In this document: positions 1-64,000 of the stretch, piece after piece
Layout of the letters: every line of letters starts with the position of its first letter
Numbering within the stretch: position 1 is the stretch's first letter
The notes under the pieces: model-generated
Told to the model about the DNA's origin: nothing
The model's input: the letters and a program-made list of their open reading frames with translations, nothing else
The model's database searches: none
IMG/VR virus record: IMGVR_UViG_3300010244_000098
Length of the DNA stretch: 64,000 nt
Strand: one strand, 5' to 3'
DNA from: a virus
Position numbers and translations under genes: made by a program

Positions 1-3000
1 GTCATATCCTGAATGACAGGCTGTCCGTCTTTTCCATGTTTGAAACGAACACCGGAGTCCTCATGGACAGCACGGTCAAGATCTTCTCTTGTATAATTTC
101 GATCTCCGCTGATGTTTTCTATTTCGTCACGCAACGTTTCGTCGCTTCCTTCGTCCTGAGCTACTTCTTGACGTAAGTCATCTTTCGCTTCTGGAGACAG
201 TTCGTTAAGTAGATCTAACATATGATTAATACGCCCCATGATCTCCGGACCGACTTCTTTGGAGTCTAGAAGGTCGTACTCGATATCCGTCAGATTGTGT
301 TCTTCTTTGTATCGATCAATAACCCCTGGAGCAATCGCTGCTTGAGCAGCTCGCTTGTAAATAATAGACTCAAAAGGAGGAACCTGTTCTTCATGGGAAA
401 CAGTAGAGTTTGTAGCCGGAACGGTAAGCATGGAGTGACTTCGTTGACCGTAGCCATATTTATGTAGGCTGAACGCCATAGGCAAACTCGTATCCTTCGT
501 GTTGAAGACGGGTTGTTGACGTGCGTTAGATCCATCGTTATTTTTCCGTTTCGTCGTACTCAACATCAATGATTCGCCGTTAGTCATACGTAACAGTCGG
601 TTCACTGAGAACAATGGTTCTTCTTCTGTTGTCGTTGAATAAGACACAGCGTCTTCGATATGGTTCGTTAGCGTTCCAACATTCTTCGTCACCGTTTTAT
701 TGTTTCTTCGTCCAACGTGACGTTTTCCTGCCTGCTCAGACATCGTCTCCAACATATCCAGATCATTGGATAAGAGGAACGCACTGAGTCCCGTGTTGGA
801 ACTGATAATACGATCGGCGGTGTCGCCATAGATATCAGTGATCTGTTGCAGAGTTTGGAATACCAATGTCATCTGCTGTTCCTGACCCAAACCAATAGAT
901 AGCTTCGTCTGCAAACTGTCAATCCCTGACCCTTGATAAGACAAGTTCCCTGCTTCATCGAGCATGTACTTGGTGGCCAGCAACGGTTTTCCGTTGTCTT
1001 TCGTCATATAGGAGTTCTCAACCGTGGTGTTGAACATATTATGAATAATCATCAGAATAATTTTTACATAGATTAAAGAACTCGGTGGAGTCACGGAAAA
1101 TACAGCCATTGGTTTCTCCATATACGCCACTTCAGAAAGAACAATCGCATTGACAACGTCACCGTTGTTCAAGTGAACTTGAGGCTGAGCGTAACTAAAC
1201 ACCTGCGTAATATCCTCTCGATTGAACCGGTCCAAATCAACATCGTCACTGTCTACTTCACTTGGATCAATATCTTTCATAACACCCATACGCAAGATTC
1301 CATCCCGCACTTGGTATTCACCGGTGATCGGATCTTTTAATAATGTACGACCGTCCGCTGACTTCTGATACCCTTTTGTAAATTGAGCATAAAACGTACC
1401 ATACGTCATTTGTTGCTGGCTTCCACGAGAGTGAACGATCATCTTCACATACGTGATCGGCTGATCTAAGACCGCCTCAAATCGCATTTCAACCCATGAC
1501 AATTTATCAATTCGAGTTACGTGTTCATATTCCTCTCCTTCATATTTATCCATAAAATAAGGGTCTCGATAAAGTTCGAATTTCACCATCATAGTCATCC
1601 AGCCTTTGTCTCGAATAAAATGGTCATCAAACTTAAATGAGAATCGTCGAGGGAAAGACATACTGACCAAGTCAAAACTACGTTTAGGACTCGCGCTTGT
1701 TAGTGACACAACCGGTCCTTGTACAAAGAACGACATCTCTGTCAGCGCCATGCCATAAATACTGGATCTCATTTTTTCAGAGTCCGCCATGGACATTAAG
1801 TTGGAGTACGGGTGAGAGAACAATTCACGAATCGTCGAACGAGGAAGATCGCCAGTTAGCTCAAAGAGCTTCTCTAACATGTTTTCTTCTTCCGGAGGAA
1901 TTTCCTGCCCTGTATCCGGATCAATGATTGGACCCCCGTCAAATTGTTTTTTCTGGAACTTACGAGTTGCTAAGACCGAAACCATGCGGTAAGCGTTGGG
2001 CAGAGTTACATTGCCCCACATTTCGTCCAAATCACGCTGAATTTGTGCTTCGTCATAAACTCCTGAGTACTTACGCAGATACTCTTGTTCTTCTTCAAAA
2101 TAAACGTCCATAAGCACTAAACATAGCATTTGGAACAGCATACGCTCCCCTTCAGTCCATACGGGCTCTTGACCTTCAGGCATAGGGAAAAAGTTCGCTG
2201 CAAGGTTCTCTAATACTTTTTGTGTCTCGTCTTTGTATCCTTTACGGACATAAGTGATAGCTTCTGCTAAAGGGTTGAACTGATCTGTAAAATACGGATC
2301 TAACAGGTTGAACACAACAACTTCAAATCCACGCATTTTAAGAGTAGCGAAGAACCCTGTATATAGTTCTCCTTTTGGATCGTTACAAAAGATATTCACT
2401 TTCTTATCTTGTCGCGTCCACATGTCGATTGTCGGATTAATCATACACTGCCCTTTGTTTCCACGAGTCATTGCTACGATCATAACGTTAATCGGTGATT
2501 CGTCGACCAAGTACGCACCCGAGGGCTTCTGGGTTTCGTAATCCGGAATATACCAATTCTCTTTGATATAGTCCGACATTGTTTGTTGTTGAGCTTCGTT
2601 CACATACAGTTTCTTTGGATTATGTAATTTCTGTAGCTTTTTGTCACGCATACCCACGTTATTGAATTGAGTAATAGCGTCCTTTTCATCAATTAATTTT
2701 TGATCTTTACGAATGGTTTTGTTAAGAAGTTTCGTATCCTCTTTTGCTTTAACTTTTTGACCGTCCGGAAATTCAACAATAACCTCACGTCCTTGATACA
2801 TCCGTCCAATAACCATTCGCGATTTGGGTTTCACTTTAACAATAGCAAATGGCTCTTTAGGCCCCTTCTCACCAATGGTTAACGTCGTTTCTTTCGGTTT
2901 TTCGTTGGTCCCTGAACGAATCATCGTGGCTTTGATAACCATACCTTTTTGAAGCGTTATATCTTTAGGAATTTTTACTCGAAAACCAACCATTCGCCGA

Positions 3001-3650
3001 ACATGAAGTTCTTCAGCCTCGCCTTTAGGAAGGCCGTCTATGGACTCCAAAACAGGCAGGTTCCATTTGCCTAAACCCTGGTTATTCAGCCCAATATGAG
3101 ACACCAGACCGGTGACATCTACATCTTTGAAATGAGCTCCCTGGTCGGGAACAGGTTTGTATTTAGCCACCATTTCGGGAACAGTCATAACGGCTGCGTC
3201 CCCTTCGTAACTATTGATATCTTCATCCGTATTGAACACATGAATACGTTGTTGATATCGGCTCCACATAAGAGCTCCAATGCCTGATGCAACAAAGCTC
3301 AAGCCCCATGTCCAAACGCTCGCCAATAAAAATATGTAAACACTAAGAAATGGATTGGCAACAAAAGGAATCCCCATTGCCAAAAAGACAGCGTTGGGAC
3401 CGCTGAACATACCAGATAAGCCGTTCAGCATAATAAGTAACAACGATAAAGCCACCATCGCCAACAATTCAAAAACAACGGCTCCCGCTAGAAATACAAC
3501 CAGTGGGGAATACTTGAACGACAAGGTCTCCTTCCAAGGATTGGTTCGTTTTCTCGAGTATTCCTGGTCATAATAAATGTCGTCCGCTGAACGAACATCG
3601 TTCCCGACGGGAGAGGTTTTCACATCATTGTTTCGGTTAAACAATCCCAT
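1..3650 (-). CDS. virD4: VirD4/TraG-like type IV coupling protein (3'-truncated by window edge, >1200 aa)
   Basis: Not in the ORF track because no stop lies in the window. Spot translation from ATG 3650 (RBS AAGGAGGAGG) shows N-terminal TM helices, Walker A variant AMTRGNKGQ, NDPKGELY, QFNPL, Walker B YMLDEAGN and SIGLGQEQQMTLVFQTLQQ. The same frame is still coding at position 1. Confidence 0.9.
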   Translation of the reverse strand, partial: MGLFNRNNDVKTSPVGNDVRSADDIYYDQEYSRKRTNPWKETLSFKYSPLVVFLAGAVVFELLAMVALSLLLIMLNGLSGMFSGPNAVFLAMGIPFVANPFLSVYIFLLASVWTWGLSFVASGIGALMWSRYQQRIHVFNTDEDINSYEGDAAVMTVPEMVAKYKPVPDQGAHFKDVDVTGLVSHIGLNNQGLGKWNLPVLESIDGLPKGEAEELHVRRMVGFRVKIPKDITLQKGMVIKATMIRSGTNEKPKETTLTIGEKGPKEPFAIVKVKPKSRMVIGRMYQGREVIVEFPDGQKVKAKEDTKLLNKTIRKDQKLIDEKDAITQFNNVGMRDKKLQKLHNPKKLYVNEAQQQTMSDYIKENWYIPDYETQKPSGAYLVDESPINVMIVAMTRGNKGQCMINPTIDMWTRQDKKVNIFCNDPKGELYTGFFATLKMRGFEVVVFNLLDPYFTDQFNPLAEAITYVRKGYKDETQKVLENLAANFFPMPEGQEPVWTEGERMLFQMLCLVLMDVYFEEEQEYLRKYSGVYDEAQIQRDLDEMWGNVTLPNAYRMVSVLATRKFQKKQFDGGPIIDPDTGQEIPPEEENMLEKLFELTGDLPRSTIRELFSHPYSNLMSMADSEKMRSSIYGMALTEMSFFVQGPVVSLTSASPKRSFDLVSMSFPRRFSFKFDDHFIRDKGWMTMMVKFELYRDPYFMDKYEGEEYEHVTRIDKLSWVEMRFEAVLDQPITYVKMIVHSRGSQQQMTYGTFYAQFTKGYQKSADGRTLLKDPITGEYQVRDGILRMGVMKDIDPSEVDSDDVDLDRFNREDITQVFSYAQPQVHLNNGDVVNAIVLSEVAYMEKPMAVFSVTPPSSLIYVKIILMIIHNMFNTTVENSYMTKDNGKPLLATKYMLDEAGNLSYQGSGIDSLQTKLSIGLGQEQQMTLVFQTLQQITDIYGDTADRIISSNTGLSAFLLSNDLDMLETMSEQAGKRHVGRRNNKTVTKNVGTLTNHIEDAVSYSTTTEEEPLFSVNRLLRMTNGESLMLSTTKRKNNDGSNARQQPVFNTKDTSLPMAFSLHKYGYGQRSHSMLTVPATNSTVSHEEQVPPFESIIYKRAAQAAIAPGVIDRYKEEHNLTDIEYDLLDSKEVGPEIMGRINHMLDLLNELSPEAKDDLRQEVAQDEGSDETLRDEIENISGDRNYTREDLDRAVHEDSGVRFKHGKDGQPVIQDM

Positions 3651-3840
3651 CAGTGACATCCTCCTCCTTTTCTTTTGTTGTGTCTGAAATGGACTCCATA
3701 ACTCCGGGGGTTGATAAACAATAATCGATCATTCCTCGAAGGGCCGTACTGACAGACAATTGGTGTTGCCCGGCTAAGTTAATCAGTGTCGATTTTTGAT
3801 CTTCACTAAGCCTTGTATGTATAGATTCTTTATATCCCAT
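3637..3840 (-). CDS. small ribbon-helix-helix (CopG-like) DNA-binding protein
   Basis: RBS GAAAGGAG before ATG 3840; IHTRLSEDQKSTLINLAGQHQLSVSTALRGMI fits the RHH pattern; overlaps the virD4 start. Confidence 0.6.
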   Translation of the reverse strand: MGYKESIHTRLSEDQKSTLINLAGQHQLSVSTALRGMIDYCLSTPGVMESISDTTKEKEEDVTDGIV

Positions 3841-3947
3841 GGCAACGCTCCTTTCTTTTTTCTTTTTGAACAAATTCAGTGTAGCACAAAGTAAAACGGG
3901 AAAGGTAGAGCCTCCCCCGTTCCTTTACTTGCGCAAATCCGTTCTAT

Positions 3948-6110
3948 TTAACCATGTGATGATTCATCGTCAGAATCTACGGACGATTCATCTAAAATGA
4001 CCATATAGTCATCTGCTTTTTTCACTTTTACCCAGTTTGTTCCACTTCCCGATGTTCCTTGTTCATTCAGTTCGCTCGGTGTGAAATCAAACACGTGGCC
4101 TCCAGAGTGTCTTTGCAGTTCGAACAACCTCTTATCAACGCCTTCCCGAGTGTCTACATCAACGTAAATGACATGGTCTCCTTCGATTTTCAGCCCATTG
4201 TACGTTTTTGTACGAGTGAGATACCCTTTTGTATTAAAGGACAGCAAACTCTTAGATAAAGCGTGTTTTTTCACTTGTCCGTAATTCGTCATCGATAAGA
4301 CAACAAGATTTTCCGTGTCTTCAGAATCATAGACATGACCGGCAATGATTTCATCGTTCAAACCAAAGTCCTTCACGTCTTTACGCAGATCATCCGGTTC
4401 TTGTTTCAGGGTTAAATGATCCAACTCGTCGACAAATCGTTGCATGATAAGGCCGTCCCGAGTGAACAGAACCAAACAATCCGTTGTTTGAGCACGATAA
4501 ACAGAAACAATCGTTTCTTCGTATTTTTCTCTATTGTTCTCATACATCGTCTCACTCATACGTTGAACCCCGGTTGGTTTAACAACCACAACAACATTCT
4601 TTTCTTCAATAAGCTGATTCGGATCAATGGTTGCTTCCTCAACATGGTCCCGAATCACAGTTCGTCGTTCATGGGGAGCTAGAGCACTTCTTGTCTCCTT
4701 CAATTGTCGAGTCATTTCCTTACGGAATACCTCATCGTCTGTTGCAAGGGTTTGAAGTTGTTTTAACCGTTCAACGATGCGTTCTTGTTCCTCTGTCAGT
4801 GTTTTCAAATCCTGATTAGAAACCCGGTACAACGGCAGTTCTGCAATAGCTTTAGCCTGCAGTCCGTTGAACTGAAACTCCGACTCCAGTAAACGAATAG
4901 CGTCCTGTTTTCCATTTGATGTTTTGATCACACGCACAACATCTTCAGCAATATCATAAAGTCGAATAAATCCTTCGACTAGATTCAATCGACTTGCCCG
5001 TTTGTCCCATTCATGAGCTAAACGACGACGAGCAACCGTGCGTTTAAAATCTAAAAAGACATTGAGATACTCCATCAGCCCTAAAGTAACCGGCGTCTCC
5101 TCGTGAATAGCTACCATGTTGGCAGAAAAACGCTGTTCCAATTTCGATTTCTTGAACAACACGTGCAAAATAGCCTCAGGGTCCGCATGATTCTCCAATT
5201 CAATCACAACGCGGACAGACTGCCCTTTTGATTCATCAACAATATCTTTAATGAACGACAACAGTTCTTCTTTGTCGACAACTTTGATAATATCTTCCAC
5301 GAGATCTTTCTTTTTCACGTCATAAGGAATCTCAGAGATGATGATTTTATCCCCGTCAATGTCGGTTTTTCCTCGAACTGTAAATGTTCCTTTGCCTGTT
5401 TCGTAGAGTTCTTTCAACCCTTCTGTTCCGGCAATAATTCCTCCTGTTGGGAAATCAGGTCCTTTGACAACACCTAATATATCGTCCAGTGTCATATCTG
5501 GATTCTCATTCAATCGAATGACCCCATCTAACAGCTCTATTGGGTTATGAGGAGGAATGTTTGTCGCAAACCCAACAGCAATCCCTGTCGCCCCGTTTGT
5601 GAATAACACAGGCCATTCAGCAGGTAACACGACAGGTTCTGTTGATTCGTTGTCGTATGTCGGTTGAAAATCAACACTGTCCTCGTCCAGACCGCCCAAT
5701 AGATATTCCGCTTCGTCAGCCAGCCGTGCCTCGATATATCGGTCAGCTGCATGACGGTCGCCGTCAATAGACCCATTATTTCCTTCGATGTCAACCAACG
5801 GAACCTGTTGAACCCAGTCCTGACTTAACAAAACAGCTGCGTCACTAACTGCGAGAGAGTTATGCGGGTGGTAACCCAAAACAAGCCCCGAAACCTTAGC
5901 TAATTTCGTATGTTTGTTCGTTGAACCAAACTTATGCTTGTGCATGGTATACAACAATCGTCGATGAACGGGTTTCATTCCGTCACGAACATCAGGAATG
6001 GCCCGATCTAAAATAACGGCTCCAGCATAACGTTCCATCGCATAGGGCAACAAATCAGTAACAAACTGCTGCTCATATTCTTCTCTTGATACGTCTTCCT
6101 CTTTACTCAT
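3948..6110 (-). CDS. parC: type IIA topoisomerase subunit A (topoisomerase IV ParC-like)
   Basis: DRAIPDVRDGMKPVHRR, YHPH, GNNGSIDGD, active-site AADRYIEARL, NGATGIAVGFATNIPPHN, GPDFPTGG; short CTD without a canonical GyrA box. Confidence 0.92.
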   Translation of the reverse strand: MSKEEDVSREEYEQQFVTDLLPYAMERYAGAVILDRAIPDVRDGMKPVHRRLLYTMHKHKFGSTNKHTKLAKVSGLVLGYHPHNSLAVSDAAVLLSQDWVQQVPLVDIEGNNGSIDGDRHAADRYIEARLADEAEYLLGGLDEDSVDFQPTYDNESTEPVVLPAEWPVLFTNGATGIAVGFATNIPPHNPIELLDGVIRLNENPDMTLDDILGVVKGPDFPTGGIIAGTEGLKELYETGKGTFTVRGKTDIDGDKIIISEIPYDVKKKDLVEDIIKVVDKEELLSFIKDIVDESKGQSVRVVIELENHADPEAILHVLFKKSKLEQRFSANMVAIHEETPVTLGLMEYLNVFLDFKRTVARRRLAHEWDKRASRLNLVEGFIRLYDIAEDVVRVIKTSNGKQDAIRLLESEFQFNGLQAKAIAELPLYRVSNQDLKTLTEEQERIVERLKQLQTLATDDEVFRKEMTRQLKETRSALAPHERRTVIRDHVEEATIDPNQLIEEKNVVVVVKPTGVQRMSETMYENNREKYEETIVSVYRAQTTDCLVLFTRDGLIMQRFVDELDHLTLKQEPDDLRKDVKDFGLNDEIIAGHVYDSEDTENLVVLSMTNYGQVKKHALSKSLLSFNTKGYLTRTKTYNGLKIEGDHVIYVDVDTREGVDKRLFELQRHSGGHVFDFTPSELNEQGTSGSGTNWVKVKKADDYMVILDESSVDSDDESSHG

Positions 6111-6127
6111 TGTTTCATTCCTTTCGC

Positions 6128-6361
6128 TTATGTATGCGTCTCATCGTTAGAATCAAATAATCCATATTCAATCCCAATTTTTTCAAATCTTCGTGCAATA
6201 TCCAAAGTCATATTCTCTGGACCTAGGTGACCCCGTCGATAACGACTGATTGAAGACCGCGCGATATCTGTCTCCTTTTCAATCTCGTATCCGGTTAAAT
6301 CTGAATCGAGAACAATCTGCACTCTTTTTGCCAAGTCATCGCTCACCATACGGTTATCCAT
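6128..6361 (-). CDS. XRE-type helix-turn-helix regulator
   Basis: LTGYEIEKETDIARSSISRYRRG...ENMTLDIA is an HTH pattern; 77 aa. Confidence 0.75.
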   Translation of the reverse strand: MDNRMVSDDLAKRVQIVLDSDLTGYEIEKETDIARSSISRYRRGHLGPENMTLDIARRFEKIGIEYGLFDSNDETHT

Positions 6362-6378
6362 AGTTCCTCTCCTTTATT

Positions 6379-6780
6379 CTATACTTTAATATCAGCCATG
6401 ACTTTCGTCATCACGTCCATTAACGGGTCAATAACGCCGTCTTCTGTACGCCAATAGGTGTAGATAGGAATTTGAAGCTCATTAGCACGGCGAATTTCTT
6501 CAAACATGCCGTCAGACATCGTGTTGCTTTCTTCACTATCGGCAAACACATGGAGTTCATCACAAACACCCAAGTACGCCAATCCGGATTCAACACCGGC
6601 CGTTCGCTCCGCGTCGTCAGAATCATCTAAAAACTGCGGGTACAACAAATGCGGGACAAAAGGGGCTCCTTTTTCCTCACGAATCAAATACCTGGCATAC
6701 TCTTTAGCTCGCTCCTGATGTGTCTGTTGACTATGTACATCATCTTCTCTTAATTTTGAACACACATACAATCGTTTCAT
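6379..6780 (-). CDS. DUF4406-like (nucleoside deoxyribosyltransferase-fold) protein
   Basis: LYVCS...PFVPHLLYPQFLDD...ER..G...L..CDELHVF...SDGMFEEIRRA is typical of this MGE/phage family. Confidence 0.7.
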   Translation of the reverse strand: MKRLYVCSKLREDDVHSQQTHQERAKEYARYLIREEKGAPFVPHLLYPQFLDDSDDAERTAGVESGLAYLGVCDELHVFADSEESNTMSDGMFEEIRRANELQIPIYTYWRTEDGVIDPLMDVMTKVMADIKV

Positions 6781-6798
6781 AAATAACCTCTTTCTTTT

Positions 6799-6859
6799 CG
6801 TTGTAATATTGCAACGTTTATCTATCTTTATTATACATGGCCACCAACCTTTCCGTCAA
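6799..6859 (-). promoter_or_regulatory. sigmaA promoter plus 18-bp palindromic operator of the DUF4406-XRE-parC operon
   Basis: -35 TTGACG (6859-6854), 18 bp, -10 TATAAT (6835-6830), 13 bp, then CGTTGCAATATTACAACG (6816-6799). Confidence 0.75.
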
Positions 6860-6864
6860 GACGC

Positions 6865-6899
6865 AAAAAAGAGGGCTTGATCCTCATCAAACCCTCTCT
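6865..6899 (-). terminator. intrinsic terminator of the LPXTG protein gene
   Basis: GAGGG...CCCTC stem with a T-run on the minus strand just after the stop at 6912. Confidence 0.7.
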
Positions 6900-6911
6900 T
6901 GATTCTTTATT

Positions 6912-9812
6912 TTATGAACGATTCTTCCATCGTTTGAACAACCATGTGCCTAACGCTGTTGCAAAGCCTACGCCGGCAACACCTATGGAGCCAAAGGCCA
7001 TTCCTGTTTTTGGAATTTCATCATAATGATTATCAGAACTCGGATGTTCTCCGTTTTGAGAAGCTTCCTTATCCGTGCCTTCAGCAGACGTCGTTTCCGG
7101 GCTTCCATTGTTTAAATCCTGGTTGCTGGATCCATCAGATTCGCCCTCTGTTGAATCATTTCCATTTCCTTCAGAACGAGCTGATGACGATATTGGTTTT
7201 TCCGGGTTAGCTACATCGCTGGAATCCGTATTTCGACCAGCGCCGGTGTTTGATTCCACCGGCGTGTCTCCCGGGGTGGAACTCGATACGGATCCGTCAG
7301 ACGGTTCGACCGGGTGAGTCGAAGGCTCGACCGCCGTACTGGCTCCGTTAGACGGGTCAACTGGTTGAATCGAAGGTTCAACTGCCGTACTGGCTCCGTT
7401 CCCCTGTTCTTCTTGCTGTTGAAGATACTCCAAGTATGCCTCGTCGCTCTCTGTCGCCCAATCTGGAACCACAGTACCGGTCATATCTTCTCCCCCGACA
7501 AGGACCTCGTCACTCATGCCACTACCTGCTTCTGTATCCGCAGAAGGATCTGGATTTGACGTAACTGGTGTTTCATAAACGCGGTCATCATTGTTTGATG
7601 ATTCCTCTGCGTCCTCTCCTGTCTCAGGGTCTATGATAGTGATTGAACTGTCTTCTGAACCAGACTCCTCTTCACTGGATTCTCCACCATCAGAATTCGA
7701 TGATTCGTTAACTTCAGAACCTGAATTCCCGCTAGCTTCATCTTCTTCATGAGTATCCACCGATTCGTCTGACTCGTCCTGAGACGATTCATTGTTCGCT
7801 TCTTCGGTAGAACCCGAGTTTGCCGGCTCATCCGGCGTATTTTCGCCACTTGAACCTTCATCGTTGCGGTCGTCTACATTATCCGCCGCGTCACCCAAAT
7901 CAGGCATAGTATCCGACGGACTATCCCCAGATTCTCGCATTTCTTCTTCTTGTTGTTGGAGATACTCTAAATACGCTTCATCACTTTCTGTCGCCCAATC
8001 TGGAACCACAGTTCCGGTTAGGTCCTCTCCGCCAACAATCACCTCATCACTCATGCCACTGCCGGACTCATCGTCCTGCGTCGCTTCATCAGCGTCGTCT
8101 GTAGGTTCAGGATCATAGCCCGTTTCTACTTCTTCATCGCCTTCCGAAGACGAATTGTCATCTGCGTTTTCGCCAGAGTTCTCATCATCTTGTGACGAAT
8201 TGTCTTCCGGTTTTTCCTCCGTACTTTCCTCCGATGACTCCTCTTCGCCAGTGGAAGAATCAGAATTTTCGCTATCGTTTTGCGCATCCTGTTCTTCGGT
8301 TTCTTCTTCTGAAGATTCAGTGGTTTCTCCATCGGTGGATTCTCCGGTGGACTCATCTGATTCCGATGATTCTTCGGCTGAGCCGGAGTTCCCATTCTCA
8401 GACTGGTCCTCACTGGAGTTGGATTCCTCCGTGTTTTCGTTTCCACCGTCATTTGTCTCACCTTCCGTCTCAGACGTCGATTCTGACTCACTGGTCTCAT
8501 CCGTTTCTTCGGCTTCTTCACTTAACGTATAGTCAGCGCTTGTCAAAGCTCCGTCGGACAACGATTGATCCAGCCATACATCTTCGGCTAATGTTACGGC
8601 ATTGTATACTGTCGACAATTCAGGAACAACGCTGTCAAAACGACTCGTATAGAACGAGTCCTCTCCATATTCTTCCTGCTGTCGGTCCAATTCCTCAACC
8701 AACATCTCCCATTGAGAGACCTGTTCTTCTTGAGTATTTTCAACAAGAGTTAAAAGGTCTTCCAATGACTGCTGAACATCTCCGGAAGATTCATCAATCG
8801 CTTGATTCAACCAGTCCGTTGCCGTACTGTAGACCTCTTGCCGGCCGTCCCGTTCAGATTGGACTGATTCTTTTTCTCGCTCCAAAACATCAGTCGTTGG
8901 TTCAGAAGAAACACCTTCGTCAAGCTCCGATTCAACCGCGTCAATCTGCTGATTCACTTGGTCTTCAAGAGCCGTGAAACGAGTAGATGACTGCTCTTTT
9001 TGCTCCGTCAACTCCTCTATTTTCTCTGTATTCTCGGCGTCTTCAGCTTCGCTGATATCCTGGTTGAACTGCTCAGTAAAATCGTCTTTCGATGACTGAT
9101 ACGATTCCAACTGTTTGTTCAAACGATCCAGTTCAGCCTGTGCTAACGCTGTATGTATGTCCTCCGCGTTATCCAGCTGTGCCAAATCGTGTTCTAAAAT
9201 CAAGGTCGACGTATACAATTCATCCAAAGCGCCGTAAAGGCCGACGATCTCAGTTTGAACATCTTCACCATCCGGAGACAATTGCTCCACTCGATCACGA
9301 ACATCAGCTGTTGTTGCCGACAAATCGTCAATGAGTGACTGGAAGTCCTCCGTCATAGCATCATGGTCTTGTAATACCATTTCCACAGAACTCAAATGAT
9401 TTTCGAACTGTGAAAGCTGGGTTGATACAGACGAGCTAACGTATATGGTGACAGTTTCTTCTGTCAGGCCGTATTCGTCGCTGTCGTATTGATATGTAAC
9501 ACTGTATTCACCGGGCGTTGTGGGGTCAACGGTATCATCAACAACCGTGACATCGTCCGTGATCTCATTCCACGATCCGTTCGCAAACTCATAACCCGAA
9601 ACGTGCTCAGACGGGTCGTGAGAACCGCCCAGAGGAATACGATAATCCGTTGCTAGAATATGTACAGGGGAATCGATAGACGCTGCTTCGAGAACAGCTT
9701 TATCCTCCGAACTCGCTCCTATCCGATCACTGGACAACCCTACAATGCTCGTCCCTGCAAGAGCAAGAACCAACGCGGATGTCGTATAGTTTCTCCATCG
9801 TTTGTGCGTCAT
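6912..9812 (-). CDS. LPXTG-type cell-wall-anchored acidic surface protein
   Basis: Signal peptide, Ig-like segment (VDPTTPGEYSVTYQY), coiled coil, long Asp/Glu/Ser stalk, IPKTG + hydrophobic helix + KRWKNRS tail. Confidence 0.88.
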   Translation of the reverse strand: MTHKRWRNYTTSALVLALAGTSIVGLSSDRIGASSEDKAVLEAASIDSPVHILATDYRIPLGGSHDPSEHVSGYEFANGSWNEITDDVTVVDDTVDPTTPGEYSVTYQYDSDEYGLTEETVTIYVSSSVSTQLSQFENHLSSVEMVLQDHDAMTEDFQSLIDDLSATTADVRDRVEQLSPDGEDVQTEIVGLYGALDELYTSTLILEHDLAQLDNAEDIHTALAQAELDRLNKQLESYQSSKDDFTEQFNQDISEAEDAENTEKIEELTEQKEQSSTRFTALEDQVNQQIDAVESELDEGVSSEPTTDVLEREKESVQSERDGRQEVYSTATDWLNQAIDESSGDVQQSLEDLLTLVENTQEEQVSQWEMLVEELDRQQEEYGEDSFYTSRFDSVVPELSTVYNAVTLAEDVWLDQSLSDGALTSADYTLSEEAEETDETSESESTSETEGETNDGGNENTEESNSSEDQSENGNSGSAEESSESDESTGESTDGETTESSEEETEEQDAQNDSENSDSSTGEEESSEESTEEKPEDNSSQDDENSGENADDNSSSEGDEEVETGYDPEPTDDADEATQDDESGSGMSDEVIVGGEDLTGTVVPDWATESDEAYLEYLQQQEEEMRESGDSPSDTMPDLGDAADNVDDRNDEGSSGENTPDEPANSGSTEEANNESSQDESDESVDTHEEDEASGNSGSEVNESSNSDGGESSEEESGSEDSSITIIDPETGEDAEESSNNDDRVYETPVTSNPDPSADTEAGSGMSDEVLVGGEDMTGTVVPDWATESDEAYLEYLQQQEEQGNGASTAVEPSIQPVDPSNGASTAVEPSTHPVEPSDGSVSSSTPGDTPVESNTGAGRNTDSSDVANPEKPISSSARSEGNGNDSTEGESDGSSNQDLNNGSPETTSAEGTDKEASQNGEHPSSDNHYDEIPKTGMAFGSIGVAGVGFATALGTWLFKRWKNRS

Positions 9813-9988
9813 GGTGTATCATCACTCTCCTTTTCTCTAATCTATGATAAGTATCTCATATATATCAAAGTTTTCGTGTACTTTTCACAAAAACCTCTAC
9901 CTTCAATATACTTGATTTGACAAGGGTATGTAAAGGTGGCCTATCATTTCGTGAGAAACTAGGAAAATAGAATGTGGAGTGTTTTACC

Positions 9989-11089
9989 TTACTGTTCTAA
10001 CCAATTAGATAAAGATACAGGTTTTCCATCTTGTTGCTGACTATGAATAGACAAAAATACATTTTTTAAAGAAAGGAATAGATATCCTTTAAAGCTCGTT
10101 TTTATCTGACCTTGCTTATTCATTTCACAAACGTGCCAGAATGTGGTGCTCAATTGACGTTCGTAGTGTTCCGAATCACTCACCCAATAATCATTAACTG
10201 ATACAATATCACCCACGACTTTCTCAGCTTCGATATGGGCGTATTTTAACTTCTCCCAAAGTAAACGAAAGACAGTGAAATCTCCTTTCGCATAATGGCG
10301 CATGTTTTGAACAATATACGAACCAAACCGGTCTTCGATCCCTTCTCTTTGAATCAACGTGCTGATTAATTGGGTATCGTGTCCAGGGTCATCTGCCAAT
10401 CGATCATTCGCTTGTTGAAATAAATCATCTTCAAATGAATATGAATCTTGATTCTCTTTAAAATCTTTAGGGCTTATTAAGTTCTTCTTACTAGGGGTTA
10501 ATTTTTGACCCCCCCGGGGTGAATTTTTAACCCCCTTCTGTTTTTCGGTATTTGAAGAACCTTGTTGTTGAGCCTTTTCAAAGGAGGGGGTTAATTTTTG
10601 ACCCCCTTCTGTTTTTTTGGCATTTTGATTCCCTTTCATACTCTCTGATATTCTTTCTTTTCGTTCTTCTGGTAAATCTTCTGTCTCTTGAATGTCATCA
10701 TCATATGTAATAATATATTTAGCTTCTTCATCATTAGCAGGAACTGGACGTGTTAAATAAAGACGACTCGTTTGCCCCTCTATTTCTACTTCTTCTAATA
10801 ATCCAGTTTCTTTTAATTTTTTCTTAGCGCTTTTTACAGTATTTTTATTTATATTTAGAATGGTTGATAGATTTTTTATACTATATAAAAAATAAATATC
10901 GCCTTTATCATCTATCCAATTATTTTTGATACTAACTTTTAAACGATTTAATAAAACGACATAGGCTTGCCTATCGTTGGCATTTAATGTGTTTTTATAA
11001 AACTCTCCTAATAATAATAACTTTGGAAACTCAAAATACTCTTGCTCTGCTCTATTTTTTACATTATGTCTAGTTGATCGCTTTGTCAT
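9989..11089 (-). CDS. repA: RepA_N-family plasmid replication initiator
   Basis: YFEFPKLLL..EFYK..L...AYVVLLNRLKVSIKNNWIDDKGDIYFLYS...KKKLKETGLL...RLYL. Confidence 0.9.
   Translation of the reverse strand: MTKRSTRHNVKNRAEQEYFEFPKLLLLGEFYKNTLNANDRQAYVVLLNRLKVSIKNNWIDDKGDIYFLYSIKNLSTILNINKNTVKSAKKKLKETGLLEEVEIEGQTSRLYLTRPVPANDEEAKYIITYDDDIQETEDLPEERKERISESMKGNQNAKKTEGGQKLTPSFEKAQQQGSSNTEKQKGVKNSPRGGQKLTPSKKNLISPKDFKENQDSYSFEDDLFQQANDRLADDPGHDTQLISTLIQREGIEDRFGSYIVQNMRHYAKGDFTVFRLLWEKLKYAHIEAEKVVGDIVSVNDYWVSDSEHYERQLSTTFWHVCEMNKQGQIKTSFKGYLFLSLKNVFLSIHSQQQDGKPVSLSNWLEQ
10494..10615. repeat. intragenic Rep boxes (oriV) of the RepA_N replicon
   Basis: Three copies of GGGGT(T/G)AATTTT(TG/TA)ACCCCC at ~10494, ~10516 and ~10587. 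RepA_N origins lie inside repA. Confidence 0.8.
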
Positions 11090-11215
11090 TTAAAAAATCT
11101 CCTTCGTTTATTTATCCAATTTACCCATGCAAAACTGAACAAACATCAAAGGAGAAATCCTAACAAATCAGCCGAATGGCTTTACTTGTTTAATGATATA
11201 TGGTATTATTAATAC

Positions 11216-11313
11216 ATAATCAAGTGATTGAGTTGAATGAAAAAATCTTTCATCTCGAAGGATTCTCCTGCTAACTGTTAAGTTTGGTCGCTGTGCAGTC
11301 TTGCAGGTTTTTT
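11216..11313 (+). ncRNA. antisense copy-control RNA overlapping the repA leader
   Basis: Promoter TTTACT-17-TATTAT (11181-11209); terminator hairpin CCTGC...TTTGGTCG loop...GCAGG-TTTTT; antisense to the repA 5' UTR as for pSK41 RNAI. Confidence 0.65.
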
Positions 11314-11401
11314 ATTTCAATTATTGAATATTGTATCACAATGTTCATAAATAAGAAAACCCCTGAAAAAACCCCCTATTCATAAGAATAAGGGGTTTTT
11401 C

Positions 11402-11599
11402 TTAATAATGTCTATCTTCCAAAGCTTCATTAACTAGTTCTTCAGCTACTTCCTGCAGGCTTTTATCGTTCCGTTCTTGTAATTGAAACAGTTTTAATCG
11501 AGTCATTGTTTCTTTTGTTATTTTTACGTGTTTCCACTCGATCGGCTGTTCTTCTTTTTCAATCTCAATAGAGTCTCTTGTTACAAATTTCTTAGGCAT
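11402..11599 (-). CDS. small RHH-type centromere-binding partition protein (type Ib)
   Basis: 65 aa directly downstream of parA; KHVKITKETMTRLK...SLQEVAEELVNEAL. Confidence 0.7.
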   Translation of the reverse strand: MPKKFVTRDSIEIEKEEQPIEWKHVKITKETMTRLKLFQLQERNDKSLQEVAEELVNEALEDRHY

Positions 11600-11605
11600 T
11601 ATTCA

Positions 11606-12394
11606 TCAAGCCTCCTCTTTAGGCAAATAACTCAAGGCCTCATCAACAACTTTTTCATACATACTCATCGTACGCTGGTCATAAGCTCGGTCCAGAGTAA
11701 TTCCTTCATGGCTCCATCGCTTCACAACGGCCGAGTTTTTGATAATATTCTCAAACAATTCCCTCTCAAACAAATCTTTATAACTATTAATGATTTTGCG
11801 GTCCGTGGCGCTGTCCTCAACCAGGTAAGCAACAATACCAAGCACTTCAAATGTATTTCGTTCAGATTCATCGATAAGATAATTATAAAAGATTTTTGTA
11901 TCTTCGCTGTCCCGGGCTAATGATTTTGTCGGGATCAATAAATAATCACTTGCGGATAATACGTTCTCCGTTAATAAATCAACAGCCGGGTTTGTATCCA
12001 ACAATACAAAATCATAACTGTTTTTAACCTCTTTCAGTGTTTCTTTTAACACTAAGCGATGAAATTCTTTTTGGGATTTCCGAGGATAAGCCTCTTGGAT
12101 CGTATCCGAAAAACTTCGCATTTTGGTACTTCCAGCTAACACATCCAGATGTGAACTAACCGTTTGAACCTGATCCGTTACGTTTTCGGATTCGAAACAA
12201 GCGTTGAACAAGTTTTTAGATCGATCAATCTGTACCTGGAACGTATTTTCCACCTCATCCGTCAAATCGCCCTGTTGATCTGTGTCTACGAGCAATACGT
12301 CGTAGCCTTTAAGTTCTGATAATATGTAGCCAAACACAGACGTAGTGGTGGTTTTTCCAACGCCTCCCTTAAAATTTCCAAACGAAATAATCAT
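11606..12394 (-). CDS. parA: ParA/Soj partition ATPase
   Basis: FGNFKGGVGKTTT, LLVDTDQQG, YDFVLLDTNP; probable start MIISF at 12394. Confidence 0.93.
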   Translation of the reverse strand: MIISFGNFKGGVGKTTTTSVFGYILSELKGYDVLLVDTDQQGDLTDEVENTFQVQIDRSKNLFNACFESENVTDQVQTVSSHLDVLAGSTKMRSFSDTIQEAYPRKSQKEFHRLVLKETLKEVKNSYDFVLLDTNPAVDLLTENVLSASDYLLIPTKSLARDSEDTKIFYNYLIDESERNTFEVLGIVAYLVEDSATDRKIINSYKDLFERELFENIIKNSAVVKRWSHEGITLDRAYDQRTMSMYEKVVDEALSYLPKEEA

Positions 12395-12501
12395 ACCGAC
12401 ATTCCTGCCTCTCTTTATTTTTGTAGCAAACAAACGCATAATCACCGACACTCATTTGCACGCCACTGGAACTATTCACTATCCATCATGCCATGAATGT
12501 G

Positions 12502-12557
12502 TCAATTCGTCAACAAATCAACACATTAACTCGTTAACAAATCAATTTGTTAATAAA
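12502..12557. repeat. 8-bp direct-repeat array, putative centromere upstream of parA
   Basis: TCAATTCG TCAACAAA TCAACACA TTAACTCG TTAACAAA TCAATTTG TTAATAAA. Confidence 0.7.
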
Positions 12558-12664
12558 TAAAGACGACAGTTCCACGATAGTTTTCACACATCGATTATAT
12601 GTATGTATTAAAAAAGCCAAAACCTTTTATGGGTTTTGGCTAAGCGTTCTTGTCCAAGATATAA

Positions 12665-13057
12665 CTATGGCGTTTTCGTCGTTCGATTATCATACCACTC
12701 CAATAGATCCATTTTCTCAATGTGTTGAATCTGATCCAATCGGTACGTCACCAAACGTTCGTCTTTCAAACGCAGGGAGATCGCTCCGGTATTATATCCT
12801 TCAACCATACACGTTAAGGTGTGATGTTGGTCATCACGTTCATCACCGACGTCTGCTTGAACAATCATCGGTGTTTTCTTCATATGAGCTAAATAAAGCC
12901 AACGATACACTTCTTCCGTTGATAATTTCACTGTTCGTTCAGATATATGTGCCTGTGTCGATTCTTGCCTTTGCATAAACGGAACCAACCCTTGCCATTG
13001 CGACGTGCTGCGGTCTGTATACCCCGTGTTGTCAGGCGTTACGTTCATTATTTTCAT
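12665..13057 (-). CDS. YolD-like protein
   Basis: YTDRSTSQWQG...LSTEEVYRWLYLA pattern and size; LexA box upstream. Confidence 0.7.
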   Translation of the reverse strand: MKIMNVTPDNTGYTDRSTSQWQGLVPFMQRQESTQAHISERTVKLSTEEVYRWLYLAHMKKTPMIVQADVGDERDDQHHTLTCMVEGYNTGAISLRLKDERLVTYRLDQIQHIEKMDLLEWYDNRTTKTP

Positions 13058-13088
13058 TAATTCGCCTCCTAGTATATAAGAACATTAT

Positions 13089-13102
13089 CGAACACATGTT
13101 CG
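13089..13102. promoter_or_regulatory. LexA/DinR (Cheo) SOS box
   Basis: CGAACACATGTTCG matches the Firmicute consensus CGAAC-RNRY-GTTCG, upstream of the yolD-like gene. Confidence 0.85.
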
Positions 13103-13160
13103 ATAAAAGCAAATTAAAATTCCCCAATTCAGTTATTGGATTGAGGAATCAGGTTATTCA

Positions 13161-14024
13161 TCACTCTTTGTCTTCCCGCATTCGTTTCAATCGCTCCCGA
13201 AAGAATTTCTCTGTTTCCGGGTCTACGTGATCCTCTTCTTCATTATCATTCTCCCAATCCGGCATAGTTTCTTTTCGTATTGTCTTCTTCCGTGATCCGA
13301 CGGACTTTTTCTTCGTGTATTTATTCGGATCATAGGGAGTTGTCTTCTCTGGTTCCCAAGTAAAGATATAAGCGATCACCGGCGTCCCCCGAGAATTGGA
13401 TTTTTCTTTTTCGATATGTAAGTTCTCAAAGTACTCGCTCAACTCATCCATAATGGGCGCGATCACACGTTTATCAATATCGCTTGCCCGATAAGACTTG
13501 GCAATATCCAGCAACATTTTGAACTCGTCAATTTTAAACCGTCTGCGCCCCACGGTACGCCACTGTTTCAACAATCGATACATTGTTTTTGCATACGTAG
13601 ACCGAATATATGTAAATTCTAATAGTTTGAAGTTAGTAAACTGGATATTTAAACGATTCATGATGTACTCATATTCTTCACTCACTTTAACCTGAACCGT
13701 CATATCTGTAAGATCATCATTCCACGACGCTTTAAACTTCTGAAACAAATTCATAATTTCAAAAGAGTTTGACGACCGTTCTATATAATAGATATGTTGG
13801 ATCTTTTTCCCAAGATTTTCCATAACATCAATAAACCGACCCGCATTTCTATCGTCGTAGCTAACTAATTCTTTCAATTCTTCTTTTCCCAAGACAATTT
13901 CTCGAGTCCCTTTGTTCTTTAATTTTGAAAGAATAGCAAAAAAGAAGTTCATCTCCTCCGAGGACCACGTTCTCATTGGGATTGTGTTCAAATCATTATG
14001 ATACTTAACTACTTCATTACTCAT
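13161..14024 (-). CDS. repB: Rep_3 (RepB) replication initiator
   Basis: MSNEVVKYHNDLNTIPMR...EMNFFFAI...RSTYAKTMYRLLKQWRTVG...DIDKRVIAPI. Confidence 0.92.
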   Translation of the reverse strand: MSNEVVKYHNDLNTIPMRTWSSEEMNFFFAILSKLKNKGTREIVLGKEELKELVSYDDRNAGRFIDVMENLGKKIQHIYYIERSSNSFEIMNLFQKFKASWNDDLTDMTVQVKVSEEYEYIMNRLNIQFTNFKLLEFTYIRSTYAKTMYRLLKQWRTVGRRRFKIDEFKMLLDIAKSYRASDIDKRVIAPIMDELSEYFENLHIEKEKSNSRGTPVIAYIFTWEPEKTTPYDPNKYTKKKSVGSRKKTIRKETMPDWENDNEEEDHVDPETEKFFRERLKRMREDKE

Positions 14025-14165
14025 CCGGAAACCTCCTATGTTCTTATCATCAGTTTACATAGGTTCGATCAAAAGGTCAACTGACTATAAAAGACCTTTA
14101 TTTCGACACAGACTATACATTTTTTATTATAGTAAAAAAGAAACGATGAACCCTTAGAATGAATA

Positions 14166-14962
14166 TGTCACATTTTGACCCCTTAAAGAAAATAATACCT
14201 CGTCACAATCTGACCCCTTAAAAACAATGAGGCAGCACCATCGTTCAAAACACATAATATACGCCCTTATCCATGACATTTTTATTCAAAAACCAACGGA
14301 TTGGCACGAACAATTTCACTCCCCTTAGTTTTTGAGGTTAACTCTACAATGATACAAGAGTATGTCACATTTCGACCCCTAAAAGAAATCAATAACACGG
14401 CTATTTACGATTTTTTTGTCACAAAAGGCCTCCGATAAGAGGCCATGTCACATTTTGACCCCTTAAAGAATGGATTTTTCCATCAAAGAATAACGATATA
14501 ATTGTTCAAAAAAGGCTCTACTATAGGGTTTCGAGCATGTCACATTTTGACCCCGATAAGAACCCGTGTCCCATTTTGCCCCTTTGGTTGTCACAAAGTG
14601 ACTCCTTAATTGTCACATTATGACCCCGAAGTTGTCACATTATGACTCCTTGATTGTCACATTATGACCCCGAAGAAGACTGAAACCCCTTCTCGCACAG
14701 GGAGTTTCAAAGTCGGAAATATAGTATTAAACATTATTAAATATTATATAAAAAGACCCCTCCTCCATTCGTCAAATAGAACCTTGTCATAGTGCATCGA
14801 TAAAAAATCTTATCGAAGACCGTCACAGAGCCACTGTCGAGAGGTTATGTTCTTGTTTTTTGAACGAGTTTCTACCATTAAATAGGCATGTCACATTTTG
14901 ACCCCCAAAAGAAATGCCTATACGTATAATTAAAATTGGTTCGTGTCACAAAGTGACCTTAA
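14166..14962. repeat. Rep_3 origin: 22-bp iterons, dispersed iteron copies and an AT-rich tract
   Basis: TTGTCACA(TTA/AAG)TGAC(C/T)CC at 14588, 14610, 14632 and 14654 (22-bp period). Further TGTCACAnnnnGACCCC-like copies near 14166, 14200, 14363, 14446, 14538, 14889 and 14944. AT-rich 14717-14755. Confidence 0.88.
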
Positions 14963-15501
14963 AAAGTTCCTGGTATGTATAAGGATAGATAATAAAAAGC
15001 GTTCCTGCTTATCCAAAACAGAAACGCTCATGAACCTACGTATTCATAAATCACATATTGCTCTTTTACATCATATAGCCAGTAACACAGCTGCCTCTTT
15101 TATCAAAAGTGTATATAAGCGTCATATTTATTCGTGTCTCTTACATCAATAAGTCTAAAACACAGTATTCACGATTACCTAAGTACACTATTGATATAAA
15201 GATATCATAGCTACGTATACATATAATTAAGACTCCTGTTTCTACATCAAAAGATTATAGACACATTTATTTATACTTGTTATTTAGACCTAGTCCACCC
15301 CATACACGAAAATTCACCTGTTTTTCACTTCTATGCCCTTTTTCCATCTCAAAAGCCCCTCGTTCAAAACTTAAGAACAAAAGTTACAAATACTTCTCAA
15401 TTGATTCATGAAGCGACTGATTTTGAATTTGCAGATGATTGGGGCATGCTACCACCTATCAATATAAATAACTATTTAAAAGTAAATGGAAAGGAGAAGC
15501 G

Positions 15502-15777
15502 ATGATGGAACAACAAGCAATAAATATTTTAAACCACTATAAACATAGAATCGGAGAACAAATCGATTACTTCAATAATCATTTTTGGGTAACAACCTTT
15601 GATTATGAAGGTGTAGGATTGTTCGTTTTTACAGCACTTGAAAATCATTTTTCAAAAGAAGATATACGCAGAATGTTAAATAGTAAAACAGCAGATATTA
15701 TAGATGATCCATTAAAGTGCTTAAACTTAAAAATAGTTAAGCAGTCGGCTGGAAAAACCATTGTTTCTAGAGCTTAA
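15502..15777 (+). CDS. hypothetical protein
   Basis: RBS GAAAGGAG, 91 aa. Confidence 0.6.
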   Translation: MMEQQAINILNHYKHRIGEQIDYFNNHFWVTTFDYEGVGLFVFTALENHFSKEDIRRMLNSKTADIIDDPLKCLNLKIVKQSAGKTIVSRA

Positions 15778-15843
15778 CATTAAAAAGACATAATTTTTTA
15801 ACAAGTACACTTGTAAGCATACTTGTTAGTGTAATAATGGTAT

Positions 15844-16300
15844 TAGAAAGACAAAGAACAATTATTTGAAGTCATTCCTTTGACGAGTAATTGAGGTTCA
15901 ACAACTAAATGTTCATCCTCAAATTTTATTATTATTGTGATATTTTTCAATTTGAGAAGAGAGTAGCTTAACAATAGTTCTTGCTATTCTCTCAGTATTT
16001 TGAGAGACAGTTGTTATGGGAATAATTGCTTCGTCAGAAATTGTATTATCAAAGCCAACTAATGCATAATTTTCAAGTGTTTGCTTGTTATTCTTTACCA
16101 GGATATTTAATAAAATATTCGTGTATGTGTAATTCGAAACAAATATGCCAATTTTTTTATTTGAATATTTGTTATCAATATATTCAAATATCTCTTCGTA
16201 TTTTTTGTAAGTGTTATGTAATCGTTAATAAATTTGCATGGAATAATTTCATATTCAGGAGACACTTTATATTTATTATTGAATGCAAATCGAAGAAATA
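15844..16300 (-). pseudogene. frameshifted C-terminal remnant of a LacI/GntR sugar-binding-domain regulator
   Basis: Manual translation gives IGIFVSNY...ENYALVGFDNTISDEAIIPITTVSQNTERIARTIVKLL, then after a frameshift EHLVVEPQLLVK. Confidence 0.65.
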
Positions 16301-16321
16301 CTATATTTTTATTTACAAACA

Positions 16322-17626
16322 TTAATCTACTGCGTTCCCTAATATCCATTCAATCCAACTAATAGCACTTTGCGTACGTCGGTTAATTGTATTAGTACCT
16401 AAAGAGTTACCGTTACTATCTACTCCATATTTTAGAATCGTTTGTTTAATATAATCTTTATCTACATCTCCACCGTTATAAATATAATGGTTGAAGATTA
16501 TATTTAAAGGTTTATGCTCCAACAATTTTCCTATGATAAATAAATTTCTTTCTTTAGAATTTCTCATCTTTTCTACCTTTTTACCTAATTCAGTAAGCAT
16601 ATATCTACTAGGGCGTTCCTCTGTCCTTTTAGATAAATCTAAATATTTGAGAGAGTTAAAATGATAATCAGATTGTCTTTCGTGGAATTCATAATGTTCC
16701 TGAACCTCTTGTTTACTCCTAGGAGTAGCTAAAAAGTCTAATAAATCTAATACACGAACAAATGTATCTGCCTGGGGAAAAGTCGTATTCTCTTCTACAT
16801 AATTATATTTAGATCTCTTCGCAATACTTATTATTTCTTCCATCGTTATATCAATAGTTTCATTTAACACAAAATCAATCTGGTTAACTTTTTCAATTGA
16901 TGAATAATCTATTAAATCGTTAAAACGATAAATGTGAAAACTAAAAATTTCATCAGTATATGTAAAGAATATGGGAATGATTTCTTTATTGTATTGTTTT
17001 GATGCTATTAATCTATATGGATAATATAATTGTCTTACTATAAAATCATCTGGTACCCTGTTTTTAGCTTCAATAATTGCTATCTTATCTAAATTCTCAT
17101 AGCCCCCATCAATTTCTATTTGAGAATTATCAACTTGAATAGTTTGTCTGTACGTTCTTCCAACAGTATATTCAAATTGCATACTCTTCATTCTACCACT
17201 TAATGTAAGGATACTACATATATCATTGGTTCCCATTACATGATCTATCATGCCTGAGGCGTGAGCTATATTTAACGCTATGCTTTCACTGGTTATATTT
17301 GCGACATCAAAACTTTCTAAGTGATTAGGCAGTTCCTTTTTTATCGGATGCTTTGCTTCAAAATCTATATTCTCGTAAGCCTTGAATTTACCTATAACAT
17401 AAGACCCTCTTGAAACAGGTAAAATGGATAAATTCTTTTTATTAAACAATTTTGGACGTTGAGATTTATGGTCAAATTTAGTCATCAATCGAGGCTCACG
17501 GTCGCCTATTTCTTTTATAGTATCAGCCGTAATGTTAAAAAGACCATATTTTTCAATATAATCTAAAATATTTAATTCATCAAAAAGAGTTTGCCAAGCC
17601 TTGTCATTTTTGGTCAATTTTGCCAT
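16322..17626 (-). CDS. putative type II restriction endonuclease
   Basis: PD-(D/E)xK-like QIEIDGGYE...IIEAKN...RQLYYPYR; immediately downstream of an adenine MTase. Confidence 0.75.
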   Translation of the reverse strand: MAKLTKNDKAWQTLFDELNILDYIEKYGLFNITADTIKEIGDREPRLMTKFDHKSQRPKLFNKKNLSILPVSRGSYVIGKFKAYENIDFEAKHPIKKELPNHLESFDVANITSESIALNIAHASGMIDHVMGTNDICSILTLSGRMKSMQFEYTVGRTYRQTIQVDNSQIEIDGGYENLDKIAIIEAKNRVPDDFIVRQLYYPYRLIASKQYNKEIIPIFFTYTDEIFSFHIYRFNDLIDYSSIEKVNQIDFVLNETIDITMEEIISIAKRSKYNYVEENTTFPQADTFVRVLDLLDFLATPRSKQEVQEHYEFHERQSDYHFNSLKYLDLSKRTEERPSRYMLTELGKKVEKMRNSKERNLFIIGKLLEHKPLNIIFNHYIYNGGDVDKDYIKQTILKYGVDSNGNSLGTNTINRRTQSAISWIEWILGNAVD

Positions 17627-17645
17627 AAAATTCTAACTCCTTAAC

Positions 17646-18509
17646 TTAATTAATTTTATAATTACTAATTAAAACTTCGTCTACTTTTCCTCTTCCATTA
17701 CCTTTACTATTGATAGACCTGCCAACGCCAATGATTTCAGTCGTATTAGAAAAATCACTATATAAATCATGAATTATTGGTACAGATGAATTAGAAAGTA
17801 ATACATAGCAACCTCTAATATCTAATTGGATAAAAACATCTCTTAATCTTTCTTGTTCTTTCATACCAAAGCCATTCAAAGTATACCCAACAAAACTACT
17901 GTTATCGTCAGTTAATGGTGCATAAGGCGGGTCTAAATATACAAAATCTCCTGTTTTAGCTTCTGCTAATGCTTCTTCGTAGTCCCCGTTTAATATTGTA
18001 ATATCTGAATTATTTAAATAATTGCTAACTGCTTTTATGACTGGTGCATTTACGATTCCAGGGTTTTTATAATTTCCATAAGGAACATTAAATTGCCCTT
18101 GTGAATTAACTCTAAATAAACCATTAAAACAGGTTTTATTTAAATAAATTATACGGGCTGCTCTTTCTACATCAGATTTTTCTTTGATTTCACCTGTTCT
18201 ATCCCATTCTCTAACAGAATAAAAATATTCTTTATCATTCAATCTTTCATGCTCTTCAAGTAAAGAAATAAGCTCATCAACGTTATCTTTTATTGTGCTA
18301 TACGTATTAATTAATTCATAGTTAAAATCATTAATAACCACTTTCTTCGGCTCTAAGTCAAAAAGGACTGCACCAGCACCTACAAATGGTTCATAATATT
18401 TATTAAAATTTTTAGGGTAGTATTTCTCTATATTTGGCAACAACTTTCTTTTGCCACCAGCCCACTTTAGAAAAGGCTTGAGTAATGGTTGTGGACTTTT
18501 CTTCGGCAT
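17646..18509 (-). CDS. Dam/D12-class N6-adenine DNA methyltransferase
   Basis: KPFLKWAGGK, YYEPFVGAGAV, NKTCFNGLFRVN, VYLDPPY. Confidence 0.93.
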   Translation of the reverse strand: MPKKSPQPLLKPFLKWAGGKRKLLPNIEKYYPKNFNKYYEPFVGAGAVLFDLEPKKVVINDFNYELINTYSTIKDNVDELISLLEEHERLNDKEYFYSVREWDRTGEIKEKSDVERAARIIYLNKTCFNGLFRVNSQGQFNVPYGNYKNPGIVNAPVIKAVSNYLNNSDITILNGDYEEALAEAKTGDFVYLDPPYAPLTDDNSSFVGYTLNGFGMKEQERLRDVFIQLDIRGCYVLLSNSSVPIIHDLYSDFSNTTEIIGVGRSINSKGNGRGKVDEVLISNYKIN

Positions 18510-18825
18510 TCCTATTCCTCCATATTACAAAATATACTTATATAACCTATTTTATCATAATAAGTATTTCTGTTCTCAATATTTTATAGAAAACTTTATG
18601 GGTAACAATAAGTTAGTCATTTATTGATATTATGTATGGTCTTAGAAAAATTATTAAGTTAAAGCTTTGAGTACTGATAATGTTTCTCCTAATATCTATT
18701 TGCAACTTTACTCGTTTTTTAGGCAAGGATATTCTATTTGCTGAAGACTCTTTTCCAAAATCATACTCTGAGCAGACCTTTTTGAACCCTCATTCTACAA
18801 TGCCCAATAGTTGAGAGCAATACAG

Positions 18826-19260
18826 TTTCAAAACTTAAGGGTTTTGACAATAAAAAATCGATGTTATAATGACAGTGTTTAGAGGTTGTCAAAACCCTTA
18901 GTCAAAAGTGGCGACTCAATTCGAGCCTTTTTGATATGTTTTTACATCGCATACTATTTTATACAATGATTGTTTCATGTATTTGGTTATTAGAATATAA
19001 AATACTATTATGTAAGTAATTACAATACACGAATGGTTCAATTAACTATTTTGTTATTAGTGATTTAAACACTATTACATCATATGCACAATAGAATTAT
19101 TATCACATGACACATTAGACACTTATATGTATAAATAGTAATGAACTCATTGACATCAACGAATACAAAACGCTTATTTTGAAACCGTGTATTATCATAT
19201 AAGACACGGCGCAACCAAATGGCTTTTTGCTTTACAAACACCAATATCATTTCAACAACA
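18826..19260. promoter_or_regulatory. putative res site / resolvase promoter
   Basis: Inverted repeat TAAGGGTTTTGACAA (~18836-18850) / TTGTCAAAACCCTTA (~18886-18900) and further CAAAAC-type half sites upstream of the recombinase. Confidence 0.5.
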
Positions 19261-19273
19261 AAGGAGACTATAC

Positions 19274-19840
19274 ATGAAATACGGATACGCACGCGTAAGT
19301 ACAAAACATCAAGACTTCGAAGGACAGATTCGACAACTCAAAGAGGAACGGTGCGATCAAATTTTCTCAGAGAAAATATCAGGAAAAAGCACCAATCGTC
19401 CTCAGTTCCAAAAAGTGATCTCCCTGCTCGAGCCGGGTGACATGTTAGTCGTTACAAAACTCGACCGATTCGCCCGCAGTACCAAAGAAGCGTTAGAGAT
19501 TATTGAAAACCTCTATGAAAATGGAATTCGAATCCACGTGTTAAATATTGGAATTATTGATAACGAAAACGCCACAGGAAAATTAATATTCACCATCATG
19601 TTTGCTTTCGCCGATTTTGAACGCAATTTAATCCTTGAACGAACCTGGGAAGGCAAAGAAATCGCCCGACAAGATCCGGACTTCAGAGAAGGACGTCCGC
19701 GTAAGTTCAAAAAAGCGCAAATGCGCCATGCTATAAAATTACTGGACGACCACAGTTATAAACAAGTAGAAGAACTAACAGGCATTAGCGTCAGCTCCTT
19801 GTATCGCTACAAGAAAAGAATGCAGGACGAAAAAACATAG
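19274..19840 (+). CDS. serine recombinase (resolvase/invertase)
   Basis: RBS AAGGAG; [28 protein letters not shown]-terminal HTH. Confidence 0.95.
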
Positions 19841-19861
19841 GATTTTGTTAATCGACTAAAT

Positions 19862-19892
19862 AAAAAGAGCTTCTCATCGAGAGGCTCTTTTT
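19862..19892. terminator. bidirectional intrinsic terminator
   Basis: AAAAAGAGCTTCTC-ATC-GAGAGGCTCTTTTT between convergent genes. Confidence 0.85.
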
Positions 19893-19904
19893 TGTTACTA
19901 TATA

Positions 19905-20282
19905 TTATAACAGAGTCCACAACAGAACCGTAATATAAATCACAGCAATGGATACGCTTAAGGTCAATCCTTTTTGCTTAATGATCTTTGTATCCCTCTC
20001 AACAAGAGCTTTACCGAAATAAATAGCATGGCCGGAAAAGCTAAAGAGAAAAACGCCGTAGAAAAACGTGAATAGGAGTACGCTCAACAGCATCAAAATA
20101 CTCCCCTCAGGCCAAGGATACGATACGGAAAAAGCGAAACTCATAACCGTGAGCAGAAACGAAACGGCTGTAACGCGTCGGCGGATAAGCCAGTACGCAT
20201 ACCACTCTTTTATATCGCTGAATGAGCGAACAGCCATGATTTCTGCAAACGGGTTTCGTGCTGGTATATGTATCATTTTCAT
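19905..20282 (-). CDS. membrane protein
   Basis: Three hydrophobic segments; last gene of the parE operon. Confidence 0.6.
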   Translation of the reverse strand: MKMIHIPARNPFAEIMAVRSFSDIKEWYAYWLIRRRVTAVSFLLTVMSFAFSVSYPWPEGSILMLLSVLLFTFFYGVFLFSFSGHAIYFGKALVERDTKIIKQKGLTLSVSIAVIYITVLLWTLL

Positions 20283-20306
20283 AAAGCCACCTAGACTTTC
20301 TATGTA

Positions 20307-20546
20307 TTATGTAAGGAATAATGTTGCGGAACCTTCAATAAGCAATGCAACAACAACAACGAAATCGAGAAGGATAAGCACAGACAAAAAACCGCCTAAG
20401 CACTGATCAAAGAACGAGTTTCTCGCTACTCGCGTGGTTGCAGATATTCCTTTGTCATTAATGGCTCTAAACTCCCGCACGCTCGAATAAAGCACTGCGA
20501 CAGCTAAAAGTAGATGAATAGCATACATGACATCCTTCCTTTCCAT
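20307..20546 (-). CDS. small membrane protein
   Basis: Two hydrophobic segments; start overlaps the parE stop. Confidence 0.6.
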   Translation of the reverse strand: MERKDVMYAIHLLLAVAVLYSSVREFRAINDKGISATTRVARNSFFDQCLGGFLSVLILLDFVVVVALLIEGSATLFLT

Positions 20547-22537
20547 TAAACCACTTGAACAAAATCAACGTTGTTCGCCAGCCATGAGCGACGTGCGGAG
20601 CTTGCAGACACTCCTTCTTTCGGTCTTGACCCCAAGAACAATTCCAACATGCGTGTCAGGTCTTGTTCATTAACAACCTTGAGCTGTGTCAAACGACGAG
20701 TCGCCGGACTCATAGTTGTTTCTTCTAACTCTACGGGGTTCATTTCTCCCAACCCTTTCAAACGAGTGACCTTCCAACCTCTGTATTGATCTTTCATTTG
20801 TTCATACTCAGATTGGTCAATCGCAAAGGCTTTTTCACGCTGTCCTTTGACATAGCGGTCGAATCGGTACAACGGGGCGTTCGCTACGTACACATGGCCA
20901 TAACGTAATAAATCAGGCATGAGCTTCCAGATAGCCAGAATCAACAACTCTAAGATATGGAACCCGTCGTCGTCCGCGTCGGCCATAATAATCAATTTGT
21001 TGTACTGAATATCATCGATATTGAAATCAGTCGCTACACCTGCACCGATTACATTAACTAGTGTAGCAATTTCTTCGTTCTTCATGATAGCCCCTAACCG
21101 TTTACTGGAAACGTTCAATGGTTTTCCCCGGAGAGGAAGGATTGCCTGCGTATACGGATCCCGTGCCGATTTTGCGGAACCGCCGGCGGAATCCCCCTCG
21201 ACCACAAACAATTCTCGCTCATGCGGTTTCCGGCTGGTGGCCTTGGTTAATTTTGTAGACATGAGAAGTTTCTCTTTGCCCTTCTTCCCTTTTCGCGCTG
21301 CTTGACTGACCTTTCGGGCTTCGCGTGCAGCTTCTCGGGCAGATTTTGCATCAAGCATTTTATCAACGATTTTCCTGGCGTCTTTTTCGTGTTGATGCAA
21401 CCACAGATTTAATTCGCTCTCCAGAACCATTTTGACAGCTTTTTTAGCCTGTGTCGTCCCCAATTTTTCTTTCGTTTGACTCTCAAACTGGAGCAGTTCC
21501 TCACTAATCCCCAAAGAAATGGCTAACACAAGGCCGTCCCGGGTGTCTTTCGGGTCCACCGTACTGTTCTTCGCCAGTTTCTTCGCTTTGATAAACTCTC
21601 GAAAAGCGTCTCTGACGGCGTCTTTCCCTCCTTCTTCATGAGGACCTCCGTCTCTTGTTGGAATAGCGTTCGCAAAACTAAAAATCTGCTCGCCGACCGA
21701 TTCCGTATAAAGCAGTGCCAAATCTACAAGAATAAAAGGTTCATCTGTCGATTCAGAAGGTGAAACGATACGATCTGGTTGTTTCTTGTCGTCCAGTAAA
21801 ACTCGTTTTGTAATGCGCATAGGCTCTTTAAAACCGATCCGTTCACTTTCGTCACTGACTGACTTGACTAAATCCCCAATACCTTCTTCATAAAGAAAAG
21901 AAACAGGGTCTTCCTCGTCCCGTTTATTGACAAACACATACTCGACACCGTCCGTTAAATAGGCCATACTGTCCAGTTTATTTTTTAAACTGTAAGCATC
22001 CCAGTGAATCGTATCGAAAATACGATCATCCGGAAGGAAATGAACGAAGGTTCCTGTTTCTTCGTCCAATGCTGTTTTCTCAGAATAAAACTCACTCACT
22101 TGGTCTTGTTCAAACTGAACATGATAGGTGTCGCCGACACTTGTTACAGCGTCGACAGACAACCACCGGCTCAGCGCATTTGTTGCCTTACTTCCTATAC
22201 CATGTTGTCCTCCGGACATCTGATACGCTTCACTGTCGAATTTTCCAGAGGTATGTAAAACGGTGAATGACCGAATAACAGAGTCGCCCTTCTCTCCCAT
22301 TGGGACACCGCGTCCAAAGTCCTGAACACTCAACGAATTATCCTCATAAAGTGTCATGACAACTTTCTTTCCGTAACCACCCAGTGCTTCATCCGTACTA
22401 TTGCTTAAAATCTCTTGAGCCAGTTGAAGAAGGGCACGGGGGTTTTCTCCGTCAACACTTGATGTTGACCCAACATACATTCCTGGTCGTTTACGAACAG
22501 CTTCTAATCCTTCTAAAGTCGTTACATTATCGTACAT
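20546..22537 (-). CDS. parE: type IIA topoisomerase subunit B (ParE-like)
   Basis: LEGLEAVRKRPGMYVG, DFGRGVP, VEGDSAGGSAK, PLRGK, IMADADDDG, RLKGLGEMN. Confidence 0.93.
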   Translation of the reverse strand: MYDNVTTLEGLEAVRKRPGMYVGSTSSVDGENPRALLQLAQEILSNSTDEALGGYGKKVVMTLYEDNSLSVQDFGRGVPMGEKGDSVIRSFTVLHTSGKFDSEAYQMSGGQHGIGSKATNALSRWLSVDAVTSVGDTYHVQFEQDQVSEFYSEKTALDEETGTFVHFLPDDRIFDTIHWDAYSLKNKLDSMAYLTDGVEYVFVNKRDEEDPVSFLYEEGIGDLVKSVSDESERIGFKEPMRITKRVLLDDKKQPDRIVSPSESTDEPFILVDLALLYTESVGEQIFSFANAIPTRDGGPHEEGGKDAVRDAFREFIKAKKLAKNSTVDPKDTRDGLVLAISLGISEELLQFESQTKEKLGTTQAKKAVKMVLESELNLWLHQHEKDARKIVDKMLDAKSAREAAREARKVSQAARKGKKGKEKLLMSTKLTKATSRKPHERELFVVEGDSAGGSAKSARDPYTQAILPLRGKPLNVSSKRLGAIMKNEEIATLVNVIGAGVATDFNIDDIQYNKLIIMADADDDGFHILELLILAIWKLMPDLLRYGHVYVANAPLYRFDRYVKGQREKAFAIDQSEYEQMKDQYRGWKVTRLKGLGEMNPVELEETTMSPATRRLTQLKVVNEQDLTRMLELFLGSRPKEGVSASSARRSWLANNVDFVQVV

Positions 22538-22550
22538 AGCCTCACTCTTT

Positions 22551-23105
22551 CTATTCTTCTTCTTCGACGATCTCTACTTGTTCAAACTGAGTTGTTTGTT
22601 CGTGGTTTAATTCCGTTAACTGTTCTTCTTCATAGGTAAAAGAAAAGACATCAACGGCGTCACTGACAAAATAAACATGGCCACTCGACATGTCAGGGGA
22701 CGTGACATATATGCTGACAAACGAGGAAGGGTTGACTTCCTGTTCATCGAACACAGTTTTAACGTCCTCTGTATAATTGCCGTCTTCGTTGTTCATCATT
22801 TGGATAAAGGTGGTTTGTAACGTTTCAAATTGATCTCTAAATTGTGCATCCTCGACCACAGGGCTGTTCTCACTGGATTGAATCAGTTCTTCATCGAGTT
22901 GTGCATGCAATTGGGAAACCAACTGTTGCTGCCGGGATTCTTCTTCTGTGATAGCGTCTCCCATTGATGAATATGTGTTGCTTTTCGCATATTCAAAATC
23001 AGCAATGAACGTGTACACCATCAAAACAGCGACAAAAACAACAATCAGAACAGCTCCCAGGGTCATTTGCCCTTTCGTCCATCGCCTGAAAAAACCTCTC
23101 ATCAC
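22551..23105 (-). CDS. membrane-anchored hypothetical protein
   Basis: N-terminal TM helix, acidic soluble domain, coupled to neighbouring genes. Confidence 0.7.
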   Translation of the reverse strand: MMRGFFRRWTKGQMTLGAVLIVVFVAVLMVYTFIADFEYAKSNTYSSMGDAITEEESRQQQLVSQLHAQLDEELIQSSENSPVVEDAQFRDQFETLQTTFIQMMNNEDGNYTEDVKTVFDEQEVNPSSFVSIYVTSPDMSSGHVYFVSDAVDVFSFTYEEEQLTELNHEQTTQFEQVEIVEEEE

Positions 23106-23620
23106 GTCTCATCTCCTTCCATACTTGCGTATTCGGGAATTAACGTATCTGTCTCAAAATCATAATGAGCCAAAACATGCAGTGATCCGTCAAAAACAAA
23201 ATTAACAGGGAAGGTATCTTCTATGTAATAAACCGGCTGATGAAAAACTTCAACCGAGCTGTAATCGCCGTTAGTCAATTTAGCTTCTAAAAGAGCCCGC
23301 ATGTCACGGCCGTAGGTTTCTTCATAGGCATCAAAGTTTTCCTTGTCGACTAAGGTCTGAACATCCTCCCTCATTTGAGGAAAGATATCAGCGACCTGCT
23401 CCACCCGGTTTTCCCGTAAAGAAAGAGCCTCATCTTGATTTTGGACAGTAGATACGTTCTGGGCTTGATTAAGCTCCATACGACGGGTTTCAAGTTCCGC
23501 ATTCGAAACCCCGGTGACAATTTGAGCAAAGGTCATGACCACAAACAATCCGATCATTGCTCCAATAAAGCCCCGCCATACTTTTGGGTTTGTCAGCCAG
23601 TCTTTTTTATAGAACATCAC
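23102..23620 (-). CDS. membrane-anchored hypothetical protein
   Basis: N-terminal TM helix; ATGA overlaps on both sides. Confidence 0.7.
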   Translation of the reverse strand: MMFYKKDWLTNPKVWRGFIGAMIGLFVVMTFAQIVTGVSNAELETRRMELNQAQNVSTVQNQDEALSLRENRVEQVADIFPQMREDVQTLVDKENFDAYEETYGRDMRALLEAKLTNGDYSSVEVFHQPVYYIEDTFPVNFVFDGSLHVLAHYDFETDTLIPEYASMEGDET

Positions 23621-24390
23621 TCACCACCTCCGGGTTGTTGAGCCGTGATACTGATTGGTGTGATACCAAAAATACGGTTTTTATTACTGATATTCGCACT
23701 GAATTGAATCGTAACAGGCAAACTGTGCTCTGATTTGTACTGAACCGTAATATCAGCCACATAATAAGGCGAGTCCTCCGGCGTTGCGTCTTCGACAGTC
23801 ACACTGTCGTCCACGATCTCGTATGCCTCCTCAGGGTTGGCAACAGCCGTGCCTTGTTCCTCATAGCTTTGACGTTCTTCGTCTGTCATGTCTTCGGCCT
23901 GCGTGAAATTAAACAGCTGTAATGCCTCAAAAACAATAGGGGCGCTGTAAAAATGACTCGCCCAACCTTCTGGATTTTCTTCCATACGTGTCAGCATATC
24001 CGATGTATCCACGCCGTCTATGGCCGGGTTATCCGATTGACCCAATTGCTCTGTTATGTACTGAACCCCGTTGTTGACGGTGTCTTGAACCCCTTCGAAA
24101 TAAGAATCACCAGCCGGATCAATTGGTCCGTCTTCCTCGACAATAGTTTGAGTGATGTTTTCTTGTTCTCTGGGAGTGTACATGTCAGCGCCGGCCGTTT
24201 GTCCCGTCTTGTCAACACGGGTCATCATACTTCCACCCGGTGTTCCGTCGGGTTGGAAAAACTGCCAGCCCGCAAACAGAACAATCAAGACGCCGAAGGC
24301 AATCCATGCGATTTTTTTCCGGCCTTTGTTCTTGTCTTCTCGTTCAGGAGTGTAGACGTCCGTCTGCTTATCTTTATGATTAAAGAACAT
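23617..24390 (-). CDS. membrane-anchored hypothetical protein (possible conjugation accessory)
   Basis: RBS AAGGAGG before ATG 24390 (MFFNHK); single TM helix followed by an acidic domain. Confidence 0.7.
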   Translation of the reverse strand: MFFNHKDKQTDVYTPEREDKNKGRKKIAWIAFGVLIVLFAGWQFFQPDGTPGGSMMTRVDKTGQTAGADMYTPREQENITQTIVEEDGPIDPAGDSYFEGVQDTVNNGVQYITEQLGQSDNPAIDGVDTSDMLTRMEENPEGWASHFYSAPIVFEALQLFNFTQAEDMTDEERQSYEEQGTAVANPEEAYEIVDDSVTVEDATPEDSPYYVADITVQYKSEHSLPVTIQFSANISNKNRIFGITPISITAQQPGGGE

Positions 24391-24592
24391 CGTGACCGTC
24401 CTCCTTTTTCTTTTTATATTCGCGTAACGCCTGGCGGATAATATCCGAAGAATTAACCTGTTGTTTTTCAGCCATATGTGCAATCCACTCTTTTTCATTG
24501 TCAGTGATACGCAGGTTCACACGTCGGTTTCTTTGTTGTTGAGATACTAAAGTAAAATCAACAGAATCAAAATCGTTGTTTGAATAATTCAT
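24380..24592 (-). CDS. RHH (CopG/MobC-like) DNA-binding protein
   Basis: RNRRVNLRITDNEKEWIAHMAEKQQVNSSDIIRQAL. Confidence 0.7.
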   Translation of the reverse strand: MNYSNNDFDSVDFTLVSQQQRNRRVNLRITDNEKEWIAHMAEKQQVNSSDIIRQALREYKKKKEDGHDVL

Positions 24593-24616
24593 TGTAATTT
24601 CTCCTTTGTTTTTTGT

Positions 24617-27568
24617 TTAAGCAGTTTCGTTAACAGCCAAGGTATTTTCGAATGACTGAAAATCTCGGGAAAGACGCGTTGTACGATTCGACCGTGAGCG
24701 GTTCAAAGCGTCTTCCAGAACAGTTTTCGACCCGAGAATAACGACTTTATCTTTCGCCCTTGTCAGAGCTGTATAAAACAGTTCCCGGTAAGACATAGTT
24801 GTGATATCGGACGCATCGGGAAGGCAGATAACAACGGTGTCCGCCTGACTTCCCTGTGATTTATGAATAGTCATGGAGTAAGACAGAGCTAACGAGTCGC
24901 CCTTGTTCTCAACATCCTGTCTGTTGTAATACACCCATGGGTTATGCTCGATATCCGTTTCTCCGTCCATACTGTCAAATTGGACAAACATGCCTCCGTC
25001 TCGTGTAATTGCACGCACTGTACCGATATCTCCGTTCATGATTGGCGACGTACTCGGCGAGAACAAATCCTTCTCCTGAAGACGGCCATACCACATGGTT
25101 GTAATGTCTTCGAGGGTATACTCCCTCTCTTTTTTCTTCTCCACGTCTAACGTTAAAAGTTGATATTTGTTTTTTGTATTCATAACCCGGTCGCCCACGC
25201 GGAACACCGCGGAATTGTTTACACTGAACCCTGAACCGGCCCCGTATTTTTTAAACAGTTTTTTGTTCAGCTCAAACAACGACGTTTCTCCTTCACCCTT
25301 GTTCAACGCTCCAGATATAGTTTGATACGATTCCAATTGTATAGACTGAGGGAGGCTTCCACGAAACGGACGACTAATCCCCTGAATGACTTGGTTGAAC
25401 GGTGTCACAGCCAATCGTTTACCAGAACCTTTCTTTGAAAAAGGCATGAGAATCAAACTGTTTTCGATATCTAACAGCTCCTGTCGGTACTGATAGTACA
25501 AGAAAGACGCCACCCAGCCACTGTATCCATATGCTGAATTCAAATCGGGAACCTGTCGTTGCACATCTGACAAGTATGCTTCATCTTTGACCAACTCTTT
25601 CTTATGTACATCGGTCAATAATGGATAATCCGTGATGGAGAATCGACCGTCGAAATGAAGATCTTCAACAGAAATATATTCGTCGTTTTGAGCTTTATTC
25701 CGTATAGTGTAGGTATTTTTCATAATCGTCCCTTTGGAACGAAACGGTTGATTCAAATGAAACTGGCCGGCTTGAGTCAAGGTTTTCAAGTCACGCAATA
25801 CAGCTCCTGCCCCAATAGACGGCAGTTGTTCATCATCCCCGATAAATACTAAACGGTAACTTTTGGGTATCTTTCGGAGAATGGCCTCTAACAACACTTC
25901 GTCGAGCATGGATGCCTCATCAATAATCAACCAACGACTCCCTTGCTCATCTCCGCGTGCTTCTTCTCTAACAGTAGAGTATTTCTCTCCTAAGAAAGAG
26001 TGAACTGTGTATGTTTGGTCTTGAATATGACGCAGCGCTTTAAATTCCTCGGTATAACTGTCATCATTCAATGATTCCCTCATTCGTTTCGACGCTTTTC
26101 CTGTCGGGGCGCAAAACACAATTTTATGAGACCCTTCTTCAAACAAATCGTTGCTTACCCGTGTTAATGTACTCAAGAAGTATTTCAACATCGTCGTCTT
26201 ACCGGTTCCGGGTCCTCCTGTCAGAACGCTAATTGAATGATTATTCAACCCTTTCAATGCGTCGATTTGAGCTGGGTCCAAATGAATCTGTTCGTCTTCA
26301 CTTTGTTGCTCGCCTAGGGATTCGATAACTTCTTGAAGCCCCTGCTCGTAAAGATCTGTGTCGACAAAAGGTTCATTTCCTGTCGATAACCGACGGGAGA
26401 ACTCTGAAACAATCGTATCGTTCCGGTCGTGAGCCGGTCGAAATTGGATATAAAACTCCTCTCCTTCAGGAAAAACAATCACGGGATAATAGGCCTCCGT
26501 GTCTTGAAGAACGGCCTTGATATCATCGTACTGTTGAGAGAACCCGCCCGACTGCACGGCTTCTTTGTGCATGGCCTCCGTAAAAAGGAACATCGTATCG
26601 TCGGCATGAGGCCCGTTGAATGACCCGTCTTTATGATTTTTTAGAACACGGGTTAATTCTAAAGCATAAGAGAATAAATCGGTATCCCCTAACCCGAGGA
26701 GCTCAAAAGTGGCATCGTCCACGACGTGGCCGGTCATTTCCATAACCCCTCTGGTAACAGCAATCGTTTCTTTAACCTGTTTCATGGTCTGGGTCATAGG
26801 GTCTCCGGATAATTGAAGAATGATTTCCGGGTGGGCCATCAAATAAGTGACGTGTCTCCCGTAGTCTCCGGTCCGTTCGCGCAAGGCCGTCGGCAGTTCG
26901 TATTCTTTGTGGTTAACCATAAGAGAAATGTATCGAAACACCGGTTTCCACTGTTTAATTGACTGTTGGAAAGGGAATGACCGAGATGAAGAAAAGGAAA
27001 CAAGGTTGAAATGGTTGAGTGTATTATAGAAATAACTTTCGTCAGTGATAAGCGTTTCAATGGCCTGTTCAATATCTTCACGGCTGTCGAGAACAGCTTT
27101 CAACAGACGGTCAGGAACACCCATGTTCTTTGTTGAATCGTCTGTACGAATATACGTGTCCAATTCCTCAAAGAACAACCCTTTGGTGTTAAACACCCAT
27201 ATTAATCGCTCAGCATAGGTTTCTCCTACGCCGTGTACGATCTGAATCAACGCGTCACGTAACTGTTCGTCGTCAATGTTCTGGTACGCCTGGCTCCGAT
27301 CGCCACTGTTATAGACCGTCATTCCTTTCTTCTGCTGTTTGGTCTCTTCCAAAATAACCTGGAACCCTGTACGTTTTCCTTTGTCGTACGTTTCCATATC
27401 AAACAAACCACGAACGACAATTGCATCGGATATATCTGTATCTTCATATTTGTAAGGTGTGAAAGATCCTTCTAGCTCAGAGTAATAAAGACCACTTGCG
27501 TTCATATAGGGAAAGTTTTTATGTAATTCCCCTGTTGGTTTAAAAAATCCTGATACAATGGTTGGCAT
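24617..27568 (-). CDS. recD2: RecD2-like SF1B DNA helicase
   Basis: HhH VHGVGETYAERL, LTGGPGTGKTT, CAPTGKAS, IIDEASML, IGDDEQLPSIGAG, YSMTIHKSQGSQ, YTALTRAK. Confidence 0.9.
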   Translation of the reverse strand: MPTIVSGFFKPTGELHKNFPYMNASGLYYSELEGSFTPYKYEDTDISDAIVVRGLFDMETYDKGKRTGFQVILEETKQQKKGMTVYNSGDRSQAYQNIDDEQLRDALIQIVHGVGETYAERLIWVFNTKGLFFEELDTYIRTDDSTKNMGVPDRLLKAVLDSREDIEQAIETLITDESYFYNTLNHFNLVSFSSSRSFPFQQSIKQWKPVFRYISLMVNHKEYELPTALRERTGDYGRHVTYLMAHPEIILQLSGDPMTQTMKQVKETIAVTRGVMEMTGHVVDDATFELLGLGDTDLFSYALELTRVLKNHKDGSFNGPHADDTMFLFTEAMHKEAVQSGGFSQQYDDIKAVLQDTEAYYPVIVFPEGEEFYIQFRPAHDRNDTIVSEFSRRLSTGNEPFVDTDLYEQGLQEVIESLGEQQSEDEQIHLDPAQIDALKGLNNHSISVLTGGPGTGKTTMLKYFLSTLTRVSNDLFEEGSHKIVFCAPTGKASKRMRESLNDDSYTEEFKALRHIQDQTYTVHSFLGEKYSTVREEARGDEQGSRWLIIDEASMLDEVLLEAILRKIPKSYRLVFIGDDEQLPSIGAGAVLRDLKTLTQAGQFHLNQPFRSKGTIMKNTYTIRNKAQNDEYISVEDLHFDGRFSITDYPLLTDVHKKELVKDEAYLSDVQRQVPDLNSAYGYSGWVASFLYYQYRQELLDIENSLILMPFSKKGSGKRLAVTPFNQVIQGISRPFRGSLPQSIQLESYQTISGALNKGEGETSLFELNKKLFKKYGAGSGFSVNNSAVFRVGDRVMNTKNKYQLLTLDVEKKKEREYTLEDITTMWYGRLQEKDLFSPSTSPIMNGDIGTVRAITRDGGMFVQFDSMDGETDIEHNPWVYYNRQDVENKGDSLALSYSMTIHKSQGSQADTVVICLPDASDITTMSYRELFYTALTRAKDKVVILGSKTVLEDALNRSRSNRTTRLSRDFQSFENTLAVNETA

Positions 27569-27610
27569 GAAAAGCTCCTATCTCAATAAAGGTCTATGTA
27601 TATGATTTAT

Positions 27611-27650
27611 CTGTCATACATATTGTATGACAAAACGATCTATTTTTCAA
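27611..27650 (-). promoter_or_regulatory. recD2-operon promoter with an inverted-repeat operator over the -10
   Basis: TTGAAA-17-TACAAT on the minus strand; inverted repeat TGTCATACA-TAT-TGTATGACA at 27612-27632. Confidence 0.6.
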
Positions 27651-27794
27651 GTCTTTTTAACGGTTTAATCGCATCATGATAGAAAAAAGGAGATCAGCAC
27701 GGCTTACTGACCCCCTTTCTGGAACTTATTTGTTTTGGCCATTTTTGCAACATTGTTGCTTCTGCGTCACACCCTTATGAAAAAGGGTTACAAT

Positions 27795-27862
27795 AAAAAA
27801 GCACCCGTTATGCAACAACATAACGAATGCAATGAGTTAAATGTAGTTCATACTCAATTCTA
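27795..27862 (-). ncRNA. candidate small RNA (~65 nt)
   Basis: TTGACA-18-TAGTCT promoter; terminator GCATTCGTTATG...CATAACGGGTGC-TTTTTT; no ORF. Confidence 0.45.
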
Positions 27863-27920
27863 TTTACAGACTAGTCTATCGGATATTTGTTTGTCAATAC
27901 CCGGCCGTTTCAGACCAAAG

Positions 27921-27972
27921 AAAAAGCACTTATCTACTGACATAGATAAATGCTCGATATGAATTACTTTCT
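27921..27972 (-). ncRNA. candidate small RNA (~50 nt)
   Basis: TTGACG-18-TATACT promoter; terminator AGCATTTATCTA...TAGATAAGTGCT-TTTT; no ORF. Confidence 0.45.
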
Positions 27973-28273
27973 AAATAAAGTATAACTTATTGTGTATTCG
28001 TTCGTCAACACCCTCTGTATATCGTAGCGAGCAGACACCTTGATCCTTATTGAAATAGTTTCTTACTCTTGGAGAGTATAAAACCCAAATGAGCAATGGA
28101 CACTTGCCGATCTATTATGTACGGTCATCCCAAATCGGCAATCTTGGAGGTGTGTGACTCATTCGATAATTCTAGTTTACTAAACTTCTTATTCCAAAGT
28201 CAATCCCCGGGCAACCCCACGGCAGAGGCCTTTGTGGACCACGGTCCCATGACGTTTGCCCTCCATTATTTCG

Positions 28274-28337
28274 GTAACAAATTAACACGTCAACAAATCA
28301 ACAAAGTAATTCATTTATTTATTAACACGTTAATAGA
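28274..28337. repeat. 8-bp-period array of the same family as the parA-upstream array
   Basis: GTAACAAA TTAACACG TCAACAAA TCAACAAA GTAATTCA TTTATTTA TTAACACG TTAATAGA. Confidence 0.7.
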
Positions 28338-28380
28338 AGAAAAAGACTCACTGACGATACGTCAATGAGTCTAGACAACG

Positions 28381-29175
28381 TTATTCCTGTTCGTCTGTTT
28401 GACGCAGTGAGTAGTCGGTAATCACCCAGCTGCCGTCTTGTTCTTCAAGCGTCAACGCGTATTGTTCATGGGTTTCGTATCCGGCGCCCATGTTGTCCTC
28501 AACCGTGCTGTGAGCTAAGGCAATGACGTTCACGGAATCAGAACCCAGTGTGCTTTCTTGAACGAACACCTTAATGGACTCCGGCTCTTGCGTGTAAGTA
28601 TACGGCTCGGTATCGCCTGATTCTGAACTGTGGTCATGACCGCCTGTGTCCATAGAAGACTCGTCCGCTTCCGGAGCAATGCTGTTTAAAATATCTTCGC
28701 TCACGTAAGAAGCCAAAGCGTCCCGGCGGTCTTGATGATAGTTTTCCTGACCGGTATCTACGGTTAAGAACGTTTCAAGGAACTCACGGGATGTACTCAT
28801 GACAGATTGGCGCTGAGCACTGTGGTTATCCGTGTTCTCCTCCTCGTTCTCTCCGTTGTCTTCACTGTTTTCTTCATTATTTGTCTCGTCTTCGCTGTTC
28901 TCCTCACCGGAGCTTGATTCAGCAGAAGCAAGTTGTTCTTCTAAATCAGTGACCTGTTGGGATAATCGGTCATTTTCTTCTTGTATGGTTGTTACTTGAT
29001 CTTCATAAAACGACTTCTCGGTTGTTGAATCTCCTGCGTACGTGTCTTCAGCCGAACGGCCTCCGAACGCGAGATAGCCACCAAGGGCGAGATTAAGAAC
29101 GAGCGAAACGCCCAATCCAATCCCCAAGGCTCGAACCACGTTTTTCGAGATTTTATTGTCTGGTTTTTTTGCCAT
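28381..29175 (-). CDS. TcpC/VirB8-like conjugation protein (TM, coiled coil, NTF2-like domain)
   Basis: TM helix, coiled coil, REFLETFLT...RRDALASYVSE, C-terminal LTLEEQDGSWVITDY; follows the cell-wall hydrolase. Confidence 0.55.
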   Translation of the reverse strand: MAKKPDNKISKNVVRALGIGLGVSLVLNLALGGYLAFGGRSAEDTYAGDSTTEKSFYEDQVTTIQEENDRLSQQVTDLEEQLASAESSSGEENSEDETNNEENSEDNGENEEENTDNHSAQRQSVMSTSREFLETFLTVDTGQENYHQDRRDALASYVSEDILNSIAPEADESSMDTGGHDHSSESGDTEPYTYTQEPESIKVFVQESTLGSDSVNVIALAHSTVEDNMGAGYETHEQYALTLEEQDGSWVITDYSLRQTDEQE

Positions 29176-29230
29176 AATAGAGGTCTCCTTTTTCTTTATT
29201 TCTTAGGGAACGACGGTACCACGTGGTTCC

Positions 29231-31606
29231 TTAAAAGATGCTCGGTGGGAATTCATACACCTGTCTCGGGTTGATCGCTTCACCGTTTTGACGAATTTCA
29301 AAGTGGAGGTGGTCTCCAGAAGACCCTCCGGTGTTTCCTTCATATCCGATGTGATCGCCGGCTTTCACTTCCTGTCCGACTTTAACCGTCCCCGGACTGT
29401 TCAAATGCAGATAACGCGTTTTGACAGGAACGTCCGGATCAAGCCCGGCGTCATTTTCTCCCGGCGGGCCGTGTTGGATATCAATAAAGTTCCCGGCTGT
29501 CGCATGAGACATGACTTGAGTCACCTTGCCGTCAGCCGCCGCGAAAATTTGAGCGTTAGAGTGCATTTTGTCGCCGTTGTACTGCATATCAATACCGGCG
29601 TGCAAACGGCCCCAGCGGTGTCCAAACTCACTGGTTATATGGAACTGACCCTGAGGGATCGGATACACATACCCGTCCAGGGACCCTTCGGCCATCACCG
29701 CATTAGAAACATCTTCGAGCAGAATAGGACCGCTTCCGGAATAATCAACACCTAAATGGTGCATAATCGCGTTCGGATAATGAAAGTCTCCTCCATTCCG
29801 CCAGTAATACGGTTTTCCGATAGATGTTGCCCACGGCGAGTTGTTCGGGTCTTTGTCCGACTCGGTTGCCGAACGCCCCATTAGGGACGGAAGAACCACG
29901 GTTTTGGAATAGTTTTCAGCAATATCACTCGTCCAGTGACTATGGCTATTATTGCTCATCCAGCCTAAGAAGACATGCCCCATGTTGTACCCTTGAAGAA
30001 TTGCCCGCAGATCTTGAATGCCGTTCGATTCCGCATTGTCAATCGCGTTTTTTAGTGCCAAAACGCCGTAGTGAATACTTGTCTGAGGATCCGTGAACGT
30101 GTTCATCGGAAGCCCCTGCGACTCACTCGACTGCATGACATCGGGGTAGGATTCGATATTCCCGCCTGTTTCCTGTTGAATTAAACCCAATACTATGTAT
30201 GTCCAATCTTCTGACAGGCCGTGGGTTTTAACAGCCTGGGACGCTTCGTCTTCAAAGCGGAGAACCTTATCGGTCAATCGATGGTTGGAAAAGTCCATTC
30301 CTACCGCCTGTTCTTCCACCATACTTTCCTGATTAGATAAAATGGTCTGAACAACACTGCTGAAAATCAAACCGCCCAGTAAAAGGAAGACCAGAATGCC
30401 TCCGATAATGTAAGGGAGGTGACTAATGACAAATTGTCTAACGCCGGTTTTCGCATACTCTTTTGCAACATCACCGCCCATGGACCAGGCCTCTTTTATG
30501 TTGGCCGTAAAAGACCCTTGGTTCAACCGGCCGCTGCTCACGTCTTGAGCAATACTCATGGCTCCGCCAATGCCGGTTATATCTCCGGCCATCTCCGACC
30601 CGGCTTCTTCTATGTCGGGCATGTCCATCCCGGAAGAACTAAAAAAATCATCGGCGCCTTCCTCGTCAAGAAACCCAGCGCCTCCGCTTGTAGAGGATTC
30701 TTCGTCAAAAAGATCTTCGGGTTCGTTGTCGATTCCTAACGACTCGCTCTCCTCTCCAGACACGGCCCCGTCCTCAGAACCGGGGTCACCCGTATTATCA
30801 TCTGTAAGAGAGTTGGCTTCATCCGGGTTCATGGCGTTCTTTGCCTGTTCAGCGCCGGTTATGTCCTCATCCGGATCCGGAGGGATTCCACTGGGCAGGG
30901 GTTGTTCGGCGCCAATAGCCCCCGGGGCGTCCGAGGCGTCATCGGTCTCATTCATGTCGCCGCCGAAGTCATTGGATGTCTCAGAATCGTCTTCGTCAGA
31001 AGCGTCCTTACCATTGTCAATGCCATCCTCGGGAACGGATCCGTGGTCTCCAGGGGTTGTTTCTTCGTTGACCTCCGGATTTACTGGGGTGCCGGTTCCG
31101 TCTATGTCACCGGACGAGTTCGTATTGTATTCTTCCCCGTCTTCTGCAGAATCCGGTTCATCAGACCCGGTACCGCTCTCGTCATCGTCAATTTCATCGT
31201 TCAATGACGAATCATCCGACGGTTCATCGAGATGTTCTCCACCAGACGCCTCCAGATCTTCTTCGTTTGGATCACTACTTTCTTCGTCCGCTTCTTCTTC
31301 TTCGGCGTCATCCTCTGCCGGAGGGTCGTTTATATCGGAACCGGGTTCCTCCTCGTCACTCAACGGATCATCAGGCGATGTATTGTAACGGTCTCCTGTG
31401 GAACCAGAGGTATTATCCCCGGGCTCCGAATATGTAGGGTCTACATCGCTGGGATCCGATTCGCCATCAGAAAAAGGAGGATCCTCATTTCCCGAATCGG
31501 GGCCAAGATTGTAGCCGTCGCCGGAATCATCCGACCCTGACGGTGTTCGACGAGTGGTACTCGTCCGTTCGCTATCCTGCCACCAATCGTTTGTTGTTTC
31601 TGCCAT
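29231..31606 (-). CDS. conjugative cell-wall hydrolase (VirB1/CwlT-like lysozyme + M23 peptidase) with long acidic N-terminus
   Basis: IQQETGG...DVMQSSES...LQGYNMG (lysozyme-like); HAGIDM, YLHL, GSSGDHLHFEIR (M23). RBS GAGGTGAGG supports the start at 31606. Confidence 0.88.
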   Translation of the reverse strand: MAETTNDWWQDSERTSTTRRTPSGSDDSGDGYNLGPDSGNEDPPFSDGESDPSDVDPTYSEPGDNTSGSTGDRYNTSPDDPLSDEEEPGSDINDPPAEDDAEEEEADEESSDPNEEDLEASGGEHLDEPSDDSSLNDEIDDDESGTGSDEPDSAEDGEEYNTNSSGDIDGTGTPVNPEVNEETTPGDHGSVPEDGIDNGKDASDEDDSETSNDFGGDMNETDDASDAPGAIGAEQPLPSGIPPDPDEDITGAEQAKNAMNPDEANSLTDDNTGDPGSEDGAVSGEESESLGIDNEPEDLFDEESSTSGGAGFLDEEGADDFFSSSGMDMPDIEEAGSEMAGDITGIGGAMSIAQDVSSGRLNQGSFTANIKEAWSMGGDVAKEYAKTGVRQFVISHLPYIIGGILVFLLLGGLIFSSVVQTILSNQESMVEEQAVGMDFSNHRLTDKVLRFEDEASQAVKTHGLSEDWTYIVLGLIQQETGGNIESYPDVMQSSESQGLPMNTFTDPQTSIHYGVLALKNAIDNAESNGIQDLRAILQGYNMGHVFLGWMSNNSHSHWTSDIAENYSKTVVLPSLMGRSATESDKDPNNSPWATSIGKPYYWRNGGDFHYPNAIMHHLGVDYSGSGPILLEDVSNAVMAEGSLDGYVYPIPQGQFHITSEFGHRWGRLHAGIDMQYNGDKMHSNAQIFAAADGKVTQVMSHATAGNFIDIQHGPPGENDAGLDPDVPVKTRYLHLNSPGTVKVGQEVKAGDHIGYEGNTGGSSGDHLHFEIRQNGEAINPRQVYEFPPSIF

Positions 31607-32129
31607 ATCCTCACCTCTCTTTCGCCGTGCCACAAGGCCGTGGCACGTTATTCGAGTCCAGTATAGCACACGGCCGGGTTCGGAATACATACCCACCCTA
31701 TTGAGCGTGTTTCTACTATTATATGTCGATTCTTTGTGTCGGTCGTTGCCAAAAGATAAAAACGTGTTTCTACTATATAAATGCACCTTTTATTTTAAAA
31801 CCCGACAAAAAAGAAGCGCCCCTTTTTTAAGGAACGCTTCTTAAAGACAGATCTCTCTATGTATTGTATGTAGATAAAGAAAACCTGTTTGTCATTATTA
31901 CGGGCTTTCACCCAAAGACGTGTGTGTATTTATTATAGCACGGCACGGATCCGATAGGCAATCATTAAAATCATTTCGCCGTGTCCTTTTATCGTCTGTA
32001 CTCCCACAGCGTATTCAACATAAAGATAAAGTCCGGGAGAGATCTATACGAAAAGCCCGTTTATTTTATGCAATAATTGATAATTTATACACGGAAATGA
32101 ATAAAAAAACCACTTCACAAGCTCCGTTT

Positions 32130-33005
32130 CTCTGGGACATCTTGGGACAAAGTCTATTTTGAAAGAGAGTAAAAAACCGACCTGAAACTTACTCCCCCAA
32201 CGGAAAAGACGATTTTACCCGCTCTGTCCCATTCTGGGACAAAATGGGACATTTCTGGGACAAAACGGGAAAATTTGGGACAGATTTATCAATTTCACAA
32301 ACTTTTTTGCTTTCGCTCATTTATTTTCAAAAAGCTTGGTTTTACAAAAGCTCACTCAATACACTTTTGCGAAATCAAGTAAATTATTTTTTGAGGGGTT
32401 TTATTTCTAAAAAGGTTGGTTTTACAAAAGCTCACTCAATACACGTCCATGACGACAAAATGACCCAAAAAAGGCTAAATTATACACACTCAATGCGCTT
32501 TTGCAAAATGAGGTATTTTACAAAAAAATACTTGCGGGATACAAGTACCCGGAAAAACCCCAAATTCTGTCCCAAAAATAGGGGTGTTTGTCCCAAAAAA
32601 AGGCGATTTTGTCCCAGAGCCCTATTTTTGCAAAAGTGCTATAAAGGCTGATACAAAAGCAATGGAATGAAAACAACGCTTTCGCTCTGACCCAAAATGT
32701 CCCAGTCTGGGACAAGAAAAAAGAAAAGAAAAAGAGTCTATAAAAACTGATATAAAAGGATTATTAAAGAAATAAGAGATAGATATTTAAGAGTTTTGTC
32801 CCAAAATTCCCATATATAAAACTAGAAAGTTTGATTTGGGAAATCGGCCTTTGAGAAAAGCTTGGTTTTACAAAAGCTCATTCAGTACACATATTTTATC
32901 TATTTTATACACATTCAATGAGCTTTTGCGAAATCAAGTAAATTATTTTTTCTATTTTTCAAAATTCAATAGGGGGTTTTCGGAATCGATTTTGGGACAA
33001 ACCCG
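32130..33005. repeat. iteron-rich putative replication origin at the strand-switch point
   Basis: More than a dozen TGGGACA/TGTCCCA heptamers with 10-11 or 21-bp spacing; three copies of ~AAAAGCTTGGTTTTACAAAAGCTCACTCAATACAC; two of CTTTTGCGAAATCAAGTAAATTATTTTT; AT-rich 32715-32790. Confidence 0.7.
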
Positions 33006-33158
33006 ATTTTTCCGACTTGTATAAATGAATGTATATTCTGTATACATGGAACACCTCCCTCACCGGCTCAGCCGGTAGAGGGTGAAGGAGCGATTGCTCA
33101 TTAGTTAAATTTCCGTCGAAGCCTTTTAGATAAATGTGTAATATATACACGTTGGGAA

Positions 33159-33218
33159 TTGACTTTGTCTTCCTCGGTTGATATACTAATAATAGAGAAA
33201 CGTTGCAATATTGCAACG
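33159..33218 (+). promoter_or_regulatory. sigmaA promoter plus perfect 18-bp palindromic operator of the primase/PolB operon
   Basis: TTGACT-17-TATACT, 13 bp, CGTTGCAATATTGCAACG (33201-33218). Confidence 0.78.
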
Positions 33219-33248
33219 GAATACACCGTCAAAGAAAGGAGCCTTTTT

Positions 33249-33527
33249 ATGGCTAAAAATTATGTCCGCAAAAATATGATGTTCCCTTCAGAACTTTACA
33301 GTGAAATAGAACAATATAGAGAAAAACATCATCTGTCTCACGTAACACAAGCAATCGTTCAATTGCTCGATATGGGTCTGGAATACACGCGAAAAATCGA
33401 GGAACGGTCTCTTACGGAATTAGGAATTGAGGTAGATACATATCCAGGCCCTTCGGTCGATAAGCAGGAAATGGAAAAGAAAAAAGTTAACGATGAAGAA
33501 GACGACGCTTCTGTTATAGAGAAATAA
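33249..33527 (+). CDS. RHH-like DNA-binding protein
   Basis: RBS AAAGGAG; VRKNMMFPSELYSEIEQYREKHHLSHVTQAIVQLLDMGL. Confidence 0.65.
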   Translation: MAKNYVRKNMMFPSELYSEIEQYREKHHLSHVTQAIVQLLDMGLEYTRKIEERSLTELGIEVDTYPGPSVDKQEMEKKKVNDEEDDASVIEK

Positions 33528-33579
33528 CCCTTTATTCTGAACTCCCTATTACATAAAGAAAGGAGGAACGGTCTCAACT

Positions 33580-36417
33580 ATGAAACTTGTTTATACAGGA
33601 GATCGATTGATGTCGAAGGACCCCGTTATCCAACAACCGTTTACGGCTGTCGAGTGGGTTCTCAAGCGTCATGAGTGGGCCAAAAACCATATTCAAGTAG
33701 ATCCGGATACATTTCTATTTGACTGGTCAGATCCGGAACCCTACGTTACGTATGCGTTGGATAAGAAACAAGAACTCGAAATCAAGAAAATCAAACAGAA
33801 AGACAATAACTTTCTATTCGCGACCGCATTCGGCGACATAGATAATCCGCAGACCCCGGACCGTGCTCCACGAAAAACAAGTGAAAACGGAGGGGTCTTG
33901 CGTCAATTCATCGGGTTGGATTATGATTTGATTACATTGGACGAAGCGAAAGAATTAAGTCAAAATGTTCATCAATTGTTGATTCACCAACAGGAAGCCA
34001 ATGTGGCTATGTACCCGAGTATCAGCTATCCATGGAAACCCCGTTTCCGCGTCGTGATCGACACGAAACAGTGGCTGGACAAAAAGACCTACAAGAAAGC
34101 TGTAGAGCACGTCATCGAATACTTGGGCGTGGATCCCCATGACGAATCAAACTATACTCTGGCCAAGCCTCTGAACAGTCCGTTGTACCTGCACGAATCG
34201 TCCGCCCGGTCGGTGATGTTCCAGACGACGAAGAAACCTCTCAATCTGACAAGAATTGGTTTTGACCCAGAGGAGGTTCGCCGGAGTCACGCGACCAAAA
34301 AAGCCACGCGGTTGTCCTCCTCGCCTTCGAAAAAGAACGACGATGACCAGGACGAGCCTATCGCTCCCTATCGGAGTGACCAGATTATCCAGGCTGTCGA
34401 TACTTTCTTGGCAAGCGATGAAGCCAGAGAGCAGATTGAAGATTATGACTATTTCTGGCGCTTTGCTGAAAGTCTGGCAGATGCGTACATGAGAGAGCTC
34501 GTTGACCGAGATTTCATTGATTATACGCTTCGTACGGTCGCCTTAGGGGACGCTCAGTGGGAAGAAGACAATTTAAATGTATTCGAAACACAACTGTCTA
34601 AATTGGAAGAATCGCCGGATAAACGCCAGTTAGTACGTCCTTTGAGCACGTATTTACCTATTGCCAGTGAAGTAAAAGCCAACAATCCTGACGTGCGAAA
34701 CCTCAGTCAACTGCTGGCCAGCCTGCTTCCCTCGACGTTTGAACCCAGCGGGAAATACAGCGTACAGGACGCTGCCGATACGATTGGCCAGTTCTTTGAA
34801 TTCGGCCTGCTCCCAGGTATTGAAGATGACGCGGAGGCTTTAGCTATATTTGACCCGTTAAACGGTATCTGGACGCATTCCAACAACGACTTTATTGCGA
34901 TGTTGAACGTTATCAAACCCGCTATCACACCGACTCAGGTGAAGACGGCCACGCTTTACTGGGCCGCTCAGGCGAACCGGAGTGATACGTATATCCGGCC
35001 TTACGACGGCAGTCAGTATCTGGTGTTTAAAAACACTGTCTTGGATATCAGCACTATGCAGACGCACGACTTAGGAAGCGAAAAAGTGAAGCGACAGCAG
35101 TTTACCAAGCGACACCAGATGATTATAAACTACGATCCGGATCCCGAATTGATCGACTATCCGACCGACAGCTTAAACGGACAAAACTGGAACGTGGAAC
35201 AATTCATCAGTGCGTACGCCCATAACGACGAAGATATACGAAAATATTTCCTTTTCGGTCTGGCGTTAGGTCTCTTTGCAGGTCATAATTCCGGTGTACA
35301 CTTTGATATTCAAGGAGAATCAGGGTCGGGGAAATCCACTCTGGCTTACATTTTCCGCGGGTTATACGGGTCTCAACGGGTTGCTGAAATCTTATTCAGC
35401 GACTTGAATAAAGAGTTCCCTATTACCAATTACAACCACGACACGACAGTGATCTGGGTCAAAGAATCCAATACCGGAACCAGTCCTTTGGACGACGACC
35501 ACGGCACGCCCTTTTATGACGGCCTGGCCGACGGGTATGCCCGTATTCCAGTAAAACACGCCGGAGACCAAATCGTGGCCAATCCGCCACAGGTCTACAT
35601 TGACGGAACACAATTGATCCAGTCTAACGACATTCGTACAGGACCGGCACGTCGTACTCTGGCCTACAAATTACCTAGTCCGATTGAACCATACCGGAAG
35701 CAGTTTTATTCCAATAACATTCATGAACGACTCATGACAGAAGAAAACCTGCAGTATATGGTTATGCAGATGATTCAAGCCTTCAGGACGATCGTTCCTG
35801 AACACCGCTTGGATAATTTCAAACTAAACCTCGGCGTGAAACATGATTTAGACATGCTCCCTAACATTGCTAAAGAATGGCGACAGGACTTCGTCAGCGC
35901 TGATTCCAATATGCGCCAATGGTATGACGACATGGTGTCCGAGTTCATTCTAACGGACAATATGGACGCCTGGTTGACCGATAGTTTCTTTTATGAGCTG
36001 TATCTTCATTGGTATGAGCAACGAAACCCGCAGGACCGGACCAAACGGTTTGCACGGCGCCTGCCGAACTTCACGGACATTTTGTATCAAATCTTTGAAG
36101 AAGTCGGCCTCCATATCATTACATTCAAAGACGCAGAGGGTCGAAACCGTTCGCGCATCACCTCTCCAGATAAGTGGGGAATTCACTGGGACGAATACGA
36201 TGAAAACCACACTCGTCCCGCACGGCTGTTGGATATCGGCCAGTGGAGTGAGGTGTACAAGAAACGCGTGAAGAACATTTACCGTCTTGTGACCTCTGAA
36301 CCTGACGAGCGACTGTATGACAAAGAAAGTCCTTTGGTCTATCATCCAAAAGAGTCCACGCGGGTCACCCAAAACCAATTACTGAAAACATCCAGCAAAA
36401 CCAAAAGCTCTGAGTGA
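33580..36417 (+). CDS. primase-SF3 helicase (phage/plasmid D5/P4-type)
   Basis: Prim-pol motifs FIGLDYD and PRFRVVI, PriCT-like YDYFWRF, D5_N-like LVFKNTVLDI, Walker A GESGSGKST, ARR finger, C-terminal winged-helix-like YELYLHWY. Confidence 0.82.
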   Translation: MKLVYTGDRLMSKDPVIQQPFTAVEWVLKRHEWAKNHIQVDPDTFLFDWSDPEPYVTYALDKKQELEIKKIKQKDNNFLFATAFGDIDNPQTPDRAPRKTSENGGVLRQFIGLDYDLITLDEAKELSQNVHQLLIHQQEANVAMYPSISYPWKPRFRVVIDTKQWLDKKTYKKAVEHVIEYLGVDPHDESNYTLAKPLNSPLYLHESSARSVMFQTTKKPLNLTRIGFDPEEVRRSHATKKATRLSSSPSKKNDDDQDEPIAPYRSDQIIQAVDTFLASDEAREQIEDYDYFWRFAESLADAYMRELVDRDFIDYTLRTVALGDAQWEEDNLNVFETQLSKLEESPDKRQLVRPLSTYLPIASEVKANNPDVRNLSQLLASLLPSTFEPSGKYSVQDAADTIGQFFEFGLLPGIEDDAEALAIFDPLNGIWTHSNNDFIAMLNVIKPAITPTQVKTATLYWAAQANRSDTYIRPYDGSQYLVFKNTVLDISTMQTHDLGSEKVKRQQFTKRHQMIINYDPDPELIDYPTDSLNGQNWNVEQFISAYAHNDEDIRKYFLFGLALGLFAGHNSGVHFDIQGESGSGKSTLAYIFRGLYGSQRVAEILFSDLNKEFPITNYNHDTTVIWVKESNTGTSPLDDDHGTPFYDGLADGYARIPVKHAGDQIVANPPQVYIDGTQLIQSNDIRTGPARRTLAYKLPSPIEPYRKQFYSNNIHERLMTEENLQYMVMQMIQAFRTIVPEHRLDNFKLNLGVKHDLDMLPNIAKEWRQDFVSADSNMRQWYDDMVSEFILTDNMDAWLTDSFFYELYLHWYEQRNPQDRTKRFARRLPNFTDILYQIFEEVGLHIITFKDAEGRNRSRITSPDKWGIHWDEYDENHTRPARLLDIGQWSEVYKKRVKNIYRLVTSEPDERLYDKESPLVYHPKESTRVTQNQLLKTSSKTKSSE

Positions 36418-36475
36418 TGCAGACACACCGGTGTCTGCTCATAAAAGGGTTTGTGAGAGAAAGGAGAAGACGGAT

Positions 36476-36997
36476 ATGCTACAAACAACAGAACAACAAG
36501 AAACGGAACGCGTCATGGAACGAATCAAAACAATGATTGAACAACGCATTAAAAAACACAGCGCTCCCTTATACCATACAGTGCAGAGGAACATAGCCGA
36601 CTTAAATCAAACCGTTTTTCAGACAGACACCCAGGTTCTTCGTTTAGTTCATGTCAAATACCGAACAGCAGAGTATGATTGGAACAAAGAACTCATTATT
36701 ACGAAACAACCCAGTGTCTTTACTGACAGAGAACTGATTTTGAGACTGTCGGATTCTTTAAAAAACCATATTCACGTGACCTTTGCCCTGTCAAGCACAG
36801 ATCCGAACCAACAAATAAACGATGCGAACATTAAGGTTCACGTCAAAACAAACCCTCGTCTCCGTGCCTCGTCTTTAAATAAGGCGCTGAGCACGTTATT
36901 GAACGAATGGACGAAAGAACCAATGGACGATGTTCTCGCGCGATGCCAAACAAAAATCAGTCAGGCAATTCTGATGAATCCGGCCCCTGATAAATAA
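36476..36997 (+). CDS. hypothetical protein
   Basis: RBS AAAGGAG before ATG 36476; lies between the primase and polymerase genes. Confidence 0.7.
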   Translation: MLQTTEQQETERVMERIKTMIEQRIKKHSAPLYHTVQRNIADLNQTVFQTDTQVLRLVHVKYRTAEYDWNKELIITKQPSVFTDRELILRLSDSLKNHIHVTFALSSTDPNQQINDANIKVHVKTNPRLRASSLNKALSTLLNEWTKEPMDDVLARCQTKISQAILMNPAPDK

Positions 36998-37024
36998 AAA
37001 ATAAATGAAAGGAAGATACCTCCT

Positions 37025-40000
37025 ATGGTTGCGTACAACCGATTCGATGTTTTTTATGACTATGAGGTCTTACAAAACGTCACGACCAACGCCATGCTTT
37101 ACCCTGGCGCAAAGAAAATCATAATCCCTTACAATACCCATATGGATAGTATTCAACCCGGCGACCATGAACTTCACGTCACCCCAGACGATGAACAATG
37201 GATCCGTGATTACGTTATCGAACAGAATAAAAGCAGTTTGCGTCGCTGGGGGGTTCCTGAAGACAATGTTCAATTAACCTCAAACTTTGTCGGAGAAATC
37301 GTTCAGCTAAATACAGTCAACAAACGCTACACCCTCCCCTATCACGGAGGGACGATGTTCGGGTATAATTCCAGCGGGTATGATGTTGCCATTACAGCGT
37401 TTTTATTAGATGAAATCAACGAATTATTGAAAAGCAATAAGAATGATCCGAAAGCGGTCAATATCAGTGCAAAAGATGTTCGTCAATTTTCAGACGCTTT
37501 AATCAACGGCCCGTCTAAAAGCCCGTGGCAGGGTGTCCGTGATTATGGAGACCAATACACGCGACGATCTTTATTTAATACGTTTGCGACATTGATGAAC
37601 AACCCGTACAACATAGATGTTCAATCACTGAACGCTAAAATGTCGAAAACAGCTTTGAAACGATTAGCTGCACAAGGCGGATTTAAAATTGAAACCAGCG
37701 ACAAACTATCTGAGCAAGCTTCAACTCTTCACTCTGTGGAGGAACTGGCTGAACTTCTGGCTTACAACGTAAACGATATTTTTGCTACGTTATGGTTGTT
37801 TGAACAAAAGCCCTACCAGACGCCGTACAACCAGCGAATCACGTTGATCGACCGGTACGGGGACAATCAATTCAAAGACAAAAACATTAAACGGGATTCA
37901 ACTGAAGCAAAATTGATTGAGAACGTGATCAGTCCTCGTGAGTCACTAACGGACGATCCCGAAGTCTCTTTGGCTTACCCTGTGACCCGCGGGTACATGC
38001 CCGATTCGTTTAAAAACCCCGACTTTACACTGGAACAAGCGAATGCTCTCTACAATCATTTAGAAGACGTGGCCAAAAAAAGCCACCCGGCGTTGTTTAA
38101 CGAAAATCCGTCCAAAGCCATGAACATGTATCTGTTCGAAAAATACGAAGAAGAAAAAGACCGCAATCCCGAACACCTTATTGTGAAGCATTTCTTCTTT
38201 AAAAACGGGTCCAATAAAATCATGGCAAGCAACGGCGAATTCGTATACACGGCAGACGGCTACAAAGGCTTTAACCGAACAATGCTCTCTGCTCTGGGAG
38301 AATATATCTTAAACACGGGTAATAGAGAAACAAACGATGCGCAGAAACAATTAAATCTTCAAGAAAAAGACGATTTAATGAAGCGGGCCTCCCCTAATGA
38401 CAATACGCCTGAAGTCAAATGGGACGAAACGGTCAACACAGTAATTGAACATATCGCAGAAGATCACCCGTTCTACCCGTGGTTTTATTATGAGGACGGT
38501 ATGAGAAAAGTTGTCGCTAAAGACAAACGTCTCATGGTTGACTTATTAAATTATGTCAGCAAACATTACAACCTGCCTCAAGATGTGTATACGTACTATG
38601 ACGCCTACCGTGGCCAAGACATGGGTGTGCGCGATGCTTCGAAAGCCGTAAAAGCCCAACTGGAAAAAGACGGATATAAACACTTGAAATCCGGCGCAGC
38701 CGTCCTCTTAACTCCGGAAAGCCCGGTGTATGTCACGATGTCTATCGGAGGCGTTCACGGAAACTTGATTGATCTGGAGAAATACAAAGAAGATAAGGCT
38801 ACAGCCGATACTTACAACGGCGAACGACAAGCCGTTATAGACTTTTACAGAGAAAAAGCCTCCCAGTTCAGTGCAGAAAAATACATTAAACTCACCGGCG
38901 AAACGTCTCAACAGGAGCAGGACAAGATTTATAGTCTGCTCGGAAAGATAAGCGACGACCCGGCGGACGATACCGTGCCGGCTGTCTTAGCCCGCCGAAC
39001 CAAACGAAACGGTTTTGTTCTGGGTGAAGGACAAGATATTCAAGATATGGAACCGTATCAATTCACGACAGGGTCCTACTCTCAGGCAAAATTTAAAACG
39101 AAGAAAACAACCAAGTCTCTCAAAACGTATACAACAACCCTGTATGACTTTGACGTTGTGCACATGGATATTTCCAGTTATTACCCGACGTTGATCTCTA
39201 TCCTGCAGACATTGAAGGCTCCAAGTGGTCAGGATCAGTACAACGATTTACGTCTGGAACGAATCAAATTGAAAGAACGTATTCCGTCCGACCCGGCAAC
39301 CTGGAACGAACAGGATAAAGAAGACCAGTCTATCCAACTGGCTAACAAGTTGCTGTTGAACGCCGCATCCGGCGCTGCCGATGCCAGTTATGACAACAAT
39401 ATCCGGGTAAACAACAAAGCTTATCGGATGCGTATTTCTGGACAGCTGATTTTATTGGCTTTGAGTCTGGATATTGCTGAAGCCGGCGGAGTTCCGAACT
39501 CAATCAACACGGACGGAGTTTATGCTCATGACATCAGTGAAGACACGGCAGACACCTTGATTCAGTCCTGGGCCAGCCTGTACAGTTTAGAAGCGGACAC
39601 GGAAATGGTGGATATTCTGATATCTAAAGATTCCAATAACCGTATCGAATACTACTTATCTGACCGGGGTGAAAGCATTATTGCATCCGGTGGAACAGTT
39701 GGGAACTGGGAAGGCACTACGCTCACAGGAAACTTGAACCGCCCTCCAATTGTCGATCGTGCATTGACGTACTATTTGATCAATCACGACAGTCCTTTGA
39801 CTCATTTTGACCGGAAATATGTCACAGACTACATTACCGGCTTCATTCAAGACCGCTTGGAGAAAGCCAAAGAAGACCCTGAGGAGCGGGAGGACCTGTT
39901 TAACTATTTCCAGACGCCGTTTGTATCCAATGTGAATAAGAACCGCTATATTGTCTACAAAGACACAAATGACCAATGGTCGTTCCCGAGCCCAATCAAC

Positions 40001-40312
40001 CGTATATTCTATACGAAGAAAACCGAAGAAGCCCTGCAGGCAACCATGGTTGTTATCAACCGAACCATTAAGAAAGACAATCCAGAAGCCCTGCGTATTG
40101 CTGATGAAACAAATCTCCTTGAGGACTCTGATTATCATACCGATGATAAAGTTCATGCTGGAACCATGAAAATTACAGGAGCCGATACGGAACAATGGTT
40201 TACAATCAAAAACCAAAGTACGGCGACTATCGACTGGCAATTTGTGAATGACTTTGACATTGAAGCCTATGTTGATAGTGTCCAAGATCAGTGGGATAAC
40301 TGGGCTGTATAG
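37025..40312 (+). CDS. family B DNA polymerase with 3'-5' exonuclease (phage type)
   Basis: ExoI FYDYEV, ExoII GYNSSGYD, ExoIII YNVND; polymerase motifs GGVHG, DISSYYP, KLLLNAASG, SGQL, INTDGV, KDSNNR. Confidence 0.85.
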   Translation: MVAYNRFDVFYDYEVLQNVTTNAMLYPGAKKIIIPYNTHMDSIQPGDHELHVTPDDEQWIRDYVIEQNKSSLRRWGVPEDNVQLTSNFVGEIVQLNTVNKRYTLPYHGGTMFGYNSSGYDVAITAFLLDEINELLKSNKNDPKAVNISAKDVRQFSDALINGPSKSPWQGVRDYGDQYTRRSLFNTFATLMNNPYNIDVQSLNAKMSKTALKRLAAQGGFKIETSDKLSEQASTLHSVEELAELLAYNVNDIFATLWLFEQKPYQTPYNQRITLIDRYGDNQFKDKNIKRDSTEAKLIENVISPRESLTDDPEVSLAYPVTRGYMPDSFKNPDFTLEQANALYNHLEDVAKKSHPALFNENPSKAMNMYLFEKYEEEKDRNPEHLIVKHFFFKNGSNKIMASNGEFVYTADGYKGFNRTMLSALGEYILNTGNRETNDAQKQLNLQEKDDLMKRASPNDNTPEVKWDETVNTVIEHIAEDHPFYPWFYYEDGMRKVVAKDKRLMVDLLNYVSKHYNLPQDVYTYYDAYRGQDMGVRDASKAVKAQLEKDGYKHLKSGAAVLLTPESPVYVTMSIGGVHGNLIDLEKYKEDKATADTYNGERQAVIDFYREKASQFSAEKYIKLTGETSQQEQDKIYSLLGKISDDPADDTVPAVLARRTKRNGFVLGEGQDIQDMEPYQFTTGSYSQAKFKTKKTTKSLKTYTTTLYDFDVVHMDISSYYPTLISILQTLKAPSGQDQYNDLRLERIKLKERIPSDPATWNEQDKEDQSIQLANKLLLNAASGAADASYDNNIRVNNKAYRMRISGQLILLALSLDIAEAGGVPNSINTDGVYAHDISEDTADTLIQSWASLYSLEADTEMVDILISKDSNNRIEYYLSDRGESIIASGGTVGNWEGTTLTGNLNRPPIVDRALTYYLINHDSPLTHFDRKYVTDYITGFIQDRLEKAKEDPEEREDLFNYFQTPFVSNVNKNRYIVYKDTNDQWSFPSPINRIFYTKKTEEALQATMVVINRTIKKDNPEALRIADETNLLEDSDYHTDDKVHAGTMKITGADTEQWFTIKNQSTATIDWQFVNDFDIEAYVDSVQDQWDNWAV

Positions 40313-40322
40313 ATGAAAGACC

Positions 40323-40347
40323 AAAAGAGCCCCGCAAGGGCTCTTTT
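40323..40347 (+). terminator. intrinsic terminator
   Basis: AAAAGAGCCC-CGCAA-GGGCTCTTTT. Confidence 0.85.
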
Positions 40348-40383
40348 ATTTTTATACTCTAAGAAAAGAAAGGAACGCCCCCT

Positions 40384-41193
40384 ATGACCTCACAAAAACA
40401 AAAACCCATGGATTTTCTCTCCATTGTTGTCAAAACCATGTTGTCTGCGGGTACATACCGTATCCAACGAGAGCCGTTTACTCTCTATCCTGAGACCAAC
40501 GGCACGGATAAGACAGATCCGGGATTGGCTACAAGAGAAGGATTGCTTAAAAGTGTCTACCGCCTGTTCGAAATGGACTGGGTGGAGTCCTTTGACAGCA
40601 ACCCTTACCGTTTTTTAACACAGAACCAAATCGACTATGGCATAAATAGTGAGTTTGCCTTGTCTTTTGATCCCTTCCGCAGTGTGGCCTATATCGATTA
40701 CAGCATTCAGCCGGAAGACCCTGCTCATCCGGTCATCACCTTCCCTATCACCCAGACGATTCCTATGAGTGCCGGAGATATAGCTACCATCGGCAACCCT
40801 ATGGAACGAGCGCTGAAAGACCTGATCAGCCGAGCCGACGATCAACATTTTGACGAAGTCAACGAGCAGACCATTGCGTTATTGAGCGAGACACATCCTT
40901 CGACGAAGCAGGTCTGGTTCACTTTCAAAGAGCAACTGATTATGCAACTCTCTCAAGTCGACTTCTCTACCCTGTTTGGAAACAGTGAATGGAAAGAAAG
41001 CATTTATCAAAATCACGTCGTTATCACGATGACCGATGAGAACCATCAGGGTTATCCGTCGATTTCTATATTTGACGGCGACCCCGTAATTCAAAATCGA
41101 AACGAACTCAACCGGGCGGACATGGTCGTGCCCTCCCCGATGTTTTCATTTAGCCGAGTGGAGTACGAACCCTTTACTGACCCCCTTTCCTAG
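40384..41193 (+). CDS. hypothetical protein
   Basis: RBS AAAGGAA, 269 aa, no recognised motif. Confidence 0.7.
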   Translation: MTSQKQKPMDFLSIVVKTMLSAGTYRIQREPFTLYPETNGTDKTDPGLATREGLLKSVYRLFEMDWVESFDSNPYRFLTQNQIDYGINSEFALSFDPFRSVAYIDYSIQPEDPAHPVITFPITQTIPMSAGDIATIGNPMERALKDLISRADDQHFDEVNEQTIALLSETHPSTKQVWFTFKEQLIMQLSQVDFSTLFGNSEWKESIYQNHVVITMTDENHQGYPSISIFDGDPVIQNRNELNRADMVVPSPMFSFSRVEYEPFTDPLS

Positions 41194-41264
41194 GGGGTAC
41201 AGAATAAAAGCCCCTTTGTGCTACAATTACACAGAAACGACGGAACAGAAAGGAATGACTCTTA

Positions 41265-43655
41265 TTGAGTAAACAAAAACCATCGTGGCGACATCGCCAT
41301 CCGATGTTGCATGCGGTTTTTAAATGGTTTGGACGGTTTGCCTTTGTCGGCATCGTCATTGCTTTACTGGTTGGTGTTGGCGGAGCCCTGTATGTCCGGG
41401 ATACATTGCAGGACGTTCCAGAAATCACGGAAGAATCCCTGCGGAGCGACCCCAGCAGTAATATGTACGCTGCAAACGGGAACCGTATATGGAGCTCAGC
41501 CAAAAACCGACGGGTTTACGTCGACCATGAAGACCTCCCGCAACAATATATCGACATGTTGCTTGCAACCGAACAAGACACGTTTTATGAAGATCCGGGG
41601 TTCAGCCCTAAAGGACTGATCAACGCTTTCTTATCGGTTGTTAAAAACGCCTTCGGTCAAGGAGAAATTCGCGGAGGGTCAAGTATCGAACAACAATTAA
41701 TCAAACTAACTGCCTTCTCAACAAGCGCCGAAGACCGTACCGTAGACCGAAAAATCAAGGAGTTTTACCTGGCCAATCAACTGTATGAAAACTATTCGAA
41801 AGACCAGATACTAGAGTTTTACGTCAATAAACTGGCTTTATCAGAAAACTCTTTCGGTGCTCAAACCTTAGCCCGTACCTATTACGATAAGCCTCTTGAT
41901 GAGCTGTCAACAGCGAAATTGGCCCTAATAGCCGGTGCCGGACAGGCGCCCAGCGCCTACAATGTGTATGAGCATCCGGAAAATGCCAAGAACCGCCGGG
42001 ACACGGTTCTGTATCTTTCAAAAGAACAGGGAGCTATTTCCGGTGAAGACTACCAAAACGCCGTTGACGAACCTATCGACGACGGATTGATGCCTCAAGG
42101 CTGGCAACAAGAGAAAAACGAAAATGTGGTAATCCAATACGACGGGTACATTCAAGAAACTTTGAATCAAATTGAAGCTATGGGGTATAACCTAAGCGAA
42201 ACCCCTCTTCAGATTCATACGGCGTTGCAACCTGACTTACATAACCATATTCGTGACTTATTCAACAACCATCCGGAGTATTTCCAAGACGAAACACACC
42301 AGGCTGCCGCGACGGTTATCGAAAACCAGACAGGTCGTGTCCTCGCTCAAGTTGGTGGCCGGAATAAAACCCAGATCGGAGGAATCAACAGAGCCACGGG
42401 GACGACACGAAGTACAGGAAGTTCGACCAAGCCGTTTATCTATGCCTCCGGTATGGAAAAATACGGCTGGGGCACCAGTCAACCTTTTAGCGGAGCCAAT
42501 TACCGCTATGCCGGAACAGACGTGTGGGCTTACAACTACGGAATGCAACAGGTCGGACAGACAAACCTGCAGGAAGCTTTGCGTAAGTCCTACAATACGC
42601 CTGTTTTAAGAGCGTTTGACCAAGTTGGCGCCACCGATGTGGCCCAGACTCTGAGTGACCTGGGGCTCCCTTACTATGACAACTTAACAAGCAGTCATGC
42701 TCTGGGGTTGAATGCCAGTACCGAACACGTCAGCAGCGCCTTTTCCACTGTGGCCAACGGCGGAACATACCGCCAACCGCAGTACGCAACAAAAATTGTG
42801 TTCCCTGACAAATCGGAACGAACCATTGAACAAACCGGAGAACAAGCTATTCAGTCCAGTACAGCATGGCAGGTGATCCATACCCTTCAGGGCGTTGACT
42901 ACGCTCAAGAGGACGGAAGGGACAATGCTTATGTCGAAGGTCTGCCCCAAGCCCTGAAGACAGGAACTGTGGCTTACCCCGACGGAGCCGGAAACCCGAG
43001 CAACACGGCTATGGATCTATGGACCACCGGCGCTACACCGGACGTCTCTCTGGCCATCTGGCACGGCTATGACGCCCCGATGGACAACGGCTGGCTGTAT
43101 GAGGAGTACATGTCTCAAAGAAAGCACGACCTTTACCGGGACATTATAAAGAAAGCCGTCGAACCCTATGAGGGCTCCGGGTGGTCGGCGCCGGACTCCG
43201 TCACCCAAAATTCAGGTGACGGTCTGTCCGCCCACTATACGCCCGATGCCGTTATCACGTCGCATTTCGATGCCCATCCGACTCATGAAACCCTTGATGA
43301 GCAGACCAAGCCTTATTTTGGAAGCAAAGAGGAAGAGACCCAAGTCGAACGAGGCGACGAAGAATACGAACAGGTTCCTGAAGATTATGAACTCGGTCAA
43401 TGGAAAGACGATGTTGATGCCTTCGGTCAAGATGTAGATGAACAGATCCAGAATCTGCAAGAACAAAAAGACCAATTGGACCAAGAGTGGCAGGAGGAAA
43501 AAGAACAGCTGACCTCTGATAATGAATCCGCTCAAGATGATCTAGACGAAGCTCAAAAGGCATACGAGGAGGAGGTGCAGGCTCTTGAAGAAGACATCCA
43601 AGAAGCGCAGGAAGAGGCAGACGAACAAGTTGAAGAAGCAACACAAAGCGAATAA
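41265..43655 (+). CDS. class A penicillin-binding protein (transglycosylase-transpeptidase, PBP1A-like)
   Basis: TM anchor; GT51 motifs ATEQDTFY, GGSSIEQQLIK, RKIKE, ILEFYVN; transpeptidase SxxK (SSTK), SYN, KTGT; acidic coiled-coil tail. Confidence 0.92.
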   Translation: MSKQKPSWRHRHPMLHAVFKWFGRFAFVGIVIALLVGVGGALYVRDTLQDVPEITEESLRSDPSSNMYAANGNRIWSSAKNRRVYVDHEDLPQQYIDMLLATEQDTFYEDPGFSPKGLINAFLSVVKNAFGQGEIRGGSSIEQQLIKLTAFSTSAEDRTVDRKIKEFYLANQLYENYSKDQILEFYVNKLALSENSFGAQTLARTYYDKPLDELSTAKLALIAGAGQAPSAYNVYEHPENAKNRRDTVLYLSKEQGAISGEDYQNAVDEPIDDGLMPQGWQQEKNENVVIQYDGYIQETLNQIEAMGYNLSETPLQIHTALQPDLHNHIRDLFNNHPEYFQDETHQAAATVIENQTGRVLAQVGGRNKTQIGGINRATGTTRSTGSSTKPFIYASGMEKYGWGTSQPFSGANYRYAGTDVWAYNYGMQQVGQTNLQEALRKSYNTPVLRAFDQVGATDVAQTLSDLGLPYYDNLTSSHALGLNASTEHVSSAFSTVANGGTYRQPQYATKIVFPDKSERTIEQTGEQAIQSSTAWQVIHTLQGVDYAQEDGRDNAYVEGLPQALKTGTVAYPDGAGNPSNTAMDLWTTGATPDVSLAIWHGYDAPMDNGWLYEEYMSQRKHDLYRDIIKKAVEPYEGSGWSAPDSVTQNSGDGLSAHYTPDAVITSHFDAHPTHETLDEQTKPYFGSKEEETQVERGDEEYEQVPEDYELGQWKDDVDAFGQDVDEQIQNLQEQKDQLDQEWQEEKEQLTSDNESAQDDLDEAQKAYEEEVQALEEDIQEAQEEADEQVEEATQSE

Positions 43656-45186
43656 TCGAAAGAAACAGGAAGATACGTTTCGTCATAAACACCCGTTTCT
43701 CTCCTCGTTTTGGCTGAAGAATATAAAACCTCTGCTTCTTGTCACGGCTGTTGTGTCAGCCGGCTTCATTGGTGTTATCACCTGGCATTTATGGGGGCAG
43801 TATCAAGACAGTGTGTATTGGGCAGAGCACCATGATGAGAATATCGTCATGGCTGACCAGCCCCCTTCCCTGCTTTATGATACAGACGCAACGTCCCGAA
43901 ATGCCAAGATGAGTTTTACAAGCCTTGTCCAATCCGTGTATGACCAGGAGACCCGGGACTTCACAGAAGAAATGAACCAGGAGTCTATGGACCAGTTACA
44001 GGCTCAGTTAGACCAGATGACCAATGATGACTACAAGCAGACCTACATCGATCAGTTTGAACGACTGGAGAACAAATGGACGATTGAGCAGGCGTATCGA
44101 GCGCTTTATACCAACGAGGAGTTCACAACGATACGCGCTGATGTAACCCCTCATCAAATTGTTGCTCTAAACAACGATACGTTCGAAGCCATTGACGAAT
44201 ACTCTCTGGACAGCAACCACACGGACCAGTTTGCCATCCGTATTCATGAGTGGCAGACCAAACTCTTAGAAGACGTATTGACGATACAAAACCAAACGTT
44301 GACCTTAAGCCAGTGGTTGAATCAGAGTGACGAAAGCTACACCGTTCAAGCAGACTTGTATCCGGGTCAATTGGACCCTTTTGTGACGAGTCTAGAGGAC
44401 ATGACCCTGCATTATGAATGGAACAATACAGGAAAACTCCAGACCGTTGTTCAGCGCATGCAGACGATCACCCAGAAATATCAAGAACGCCACGACGCAT
44501 ACAATACCTACGTGGCCGATGTTGAAGACGGGGAGGAAGCCAGAGCTGAACACCAGCAGCGTCTGGACACGGCAAAGGCCAACCTAGAGAACCATCAGGA
44601 ACAAATCAACCAGGCGCGTCAAGAACTCCAGGAAAACGAACAGGCCACCCGTCAGTTGATCGACGACTTAAGCGACCAATTAGATGAGGCCAAAAGCCGT
44701 GCTGAAGATGAACAGCAGACCATTCAAGAGGACGCCGAACAGGCCATTGAAGACTTCGAGCAGGAGCAACAGGAAGAGCGGGAACGAGACCAACAAGAAC
44801 AGGAGGAGGAAGAAACCCGCGAGGACGAATCTGAGAACGACGAAGACAACGAATCGTCCGAGGACTCCTCTGAAGACGATGATTCCGGGTCCGATGATGA
44901 CAATGGAAACGAGGAAGAATCGTCTCCGCCGGGTAACAACGAATCAGACTCCAGCAGCACGGAGGAACCCTCCTCCAGTGCCCCGCCGGACTCTGACGAA
45001 GCGTCAGGTTTGACCGAAGACGCATTGGACAACCTTGTCGGCGAACCGCTTCCCGAAGACTTGTCTATTCCGCACGAAATCGAATACGAAGACGATGCGG
45101 ATGAAGAAACCGATAATCTCGTTGTTCAGGAATACACCATTAATAATGAAGAAGAAGTGGTCCAGTTTATACTGGGAACAGAATGA
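43585..45186 (+). CDS. membrane-anchored protein with MapZ-like extracellular helical domain, coiled coil and acidic linker
   Basis: Basic N-terminus, one TM helix, repeated VY/LY-x-(D/N)...F pattern (VQSVYDQETRDF; YRALYTNEEFTTIRADVT). The MapZ similarity is tentative. Confidence 0.5.
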   Translation: MKKTSKKRRKRQTNKLKKQHKANNRKKQEDTFRHKHPFLSSFWLKNIKPLLLVTAVVSAGFIGVITWHLWGQYQDSVYWAEHHDENIVMADQPPSLLYDTDATSRNAKMSFTSLVQSVYDQETRDFTEEMNQESMDQLQAQLDQMTNDDYKQTYIDQFERLENKWTIEQAYRALYTNEEFTTIRADVTPHQIVALNNDTFEAIDEYSLDSNHTDQFAIRIHEWQTKLLEDVLTIQNQTLTLSQWLNQSDESYTVQADLYPGQLDPFVTSLEDMTLHYEWNNTGKLQTVVQRMQTITQKYQERHDAYNTYVADVEDGEEARAEHQQRLDTAKANLENHQEQINQARQELQENEQATRQLIDDLSDQLDEAKSRAEDEQQTIQEDAEQAIEDFEQEQQEERERDQQEQEEEETREDESENDEDNESSEDSSEDDDSGSDDDNGNEEESSPPGNNESDSSSTEEPSSSAPPDSDEASGLTEDALDNLVGEPLPEDLSIPHEIEYEDDADEETDNLVVQEYTINNEEEVVQFILGTE

Positions 45187-45256
45187 TAAACGTCCCCGAA
45201 CGCTCTGCGTCCGGGGATAAAAAAGAAAAAAATGATGACAATGAAGAAAGGAGATT

Positions 45257-46255
45257 ATGATGAAACCGACGATTCCTGAACGAATCCCTAAAGAACTCGT
45301 CGAAGCGCCCATATGGACCTTATCGGGTGCTTCGAAGATCCCATTGGATCCTTATGCGTTGATCTATCGGGACCAGAAAAGAGGGTTTTCCCCGAAAAAG
45401 CACCAATTAATGCCTTTGGAGAAGATATGGGCATATCTCCAAGAAACCGACGACGAGGACTTAAAGGCCGCCATGCGAGTCACGTCCGACCTTCCCTATG
45501 TCGTTGTTGATATCGAGCCCGAAGGAATGATTAGCGGGAGCCCTTATTTCAAATGGCCGTATGTGTATCTGGAATACTCCAGGAACTACGGTATGCACGG
45601 CATTCTCCCCTTCTCGCCCCCTGAGGAGTATGCTTATCTGAAAGAGAAATTTATGATTAAAGACCCGGCTTGGGAAAGTGAAGTTCTTGTCGGCAAAGGC
45701 CACTTTGCAACCTTTACGTTCAATGAGCAGCCGTTGAATCAAACGGACGAACGTCGCCTTTTTTCAGCAAGTCCCCTGTTCCAGGAAGGCTTCGCTGAAC
45801 ACTTAGCGAGCAAGACGAAGAAGACACGGACTATGGACTCCGACGCCGCTATCCAAATGGAACCCGGTCAGTTCAAGGACCTGACGGATACGGCAATCGG
45901 TTCATACGACCAGTCCATCGCTGACTCTATTTTAGAAAGCGCAGAAACTCTTGAAATTGATTCGACCGATGATCCGTCCCATGCCGAAAATAGAAAGATT
46001 CTGCAGATTTACAACTTTATGATTTATAGAGACAAGGCCTATCTATCCGAATCGAACTTAGAAAGCCGAACCATTCCGCTGTTATGGTCGTTAACCAAAG
46101 ACCTTATTCCTGCCCGGGAGAAACACAGCACGTTACGGGACTCCGCCGATTATGGAGAAGTGCCTTGGCTGGGTTATGTCATGTTGGGAGGGATTGAATA
46201 TATTCGAAACAGTGCTCTCAATGATGAAGAAAAAGCCCGTTGGGTGAAGCAATAA
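45257..46255 (+). CDS. stand-alone prim-pol (AEP, NrS-1-like N-terminal domain)
   Basis: RIPKELVEAPIW...KIP...VVVDIE...YLEYSRNYGMHGI...EV...HFATFT. Confidence 0.65.
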   Translation: MMKPTIPERIPKELVEAPIWTLSGASKIPLDPYALIYRDQKRGFSPKKHQLMPLEKIWAYLQETDDEDLKAAMRVTSDLPYVVVDIEPEGMISGSPYFKWPYVYLEYSRNYGMHGILPFSPPEEYAYLKEKFMIKDPAWESEVLVGKGHFATFTFNEQPLNQTDERRLFSASPLFQEGFAEHLASKTKKTRTMDSDAAIQMEPGQFKDLTDTAIGSYDQSIADSILESAETLEIDSTDDPSHAENRKILQIYNFMIYRDKAYLSESNLESRTIPLLWSLTKDLIPAREKHSTLRDSADYGEVPWLGYVMLGGIEYIRNSALNDEEKARWVKQ

Positions 46256-46398
46256 CGGGAGTTTGGAGCACCTAGGAATTCATATTCGGCTGTGATATAC
46301 TTAATGTGTACAAAACACTATTGTGTCACAGACACAATAGTGTAAATAAAGCAAAGATGACAAAATAAATAATGACTTAAAAGGAGTTATGATACATC

Positions 46399-47961
46399 AT
46401 GGCGAATACAACTGCATTAACGAATACAAAGGTTAAAGACTTTGATATTGCTGATTCAAATGGTCAGTACAAACTGATTGTAGAAGAAGAAAACCCGTTT
46501 GCTCTTTTTGACAGCGGAGGCTTAACATACGAAATTATGTTGTTCTCTCGTTCGTATCAAGACGGAAAAATCGAAGAAGAATCAATCGAACAGACCCAAA
46601 ACACATTAAGAGAACAACTGGGCGATGAGAACATTGTTTTCACAGACCCCAAAAACGCAACGGACGACGCAAATCATTTCGAAAACTGGGTGAAAAATCA
46701 CGTCGGCGCTCCTGTTAAATTGGTTACTAAAGGCGACGGCAACTATTATCACTTAGGCGAAGGCCGTTCCGGCGGAAGCTTCCTGGGTGACTCTCGATTC
46801 TTGAAGAACTATGAGAAAGTCACAGGGACTTATGACCCGACAGAGCACCGTGTCCGTTTCTTTGATTCATTGACAGAGAAACAAAAAGAAGCAGTTGAGA
46901 CAAAAGACGAAACGCGCTTCTCGTCTATTTATAAGTCCAACAGCGGAAGCTTCAAGAGTTTAAACATGGAAGGCGTTGTAACGGACGTTATCTTGACGCA
47001 TTTAGATAATCAAGACAACTCTCCTCAACGATTCACTCGTGACGAAATTCGTACAGAAATCATCGATACGTTAGCGTCTGGAACGAAAGTTGTTGAGAAC
47101 AACAAATACTTAGCGGACCAAATCGAAAGCCTTCCTGAAGACTTTGCTTATATGGAATTGTTAACTATTGTCGGTGGTTCGGGTGCCGAAAACGTTCAAG
47201 GAACAAAACAACACGCTATTAGCGGCTTCTTGAGCAGTATTGCTCGAATCTCTATACGTTTCCATATTCAAAATCCTGAAACAGGCTATGTGTTCCAGTC
47301 CACAGCAATCAACGCCGGTGGAAACAAAGGAGCTATCGAAAGCAACAGCCTGCAATTCGAAATCGTTACGGGAGACGAAACGATGCGTGACTTTGCGTCA
47401 TTCATGACGAAATTGGCAAAACTTCCGACAACAGACATGAGTGCGCAGGATATTCTACAGGTCTTAGTTGAAAACGGCTTTTACAACAAAGAAGAAGGCC
47501 GTATGTTGACTGACGATGCGCAAAGTATGCTGGACGCAACAAGAGCTGTGATGAACGGCCGTGTTATTGATATCTCGTCTTCTCTTGTTACACCGAGAGA
47601 CGGCGAAAAAGATATTGATAAACTGGGCTCGAAAATCCGCGGTTTACATGCGAACCAAAGCAACGACAATATTAAGACGGCATTGGTTCAGCCAAGCGAA
47701 GCACCGGCTCCTTCTCAAGAAGCAGATGCTGTCAGCGACCCGTTCCAATCTCTAAAAGCTGAAACACCAGAAGAAACCCCATCACAAGAAGCAACGAATG
47801 ACGTGCAAGGCAATCCATTTGCAGAAGATGCAGAGGAAGAACCAAGCGCTAACCCGTTTGCTGACGATACTGACGACGTTGAAGAAGTCCCTTCTTCTGA
47901 TGAAGCAACAGACACATCAGACGAAGAAGAAAAAGACCTTCTCGACAACCCGTTCAAGTAA
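46399..47961 (+). CDS. hypothetical protein with SSB-like acidic tail (four D/N-P-F motifs)
   Basis: Own extended -10 promoter and terminator, strong RBS; tail SDPFQ, GNPFA, ANPFA, DLLDNPFK. Confidence 0.6.
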   Translation: MANTTALTNTKVKDFDIADSNGQYKLIVEEENPFALFDSGGLTYEIMLFSRSYQDGKIEEESIEQTQNTLREQLGDENIVFTDPKNATDDANHFENWVKNHVGAPVKLVTKGDGNYYHLGEGRSGGSFLGDSRFLKNYEKVTGTYDPTEHRVRFFDSLTEKQKEAVETKDETRFSSIYKSNSGSFKSLNMEGVVTDVILTHLDNQDNSPQRFTRDEIRTEIIDTLASGTKVVENNKYLADQIESLPEDFAYMELLTIVGGSGAENVQGTKQHAISGFLSSIARISIRFHIQNPETGYVFQSTAINAGGNKGAIESNSLQFEIVTGDETMRDFASFMTKLAKLPTTDMSAQDILQVLVENGFYNKEEGRMLTDDAQSMLDATRAVMNGRVIDISSSLVTPRDGEKDIDKLGSKIRGLHANQSNDNIKTALVQPSEAPAPSQEADAVSDPFQSLKAETPEETPSQEATNDVQGNPFAEDAEEEPSANPFADDTDDVEEVPSSDEATDTSDEEEKDLLDNPFK

Positions 47962-47971
47962 CATTCGTCCA

Positions 47972-48004
47972 TAGCCCTATCTTCTGAGATAGGGCTTCTT
48001 TTTT
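47972..48004 (+). terminator. intrinsic terminator
   Basis: AGCCCTATCT-TCTG-AGATAGGGCT-TCTTTTT. Confidence 0.85.
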
Positions 48005-48022
48005 AAGAAAGGAGCATACACT

Positions 48023-48601
48023 ATGCCAATAACTGATATTTGGAAAAAAGTAAAAACTAATGTTAAAAACCTGGGAAACCTGCTTTCGAAAAACAAGGAG
48101 AAGCAACCGATCGGTCTTCCCTCCCCTGACACTCAACGCTATGAGTTAACCGATGAAACCTTTGAGATACAAACCGGAACAAAACCGATCACATTATACC
48201 GTATACGCTCGCTGACGACGTTTACGTGGAATCACCCTTACGAGAACCCGTATCACATAAAACGTGGAGATTTGGGCGGTTTTGTGGAGAAAAGAGACAA
48301 TCTTGACGAATACTCCAACGCATGGATTGCCGAAAACGCTATGGTCTACGGCGACGCTGTCGTCACCGACAAAGCGCTCGTTCGCGGTCAAGCAAGCGTA
48401 TCCGGCTACGCGTCGATCTCTGGGAACAGTTTGGTCCAAGACCTTGTTGCCGTAAAAGACTTTGCGAAAATATCTGGAACAGCCGTTGTCTATGACGCAA
48501 TCACCATTGAAGACCAAACAGAAATCAAAAACGATGTGTACGTCCGTGGAGACAAACGTGTCCGTGTTAACAAGGACAGCCCGCAGACCGTACTCGGATA
48601 A
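48023..48601 (+). CDS. phage-type left-handed beta-helix (hexapeptide repeat) protein
   Basis: LYRIRSL...GDLGGFVEK..NL...NAWIAENAMVYGDAVVTDKALVRGQASVSG. Confidence 0.75.
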   Translation: MPITDIWKKVKTNVKNLGNLLSKNKEKQPIGLPSPDTQRYELTDETFEIQTGTKPITLYRIRSLTTFTWNHPYENPYHIKRGDLGGFVEKRDNLDEYSNAWIAENAMVYGDAVVTDKALVRGQASVSGYASISGNSLVQDLVAVKDFAKISGTAVVYDAITIEDQTEIKNDVYVRGDKRVRVNKDSPQTVLG

Positions 48602-48608
48602 GAGGGAT

Positions 48609-50078
48609 ATGATGCAACAACCAACAGTCAAACCGACGTATCGGTACGAGGAACGAAAGGAGACCGTGGCGCTGTCTGAACATCTCAAACACGTCACGGA
48701 CCAACATCCGTTTGCCCTTCTGACCACAGGCGTTGGAAGTGGCAAGACGTTCGTTGCCATACGCATGGCCTATTTATACGACCCGAACGCCTTCCTGCTA
48801 GTGATTGCTCCCAAATCAAAAATTGAGGAGCACTCCTGGGAGCCGTCGGTGGAGGCCTTTAATCGCACCATGAACAGTGATCTAACGATATACAGCACCA
48901 ATTACGACCAATTGCAGGCTAAAGACGGACCGAAGAATATATCGGACCAGCTCGAACAAGCCTGTGATGAAAACCGAACAGTTATACTGATTTATGATGA
49001 GGCTCACGTCATCAAACTGAGCCCTGACGGAACAATCAGCAAAACCGCAAAATTAGCCATTCAATTGAGTCAGACAAACGTCATTGACCATACGATCGGC
49101 GCGACAGGTACGCCCCTGGCCAACTCTTATGTTGACTACGGGACGTATTTTGTTATGGCCGGTTTTTATACAAGCAAATCCAAATATTTAAAAGAACAAG
49201 TTATCCAGTGGGATCAGTATTTCGCCCCTGTCGTCAAAAACCCCGTCACCGGGAAGATCGATCGTAACTTATTCTGGGAACCGGATAAAATTGACGCCAT
49301 GCAGAACTCAATCACCGTCTACGACGAAACGGAAGGACTCCTTCCGCCGTATAAAGAACACTGGGTGCCTTTTACCATGAGCAACGATGAATCCCTTGCT
49401 TTTGTCGATGAGGAACTGGCTGACGAATTTACCCATAATGAAGCCAAAGAACGAACCTATTTGGGGCATTACAAACACGTCAAGCAAATGGTGAGAAACG
49501 GCGGGTATTTCGAGTTTCCTGTTACTGGAATCACTCGTATGCGCAGGTATATGGCCAAAGACCCCGAACGGCTGAAACAAGCCGCACGGATTCTTTACAA
49601 CAAGCTGTATACCAAGAACCCCCATCCTGTTCTTATCTTTTACTTAAACAATGCCGAAAAAGAGGTGTTGGAGGAGCTGCTGACCACCAATCAACATTTC
49701 CAGCACGTCCACCTTCGATACGTCAACGGCGACCAGAAAGACCCGCTCATTCCCGATCATCAAGAGACGGTTTACCTGATTCAGTATAAGGCCGGGAGTG
49801 CCGCTATTGAGATTCCTGAGGCTAAAACGACTATTTTCTACATGCCTACCTATTCGTATGCTGATTTCAAACAAGCCAAAGGACGAAATCGACGAAACTT
49901 AAAGAGTGACCGAAACACCTCAGACACGATTCATTATTACTATTTGTCCGCAACGAACACCTTAGATGAACGCATTTGGGACGCTGTATCCAATAAACGA
50001 GATTTTTCTAATAAAGCCCTCAGGTCATGGATAAATAGTCAGAAAGGAGATTTTATGAATGGAATATCAATTAGCTAA
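48609..50078 (+). CDS. SF2 (DEAH/SNF2-like) helicase
   Basis: TGVGSGKT, IYDEAH, ATGTP, QAKGRNRR; RBS GAGGGA favours the start at 48609. Confidence 0.85.
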   Translation: MMQQPTVKPTYRYEERKETVALSEHLKHVTDQHPFALLTTGVGSGKTFVAIRMAYLYDPNAFLLVIAPKSKIEEHSWEPSVEAFNRTMNSDLTIYSTNYDQLQAKDGPKNISDQLEQACDENRTVILIYDEAHVIKLSPDGTISKTAKLAIQLSQTNVIDHTIGATGTPLANSYVDYGTYFVMAGFYTSKSKYLKEQVIQWDQYFAPVVKNPVTGKIDRNLFWEPDKIDAMQNSITVYDETEGLLPPYKEHWVPFTMSNDESLAFVDEELADEFTHNEAKERTYLGHYKHVKQMVRNGGYFEFPVTGITRMRRYMAKDPERLKQAARILYNKLYTKNPHPVLIFYLNNAEKEVLEELLTTNQHFQHVHLRYVNGDQKDPLIPDHQETVYLIQYKAGSAAIEIPEAKTTIFYMPTYSYADFKQAKGRNRRNLKSDRNTSDTIHYYYLSATNTLDERIWDAVSNKRDFSNKALRSWINSQKGDFMNGISIS

Positions 50079-51963
50079 AACCCTGTCCGCCCATGACCTG
50101 GCTGACAAAGTTGAAGAACTCATCACCAATGACGAAACACCAGACGAACACAAGAAAATATTGTCTTCTCATTTAAACGGAACCCAAAAGACCAACACGA
50201 TTACACGGCCGGTGACGATCGACGATCCGGCAACCGTATCGGCGTTGAAGAACGGTGCATTTTACCTTACTGTTCAAGCAGTTTTAACGACACCTCAGGC
50301 CCAAGAAGCCATAGTTCGATACATTGACCAGAATAAAAAAGCCGTTGTCGAGGCTTATTCTAACGCAGAACCTGTTGACGGGCTCCAATCACTGGCTGAC
50401 CGGACCATGCGGGATACAAACACTATGCAAAAAATTGTTACCTTCCTCACCCTTCTTATCCGTGAAGGAGAAGAAAACGACGACGAATTCGATAACCATG
50501 AACAAGAGTATTTTCACGTCTTCATTAACGAGGTATTCCCATTCTTGAGGACCGCGGTTCACATACACCGTCATCGTTTCAAAGAACAACTTCATCCTGA
50601 CGGACTGTTAGAGAAGATCATCCATCAAAATGCTGTCGATATCAGCGAGGAAGAACTCCAAGAAATCAGCGTTGAGCTGGATTTATCTGAAGACGATGAC
50701 TATTACGACCAGAAAATCAAACAAGAACTGATACGCAGAGCTCTTGCTGACGAACATTGTCATAATCACACAAGCGAGTTTATCGAATTCACCATGGATG
50801 ATGTTCACAAATTGAGCAATGCCATGGACAATCCAAACAAACGGCGACGGGTACAACGTCCCGTTAAGGAGGACACCCAGCCCTTTCATTACAGCATCAA
50901 AGACATCTACGTTCTGGGGTTGTTGTTCTTTCTTAATGAATACCTGAACGTCCTGCCCGCCTCCTCATTCTTCTTTCAAACAGAGACTGAGATAGAGGCG
51001 TTCATTGATGTTTACAAAGCTGTTGCCCCAATGTATAAAACAAACGGGCCGTCTATATCATCAAAGAATGTAAAAACAAAACAGCGCCCGCTTCCTATTG
51101 CAAACAACGACACGTTTTCCCAGGCTCTCTTTTATTCAGCTGAAGAACGCCACCGACAACTCGGCACGTTTATTTCTAACGTCTATGAGACCTTCGGGTT
51201 AAGCATAGACGCTATGTGCAACATTCCGTTGAATAAAACGGATTTAAATACACTCGCCCACCTCGTTAATAAACAGGCGAAGTTGAATGATTGGAACGAA
51301 GAACTTAAGGAACAGGCCTATCTGCTTGGGTTGTTTCTATCTGCGAATACCACACTGATGAAAAGCCATCGGGACGATAGAAGCGAAGTTGAAACGATTA
51401 TCCGTATGGATCAGGCCGAAAAAGACAAGCATCGTCATGCCCTGGAACAAAAAGATAAAGATATTGAGCGTCTGCAAAAACTGGTGAAAGAGAAAAACGA
51501 CGGGTTGAAAACATTAGACGCCTTAAAGCAGAAGAGTGCCCTGCTGGAAGAAAAACTGAAGTGGCAGGAGGAAAAAGAAGACGTTCATCAGGAAGTCAAT
51601 AACGTCGATTCTGATACAGACGAATCCGTGGCCACTGAAGCCGTTATTGAACGGTTGAACCGCCCTTCTGTCTGTTTCATCGGCGGAGACCGCAACTGGC
51701 AGCAACGCTTGAAGGAAGACCTCCCTGACGCTGTGTTTCAATTAGCTGAGGAAAGCAACCGTTCTATGAGCCACGTTGAACGTGCGGATATCATTATCTA
51801 CAATACCGCAACGATGAATCACGGCTTATTCTACCGGTTTAAGAACCATTTGAAACGCAATTCTAAAGACCCGGCTGTGATCTATCTGAACAACCAGGCC
51901 AGCAACGCTGAACGAACGTATCAATCTATTGCCCGCCAATTGATAAACCAACAACGCACTTAA
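50059..51963 (+). CDS. coiled-coil protein with C-terminal DUF2325-like domain
   Basis: VCFIGGDRNWQQRLK...ADIIIYNTATMNHGLF. Confidence 0.65.
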   Translation: MEYQLAKTLSAHDLADKVEELITNDETPDEHKKILSSHLNGTQKTNTITRPVTIDDPATVSALKNGAFYLTVQAVLTTPQAQEAIVRYIDQNKKAVVEAYSNAEPVDGLQSLADRTMRDTNTMQKIVTFLTLLIREGEENDDEFDNHEQEYFHVFINEVFPFLRTAVHIHRHRFKEQLHPDGLLEKIIHQNAVDISEEELQEISVELDLSEDDDYYDQKIKQELIRRALADEHCHNHTSEFIEFTMDDVHKLSNAMDNPNKRRRVQRPVKEDTQPFHYSIKDIYVLGLLFFLNEYLNVLPASSFFFQTETEIEAFIDVYKAVAPMYKTNGPSISSKNVKTKQRPLPIANNDTFSQALFYSAEERHRQLGTFISNVYETFGLSIDAMCNIPLNKTDLNTLAHLVNKQAKLNDWNEELKEQAYLLGLFLSANTTLMKSHRDDRSEVETIIRMDQAEKDKHRHALEQKDKDIERLQKLVKEKNDGLKTLDALKQKSALLEEKLKWQEEKEDVHQEVNNVDSDTDESVATEAVIERLNRPSVCFIGGDRNWQQRLKEDLPDAVFQLAEESNRSMSHVERADIIIYNTATMNHGLFYRFKNHLKRNSKDPAVIYLNNQASNAERTYQSIARQLINQQRT

Positions 51964-51979
51964 GAAAGGACATCGAATT

Positions 51980-52477
51980 ATGTTATTCCCTACTTTTAAA
52001 TTTAAAATCAAAGACTTGAGCGACCAATTCCACGTGGTCCAAGTGGACGACAAGACCGAAGTTCACTGGATATACGGCGGATTTGATATCTATGAGGCCG
52101 CACAAAAGCATCCGTACCGCGTTCATAAATCGACAGGAATCAAACACCTTTCCGACCGAATGAAACAATGGATCAGCAGTGAAGATAACGAGCCGATGTT
52201 TCACGTCATTGCTGAAATAAGTGAAGTGGACGAACATGCCGTCGCTATGGATATATCTCCGTACCACCTGCCGGAACACATGAGAAAACGCGTCGCTCCA
52301 TTGATCGCTGCTTACGTGGCTACCCCTTTGACAGACCGGACGCAACGAATCCAAGCAACGATTGAACCGCAGGTGGAATCCGGATTTGAGAAACGCCAGC
52401 GGGAGAAAAACGAGAATAAGAAATACTTTGATGATTTATTGAATCGACAAAAAGCCACGTCACAGAAAGTGAGGTAA
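51980..52477 (+). CDS. hypothetical protein
   Basis: RBS GAAAGGA, in operon. Confidence 0.65.
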   Translation: MLFPTFKFKIKDLSDQFHVVQVDDKTEVHWIYGGFDIYEAAQKHPYRVHKSTGIKHLSDRMKQWISSEDNEPMFHVIAEISEVDEHAVAMDISPYHLPEHMRKRVAPLIAAYVATPLTDRTQRIQATIEPQVESGFEKRQREKNENKKYFDDLLNRQKATSQKVR

Positions 52478-52480
52478 ACG

Positions 52481-53338
52481 ATGCTCTATTATACAAAATA
52501 CGCCACACCGATACGGGCAGATATCACTCTGCCTATTACCTTAATCGGAACAGGCTCAGAAGGAAATAGCATTGTTATTGACCCTTTTCGTTTAATGATC
52601 GATGTTGGATTTGCCTACGGGAAAATAACGGAGCACGTCAACATGGACCAGGTCGACTTTGTGGCTTTAACTCATGAACACATGGATCATTTAAAAATCT
52701 CCACGTTAAAACGATTCGTCAAACGCCACCCTCACCTTGTTCTGCTTATGCCGGAACGGGTGTGGGATTTCATACAGAACAAAGACCCAAACGGCAGTGC
52801 TCAAATCGAACACCGGGTTCAACCCTTTCCATTTGATAAACCGTTCTTATTGGAGACAAGAGACAAATCGTCCTATATTATTACACCTCACTCAACCAAT
52901 CACGGCGACATTACCAATGTCGCCTATGAAATAACGGACGAAGAAACGGGCACGCATATGCTCTATGCGACAGATTTGGACACGTTTGACGAAGGACCGG
53001 ACGGGTTTCCGTCGGGACTTCCTCAGTCCACCAATGACCCGTTTAATCTCATATTCCTCGAAGCGAACTATGATGAGGAGGTTTTGAGTCAGTACATTCG
53101 AGAAAAGACAGCCCTTATCCGCGAAAAAGAAATGGAACAGTTTACCGGCGGTTCGTCAGAGAAAGAATTGAAGACCCACCGCAATCACTTGTTCCGGGCT
53201 AAAAGCAACTGGCGCCACGTCAGCGAACAAGAAGCGATTCACTATATCGGCAAACACTTAACGCCCGGCGGGTTGTTCATTCCCATGCACGCCAGCCGGA
53301 CATTCGGCACGTATTTTCAGGATATGGCCGAGGAGTAA
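52481..53338 (+). CDS. metallo-beta-lactamase-fold hydrolase (phage YycJ-like nuclease)
   Basis: IGTGSEGNS, IDVG, THEHMDH, LYATD, LEANYD, HVS, PMHAS. Confidence 0.85.
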   Translation: MLYYTKYATPIRADITLPITLIGTGSEGNSIVIDPFRLMIDVGFAYGKITEHVNMDQVDFVALTHEHMDHLKISTLKRFVKRHPHLVLLMPERVWDFIQNKDPNGSAQIEHRVQPFPFDKPFLLETRDKSSYIITPHSTNHGDITNVAYEITDEETGTHMLYATDLDTFDEGPDGFPSGLPQSTNDPFNLIFLEANYDEEVLSQYIREKTALIREKEMEQFTGGSSEKELKTHRNHLFRAKSNWRHVSEQEAIHYIGKHLTPGGLFIPMHASRTFGTYFQDMAEE

Positions 53339-53464
53339 CCCCGGCCTTTGTCCGTTTCGTGCTGATTGTTTGACACTGTGAATTTATCTATAAAAATAGA
53401 ACAACTGCGTTACAATGAATAGACAGAAAACCCCGTCCCCTAAGACGAAGAAAGGACCCCGTTT

Positions 53465-53878
53465 ATGATGATAGCAAAAGAAAAACAACGCGACATTCTT
53501 GAAGAATGCTCATTTATCCGAGGATACAGTGAGTTCATTCACCTCTCTAAACTGACTGTATTTTTAAGTATAAAGACAGAATCGATCCGCGAAATCGACC
53601 AGGTCTATTTTTCTGACCGTTCCATGTTGAATGAGAAAACAGCCAAGGCCTACCAACAACTCGTTGACTATATCAATGAATCTGACAGCACCCGATGTCC
53701 TGTTCGTAAAGATACAGAGATGACATTTGGTCTGAAAGAAAAATCAAACGGCACCATGGAGTTTCATCTCTATGCTGAAGACCCTGTTTTAGACAGCATG
53801 GACGAACAAAAACTTGTTTTATGGCTCGAAGACATCAATCGTTTCGCACACAACAATTTATTGCAAAGGAGTTTATAA
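53465..53878 (+). CDS. hypothetical protein
   Basis: RBS AAAGGA, 137 aa. Confidence 0.6.
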   Translation: MMIAKEKQRDILEECSFIRGYSEFIHLSKLTVFLSIKTESIREIDQVYFSDRSMLNEKTAKAYQQLVDYINESDSTRCPVRKDTEMTFGLKEKSNGTMEFHLYAEDPVLDSMDEQKLVLWLEDINRFAHNNLLQRSL

Positions 53879-53879
53879 A

Positions 53880-54200
53880 ATGATTGTAACCAAACTAAAT
53901 GCTATGCCTGTCGAAGGAAAAAAAGAACTAATGCGTATTTTAAGCACAGTTGAATTGCCTCTTGACTACACGGATATCGAAAACATACAGCACACTTTTG
54001 AAACAGAGACCAACATCCAAATGGACCATTACGGAGTGGATACAACGACCATGTTCGCCCTCTTATTCACTAAATTGTACAAAGGACTCATCAACCCTGA
54101 TGTCAGTCTGTTTGCCAACCCTGACGCGTCCTCGTTTTCAGACATGATGACGTTGGATCATACAAAAAGACGAGAGAACTACCACGGCGAATTGATATAA
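53880..54200 (+). CDS. hypothetical protein
   Basis: RBS AAGGAG before ATG 53880. Confidence 0.6.
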   Translation: MIVTKLNAMPVEGKKELMRILSTVELPLDYTDIENIQHTFETETNIQMDHYGVDTTTMFALLFTKLYKGLINPDVSLFANPDASSFSDMMTLDHTKRRENYHGELI

Positions 54201-54386
54201 TTCGCCTTTTTTGTGTCTAGCTGTAAGGGGCACATCCGTGTCCCTGCCTACGATTACATGGCTACACAAATGACTGCCAAGTATGGTAAAATAACAATGT
54301 TAGAAAACAACGCCGAACGAATGATTCGTTTCGACACTCTACACTGCTCGTTTATCAGAAATCAAGTCGAGCGAAGGAGGTGTACC

Positions 54387-54974
54387 TTGAAACATGTTTA
54401 TGTGATTTCTCAAACAGAAAGAGATGTAAAAGAGTTGATTGCTCCTTTTAATAAACGACGCCCCGTCCCTCACGTCCGACCGAAGAAACAACTTATTGAA
54501 CAAAAACGACAAAAGATCCAGCAAGAACACGATAAGCTCAAAGAAGACTATGAGAGTTTAGCGGAATTCAACAGAGCGTATAATAAAGAGAAATACGACG
54601 CCTACCGCCGTTATGTCAATGAGGATATGCCTATTTACCTGTCCGGCACTCCGCGGAGTGACGATGCTCTGTGGGTCCATATTCGACAGGAGGAAAAAAT
54701 ACCCGAAATGGACCTGCTTCCTAAAGACCGGATTTTGCTCCGTTCCAATCCAAACGGAAAATGGAAGCATTTTAAAATTCAAAAGAAACCGTCTCCCAAA
54801 CACCGGGTGGAAGATGTCCTTGACACATTGGTGGACCCCGGGACAGCCGTCCTGCTCCCTAATTATCTATGGATTGAAGAAAATGACCGACGCTTCTCAT
54901 CCAAATGGCGCGAAGATGTTATTACGCCTTACAGCGAAGCATCCTTCGGTATTGTCCAATACGTTGAGGAATAA
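54387..54974 (+). CDS. hypothetical protein
   Basis: RBS AAGGAGG before TTG 54387; followed by a terminator at ~54991-55024. Confidence 0.65.
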   Translation: MKHVYVISQTERDVKELIAPFNKRRPVPHVRPKKQLIEQKRQKIQQEHDKLKEDYESLAEFNRAYNKEKYDAYRRYVNEDMPIYLSGTPRSDDALWVHIRQEEKIPEMDLLPKDRILLRSNPNGKWKHFKIQKKPSPKHRVEDVLDTLVDPGTAVLLPNYLWIEENDRRFSSKWREDVITPYSEASFGIVQYVEE

Positions 54975-55100
54975 TCAAAGAGTACGCGAGACAGGCAGGA
55001 ACTTCGGTTCCTGTCTATTTTTTTGACCTGTTTCACGGTCTTCATTTTACAAAAGACTTAATGCTATACTGAATCTATAATGTATACGAGGAGGAAACAC

Positions 55101-58100
55101 ATGGGAAATGATTTAGTTTTAGGAATGGATATCGGCGTATCCAGCGTAGGCTGGGGAATTATAAATCGGACGTCCGGAGACATTGTTGCCAGTGCCGTAC
55201 GAAAGTTCGAAGAAGTCGACCGTAACGCTAATGAGAAACGACGGGAGTTTCGAGGAAGTGAAAGACTGTCCCGCCGAAGAAAACATCGTTTAAAGAGAAC
55301 GAAAGACTTGTTTGACGCATACCGTATTCCTCATGACGCTATTCAAACCGTCGATCCTTACGAAGCCCGATTGAAAGGGTTGTCGCTCCCGCTTTCTGAA
55401 CTGGAACTGGCTACGGCGCTGTATCACCTGGCTAAACGTCGCGGAACAACGATTGACACCCCTGAAGATGACGACGCCGCAGCGGACAGTTTGTCTACCA
55501 AAGACCAATTGAAGCAAAATGCAAAAGAACTAAAAGACAAATACATTGTTGAGATTCAATACGAAAGATTAAAAGAAGACAAGTCCATTCGAAACCATAA
55601 GAATCGTTTTCGAACCGAGGATTATATACGCGAAGCAAACACCCTTCTTGATACTCAGCGACGTGCTCACGAGAAAATCGATGAGGCTTTTGTCAACAAC
55701 TACCTGGAGATTTTGACCAGTCGCCGTGAATATTACGAAGGACCGGGTTCTCAAAAGTCCCCTACTCCCTATGGGAGATACTTTTACGACGAGGACGGAG
55801 AATTGCGCTATGAAGGTATGATTGAAAAAATGCGAGGGAAAGGGACATATTTTAAAGATCAGCCTCGAATGGCAAAACGTTCCTATACGGCAGAGTTATT
55901 CAACGTTCTTAACGAATTAAATAACGTACGCTATCCTGACGAAGAAACGGGTGAGATGAAAGCTCTGACTCAAGAAGAAAAACAGCAACTGATTAATAAC
56001 TATTTAAAGAAAAACAAACGAATCACATTAAACGCTATTGCGAAGTTAGTCAACCTCTCCAATAAACTGGAGATTAAAGGCGCTCCAATCAATATGAAAA
56101 AGAACAAAGCGGAGTTTTCTGAACTCAAAAGGTTCAAAGAATTGAAAAAACAATTAAAAGATGTTGATGTGCCAGATTATTTTTTCGAAAATGTCCCTTG
56201 TTTGGATTCAATCGCCGATATTTTGACTTCAGAGAAAGGAATGACCCGCAGAGAAGAACAACTTTCTGATCTTTTTGAAACCCATTACGCTGATCCTTTA
56301 ACGAATGTTGTGGAGACGCTTAAAAACGATACCTTTTTCAAAGAATATCACTCCTTATCTAAACAAGGAATTGACTTGATTATGACTGAACTTTGGGAGA
56401 CAGAGAAAAATCAAATGCAGTTGTTTACAGAATACGGCTTAGGAGCCGATCGTATTTCCCAGCTCCAGTCTGGCACTGAGATTCAATTCGACGGAGAGGC
56501 TATTTTGAGCAGTGTTGCTCAACGCGCTCACCGGGAAGCCGTGAAGATCACCAACGAACTCCGAAAAACTTACGGGGAGTTTGATTACGTGGTTATCGAA
56601 ATGGCTCGAGAAAAGAACGAAAAAGAAAAGAAAGACAGGTATAGCGCTTTTCAAAAACAGCACGGGAAATTTGAAAGACGAATGGCAGAGTTATTGGGCG
56701 TTGAAGAACTAAAGGATCTTCGGTTGAATGGGAAACAGATGACCGCTTTAAAACTGTTGGATAAACAAGATTTTAAATGTATCTATTCCGGAAAAGGAAT
56801 CCTGCCGGACCAGATCGTCAACGACTTCCACTTGTTTGAAATTGACCACATTATTCCTATTTCCTACTCATATGACGACAGTCAGCAGAACAAAGTGTTG
56901 TGTTATGTCGATGAGAACCAAAAGAAAGGTCAAAAGACACCTTTCCACTATTTCCAAAGCGGAGAAGCCAGCCGGTCATTCGAAGAATTTGAACAAGAGT
57001 GCACCAATTTGTTCAACTCTAAGCGCATCTCTAAGAAAAAACTCAACTACCTGCTCGAAAAGAGAGATGTACAACGTGACGAAGAAGTCCAGACAAGTTT
57101 TATCAATCGTAATTTAGTCGACACACGGTATGCCATGGGGAGTTTTTCCAATAATTTAAGAGCCTTTTACCAGAACAATCAGATCCCCACTCGAGTACTG
57201 TCTGTCCGGGGAAGTTTCACGCACGCGTTAAGAAAAAGAGCGAGATTGAACAAGGATCGTGATGAAAGTCACGCTCACCACGGAATCGACGCCCTGATCG
57301 TCGCTGCTATTGGAGTTATGCCTTTATTGAACCAATTCAAAAACCTAACAATGGACCCTCAAGGCGTCGCTGTTGATAAAAATACTGGCGAAATTCTCAG
57401 CAAAGAAGACATTTTTAGTGAGTCGTCCCTTCGATTCTTACATACATTACGCAACTACGAACCGTTCATCAATTATTCTCACAAGGTTGACCGAAAACCG
57501 AACCGGTCTATGACGAATCAAACGATTTATTCTACTCGGAAAAAGAATGATGAAGAATATAGGGTGAGAAAAATAAAGAACATTTACACCCTTGATAAAC
57601 AAGCGTTCAAGACATTGAAGAAAAAAATTGATCAACATCCGGAAAACTTTCTTATGGCACAGCACGATCCTAAGACGCGGGCGTTGATTCTCAAAGTCAT
57701 GGAAGAACATGACCATGCTGACAATCCGTTCCAAGATTTCTACACTAACCACGGGTACATCTTAAAGGACGGAAAAGTGCCTGTGAAAGGATTGAAATAT
57801 CTGCACGATAAAGTGGGGGTTTACAAAGACATTACTCATCACTATCCGAATGCTAAAAACAAGGTTATCTTAAAAAGTCAAAAAAGTATCCGTATTGATG
57901 TGTATCAAAATGAGCAGGGAAAATACAAATACTTAGGCGTTCCATACAATTGGTTCAAGAAAGAAAAGAACGCTTATGTTCTAGACATGGACGCCTATAA
58001 TGCAGAGAAAAAGGCTCCTTACAAACGTATTGATGGTAAGTATACGTTCCTTTATAGTTTTTATAAAAACGAGCGCATTTCTTATGACAAAGAAGAAAAA

Positions 58101-58346
58101 CGCACAAACCCTGTGACCGGTGAAAAAGAAAAGCAACAAGTCCATTACGATAAGCTATTCAGAGGAGACAGTAGTCCGAGAGACAATAAACTTGAGGTTG
58201 AAGATATTAGCTTTCAAACCAAAAAACAACAAATAATTTCTGTTGGATCGTTAAAAAATATCAAAAAATACACGGTTGATCTCTTAGGCAACGAGTATCT
58301 TATCGAACAAGAAACCTTCACCGATCGTGTCCCTATTATCCGTTGA
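55101..58346 (+). CDS. cas9: compact Cas9 (~1081 aa, SaCas9/St1Cas9-like)
   Basis: RuvC-I LGMDIGVSSVG, Arg-rich bridge helix, YYEGPG, RuvC-II VIEMARE, HNH EIDHIIP...DDS..NKVL....N..KG, FINRNLVDTRY, RuvC-III HHGIDALIVA. Confidence 0.98.
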   Translation: MGNDLVLGMDIGVSSVGWGIINRTSGDIVASAVRKFEEVDRNANEKRREFRGSERLSRRRKHRLKRTKDLFDAYRIPHDAIQTVDPYEARLKGLSLPLSELELATALYHLAKRRGTTIDTPEDDDAAADSLSTKDQLKQNAKELKDKYIVEIQYERLKEDKSIRNHKNRFRTEDYIREANTLLDTQRRAHEKIDEAFVNNYLEILTSRREYYEGPGSQKSPTPYGRYFYDEDGELRYEGMIEKMRGKGTYFKDQPRMAKRSYTAELFNVLNELNNVRYPDEETGEMKALTQEEKQQLINNYLKKNKRITLNAIAKLVNLSNKLEIKGAPINMKKNKAEFSELKRFKELKKQLKDVDVPDYFFENVPCLDSIADILTSEKGMTRREEQLSDLFETHYADPLTNVVETLKNDTFFKEYHSLSKQGIDLIMTELWETEKNQMQLFTEYGLGADRISQLQSGTEIQFDGEAILSSVAQRAHREAVKITNELRKTYGEFDYVVIEMAREKNEKEKKDRYSAFQKQHGKFERRMAELLGVEELKDLRLNGKQMTALKLLDKQDFKCIYSGKGILPDQIVNDFHLFEIDHIIPISYSYDDSQQNKVLCYVDENQKKGQKTPFHYFQSGEASRSFEEFEQECTNLFNSKRISKKKLNYLLEKRDVQRDEEVQTSFINRNLVDTRYAMGSFSNNLRAFYQNNQIPTRVLSVRGSFTHALRKRARLNKDRDESHAHHGIDALIVAAIGVMPLLNQFKNLTMDPQGVAVDKNTGEILSKEDIFSESSLRFLHTLRNYEPFINYSHKVDRKPNRSMTNQTIYSTRKKNDEEYRVRKIKNIYTLDKQAFKTLKKKIDQHPENFLMAQHDPKTRALILKVMEEHDHADNPFQDFYTNHGYILKDGKVPVKGLKYLHDKVGVYKDITHHYPNAKNKVILKSQKSIRIDVYQNEQGKYKYLGVPYNWFKKEKNAYVLDMDAYNAEKKAPYKRIDGKYTFLYSFYKNERISYDKEEKRTNPVTGEKEKQQVHYDKLFRGDSSPRDNKLEVEDISFQTKKQQIISVGSLKNIKKYTVDLLGNEYLIEQETFTDRVPIIR

Positions 58347-58390
58347 TCCAGGGAGTTTACTTCCCTAATCGCTTTTGATATACTGAAATT

Positions 58391-58485
58391 GTTCGATAGA
58401 TCATTTCACTATACCTAAGAACAATGGAATCTATCAAAACAAGGCTTTATGCCGAAATCAAAAGCCCCCGTTCAGGGGGCTTTTT
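58391..58485 (+). ncRNA. tracrRNA
   Basis: Promoter TTTACT-17-TATACT (58356-58384); anti-repeat 58404-58440; nexus AAGGCTTTATGCCG; terminator AAAAGCCCCC-GTTCA-GGGGGCTTTTT. Confidence 0.93.
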
Positions 58486-58715
58486 CTATGCTTAAAAATC
58501 TCGTATAATAAGAGTAACGCTTAGGGTGCCTTGTGGATAAATGACTGCTGTTTTTATTTTTTCCATTACTGCCTGTGGATAACAGGCAATTGCAAAACGT
58601 CATTATTTTTCATTTTGATTGGAAGGAAACGTCGATTGTATACTGTCAGTTCAATAATCATAACTGTTTTGATAAGAAAGTTAATTCTTACAGTTAGGGA
58701 TATACAATGAAAAAA

Positions 58716-59014
58716 GTTTTGGTACTCTATCGTTCTTAGGTATAGTGAAACTGCCAGTCCTTTATATTCAAACACCTCTATGTTTTGGTACTCTATCGTT
58801 CTTAGGTATAGTGAAACGACGTCTGTTCGGCCAAAGGTGGCTGCGACTGTTTTGGTACTCTATCGTTCTTAGGTATAGTGAAACAGTAGCGAAGTAGATA
58901 ATTTGGTGGAAGGGTTTTGGTACTCTATCGTTCTTAGGTATAGTGAAACAGTAGCGAAGTAGATAATTTGGTGGAAGGGTTTTGGTACTCTATCGTTCTT
59001 AGGTATAGTGGAAA
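58716..59014 (+). CRISPR. type II CRISPR mini-array: 5 repeats, 4 spacers (3 unique)
   Basis: 36-nt repeat GTTTTGGTACTCTATCGTTCTTAGGTATAGTGAAAC at 58716, 58782, 58849, 58914 and 58979 (last degenerate); spacers of 30, 31, 29 and 29 nt, the last two identical. Confidence 0.98.
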
Positions 59015-59028
59015 TATTGCTCTAACAG

Positions 59029-59059
59029 AAACCGACATGGAGTTCCCTATGTCGGTTTT
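59029..59059 (+). terminator. terminator of the CRISPR array
   Basis: AAACCGACAT...ATGTCGGTTTT. Confidence 0.8.
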
Positions 59060-59297
59060 ATTGATTGGAAAATCATTTTTCCAATCATCAATAATAAAAT
59101 AACACTGTGTTCAAAGGAGAGATCACCCTTTATGAAAATAAACATACAAGCACGGCACGTTTATGATAAAATGGAAACACAAACACAATTACATAAAAAG
59201 CCCTATTCAATCATGCTACAGACCCCATCTGACGAAGAATGACCTGAAGACGCTCGTGAGTAAACGTATAGGGCTTTATAGAAAGGAAAGCCCATTT

Positions 59298-59465
59298 ATG
59301 GAAAATAAAAAAACAAAAATATATGTAGTTAAAACATACAATAAGAAAACCGACATCACAGGAAAACACATTTACAGAGCTATGGAGGACGCTATACGAC
59401 ATATCGAAGATATCCAGGAAGCTCCTCATCTATATCCTGACACACAGGCTTGGCTCGAATACTAA
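59298..59465 (+). CDS. small hypothetical protein
   Basis: RBS GAAAGGA before ATG 59298. Confidence 0.55.
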   Translation: MENKKTKIYVVKTYNKKTDITGKHIYRAMEDAIRHIEDIQEAPHLYPDTQAWLEY

Positions 59466-59472
59466 AACGGAG

Positions 59473-59871
59473 ATGAGACCAATGACTATTCAAAAACCAA
59501 ATACTTCTAAAGAAACCGTCATATTTTATTATGACGGTTTTTCTAAACCCGTTTTTATAGGAAACACGCTGCAGGACCTCGAGAGTGAGCTCTTTGGTGT
59601 TGCTAAAGAGGATCGGGTCGACGAATCCATCTATGAACCTATGAGCACTGAACTCGCAAATTCCTGGAATGACAGCTTCATTGATATCAACCTTGAAACC
59701 TACGCATACAACCTGCACGTCGCCCCCTCCTTGGAGGACATGACCCGCCGTTTGACATCCGTCAATTCTTTTATTTACGGCTTTGACAACCCTGAACGAC
59801 ACTTAGATGCTTTGATTGAGGACGTTGTTTATCAATCAACAAAGCAATCTGTTACTTCATTAACCAATTAA
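59473..59871 (+). CDS. small acidic hypothetical protein
   Basis: ORF in a co-oriented cluster. Confidence 0.65.
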   Translation: MRPMTIQKPNTSKETVIFYYDGFSKPVFIGNTLQDLESELFGVAKEDRVDESIYEPMSTELANSWNDSFIDINLETYAYNLHVAPSLEDMTRRLTSVNSFIYGFDNPERHLDALIEDVVYQSTKQSVTSLTN

Positions 59872-59939
59872 CGAATTGATAAATCAACGAAGTAACAAAC
59901 CAATAAATTAACAAATTAACAGAGTAACAAATAAACAAA
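59836..59939. repeat. 13-unit 8-bp-period array (same family as the parA-upstream array)
   Basis: TCAACAAA GCAATCTG TTACTTCA TTAACCAA TTAACGAA TTGATAAA TCAACGAA GTAACAAA CCAATAAA TTAACAAA TTAACAGA GTAACAAA TAAACAAA. Confidence 0.75.
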
Positions 59940-59949
59940 CAGAAAAGAG

Positions 59950-60237
59950 GTGTACGCCGTGAAGTTTGACAGCTTAGGAACTACACAAGGAATGTATGAC
60001 GGTAAGTATGTAGACCAAGATTATTACACTCTATCCGACTCATCGCCCATGTCCACAAAAGAGATCGATATTTATATTGATTACCGAGAGGATACGATAC
60101 GGGGCGATCAAATCGCCTATGGCAGTTGGGACGATATTCCGGAAGAAGAACTTTATGATTTCGTCCAGCAAATGGAAAAAGAGGGGTTATTGATTCGTCC
60201 GTTATCTAAGAAAATGAAGCAACGGATAAACCTATAA
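59950..60237 (+). CDS. small acidic hypothetical protein
   Basis: RBS AGAGGTG; real start possibly GTG 59959. Confidence 0.65.
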   Translation: MYAVKFDSLGTTQGMYDGKYVDQDYYTLSDSSPMSTKEIDIYIDYREDTIRGDQIAYGSWDDIPEEELYDFVQQMEKEGLLIRPLSKKMKQRINL

Positions 60238-60277
60238 TTCTACATAGTGAATAGAAACGACAAAAGGAGATAGACAA

Positions 60278-60661
60278 ATGAAAAAACAAATTTTTTACGC
60301 ACTGCCGAAGCTGGTTAGTGAATTCGAAGACTACATTAACTTTCAAGGCGACTACGATCCGGACGGGTACACAACCGACCGTGAAGAAGACCGTCTTATC
60401 GTGTTTGAAGAACGTATCCGAGATATTCTACCGGATGTTTACACCCATAGTTTCTACACGCCCGATGATGCCTTTAATCAAAGCATTCGCTATTTAAAAA
60501 AGGAGCTGGACGTCCCTGCGAACAAAGTAACTTTGTTCGACAATGACAATAGAATAGTTTTATACACTCTGTACCAAATCAGTGATGCGTCTACAAATAA
60601 CGTTCTCACAATCAAAATCAACGAAGTACGGCGCACCATTCATTTATTGGACCAAGTTTAA
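60278..60661 (+). CDS. small acidic hypothetical protein
   Basis: RBS AAAGGAG. Confidence 0.7.
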   Translation: MKKQIFYALPKLVSEFEDYINFQGDYDPDGYTTDREEDRLIVFEERIRDILPDVYTHSFYTPDDAFNQSIRYLKKELDVPANKVTLFDNDNRIVLYTLYQISDASTNNVLTIKINEVRRTIHLLDQV

Positions 60662-60676
60662 CCAAAACAACGAAGA

Positions 60677-61294
60677 TTGATTCGCCCATTGAAAACGAAA
60701 GAGATGATACCGGTGCATTCACCCATTATATACATAACAACAAACCACGATGCGTTATTTGATTTGACACAATCGGACGAGAAAGAACAATTCATAACCG
60801 AGGTCTATGATGACGATTTAGAAGACTCGTTTGGCACCTATGTCCCTGAGTCCGATTATTGGAGTATGGACACAACCAACGGTGAAGGGTGGCACAGGGG
60901 AAACTGGAACGTTCTTTCACTGATTGAAACGGAAATGGAAAGACTCACTGGCCGTATTCCAGACTTAAAGGAAGTAAAGCCCGGGGTTTATGCGTACACA
61001 ATAGTTTTACAAGACGCTGAGAATTACCAAAAATACAGAGCCAACGAGTTCCTTAAACAGGCCGATCAGATTAACAAGGTTGGTTCGAATAATACAAACG
61101 AGTTGAGAACAACAATCGATCTCGCTCACTTCTTTGTGAACAAAATCTCCAGTTCGAGTGTTAAGGTTGTCGGAAAAGAAAATGAATACGATAATGTTCG
61201 AACGCTCAACACCTATTTGTCAACGGTTATGTTCCAAAGAGAACCGATAACGTTGTATATTTACACAACCATTCAAGGCGACTATCATTCCTAG
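60677..61294 (+). CDS. hypothetical protein
   Basis: ORF in cluster; start uncertain. Confidence 0.65.
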   Translation: MIRPLKTKEMIPVHSPIIYITTNHDALFDLTQSDEKEQFITEVYDDDLEDSFGTYVPESDYWSMDTTNGEGWHRGNWNVLSLIETEMERLTGRIPDLKEVKPGVYAYTIVLQDAENYQKYRANEFLKQADQINKVGSNNTNELRTTIDLAHFFVNKISSSSVKVVGKENEYDNVRTLNTYLSTVMFQREPITLYIYTTIQGDYHS

Positions 61295-61357
61295 AATGAA
61301 AATTTCATAGAAGAAATAGAAACAAGCATACTAGACAAAATGAAAGGATATCGACGA

Positions 61358-61397
61358 GTAACAAATCAATAAATTAATTCATTAACAAATTAACAGG
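61358..61397. repeat. 5-unit 8-bp-period array abutting an RBS
   Basis: GTAACAAA TCAATAAA TTAATTCA TTAACAAA TTAACAGG. Confidence 0.65.
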
Positions 61398-61405
61398 AGG
61401 CCGTT

Positions 61406-62173
61406 ATGAATCCAGACCAATCATACATTCAAGGTTCGATAACATTTGAATCGAACGCTATTGACCAGTCCGATACTTTTTTGCAACAGGTTGTTTTATC
61501 CTTATTGCTAAAGGAAAGACCTTATTTTCATTTTCGTCATTTAAAAGAATCGGATATTGAATTTCAAAAAGCTTATCCGTTTGAGGATATCGTAGAGGGA
61601 AGAATCATGGATACGTTGTTTTCATCAAGTACATTGAATGAACGAATCCATCAACGATCCGATTTTAAACGAATCCATCCCAAATCTCAGTTTGATCAAC
61701 TGCAGATCAAAGTGGATTATACTGAGCTCAACGAAAATCGAAAGCTTCTCCAGACAGGGACTCTGCACTTAACATTCGATTATAATGATGACACGGACAG
61801 CGTCGCCATGTCGATTCTCAAGCACGAGGCGACCACCCACGAATACAATGCTCAAACTATTCAATCAATCACGGGTATGGACGCAATAGACACATTTACC
61901 TATGACGGAGTTGAACGTTTAGTATGGCATCTCAATCATTATTACGATCAACGCTCTGACTTATTGACCCATAATCCATTGATTAAGGCAATTACCGAGT
62001 ACCATCAAACGCTCGAAAACCCCGTGGGGTATTATTTGTCGATTTTCAGTGAAACAACGCCCAAACAGGTCATTCACACAGATGTCGATAATTATATTGA
62101 AGAATTGTTCGAAGATCATTTGCAAACATCTCAGACAGTTCAACATCAATTCTTAAAGACCATGGCTAAATGA
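61406..62173 (+). CDS. hypothetical protein
   Basis: RBS AGGAGG, 255 aa. Confidence 0.7.
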   Translation: MNPDQSYIQGSITFESNAIDQSDTFLQQVVLSLLLKERPYFHFRHLKESDIEFQKAYPFEDIVEGRIMDTLFSSSTLNERIHQRSDFKRIHPKSQFDQLQIKVDYTELNENRKLLQTGTLHLTFDYNDDTDSVAMSILKHEATTHEYNAQTIQSITGMDAIDTFTYDGVERLVWHLNHYYDQRSDLLTHNPLIKAITEYHQTLENPVGYYLSIFSETTPKQVIHTDVDNYIEELFEDHLQTSQTVQHQFLKTMAK

Positions 62174-62252
62174 CCAAATACAACGTTTCGCATAACGAGA
62201 ACCTGTTCATCGACATCTGTCTGCTGGATAAAATACAAAAAGAGGAGTACCT

Positions 62253-62576
62253 ATGAGTCGACCGTTTGACATAATGAGACAAAAAGGTATTGAGGTTTCC
62301 TATACTGGAGACATCATGATAGACGAAGAATTGATGATGAGTTTACAAAGCCGAGCCGGATTAGATATATCAGATAGAGACAGTATTGATACCACAAAGG
62401 TTATTGAAAATGCCTATACTCATGGCTTCACGAATCTGGGAGCTTTTGGCGGACGTACTGGGTCCTCTGATAACTTTGTTTTCCATATCAGTGACGACAA
62501 TGCCCAAGACTGGCTGTGGCAGACAGAGCTCGGTAAGGTCGTAGAAAAAACCATAGACAATGTCTTCCCGGGATAG
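62253..62576 (+). CDS. small acidic hypothetical protein
   Basis: RBS AGAGGAG. Confidence 0.7.
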   Translation: MSRPFDIMRQKGIEVSYTGDIMIDEELMMSLQSRAGLDISDRDSIDTTKVIENAYTHGFTNLGAFGGRTGSSDNFVFHISDDNAQDWLWQTELGKVVEKTIDNVFPG

Positions 62577-62736
62577 CATGAAGAAAAACGTATCCTCTTA
62601 TATTTACTTAAATATGAGAATACATTATACTAAATAAAGAAATATGGACGTACGATGCGTACGAGCTATTATCTTCTACACCCCAATTAAAAACCAGAAT
62701 TTAGACGCAAATAAATCCGAAAGGAGCTCTGACATC

Positions 62737-63042
62737 ATGAGCCTGGTACAACAATTAATAAAAAACGGGTGTAATTTTTCATCCTTAAAAAAGATAATAA
62801 CCGGCCTCACAATAGTAGGGATAGGGGCTTTTTCAGGGTGGTTTATTTTACCTAACGGAATAAGAGCCCTTATGAAAGAACCGTCATTATTCTTTTTTGG
62901 AATCATGGTCATAATGGGCGGAACCATAGGTTTGATTATGAGATATATCAAACAGTATCGTTATGACGCAATGAGGTTTCGGGACGATCAAATAGAACAA
63001 CAAATAAATAGCAGTATAGGTAATACGTATGAAGAATCATGA
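62737..63042 (+). CDS. small membrane protein
   Basis: RBS GAAAGGAG before ATG 62737; two TM helices. Confidence 0.65.
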   Translation: MSLVQQLIKNGCNFSSLKKIITGLTIVGIGAFSGWFILPNGIRALMKEPSLFFFGIMVIMGGTIGLIMRYIKQYRYDAMRFRDDQIEQQINSSIGNTYEES

Positions 63043-63253
63043 GACGCCTATCTATCGCATTTTACTCGGTTTATACTTAATGGTGCTTGTGCCTCTCTTG
63101 ACCATACTTGTCATCAATAGTAGTCCTGAGAGTGCACATCTAAATCGATTGTGGATCTTCGTAGCCGGCCTTTCATATGTTGATCTATTCATACTCATTG
63201 TCGAAAACGGAAAGGTCTTATTGAGCAATAAAAAACAACGCTATTTGAAATGA
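63029..63253 (+). CDS. small membrane protein
   Basis: Two TM helices; terminator at ~63265-63298. Confidence 0.6.
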   Translation: MKNHETPIYRILLGLYLMVLVPLLTILVINSSPESAHLNRLWIFVAGLSYVDLFILIVENGKVLLSNKKQRYLK

Positions 63254-63363
63254 AACAAGCATACAAAAAGCCTTCTACACTGAGTGGAGGGCTTTTTTCA
63301 ATTTAGAACGGAAAATAAAAAGAATCTCAATAGTATAATCCAAACGAAAGGACCGGTTGTTTT

Positions 63364-64000
63364 ATGAACCCCTCTACAAAAAATCAACATAGAGACTTTT
63401 TTAAAGAGTTTCAAAATAACCTTATCGATCCTCATGATAAATCAGCAAACCAAGCAGAGCCTCGGTTTTGGGTGTTAAGGCAAACAAAAGAACTCCCTAC
63501 CTCTGTCGATTTCGCAACGAAGACACAGTTGCTTTTATCCATAGATGAGGATGTACAAAAAATACACACTGTAAAAGAACTTATTGATTGGCTGGTAGAA
63601 AACAGTACAAACAGGAAGTTGCCACTGAAGTATATTAAAGCGTTTGTCGATGATGATAACAGGCGTCAACAATTGCTCAATCAAGACGATTATGAGGCGT
63701 TGTTCACTCATTATGCGAGAGAGCATTGGCACGTTACCAATGATAGAGCACCAAAAGATATTTATATTGCAGATATGAGATATGAAGAATTAGATCTCAT
63801 TGAAGATCTCCATAAATACAATGCAAATACCATTAGAGTATACGGTCTAAAAGAATATATCATGGAGATCCAGACTATCATTCCAAACACCTTGTTTCTA
63901 ACAAAAAAAGAAGCTGACGATCATATTGAAAACAACCAATGGCAGTATGAAAAAGACGTGCACCCCTATGAAATGACAGCACCATACTCCCCTCGGTTTA
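63364..64000 (+). CDS. phage/plasmid-type hypothetical protein (3'-truncated by window edge)
   Basis: Not in the ORF track. RBS GAAAGGA; MNPSTKNQ...NQAEPRFWVLRQ...PNTLFLTKKEADDHIENN...HPYEMTA. Confidence 0.65.
   Translation, partial: MNPSTKNQHRDFFKEFQNNLIDPHDKSANQAEPRFWVLRQTKELPTSVDFATKTQLLLSIDEDVQKIHTVKELIDWLVENSTNRKLPLKYIKAFVDDDNRRQQLLNQDDYEALFTHYAREHWHVTNDRAPKDIYIADMRYEELDLIEDLHKYNANTIRVYGLKEYIMEIQTIIPNTLFLTKKEADDHIENNQWQYEKDVHPYEMTAPYSPRF

Follow-up and report, generated by a model that had tools for sequence, protein, structure and literature searches.

How is a large molecule copied that carries a phage-like DNA-copying kit beside DNA-transfer genes, and to what kind of element does it belong? 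The question arises from the region 32130–53338 of a 64-kb stretch of DNA (hereafter the window), taken from a contig of 222 kb. The stretch is part of a ~220-kb bacterial mobile element combining both gene sets, and this host element is assigned to a little-noticed family found in Firmicutes and Actinobacteria. The region itself probably serves as the replication module native to a Gram-positive megaplasmid of ~220 kb and of the transfer type. This would be unusual: plasmids and ICEs are thought to use the host replisome. Read depth is even (85–91 over positions 1–20000) in one run, which is probably the source sample and hence gives no independent support; the join at 15.63–15.71 kb passes through a short repeat. 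CRISPR spacers showed neither a self-target nor a phage match.

Probable replication module and candidate origin

The region contains the following features (coordinates, strand, description and basis):
32130..33000, no strand: candidate replication origin, with TGGGACA repeated 14 times over the two strands (array; function proposed)
33159..33527, +: short leader gene whose product is probably a regulator of the ribbon-helix-helix/HTH type (weak match, relatives)
33580..36417, +: fusion of AEP primase and D5/SF3 helicase, 945 aa, proposed origin-binding initiator-helicase (profile, fold)
36431..36997, +: 188-aa protein of no assigned role (found in close relatives)
37025..40312, +: family B DNA polymerase (PolB), 1095 aa, with large insertions (motifs, fold)
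40384..41193, +: 269-aa protein of no assigned role (always directly 3' of PolB in close relatives)
41265..43655, +: class A penicillin-binding protein (PBP), transglycosylase-transpeptidase (kept across the sub-lineage of the window)
43585..45186, +: membrane-anchored coiled-coil protein (weak PASTA match in one relative)
45257..46255, +: stand-alone NrS-1-like AEP primase-polymerase (AEP2), family core gene (structure, motifs)
46399..47961, +: acidic-tailed protein of 520 aa, possibly an SSB (weak structural lead)
48462..50078, +: SF2 (SNF2-like) helicase, family core gene (profile matches)
52481..53338, +: metallo-beta-lactamase (MBL)-fold hydrolase (profile matches)

The preliminary description had named a proofreading family B polymerase, and PolB possesses all motifs of such an enzyme: Exo I–III and polymerase motifs A, B and C, catalytic acids included, lie at residues 10, 114, 247, 715, 775 and 828. 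Its AlphaFold model (pLDDT 86.6) has the family B fold. Every match listed in the PDB fold search is a family B enzyme, and the closest viral folds are those of crAss-like, P087 and siphovirus PolBs. A sequence search of PolB against the PDB gave no match, and none of the Pfam and PHROG polymerase models matches it. The clade of this PolB comprises 379 clusters at 50% identity and is an uncharacterised polymerase lineage.

The assignment of a primase-SF3 helicase also holds, with a PHROG primase match (E 1.7e-7) and a fold resembling ASFV PrimPol, the SaPI5 primase-helicase and poxvirus D5 (E 2e-14 to 1e-10); a metagenome scan with the primase returned no match. AEP2, described earlier as a second AEP prim-pol, is indeed NrS-1/Prim-Pol-like (atlas score 0.95–0.97), and its catalytic motifs are retained in 12 elements. 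The SF2 helicase is confirmed by profile matches as well. For the protein called an MBL nuclease, the MBL fold is borne out by profile match, and the word nuclease goes beyond that match. The SSB-like label of the 520-aa protein is possible but not confirmed: the structural lead is a weak DUF669-like one (TM 0.50 over 116 residues, poor model), and no profile match relates the protein to the SSB of the relatives. The analysis turned up neither a clamp nor a ligase, and no confirmed SSB. The leader gene product is 66 aa long in relatives, and its true start here is probably the ATG near 33249.

The heptamer TGGGACA, arrayed directly upstream of the helicase operon, occurs 14 times in 32130–33000 versus 3 times in the remaining 63 kb, and its copies mostly converge on an AT-rich centre. 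At the loci L001 and L002 the heptamers are conserved and the spacers have diverged. With an array defined as at least 8 bidirectional heptamer copies at most 1.6 kb upstream of the helicase, 87 of 101 related loci have one at the equivalent position, versus 20 of 1057 control windows. The heptamer varies between lineages around TGT-NN-C(A/G), its position being constant; a clear array is absent at the close relative L247 and at 13 other loci of the 101 scanned. In the origins of SaPI and phage P4, iterons in both orientations surround an AT-rich core, and the SaPI5 primase-helicase is a known iteron-binding initiator. The P4/SaPI-type feature is present here, namely direct and inverted iterons flanking an AT-rich core next to the helicase gene. 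By analogy, the array would be an origin of this type and the helicase its binder. The ORF 32244–32651 of the preliminary description is regarded as noncoding and as part of the candidate origin, no gene being called at this place in relatives.

Replication may proceed as follows. The SF3 helicase would recognise the convergent heptamers upstream of its own operon, as phage P4 alpha and SaPI Rep suggest by analogy, melt the AT-rich centre and load as a hexamer. Primers would be laid by one or both AEPs and extended by the proofreading PolB as the presumed replicase. The SF2 helicase and the MBL-fold protein may help in fork remodelling and primer removal, and host ligase would still be required.

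It is improbable that helicase and array form a replicon running on the host replisome, with PolB as an accessory enzyme for repair or recombination. Such an arrangement would agree with SaPI and P4, which pair their own primase-helicase with the host polymerase, with the repair function of bacterial PolBs (E. coli Pol II, for example), and with the fact that no clamp is seen. However, no gene of the family is more constant than PolB, which lies directly behind the helicase with its proofreading motifs kept and whose nearest folds are phage replicases.

Transfer genes and the inserted block

The left part of the window is organised as follows:
1..3659, −: VirD4 coupling protein, long type (truncated by the window edge)
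3948..6110, −: type II topoisomerase A subunit, ParC/GyrA (family match)
9989..19840, no strand: inserted low-GC block with RepA_N, ParA, Rep_3, Dam methylase and resolvase (GC, plasmid matches)
14161–14925, no strand: Rep_3 iterons (inside the low-GC block)
20546..22537, −: type II topoisomerase B subunit, ParE/GyrB (family match)
24617..27568, −: RecD2-type SF1 helicase (family match)
29231..31786, −: VirB1-like hydrolase of the cell wall, lysozyme-like plus M23 (pointing away from the candidate origin)

Of the T4SS genes named earlier, VirD4 and the VirB1-like lysozyme/M23 gene are confirmed, and the TcpC-like reading of 28381–29175 is not confirmed, as no Pfam or NCBIfam T4SS family matches it. 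The relaxase MobL is absent from the 64-kb window, as is the VirB4 ATPase (PF19044), which was also found in none of 5 complete circles. Within the family, a 300-aa core gene product matches the VirB4 N-terminus (E 1.8e-8), and Walker A is missing from the product of the core gene that follows; as judged from sequence, VirB4 looks split and degenerate. A core protein with 4–8 predicted membrane helices exists and has no family match. The element presumably transfers itself. RecD2 and both topoisomerase subunits are present as described, in the left minus-strand arm and thus outside 32130–53338. The reported lack of a recognisable capsid, terminase or tail gene is reproduced for the window (64 of 222 kb), with 0 matches among ~40 proteins scanned.

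The Rep genes lie in a block of 32–37% GC versus 44–46% GC of the backbone, together with a Dam methylase that has a DUF6996/6997/7226 partner. Both the RepA_N and the Rep_3 replicon look intact and could handle the routine maintenance of this molecule.

The family and its RNA polymerase

PolB is a marker of elements of 100–250 kb in Actinobacteria and Firmicutes. The family is taxonomically broad yet rare: PolB was found in only 3 of 72,556 PLSDB plasmids (Gordonia pGKT2, typed as rep_cluster_394, Rhodococcus pGS01 and the Streptomyces NBC_01454 plasmid) and in none of 400 sampled Actinomycetes genomes. Many copies are chromosomal, some with a large serine recombinase 14–80 kb away, and 27 relatives are catalogued as viruses in IMG/VR. 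The literature searched, which lacked most subscription papers, does not describe PolB-MobL elements as a family; a paper on Streptomyces scab TR2/ICESt, a candidate known family, mentions neither polymerase nor primase.

The gene order primase-PolB-PBP-AEP2 is common to L001, L002 and L247 (PolB identity 32–69%), and PolB, the helicase, AEP2 and SF2 are among the ~30 core genes, as seen across 10 long relatives from two phyla. Catalytic motifs are retained in 79–98% of 179 family members. An actin-like protein (Alp), the helicase and an RNA polymerase are features of the family, with Lsr2 near PolB in pGKT2 and pGS01. Core cluster 11, considered as a Rep initiator, was rejected and turned out to be the actin-like protein. 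The family core includes neither RecD2 nor the topoisomerase II pair; both are traits of the sub-lineage of the window. In L003, PolB has no helicase or array beside it, and the lactococcal megaplasmid pJM1A carries the RNA polymerase and a Rep_3-like initiator without PolB.

Near-complete relatives comprise 22 records (15 with direct terminal repeats), and counts are not independent, about 15 of the 22 being one 53%-GC lineage and the genome loci mostly Streptomyces and Arthrobacter. The MobL relaxase is present in all 22, and VirD4 in 23 of 26. A screen for two Rep families detected RepA_N above cut-off in 0/22 and Rep_3 in 1/22; no tyrosine integrase was found in the 22 records and no large serine recombinase in 13. 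Circles without any screened Rep or integrase need some other copying route. These counts, together with the low GC of the insertion, favour the earlier suggestion that RepA_N and Rep_3 are later additions. Their acquisition by co-integration of small Firmicute plasmids seems likely, which would leave up to three replicons today. The notion of a conjugative element with its own replication module is likewise strengthened by its conservation as a unit of non-phage elements with transfer genes, by the circular relatives lacking RepA_N and, nearly all, Rep_3, and by the origin-like array that accompanies the helicase. Its further part, independent decatenation, is not a family trait, as the topoisomerase II pair is confined to the sub-lineage.

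Beyond the preliminary description, the wider context includes the family, its RNA polymerase and a likely link to Corynebacterium glutamicum CGP3. An RNA polymerase of the NCgl1702 type was found in 46 of 53 PolB-positive genomes or records; in relatives it is a single-chain, two-barrel enzyme of 1800–2000 aa with the metal-binding motif intact. Neither RNA polymerase nor Alp nor MobL is encoded in the 64 kb of the window, and the polymerase gene of this element is expected left of it, downstream of VirD4. We take NCgl1702 to be located inside CGP3. Iyer and Aravind (2012) reportedly cover NCgl1702-like elements, and their account may well include some of this neighbourhood. NCgl1702 is a beta::beta' fusion of 2169 aa (PMC2919709), and its type has been termed 'RNAPs of mobile elements' (PMC7824862). 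There was no 2169-aa protein among the RNA polymerase matches and no CGP3-like record in IMG/VR.

The family probably includes CGP3, as concluded from papers and control genomes rather than from alignment. Among 14 control genomes MobL occurs in C. glutamicum only, where VirD4 is present too. CGP3 is a ~190-kb element with the actin-like AlpC, the primase cg1959 and the Lsr2-like silencer cg1966; it replicates as an extrachromosomal circle and forms no virions (PMC4446434, PMC5137423). It is silent while integrated, and its circle increases ~10-fold after mitomycin C (PMC4446434). CGP3 differs from the family in being integrated and described as a phage, and no paper was found that assigns PolB or transfer genes to it.

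A phage-plasmid or defective jumbo prophage, with virion genes too divergent or located in the other 158 kb, is highly improbable. The entry of 27 relatives as viruses, the phage-like replisome and RNA polymerase, the degenerate look of VirB4 and the name prophage given to CGP3 could all be accommodated by it, but a virion screen of the relatives with three Pfam families found Terminase_6N in 0/22 near-complete records and TerL_ATPase and Phage_capsid in 0/5 complete ones. Moreover, no full-length match exists among 50,697 phage records, MobL and VirD4 are nearly universal in the family, and CGP3 is virion-less (PMC4446434).

It is conceivable, though unlikely, that the activity of the module is confined to induction or transfer, where it would amplify the element following excision or SOS or make the second strand in the recipient, maintenance being provided by integration or by an ordinary Rep with host polymerases. 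The chromosomal copies, some near a large serine recombinase, the induction of CGP3 by mitomycin C, the intact-looking Rep replicons of the window and the uncoupling of parts in L003 and pJM1A would be explained in this way. However, the circular relatives lack the screened integrases, RepA_N and, nearly all, Rep_3, and the iteron-type array indicates theta initiation rather than oriT-primed synthesis. We thus prefer a native replication module. The family may quite possibly, although we propose this tentatively, be a distinct class of Gram-positive replicons of 100–250 kb. Such a replicon would see to its own copying with an iteron origin, AEP, SF3 helicase and PolB, and to its own transcription with the single-chain RNA polymerase; an actin-like filament would segregate it, and an atypical MobL/VirD4 transfer system, not virions, would spread it. 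CGP3 would then be an integrated element of this class mistaken for a prophage, and the window sub-lineage would have added a wall-building PBP, type II topoisomerase and Cas9.

Significance and comparison with known systems

PolB-bearing elements such as pipolins and casposons are of small size and are not known to conjugate. Large elements of two phyla with relaxase, replisome and RNA polymerase would blur the boundary between jumbo phages and conjugative plasmids, and would account for one gene backbone across hosts of 29–64% GC. Replicon typing overlooks the family, both polymerases being 'hypothetical', and IMG/VR lists members as viruses. Should CGP3 be a member, the questions of its replication and missing virions could be tested at once in a tractable organism, for which candidate genes can be named and an origin is predicted upstream of cg1959.

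PolB and the RNA polymerase occur in pGKT2, pGS01 and the NBC_01454 plasmid alike, annotated as 'hypothetical', and pGKT2 has the full backbone. Their helicase is 550–740 aa long, whereas that of the window has ~380 extra N-terminal residues with the AEP; PBP, RecD2 and topoisomerase II genes are missing from all three. SaPI Pri-Rep and phage P4 alpha resemble the module in placing a primase and SF3 helicase next to an iteron origin with an AT-rich core. Unlike it, they belong to phage satellites of 10–15 kb that depend on the host polymerase and helper virions; the present element, ~15 times larger, has PolB and transfer genes in addition.

Pipolins are bacterial mobile elements, integrated or plasmid, defined by a family B polymerase (PMC11551731), and the likeness consists in this. 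Their PolB is self-priming. In the present elements, which measure 100–250 kb and have MobL and VirD4, PolB is joined by separate AEP primases and an SF3 helicase, and its nearest folds are crAss-like/P087 enzymes. The presence of only 3 PLSDB matches and the crAss-like nearest folds would argue against pipolin membership. The trio of SF3 helicase, AEP and PolB is shared with the crAss-like/HelPrimPolB enzymes (Kazlauskas 2020, PMC7544198), the closest structural neighbours of this PolB, and with GP55 of phage 1706 (PMC12205980). Those are phage enzymes, fused in GP55, whereas the present clade is unfused, ~1000–1300 aa long, outside the PHROG and Pfam polymerase models and carried by non-phage elements.

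Gene order and replication enzymes

The window comes from a contig of 222,077 bp, which probably stems from a plant metagenome, and the 64 kb of the window form two divergent arms parting at 32.1–33.1 kb. The right arm comprises, in order, a small regulator-like gene, the primase-helicase, the family B DNA polymerase (PolB), a class A PBP, the second AEP, an unassigned 520-aa protein, an SF2 helicase and an MBL-fold protein, followed by Cas9 and a short array. The left arm harbors a VirB1-like hydrolase, RecD2, membrane proteins, the topoisomerase B subunit, a low-GC block (resolvase, Dam methylase with its partner, Rep_3, ParA and RepA_N) and, beyond this block, an Ig-like surface protein, the topoisomerase A subunit and a long VirD4.

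Features of the window (strand where assigned)
6796–6835 and 33182–33221: 40-nt element, inverted copies, 85% alike
12508–12567, 28272–28347, 59834–59949, 61357–61403: degenerate 8-bp AT-rich repeat arrays ahead of four genes
16322–18509, minus: Dam-type methylase and DUF6996/DUF6997/DUF7226 partner, about 29% GC
32130–33000: heptamer array, candidate origin
33580–36417: primase-SF3 helicase, 945 aa
37025–40312: PolB, 1095 aa
41265–45186, plus: class A PBP and membrane coiled-coil partner
45257–46255: second AEP, 332 aa
55080–59014, plus: Cas9 locus (Cas9 of 1088 aa, motif-intact; tracrRNA-like anti-repeat at 58390–58428)

Searches with PolB against PDB sequences and against the polymerase models of Pfam and PHROG gave no match. 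Its three exonuclease and three polymerase motifs are all present and are kept in 79–98% of 179 relatives. The AlphaFold model (pLDDT 86.6) matches family B polymerases in the PDB. Its nearest neighbours, with a TM by target of up to 0.76, are the enzymes of siphoviruses and of Lactococcus P087 and the crAss-like ones; PMC7544198 calls these groups crAss-like and HelPrimPolB. The primase-helicase folds like ASFV PrimPol, the SaPI5 primase-helicase and poxvirus D5. The second AEP is a prim-pol of the NrS-1-like kind, and in 12 elements its motifs are intact. The proofreading polymerase, primase-SF3 helicase and second prim-pol of the preliminary description are thereby upheld; confirmation of its labels “SSB” (the 520-aa protein) and “TcpC” was not obtained.

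The 40-nt copies stand before the replication operon and before the gene 6379–6780, and one more copy occurs elsewhere in sequencing run X1; it may be a shared operator or a promoter peculiar to the element, which the element's own RNA polymerase would perhaps use. The 8-bp arrays are candidate centromere-like or regulator-binding sites. The methylase and its partner are probably a restriction-modification pair. The PBP and its partner lie within the replication operon, are kept in L001–L003, L247, G040 and G045 (related loci and elements), and may perhaps act in wall repair after transfer or in exclusion. The CRISPR array has five repeats and four spacers (two identical), with no self-target and no phage match, and no cas1 or cas2 was seen near Cas9; the locus is a plasmid-borne, interference-only type II system.

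Candidate origin and the RepA_N/Rep_3 block

At 32130–33000 one heptamer occurs 14 times, on both strands, with most copies converging on an AT-rich centre, against three times in the other 63 kb. The relatives L001 and L002 keep the heptamers while the intervening DNA drifts. In the 1.6 kb upstream of the gene for the helicase, at least eight bidirectional copies of some heptamer were found at 87 of 101 loci, which are not independent; among 1057 control windows, 20 had as many. The word varies with lineage around TGT-NN-C(A/G). The pattern is seen again in Streptomyces/Arthrobacter, in a gut lineage of 53% GC, in several clostridia-like elements and in the group to which the window belongs; L003 and L247 are exceptions. 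Origins of P4 and SaPI are laid out in this way, and there the primase-helicase itself is the protein that binds them. By analogy the array is likely a replication origin, and a P4/SaPI-like replicon would be at work, with a phage-type PolB in addition.

Some elements carry two helicase genes (G062 at 12633 and 52435; G045 at about 122000–126600). Each of those in G062 has its own array, with differing words, which offers a natural test of helicase-origin specificity.

The block with RepA_N and Rep_3 has 32–37% GC (backbone 44–46%) and lies between the two topoisomerase genes with a resolvase at its border. Both proteins resemble initiators of small Firmicute plasmids (Tetragenococcus, Enterococcus, Staphylococcus), and in L002 the 12.5 kb that follow the topoisomerase B gene hold different cargo. 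As proposed earlier, they are probably late additions. Among 22 near-complete IMG/VR records (15 circular) RepA_N is found in none and Rep_3 in one; G045, a complete 229,674-bp circle sharing PolB, MBL, PBP, RecD2 and VirD4 with the window, has neither. The origin array and these Rep-less circles strengthen the interpretation as a self-copying replicon, and the element's own replisome is rather likely its native replicon; PolB as an accessory polymerase seems improbable. Since RepA_N and Rep_3 look intact, each with its own repeats, maintenance of the window's molecule may by now rest on them in part or in full. That the replication module acts in an induced or transfer phase only is a less likely reading than a native replicon. 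The lactococcal megaplasmid pJM1A, with an RNA polymerase and a Rep_3-like initiator and no PolB, is another state of combination.

Relatives and transfer genes

The PolB clade (379 clusters, E up to 1e-30) occurs in 88 stretches of GTDB genomes (Actinobacteria, Firmicutes), 27 IMG/VR records and 3 PLSDB plasmids. Phage records gave no full-length match, and none of 400 sampled Actinomycetes genomes has PolB; the family is rare. About 30 genes are common to ten long relatives. Among them are genes for PolB, the helicase, the second AEP, SF2, DHH/RecJ, a UvrD-like helicase, AAA ATPases, topoisomerase I and SSB, for MobL and VirD4, for an actin-like protein, and for a protein of 1800–2000 aa. 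This last is a single-chain RNA polymerase of the two-barrel type whose metal-binding motif is intact; its gene lies just downstream of VirD4, and of 53 PolB-positive genomes or records 46 carry it. The window's sub-lineage (L001, L002, L109 and L247; contigs up to 210–222 kb) has a longer, AEP-fused helicase and adds PBP, RecD2 and topoisomerase II.

VirD4, nearly always of the long type, shares a contig with PolB at 28 loci (27 of 38 genomes), at a distance of 33–82 kb, and MobL is found in 22/22 near-complete records. The coupling protein, wall hydrolase, multi-pass membrane protein and, in relatives, relaxase are present, and a canonical VirB4 was not found; the element is likely conjugative. 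The N-terminus of VirB4 is matched by one core gene, and Walker A is missing from the one after it. Such a split pair is family-wide (L174:9549–12396 in G062, and equivalents), and the core genes of this transfer region include a Clp-like AAA+ ATPase. pGKT2 is typed in PLSDB as merely mobilisable. The transfer system would be either atypical or dependent on help.

A phage-plasmid is very improbable: Terminase_6N is absent from the 22 near-complete records, TerL_ATPase and Phage_capsid from the five tested, and none of the virion genes tested was found in the records examined. Tyrosine integrase (0/22) and large serine recombinase (0/13 tested) were likewise absent. The 27 IMG/VR “virus” records (L112–L138), a good many of them with a completeness rating of 100%, have transfer genes, lack every virion family tested, and look like plasmids misfiled as viruses. 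An Acetilactobacillus MAG chromosome (L006, 9298–12057) holds a broken PolB remnant amid host genes and a further fragment 40 kb off, and this is a decayed element.

Comparison with known systems

The preliminary description is largely confirmed. In contrast to the P4/SaPI replicon, the window's module adds a phage-type PolB and sits on a MobL element (MobL being seen in relatives). A pipolin is probably not the right reading of the window's element. No published account was found of the origin array, of the PolB clade, or of the family as replicons other than phages. NCgl1702-like polymerases have already been named RNAPs “of mobile elements” (PMC7824862), and part of the present picture may be in print. 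Their homologues (L246:14878–22026; H26–H35), every one annotated hypothetical, occur in Lactococcus cremoris megaplasmids (pJM1A and kin) and in 55–65 kb Staphylococcus plasmids.

By published description and gene content, CGP3 of C. glutamicum appears to come closest among described entities. It spans 187 kb, with an actin-like first gene, the primase cg1959 and the Lsr2-like cg1966; its circular DNA rises about 10-fold on induction, and there are no virions (PMC4446434, PMC5137423). The C. glutamicum genome also encodes the 2169-aa NCgl1702 polymerase (PMC2919709), and it was the only control genome with MobL, VirD4 being present too. CGP3 quite probably belongs to the family. The family is a variant among self-synthesising mobile elements and NCgl1702 elements, and a class of its own could tentatively be considered.

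Follow-up and report, generated by a model that had tools for sequence, protein, structure and literature searches.

The 64-kb stretch of DNA analysed here (the window) contains a 1.46-kb non-coding gap with a field of TGGGACA/TGTCCCA repeats at 32133-32999, and downstream of this field lie the genes for a small orphan protein, a primase-helicase and then a predicted, divergent family-B DNA polymerase (Table 1). Counted on either strand, TGGGACA is found 17 times in the window against a mean of 6.84 in 100 dinucleotide-preserving shuffles, none of which got to 17. Fourteen of these 17 exact copies fall in the field, eight on the plus and six on the minus strand, with the left set facing the right set, while the three copies outside the field are isolated and each lies inside an ORF. 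A k-mer scan detected no second heptamer cluster in the 64-kb window or in the 12-14-kb loci of the relatives described below; the same scan recovered the iterons of the window's Rep_3 replicon (14166-14944), which serves as a check on the method. When one mismatch is allowed, 31790-33250 holds 18 heptamers, with 3.2 expected from the density in the remaining window. Two copies of the palindrome TGTCCCA-N3-TGGGACA lie at 32225 and 32698 (0.11 expected), and in IMG/VR the palindrome is present in more than 162 stretches, some of them in phage contigs with many dispersed copies. Within the clusters of the field, neighbouring copies are spaced by 10, 10, 10, 11, 20, 21, 21 and 10 bp. The ten positions listed in a first-pass annotation of this DNA (32133, 32143, 32235, 32245, 32256 and 32276 on the plus strand; 32568, 32589, 32610 and 32698 on the minus strand) are all exact, yet that list was incomplete, as four further exact copies lie at 32225(-), 32708(+), 32797(-) and 32993(+). 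The palindromic site at 32688-32714 is a diverged duplicate of 32210-32252, and the half-fields at about 32130-32620 and 32680-33000 as a whole are a diverged duplication. Open reading frames in the gap (e.g. 32244-32651, 135 aa) were rejected as genes on reading, as they look like translated repeats.

Table 1. Features of the repeat field, the downstream operon, a further replicon of the window and the heptamers of related loci.
Feature	Coordinates	Strand	Remarks
Outer-left iteron pair	32133..32149	+	two TGGGACA, 10 bp apart
Main left iteron cluster	32225..32282	both	palindrome 32225-32241, then plus-strand copies 32245, 32256, 32276
Spacer between facing iteron sets	32283..32567		285 bp, about 65-75% A+T
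Repeat unit A	32327-32394		hairpin in 285-bp spacer; fold z -2.85 vs shuffles
Repeat unit B	32400-32434 / 32494-32528		inverted arms, in 285-bp spacer
Degenerate iteron	32461	-	inside 285-bp spacer
Right iteron set	32568..32616	-	three TGTCCCA, 21-bp spacing, facing left cluster
Second palindromic iteron site	32688..32714		TGTCCCA-N3-TGGGACA at 32698-32714; 1-mismatch copy at 32688 ahead
Candidate DNA-unwinding element	32715..32796		about 81% A+T, purine-rich on plus strand
Single iteron	32797..32803	-	right edge of A+T-rich tract
Repeat unit C	32854..32953	+	100-nt imperfect hairpin, ~34-nt loop, then T-run
Rightmost iteron	32993..32999	+	
Promoter-like site and palindrome	33159..33218	+	TTGACT-17-TATACT with TG, then palindrome
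Small protein P0016	33249..33527	+	92 aa
Primase-helicase P0001	33580..36417	+	945 aa
P0001 N-terminal AEP-like domain (model)	residues 1-240		D114/D116 near-invariant
P0001 predicted D5_N/SF3 helicase core	residues about 375-775		Walker A GESGSGKS
P0001 C-terminal domain	residues about 776-945		predicted winged-helix-like element 801-859
Unnamed 188-aa protein	36431..36997	+	between helicase and polymerase genes
P0014, predicted divergent family-B DNA polymerase	37025..40312	+	1095 aa, 3'-5' exonuclease domain
Rep_3 rep gene	13161-14024		own iterons 14166-14944
Heptamer of relative L002			[GT][AC]CGAGC (GACGAGC-like); 9/11 copies in one gap
Heptamer of relative L003			GGACGAG; 11/11 copies in one gap
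Heptamer of relative L004			TGTGGCA; 12/12 copies in one gap
Heptamer of relative L005			TGGGAAA; 9/10 copies in one gap

Besides the heptamers, the gap holds several other signals. Its least stable duplex stretch, 32715-32796, ranks fourth among the least stable 80-bp segments of the 64 kb and is bracketed by the convergent iterons 32708(+) and 32797(-); judged by predicted duplex stability, it is a candidate unwinding element. A+T-rich direct repeats exist as previously annotated, but they measure 45-46 nt rather than 28-35 bp and form two families of three copies each (32320/32400/32846 and 32341/32475/32900). Two composite repeat units, A and C, fold as long hairpins, the DNA fold of unit C reaching -14.2 kcal/mol (z -4.9), which none of 200 shuffles equalled, while unit B folds no better than its shuffles (z -0.33). 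A conserved hairpin was sought in the relatives' fields and none was found, including any counterpart of unit C. Ahead of the operon, the promoter-like site is followed by a perfect palindrome, CGTTGCAATATTGCAACG (33201-33218), which differs from the heptamer and is a candidate operator of the operon. The DnaA box TTATNCACA occurs six times in the window (2.7 expected; 6 of 100 shuffles get to six), and an involvement of host DnaA is unsupported because the two boxes within the field belong to copies of a single repeat. Rfam returned two chance-level eukaryotic families for the gap and nothing else.

The earlier call of a primase-helicase at 33580 was borne out, and profile searches and structure prediction point to the D5/SaPI-Rep type. 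The sequence of P0001 by itself has no Pfam match at E <= 0.001; at E <= 10 there are sub-threshold rows only (ABC_tran 0.0099, D5_N 0.019, AAA_29 0.12), and TIGR01613, which covers the C-terminal region of P4-family primases, scores far below its cut-off (E 0.007). A profile of 13 P0001 homologues retrieved 262 proteins at E <= 0.001, and 11 of the 37 of these that were scanned with Pfam carry D5_N and DUF5906, seven of the 11 having Pox_D5 too. Three homologues, P0002-P0004, are 67-80% identical to P0001. With an AF2 model of P0001 (mean pLDDT 82.6), Foldseek retrieved SaPI5 PriRep5 at E 7e-13, and in VIA this chain scored Z 22.8 (rmsd 3.1, 351 residues), with a second PriRep5 row at Z 20.8 that places model residues 375-863 onto chain residues 316-756 over 414 residues. 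Further structural matches are vaccinia D5 (Z 18.1), AsfvPrimPol, NrS-1, AAV Rep and E1. By these profile and model comparisons, P0001 is an SF3 primase-helicase of the D5/P4/SaPI-Rep class. Searches against the PDB returned nothing for the single sequence and P-loop matches only for the homologue profile. P0001 has no match in PLSDB, the phage collection or IMG/VR, and neither the gap DNA nor the left 14 kb has one in PLSDB. Among 401 sampled genomes of the class to which a Lacticaseibacillus genome with a P0001 relative belongs, that genome itself is the single one with such a relative, and the PolB of the module was not found in it.

Regarding the terminal domains of P0001, the structural alignment enters the C-terminal domain of PriRep5 (676-790) and extends up to residue 756. 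Residues 776-845 align by hhalign with the Pox_D5 region of seven distant relatives (probability 72%, E 3.3e-5), and DSSP assigns an H-H-H-strand-strand order to 801-859 of the model. The C-terminal domain is thus predicted to be winged-helix-like, a call that rests on the whole-model alignment, the 72% hhalign match and the topology, as the domain was never folded or searched alone. Residues 1-244 of the model gave nine structural rows, at Z 5.8-7.3 only, and eight of the nine are primases, prim-pols or the LigD polymerase domain. In the model, D114 and D116 lie where strand 106-115 ends; the N-terminal domain has no Pfam match, and a search for a conserved histidine motif in it found none. 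Going by the model, this domain resembles AEP primases.

Among the remaining proteins of the operon, P0016 looks RHH-like by eye only, and it has no Pfam family, no PDB match and no homologue among 5.8 billion proteins, while the 188-aa protein has no match in the relatives' loci by tblastn. P0014 is, as judged by its conserved residues and structural matches, a divergent family-B DNA polymerase. Across 24 sequences, D12/E14, N115/Y119 and Y247/N248/D251 (with D120 near-invariant) as well as D715, S718-Y719-Y720-P721, K775, L778-N779, S782-G783 and T829-D830-G831 are invariant, and we take these residues to be the Exo I-III and Pol A/B/C motifs. The best 50 Foldseek rows listed are all B-family polymerases (best E 3.1e-7). 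There was no Pfam match even at E <= 10, and against the PDB the single sequence gave nothing and the homologue profile three chance-level rows (best E 0.076). In NCBI records, relatives of P0014 are titled 'hypothetical protein'. The polymerase gene had not been mentioned in the first-pass annotation.

The gap coincides with a switch in gene orientation that had been noticed before: when ORFs of at least 100 aa are taken as genes, those to the left are nearly all on the minus strand, with one plus-strand exception (a resolvase, 19187-19840), and those to the right are all on the plus strand. A Pfam scan located RepA_N and Rep_3 replicons elsewhere in the window, so that the earlier wording of a 'third replicon' is a fair description; in the genes on either side of the gap, it picked up neither Rep_3 nor RepA families. 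The block in which the RepA_N and Rep_3 genes reside is of lower GC content (0.29-0.39 vs 0.42-0.51 elsewhere). An inflection in GC skew had been expected at the field; the GC skew does not invert there (-0.123 on the left side, -0.019 on the right side), and although the slope of the cumulative GC curve changes near 32.5 kb, its lowest point in the window is at 55 kb. The purine skew does reach its minimum at 32 kb, where it is confounded with the switch in gene strand. The skew test is therefore not decisive for an origin.

Four metagenomic relatives of P0001 (L002-L005), which are 32-40% identical to it, each come with their own heptamer in one non-coding gap, and all four repeat the layout of the window, phased and in both orientations. 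Five loci thus have five different heptamers. In the window and the four relatives together, 26 of the 27 spacings of at most 45 bp between neighbouring copies are within 1 bp of a multiple of 10.5 bp. Segment 801-870 of P0001 is the most divergent (20-29% identity to the window protein vs 57-64% for the ATPase core), and it is most alike in L002 and L003, the closest protein pair, whose heptamers have GACGAG in common. A shared second motif was not found, since the five fields have no 8-mer with at least two G/C in common, and none of the corresponding 9- or 10-mers recurs in at least four fields. The only proteins common to these loci are the primase-helicase and the PolB, whereas the protein just upstream of the helicase varies, being RHH-like (by eye) in the window, a MerR-HTH protein in L004 and unrelated in L002 and L003. 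The L005 field is found downstream and not upstream of its helicase gene, at a distance of about 4.1 kb, which counts against an origin. In L002-L004, two or three plus-strand genes intervene between strand switch and field; hence, the field is not consistently located at the orientation switch. One actinobacterial plasmid, pGKT2, has a P4-family primase and a PolB and no heptamer cluster (at least five copies per 800 bp in non-coding DNA within 9 kb), which likewise counts against an origin.

Taken together, the field is probably, with considerable room for doubt, an iteron origin of the P4/SaPI type, predicted to be bound by the C-terminal domain of the primase-helicase. An iteron origin with an adjacent primase-helicase, as first proposed, is the best-supported reading after testing; the comparison with P4 alpha needs correcting in that closer analogues exist (see below). 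The field would then act in cis as the origin region of a replication module that is self-contained and composed of a small regulator, the AEP-primase/SF3-helicase initiator P0001 and the family-B polymerase P0014. The winged-helix-like domain of P0001 would read TGGGACA, and since a spacing of 10-11 or 21 bp puts copies on one helix face, bound protomers could cooperate, with dimers possibly occupying the palindromic sites at 32225 and 32698. Converging iteron sets might seed the assembly of helicase rings to the left and right of an A+T-rich tract, for which 32715-32796 is the best candidate and the 285-bp spacer (32283-32567) the second. Upon melting of the DNA, the SF3 helicase would load itself, the AEP domain would prime and the module's own PolB would extend. 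P0016 probably represses the operon at the 33201-33218 palindrome. The two half-fields, in turn, may represent two initiation sites, or one origin and an enhancer or copy-control array like P4 crr. As RepA_N and Rep_3 replicons are already present, the module need not serve vegetative maintenance. A more far-reaching idea, which we regard as doubtful though worth stating, is that field, primase-helicase and PolB constitute the original replicon of a hitherto undescribed family of conjugative elements that are very large and for the most part self-sufficient, with RepA_N and Rep_3 as later, cointegrated passengers, as their lower-GC block might suggest. If so, the replisome brought along by the plasmid would be phage-like, with a helicase that loads itself, and the plasmid would replicate largely without the initiator, helicase loader and replicative polymerase of the host.

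ParR-, ParG- and omega-type arrays also typically consist of short, phased repeats in both orientations, and the heptamers could be operator- or centromere-like sites for a small DNA-binding protein encoded just upstream of the helicase (P0016 in the window, HTH proteins in the relatives), the array silencing or tuning divergent promoters or mediating partition. A small gene does lie between field and helicase in the window and in L002, L003 and L004 (the Firmicute-type loci, with the field directly upstream), its L004 product is a MerR-type HTH protein, and lineage-specific motifs are equally expected from fast-evolving small regulators. However, the layout of the field is conserved although these small proteins either differ in fold or family or are orphans, and the small ORFs flanking the L005 field match no DNA-binding family. 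Moreover, no partition NTPase (ParA, ParM, TubZ) flanks the gap, the only ParA-like gene of the window being at 11606-12451; the operon promoter has its separate palindrome at 33201-33218, and 870 bp exceed the needs of promoter control, all of which makes this explanation unlikely in our eyes. Alternatively, the field might belong to the replicon as a copy-control or incompatibility array, or as a crr-like enhancer, by which the initiator is titrated or handcuffed while replication starts elsewhere, e.g. in or downstream of the helicase gene, for which SaPIs, pRN1 and N15-type replicons are models. P4, which needs a second iteron region (crr) besides ori, offers a precedent in that crr lies apart from ori, and the downstream position of the SaPI ori relative to rep, the 4 kb between field and helicase gene in L005 and the diverged duplication within the window field fit as well. 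Yet the three TGGGACA copies elsewhere in the window are isolated, there is no second cluster in the window or the 12-14-kb loci of the relatives, and the field itself includes a low-stability tract bracketed by convergent iterons; we give such a role little credence.

The region might, moreover, be the oriT, or part of the leading region, of the conjugative element. In that case, the hairpins would serve the recipient as single-strand promoters or as sites of priming, and the transferred strand would be completed by primase and polymerase. The genes left of the gap include those for a T4SS coupling protein, a cell-wall hydrolase and a RecD2/TraA-like helicase (24617-27568), an ArdA antirestriction gene lies just ahead of the L004 field, and units A and C form better hairpins than their shuffles do. 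The usual oriT, though, has one nic site beside an inverted repeat, which is not the anatomy of 14 phased heptamers in both orientations over 870 bp. Further, Pfam and NCBIfam revealed no relaxase family in the neighbouring genes (the N-terminal 400 aa of the 24617-27568 product are without an assigned family), the hairpins are not kept in the relatives while the heptamer fields are, and the field accompanies the helicase-PolB pair. We consider a transfer origin highly improbable, and an origin of replication read by the primase-helicase accounts best for the field.

Plasmid origins are usually recognised via known Rep families. Standard annotation would miss the present module, as initiator and polymerase are without Pfam matches and the polymerase relatives are called 'hypothetical protein'. 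The layout of the candidate origin is known from phage satellites, while the helicase-PolB enzyme pair is undescribed, and a non-exhaustive literature search yielded no paper on the module or its field. If the field is an origin, it represents a replicon type of large Gram-positive conjugative plasmids in which a SaPI/P4-style self-loading initiator is paired with a family-B polymerase encoded by the element. From the element-specific heptamers, one would then predict a simple code of incompatibility and specificity. For metagenomic contigs, the search signature would be a lineage-specific 7-mer with 9-14 copies in about 0.4-0.9 kb, spaced in multiples of 10.5 bp.

Among known systems, origins of the Rep_3/RepA iteron class resemble the field in having clustered repeats beside the gene of a presumed binder. 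The window's own Rep_3 iterons are about 22 bp long and occur in 11 copies in one orientation, four of them in tandem, whereas the cores of the field are 7 bp long and come in pairs and triplets of either orientation, next to a predicted self-loading helicase; a Rep_3 initiator, by contrast, is of the WH1-WH2 type and relies on recruiting the helicase of the host. A Rep_3/RepA-type origin was rejected for the field given these cores, their 10-11-bp spacing in both orientations and the lack of a flanking Rep_3/RepA gene.

P4, which relies on the host polymerase, likewise unites primase, SF3 helicase and C-terminal winged helix (here predicted) in one polypeptide, alpha, and P4 ori/crr combine direct and inverted iterons with a second iteron region. 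The Pfam set of P4 alpha (D5_N, DUF5906, Pox_D5) also recurs in distant P0001 relatives. However, the N-terminal domain of P0001 resembles AEP primases, unlike the P4 primase, which PMC4234260 assigns to the bacterial Toprim type; crr is mentioned there as the second iteron region of P4. SaPI5 PriRep5 and pRN1 ORF904, with AEP-type as opposed to bacterial-type primase domains, are therefore closer analogues than P4 alpha. In Sulfolobus pRN1, orf56/orf904 similarly place a small repressor gene ahead of a prim-pol/SF3-helicase/winged-helix protein, and replication requires a stem-loop of roughly 100 nt downstream of the gene (both from PMC4234260). A comparable 100-nt hairpin exists here (32854-32953), yet our hairpins are not conserved in relatives, and pRN1 is archaeal and has neither iterons nor PolB, while P0016 is RHH-like by eye only.

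The closest parallel is the pri-rep-ori arrangement of SaPIs in S. aureus, which likewise features a fused primase-helicase and iteron sets of opposite orientation around an A+T-rich tract, with an element-specific iteron sequence. Structurally, P0001 matches SaPI5 PriRep5 (PDB 7ola/7om0) best (Z 20.8-22.8), the alignment starting in the N tier, crossing the ATPase and reaching the C-terminal domain. According to PMC9371898, the PriRep5 C-terminal domain (676-790) holds the iteron-binding winged helix, deletion of this domain abolishes ori binding, and the SaPI origin is described as short iterons in opposite-orientation sets around an A+T-rich tract downstream of rep. Sequence-level similarity is lacking (about 14-15% identity in the structural alignment), and no PriRep chain is among the PDB sequence matches of P0001. 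In place of 6-12 penta- or hexamers immediately downstream of rep, the window has 14 heptamers over 870 bp, in a duplicated architecture upstream of the operon. Finally, the host of the field is a 222-kb plasmid and not a phage satellite, and the module carries its own PolB.

The gap between the start of the minus-strand cell-wall hydrolase gene (29231-31786) and the plus-strand gene at 33249 contains no ORF that we accept as a gene; the ORFs that can be drawn there resemble translated repeats and were rejected. It is occupied by a dense field of the heptamer TGGGACA. Counting both strands, the 64-kb window has 17 copies, compared to 6.84 ± 2.47 (maximum 13) in 100 dinucleotide-preserving shuffles of it, and 14 of these 17 fall within 32133-32999. 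If one mismatch is tolerated, 18 copies fall in the gap vs 3.2 expected from the density in the rest of the window, and the looser field consensus with flanking bases is about T-TGGGACA-A-A. The palindrome TGTCCCA-N3-TGGGACA occurs twice (32225, 32698; 0.11 expected), and adjacent copies within clusters are spaced by 10, 10, 10, 11, 20, 21, 21 and 10 bp. The ten heptamer positions listed in the first-pass annotation are all exact, and copies at 32225 (-), 32708 (+), 32797 (-) and 32993 (+) can be added to them. The same palindrome is found in many dispersed copies, every few hundred bases, in some unrelated phage contigs, where it may mark operator or terminator sites.

Repeat family D3, together with how the long repeats are spaced, shows the field to consist of two diverged copies of a ~450-530-bp unit. 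Long repeats had been proposed here at 28-35 bp; they do exist, but measure 45-46 nt and belong to two families of three copies each, which combine into three composite units (A, B and C). Units A and C form hairpins (see table); unit B folds no better than shuffles. The least stable stretch of the gap (32715-32796, 81% A+T) ranks fourth among the 80-bp stretches of the window and is flanked by the heptamers 32708(+) and 32797(-). Directly ahead of the hydrolase gene, on the minus strand, is a terminator-like hairpin, strong and with a T-run (31842-31811); a promoter-like TTGCCT-18-TATAAT with TG (31961-31932) precedes it by ~100 nt. This region (31805-31961), for which Rfam returned no match, could specify a small RNA or a leader under terminator control.

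When 47 window proteins were compared with the fetched loci by tblastn, only the primase-helicase P0001 and the family-B DNA polymerase (PolB) P0014 were common to them. Each of the four metagenomic relatives (L002-L005) has its own heptamer in one non-coding gap, in pairs or triplets of copies 10-11 bp apart, with clusters ~80-130 bp apart and in both orientations. Across the five loci, 26 of the 27 adjacent spacings of up to 45 bp fall at most 1 bp from a multiple of 10.5, vs 26% expected under uniform spacing (binomial p 9e-15, with bins picked after the data were seen). One of the six least stable stretches lies inside or close to the field for L004 and L005, but not for L002 and L003; in the A+T-rich relatives this criterion discriminates less well. 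In L002-L004 the field is away from the strand switch. In a Lacticaseibacillus locus (L001, 25% identity) the upstream DNA is too short for this comparison. On the Gordonia plasmid pGKT2, the only actinobacterial plasmid examined, a "P4 family primase" gene directly precedes the PolB homologue (L170 8542-12441), and no heptamer cluster of this kind lies within 9 kb.

Features of the window and of the fields in related loci (positions for L002-L005 are those of the locus)
Feature	Position	Strand	Details
GyrA/ParC-like and GyrB-like subunits	3948-6110 and 20546-22537	-	left of gap; 14 kb apart; type IIA topoisomerase; Pfam
RepA_N initiator	9989-11089		left of gap; Pfam
ParA	11606-12451		left of gap; Pfam
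Rep_3 initiator	13161-14024		left of gap; Pfam
T4SS coupling protein			left of gap; Pfam
Methyltransferase; resolvase			left of gap; Pfam
RecD2/TraA-like helicase			left of gap; Pfam
Lysozyme/M23 hydrolase			left of gap; Pfam
Repeat unit A	32327-32394		hairpin, shorter version of unit C; z -2.85
Repeat unit C	32854-32953		100-nt imperfect hairpin as single-stranded DNA; -14.2 kcal/mol, z -4.9
Promoter-like site	33159-33187	+	TTGACT-17-TATACT with TG
Perfect 18-bp palindrome	33201-33218		follows promoter-like site
P0016	33249-33527	+	92 aa; orphan; between field and helicase gene
P0001	33580-36417	+	945 aa
P0014	37025-40312	+	1095 aa
L002 field	3061-3476		[GT][AC]CGAGC; 9/11 locus copies; 816 bp upstream of helicase gene
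L003 field	4431-5139		GGACGAG; 11/11 locus copies; 682 bp upstream of helicase gene
L004 field	4800-5500		TGTGGCA; 12/12 locus copies; 414 bp upstream of helicase gene
L005 field	12369-13016		TGGGAAA; 9/10 locus copies; ~4.1 kb downstream of helicase gene
L002/L003, genes between field and helicase gene			pair of related small proteins; no significant family
L004, gene between field and helicase gene			MerR-HTH, E 5e-10

P0001 has no Pfam hit at 0.001, weak family hits (PHROG "DNA primase", 1.7e-7; TIGR01613, 0.007; D5_N, 0.019) and only 12 homologues in a large protein database. At E <= 0.001, a profile built from these 13 sequences matched 262 of 1.84 billion representative proteins. Pfam scanning of 37 of the 150 listed profile matches revealed D5_N plus DUF5906 in 11 proteins of 758-837 aa (profile positions ~43-595, E 1e-15 to 2e-26), seven of which also have Pox_D5, and no informative family in the remaining 26. 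The best Foldseek matches of the AlphaFold2 model (mean pLDDT 82.6, pTM 0.55) are the SaPI5 primase-helicase PriRep5 (E 7.4e-13), full-length ASFV PrimPol, mpox E5 and vaccinia D5. VIA-align over Foldseek's list aligned PriRep5 with model residues 378-829 (Z 22.8, rmsd 3.1, 351 residues); over 48,161 representatives, residues 375-863 were aligned onto PriRep5 chain 316-756 (Z 20.8, 414 residues), with further Z scores for D5 (18.0), AsfvPrimPol (16.2), NrS-1 (13.4), AAV Rep40 (11.1) and papillomavirus E1 (9.9). The Walker A motif reads GESGSGKS. For residues 1-244, the latter search gave nine aligned rows (Z 5.8-7.3), eight being primases, prim-pols or the LigD polymerase domain (RepB', S-2L PrimPol, PriS, CAPP), which supports, if not strongly, an AEP-like N-terminal domain. 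D114 and D116 are kept in at least 90% of the 13 family sequences around an invariant Y115. The N-terminal 330 residues are also found on their own, in a large protein family (profile matches of ~320-370 aa); the eight members scanned all lack a Pfam family.

For PriRep5, published work delimits an N tier (307-467), an ATPase (468-659) and a C-terminal domain (676-790), the latter carrying the iteron-recognising winged helix; its deletion abolishes ori binding (PMC9371898). Given these boundaries, the P0001 alignment spans most of the PriRep5 C-terminal domain. Model residues 801-859 are arranged as helix-helix-helix-strand-strand (DSSP), and hhalign matched residues 776-845 to seven distant relatives in their Pox_D5 region (probability 72%, E 3.3e-5, 57 columns). 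A winged helix in the P0001 C-terminal domain, modelled here as part of the whole protein, is probable. Relatives are 57-64% identical to P0001 over residues 541-700 vs 20-29% over 801-870; in the latter region, the L002 and L003 helicases share 69% identity, and their heptamers have GACGAG in common.

P0014 yielded no Pfam or PDB sequence hits, profile included, and 33 homologues. Invariant in its alignment with 23 of these are D12/E14; N115/Y119; Y247/N248/D251; D715 and S718-Y719-Y720-P721; K775, L778-N779 and S782-G783; and T829-D830-G831. We read these as the family-B polymerase motifs Exo I-III and Pol A-C. Residues 706-925 retrieved eight phage records by tblastn (E 3e-6 to 1e-3), six of them annotated as DNA polymerase. 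All 50 listed Foldseek matches of the model (pLDDT 84.8, pTM 0.78) are B-family polymerases (best E 3.1e-7), in partial alignments of ~300-480 columns, and a language-model atlas is consistent with the assignments of both P0001 and P0014. Family members annotated "hypothetical protein" are encoded by genomes of Kribbella, Streptomyces, Arthrobacter, Amycolatopsis and Actinomadura as well as by Rhodococcus, Streptomyces and Gordonia megaplasmids; this seems to be a polymerase family that has escaped annotation.

We consider it reasonably probable that the field is the iteron origin of a SaPI/P4-type self-loading helicase, bound by P0001. Its competitor as binder is the small upstream protein P0016, which by eye looks like a ribbon-helix-helix protein, has neither a Pfam family nor a PDB match, and gave no homologue in a search of 5.8 billion proteins. 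P0001 is favoured because the helicase-field partnership is conserved, because its C-terminal domain is PriRep5-like and because the small protein is not conserved: the gene between field and helicase gene is MerR-HTH, a small-protein pair or P0016, depending on the locus. That the heptamers form a regulator or centromere array is rather unlikely, and an accessory copy-control or crr-like array seems less likely still.

The parent contig measures 222,077 bp (as given in the protein-search record), and the RepA_N/ParA/Rep_3 block has a G+C of 0.29-0.39 vs 0.42-0.51 elsewhere in the window. The k-mer scan that detects the field also detects the iterons of a classical Rep_3 replicon, 11 TGTGACA-containing units (14166-14944) in a single orientation adjoining the initiator gene, four of which form a 22-bp tandem array (14588-14675); they are both a positive control for the scan and a contrast in anatomy to the field. 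That the field is an oriT or leading region strikes us as very improbable. GC skew is -0.123 left and -0.019 right of the gap, AT skew changes from -0.073 to +0.159, and cumulative GC skew dips locally at 32.5 kb but reaches its window minimum at 55 kb, whereas the minimum of cumulative purine skew is at 32.0 kb; since the gene strand switches at the same place, this signal is not assignable to replication within this window. Among the large ORFs right of the gap, all on the plus strand, are those for a class-A PBP, an SF2 helicase and Cas9. The Cas9 gene (in 55080-59010; 1088 aa; WED, HNH, RuvC and PI domains) precedes a region of repeats that has a 36-nt-like unit and includes a 65-bp unit x2.5 at 100% identity (58849-59010), which points to a small plasmid-borne CRISPR array.

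In SaPI Rep origins, as described in the PriRep5 work, short iterons specific to each element flank an A+T-rich tract, one half per side, and at least two on a side point in opposite directions (PMC9371898). The anatomy of the field matches this layout. It also matches that of P4 ori/crr. PLSDB gave no match for P0001, and a non-exhaustive literature search found no description of the helicase-PolB module or of the field. In kind, an iteron origin of a P4/SaPI/pRN1-type primase-helicase is already known; new are the initiator and PolB families, which no Pfam model covers and which occur as a fixed pair, the heptameric core of the repeats, the large field that is duplicated and precedes the operon, and the field's location on a 222-kb conjugative plasmid that also bears RepA_N and Rep_3 replicons.

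Follow-up and report, generated by a model that had tools for sequence, protein, structure and literature searches.

A type II-A-derived Cas9 module without adaptation genes and with two predicted DnaA boxes in its leader

The design of a sole Cas9 on a mobile element is already known from CampyICE1, a conjugative element of Campylobacter jejuni and Campylobacter coli that carries a type II-C Cas9 without cas1 and cas2, and 64% of its spacers are anti-plasmid (PMC8743540). Most plasmid systems likewise come without adaptation genes, which are present in 36% of plasmid systems versus 88% of chromosomal ones (PMC11656645, PMC9071438). Among the plasmid-borne systems that often lack them are types IV-A3 and V-M, which serve competition between plasmids and silence without cutting, and type IV-A3 retains a leader usable by host Cas1-Cas2 (PMC11656645, PMC9071438).

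The locus described here lies in a stretch of DNA of 64,000 nucleotides (the window), and its Cas9 protein is on record from a 222-kb contig of a plant metagenome. The element genes in the window encode RepA_N, Rep3, ParA, gyrase-type subunits, RecD2 and a lysozyme-M23 protein, a content that fits a large conjugative element. As in CampyICE1, a sole Cas9 distinct from its chromosomal counterparts is found with a short array (four spacers here, about 3 per array there), with repeat changes mirrored in the tracrRNA and without cas1 or cas2. CampyICE1 differs in being of type II-C, integrated and from Campylobacterota, whereas this locus is II-A-derived and from Bacillota. Moreover, it has three dispersed arrays, a tracrRNA away from cas9 and demonstrated plasmid targets, where we find one contiguous unit and a leader with DnaA boxes. 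Unlike the type IV-A3 and V-M systems, the module is predicted to cut. The known design, with one II-C case in Campylobacter, hereby gains a II-A example in Bacillota. The locus also adds a compact Cas9 with an RNA duplex that has drifted from the host type. The features of the locus are listed below.

54993..55016, + strand: terminator of the upstream operon, insulating cas9
55062..55094, + strand: promoter-like extended -10 (TGnTATACT, 55062-55070) and AGGAGG ribosome-binding site upstream of cas9, read from the sequence and putative in function
55101..58346, + strand: cas9, 1081 aa, type II-A, SaCas9 clade
58356..58384, + strand: tracrRNA promoter (-35, 17 nt, extended -10), at the same position in relatives
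about 58391..58486, + strand: tracrRNA, with 13-nt 5' extension, anti-repeat (58404-58440), nexus (58441-58454) and terminator hairpin
58487..58715, + strand: leader, 229 bp
58532..58540, + strand: predicted DnaA box 1 (TGTGGATAA), at -184 to the first repeat (-191 in relatives)
58574..58582, + strand: predicted DnaA box 2 (TGTGGATAA), at -142 to the first repeat (-146 in relatives)
58703..58715, + strand: -10-like element TACAAT, then an A run (in relatives, TATAAT and a leader end of 5 nt that is conserved)
58716..59014, + strand: CRISPR array, 36-nt repeats at 58716, 58782, 58849, 58914 and 58979
58752-58781, 58818-58848 and 58885-58913, + strand: spacers 1, 2 and 3
58950-58978, + strand: copy of spacer 3
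59029..59059, + strand: inverted repeat and T run 3' of the array, a probable terminator by sequence reading

A preceding sequence-only reading had described cas9, tracrRNA, a leader and the array as contiguous, with no cas1, cas2 or csn2 in the window. Both statements hold, and the leader was measured at 229 bp. Neither these three genes nor a second array were found in the window and 23 kb beyond it (87.2 contiguous kb of the 222-kb contig), and the counterevidence named in that reading, cas1 or cas2 with the same repeat elsewhere on the plasmid, did not turn up in this stretch. Its three-spacer array indeed contains three distinct spacers, but the actual count is five repeats and four spacers because the last spacer is duplicated. 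In another assembly, spacer 3 is present in three copies; both assemblies that resolve the array, which may represent one sample, hold the same three spacers. A single-repeat form in a Logan contig is probably a collapsed assembly. Four of the five repeats are identical, and the last one (58979) is degenerate with 2 changes, which indicates that the array is transcribed on the + strand from the leader. An Rfam search gave no match.

The repeat and tracrRNA had been likened to the SaCas9 type. They do belong to the SaCas9/St1 family, although the loci closest to them are those of Carnobacteriaceae and Bacillales. Chromosomal II-A loci of the SaCas9/St1 clade with a long Csn2 (Alkalibacterium, Marinilactibacillus, Carnobacterium, Jeotgalibaca and Listeria) encode Cas9 proteins 57-68% identical to the one described here (52-53% in Listeria), and share with it a same-strand tracrRNA 3' of cas9, the nexus, the array direction and the two DnaA boxes. 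They differ in that they have kept cas1-cas2-csn2, a conserved leader end and a 5' hairpin of the tracrRNA, often have long arrays, and have repeats that start with A. In 16 of 16 genome loci with more than 53% Cas9 identity the order is cas9-tracr-cas1-cas2, with cas1 directly 3' of the tracrRNA gene, and the full order in relatives is cas9-tracr-cas1-cas2-csn2-array. The layout in the window is therefore that of a locus from which the adaptation block between tracrRNA and array was deleted. As judged from these comparisons, the module descends from an Alkalibacterium-type chromosomal II-A locus minus cas1-cas2-csn2, and lacking these genes it is II-A-derived rather than a complete II-A system.

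The repeat differs by 8-13 nt, first base included, from all Carnobacteriaceae and Listeria repeats and by 7-10 nt from Bacillales repeats, and the exact repeat has no match in 185,579 genomes, in viruses or in metagenomes. Its changes are mirrored in the tracrRNA: the locus's own repeat:anti-repeat duplex has a free energy of -42.3 kcal/mol, compared with -42.7 to -45.1 kcal/mol in intact loci, and non-cognate combinations attain no more than -14 to -26 kcal/mol. The tracrRNA has an anti-repeat, a nexus identical to the host type and a terminator, but has lost the 5' hairpin that is present in 13 of 13 related tracrRNAs. An alternative fold onto the anti-repeat (-6.9 kcal/mol) is reached by 153 of 2000 shuffled sequences; this chance level led us to reject a self-fold acting as a switch or as a mimic of an sgRNA. 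A long tracrRNA serving as a natural single guide was also discarded, because the fold is weak and a transcript from the predicted start would have no guide segment.

Cas9 scores 602 bits against TIGR01865 (cut-off 100), and its predicted model shows the full fold (pLDDT 81.8), with SaCas9 as the best solved relative (E 1e-174). It falls in the II-A clade and not in type II-C. Within the Carnobacteriaceae clade of the tree it nests among Alkalibacterium proteins; the sister protein (68% identical) comes from the same sample, where it lies amid chromosomal-type genes. A metagenome scan found no relatives, and recombination inside cas9 was dismissed since each 100-aa window is closest to the sister or to a Carnobacteriaceae protein. 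The RuvC and HNH residues already reported as present, D10, E500, H727 and D730 as well as D582, H583, N597 and N606, proved to be invariant across 40 relatives. Domain order and catalytic residues agree with SaCas9 (PDB 5AXW/5CZZ, 7ENR); the PAM-interacting end, however, has diverged, and thus the PAM of SaCas9 is not transferable.

Compared with the sister gene, cas9 has saturated synonymous sites (pS 0.82), a pN of 0.195 and an open frame. Its protein branch is four times as long as that of the sister (0.50 vs 0.13), and it has 20 substitutions at columns without variation in 30 relatives, where the median is about 2. Among them are R54E, which reverses a charge in the bridge helix, and R680G, which in the alignment falls on R654 of SaCas9, so that the equivalent residue is Gly. 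The sequence-only reading had overlooked these changes. The ratio of amino-acid to four-fold change on the branch is roughly 0.27. We call the loss of the adaptation genes old, and the module maintained, on account of the saturated synonymous sites, the open frame and the mirrored repeat changes; on this sequence evidence, the module has long been under selection and yet is changing fast.

The larger point concerns the leader, whose position and two DnaA boxes had escaped the sequence-only reading. In Carnobacteriaceae relatives, csn2 stops about 10 bp 5' of the first repeat and the leader is the 3' end of csn2; the leader described here sits at that position. No remnant of the Csn2 protein was detected in it, and outside the boxes it matches relatives at an identity of 0.37, compared with 0.38 for a null of shuffled sequence. 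Due to this lack of residual similarity, we infer its descent from csn2 from position and motifs, and nothing is recognizable any longer except the -10 element and two perfect DnaA boxes. The box sequence TGTGGATAA is the consensus DnaA box in reverse complement. In the relatives the pair lies inside csn2 at -191 and -146; of 16 Carnobacteriaceae loci, 15 have both boxes and one has a single box. The pair also occurs in Listeria seeligeri, the first box is present in all six Bacillales loci examined and the second, inverted, in four of them, and more distant II-A loci are without the boxes. All 32 Val codons in the boxes are GTG, compared with a background of 12%, in Csn2 proteins with a median identity of only 33%; conservation of these perfect matches to the 9-mer consensus is thus at the level of DNA rather than protein. 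When 185,579 genomes were scanned for the two boxes plus the repeat start, 92 matches were obtained, 12 of them these CRISPR loci with identical spacing; of the 80 non-CRISPR matches of the paired pattern, 32 lie near dnaA. The two boxes in the window are the only ones in 87 kb, and the chance of two in 229 bp is about 2e-6.

We found no literature linking DnaA boxes to CRISPR leaders in a search of titles and abstracts that covered few subscription papers; the pair in this II-A branch thus is apparently undescribed. To our knowledge, little is known about host factors for type II arrays. The natural deletion in this locus separates expression from adaptation, and the survival of the boxes without adaptation genes suggests a role for DnaA in array expression. 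In a frozen array they would have been kept for a purpose unrelated to integration, with array transcription as the simplest candidate. We tentatively propose, at a confidence short of even, that in II-A systems of Carnobacteriaceae, Listeria and Bacillales DnaA binds two boxes hidden in csn2, controls the array and thereby ties immunity to the replication state. In the plasmid module the boxes would have outlived csn2 to control crRNA expression or, less likely, to bind DnaA as a host factor for integration in trans.

For the module as a whole, we favor, with slightly better than even confidence, a frozen, interference-only derivative of a II-A system that a large conjugative element keeps against rival mobile elements. 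As the comparisons above show, the element acquired from an Alkalibacterium-like chromosome a locus of the order cas9-tracr-cas1-cas2-csn2-array and lost cas1-cas2-csn2, retaining the stretch 5' of the array. From what is known of the family, cas9, tracrRNA and pre-crRNA would be transcribed separately on the + strand, repeat and anti-repeat would pair and be cut by host RNase III, and Cas9 with one of three guides would cleave matching DNA next to a PAM. By analogy with CampyICE1 and plasmid systems generally (PMC8743540, PMC9071438), the targets may be the host's phages or competing plasmids. The array would change only through duplication or loss of units, as the tandem copies of spacer 3 suggest, and host DnaA at the two predicted boxes would affect its transcription, which is our proposed reason for their survival. 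The long Cas9 branch, the substitutions at invariant columns and the lack of a protospacer count against this interpretation. As for the minimal plasmid interference module postulated earlier, a maintained module on a conjugative element finds support in its layout, in the traces of selection and in CampyICE1 as a precedent, and the plasmid, phage or host-gene targets assigned to it are candidates.

The comparison of the spacers with phage, plasmid and host sequences that had been suggested was negative in every collection. Neither the whole array nor single spacers identified a protospacer in phages and plasmids. IMG/VR yielded none either, whether with exact 20-21-mers or with 16-mer seeds (23/31 at best on extension). 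With 24-mers and 3 mismatches, 301 Lactobacillales genomes gave 3 matches, compared with at least 4 control matches. In the 87.2 kb there are no self-targets above shuffled controls, which agrees with the inspection by eye that had found no protospacer in the window; a 15/19 self-match at 54851-54869 is at chance level. The best plasmid match, of spacer 1 to the type III Mod methylase gene of a Lactobacillaceae plasmid (22/24), has an E of 0.4; the habitat is poorly sampled. We rejected this gene as a target, as the conserved aromatic-Trp pair of its family is unmatched and Carnobacteriaceae homologues fit worse.

The long branch, the 20 changes with the charge reversal R54E, the loss of a tracrRNA hairpin kept by all 13 relatives and the missing target would also be expected of a weakened relic under relaxed selection, with poor or lost cutting and on its way out. 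We consider this unlikely, since no stop or frameshift has arisen despite saturated synonymous sites, the branch ratio is roughly 0.27, the RNA duplex is compensated, and promoters and boxes have been kept while the DNA between them was randomized. Loss of R654, the equivalent of one of the changed residues, is tolerated by engineered forms of SaCas9 (PMC8860571).

That a host adaptation module might update the array in trans had been suggested before; host Cas1-Cas2-Csn2 would then still insert spacers, with the boxes kept because DnaA aids integration at the leader. In type I-E systems, IHF helps leader integration. The nearly unchanged distance of the leader motifs from the first repeat, the four identical repeats, the chromosomal-type II-A Cas9 in the same sample and the known use of type IV-A3 arrays in trans (PMC11656645) are in line with this idea. 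Nevertheless, it is improbable. Integration in the II-A system of S. thermophilus depends on the 10 bp that flank the leader-repeat junction to either side (PMC4330368); here both sides differ from the host type: the repeat by 8-13 nt, first base included, and the leader by an A run that matches neither relative type in place of the conserved 5-nt end. In addition, the sister Cas9 goes with a host-type tracrRNA, the exact repeat is absent from 185,579 genomes, and the two resolving assemblies, possibly one sample, have the same three spacers.

A Cas9 that mainly binds, repressing host or element genes via partial matches or acting as a decoy against the host's II-A system, is similarly doubtful. 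Decoy Cas9 proteins of phages have been described (PMC11656645), the changes lie in RNA- and DNA-contacting regions, and, the tracrRNA nexus being of the host type, the protein might load host RNAs. However, in contrast to the described decoy both nuclease sites are intact, the spacers are of full length, no partial self-match exceeds shuffles, the tracrRNA forms only weak duplexes with host repeats (-14 to -17 kcal/mol), and its self-fold is weak.

The least probable explanation is a complete but split system, with cas1-cas2-csn2 or further arrays in the about 135 of 222 kb outside the searched stretch, much as the three arrays of CampyICE1 are spread over the element, because none were found in 87.2 kb and relatives hold these genes between tracrRNA and array.

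The whole case concerns one element from one sample set. With the polymerase as query, no related elements were found among 51 Carnobacteriaceae genomes, and none of the host spacers targets the element. The affinity of Cas9 points to Carnobacteriaceae, and the closest named RepA is from Aerococcus (37%). The GC3 of cas9 has shifted to 0.43, compared with about 0.24 for the sister gene, and is now close to the 0.42-0.55 of the element genes.

Pairs of DnaA boxes before the array are not confined to the plasmid module. In a chromosomal relative (L005), the 3' part of csn2 holds two predicted DnaA boxes, both of them perfect (L005:11501-11555), and boxes also lie at the corresponding csn2 position in the loci L057-L072, L179, L181-L184 and L246-L250. 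Among these ordinary chromosomal II-A loci (Carnobacteriaceae, Listeria, Bacillales), the distance from the boxes to the first repeat is constant. A box pair inside csn2 of ordinary II-A loci merits separate study. In the window, the second of the two DnaA boxes of the leader is enclosed by a 7-bp inverted repeat (58567-58585), and both window boxes share a TGCC-containing flank which was not observed in the relatives.

All 13 related tracrRNAs open with a stable 5' hairpin (e.g. L005:9409-9424), in many cases with a GACG loop, whereas this hairpin is gone from the plasmid copy. Every repeat of the window array (58716-59014) carries a sigma-70-like pair, TTGGTA and TATAGT separated by 16 nt (9/12), of which the host-type repeat lacks the last -10 base. 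As judged from this motif, transcripts could initiate within each spacer.

The sister Cas9 (L004:2225-5566), which comes from the same sample, shows 68% identity to the window Cas9 and has a tracrRNA of the host type. In run X1, depth was ~1500 for Cas9-like contigs versus 48 for the element; should these contigs derive from the sister gene, the element would be greatly outnumbered by that gene's carrier. Several chromosomal relatives (L005, L182) are located within defence islands, with GmrSD, PglZ or toxin-antitoxin genes adjoining them. The cas9 of Alkalibacterium iburiense (L027) has a single in-frame stop and is adjoined by an array of 85 repeats. For two more distant Cas9 genes, L085:2106-5363 and L086:3428-6880 (sources: the Listeria costaricensis genome and G206), no adjoining cas1 match was detected, and no array was found in the fetched stretches around them.

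Elsewhere in the window, tandem arrays with an 8-bp period (59836-59945 and 61357-61403) precede small orphan genes. A further gene cluster (33580-53338) comprises primase-helicase-like, family B polymerase-like, class A PBP, SF2 helicase and MBL-fold genes; tblastn matches to the polymerase-like gene are distant and found only on actinobacterial plasmids.
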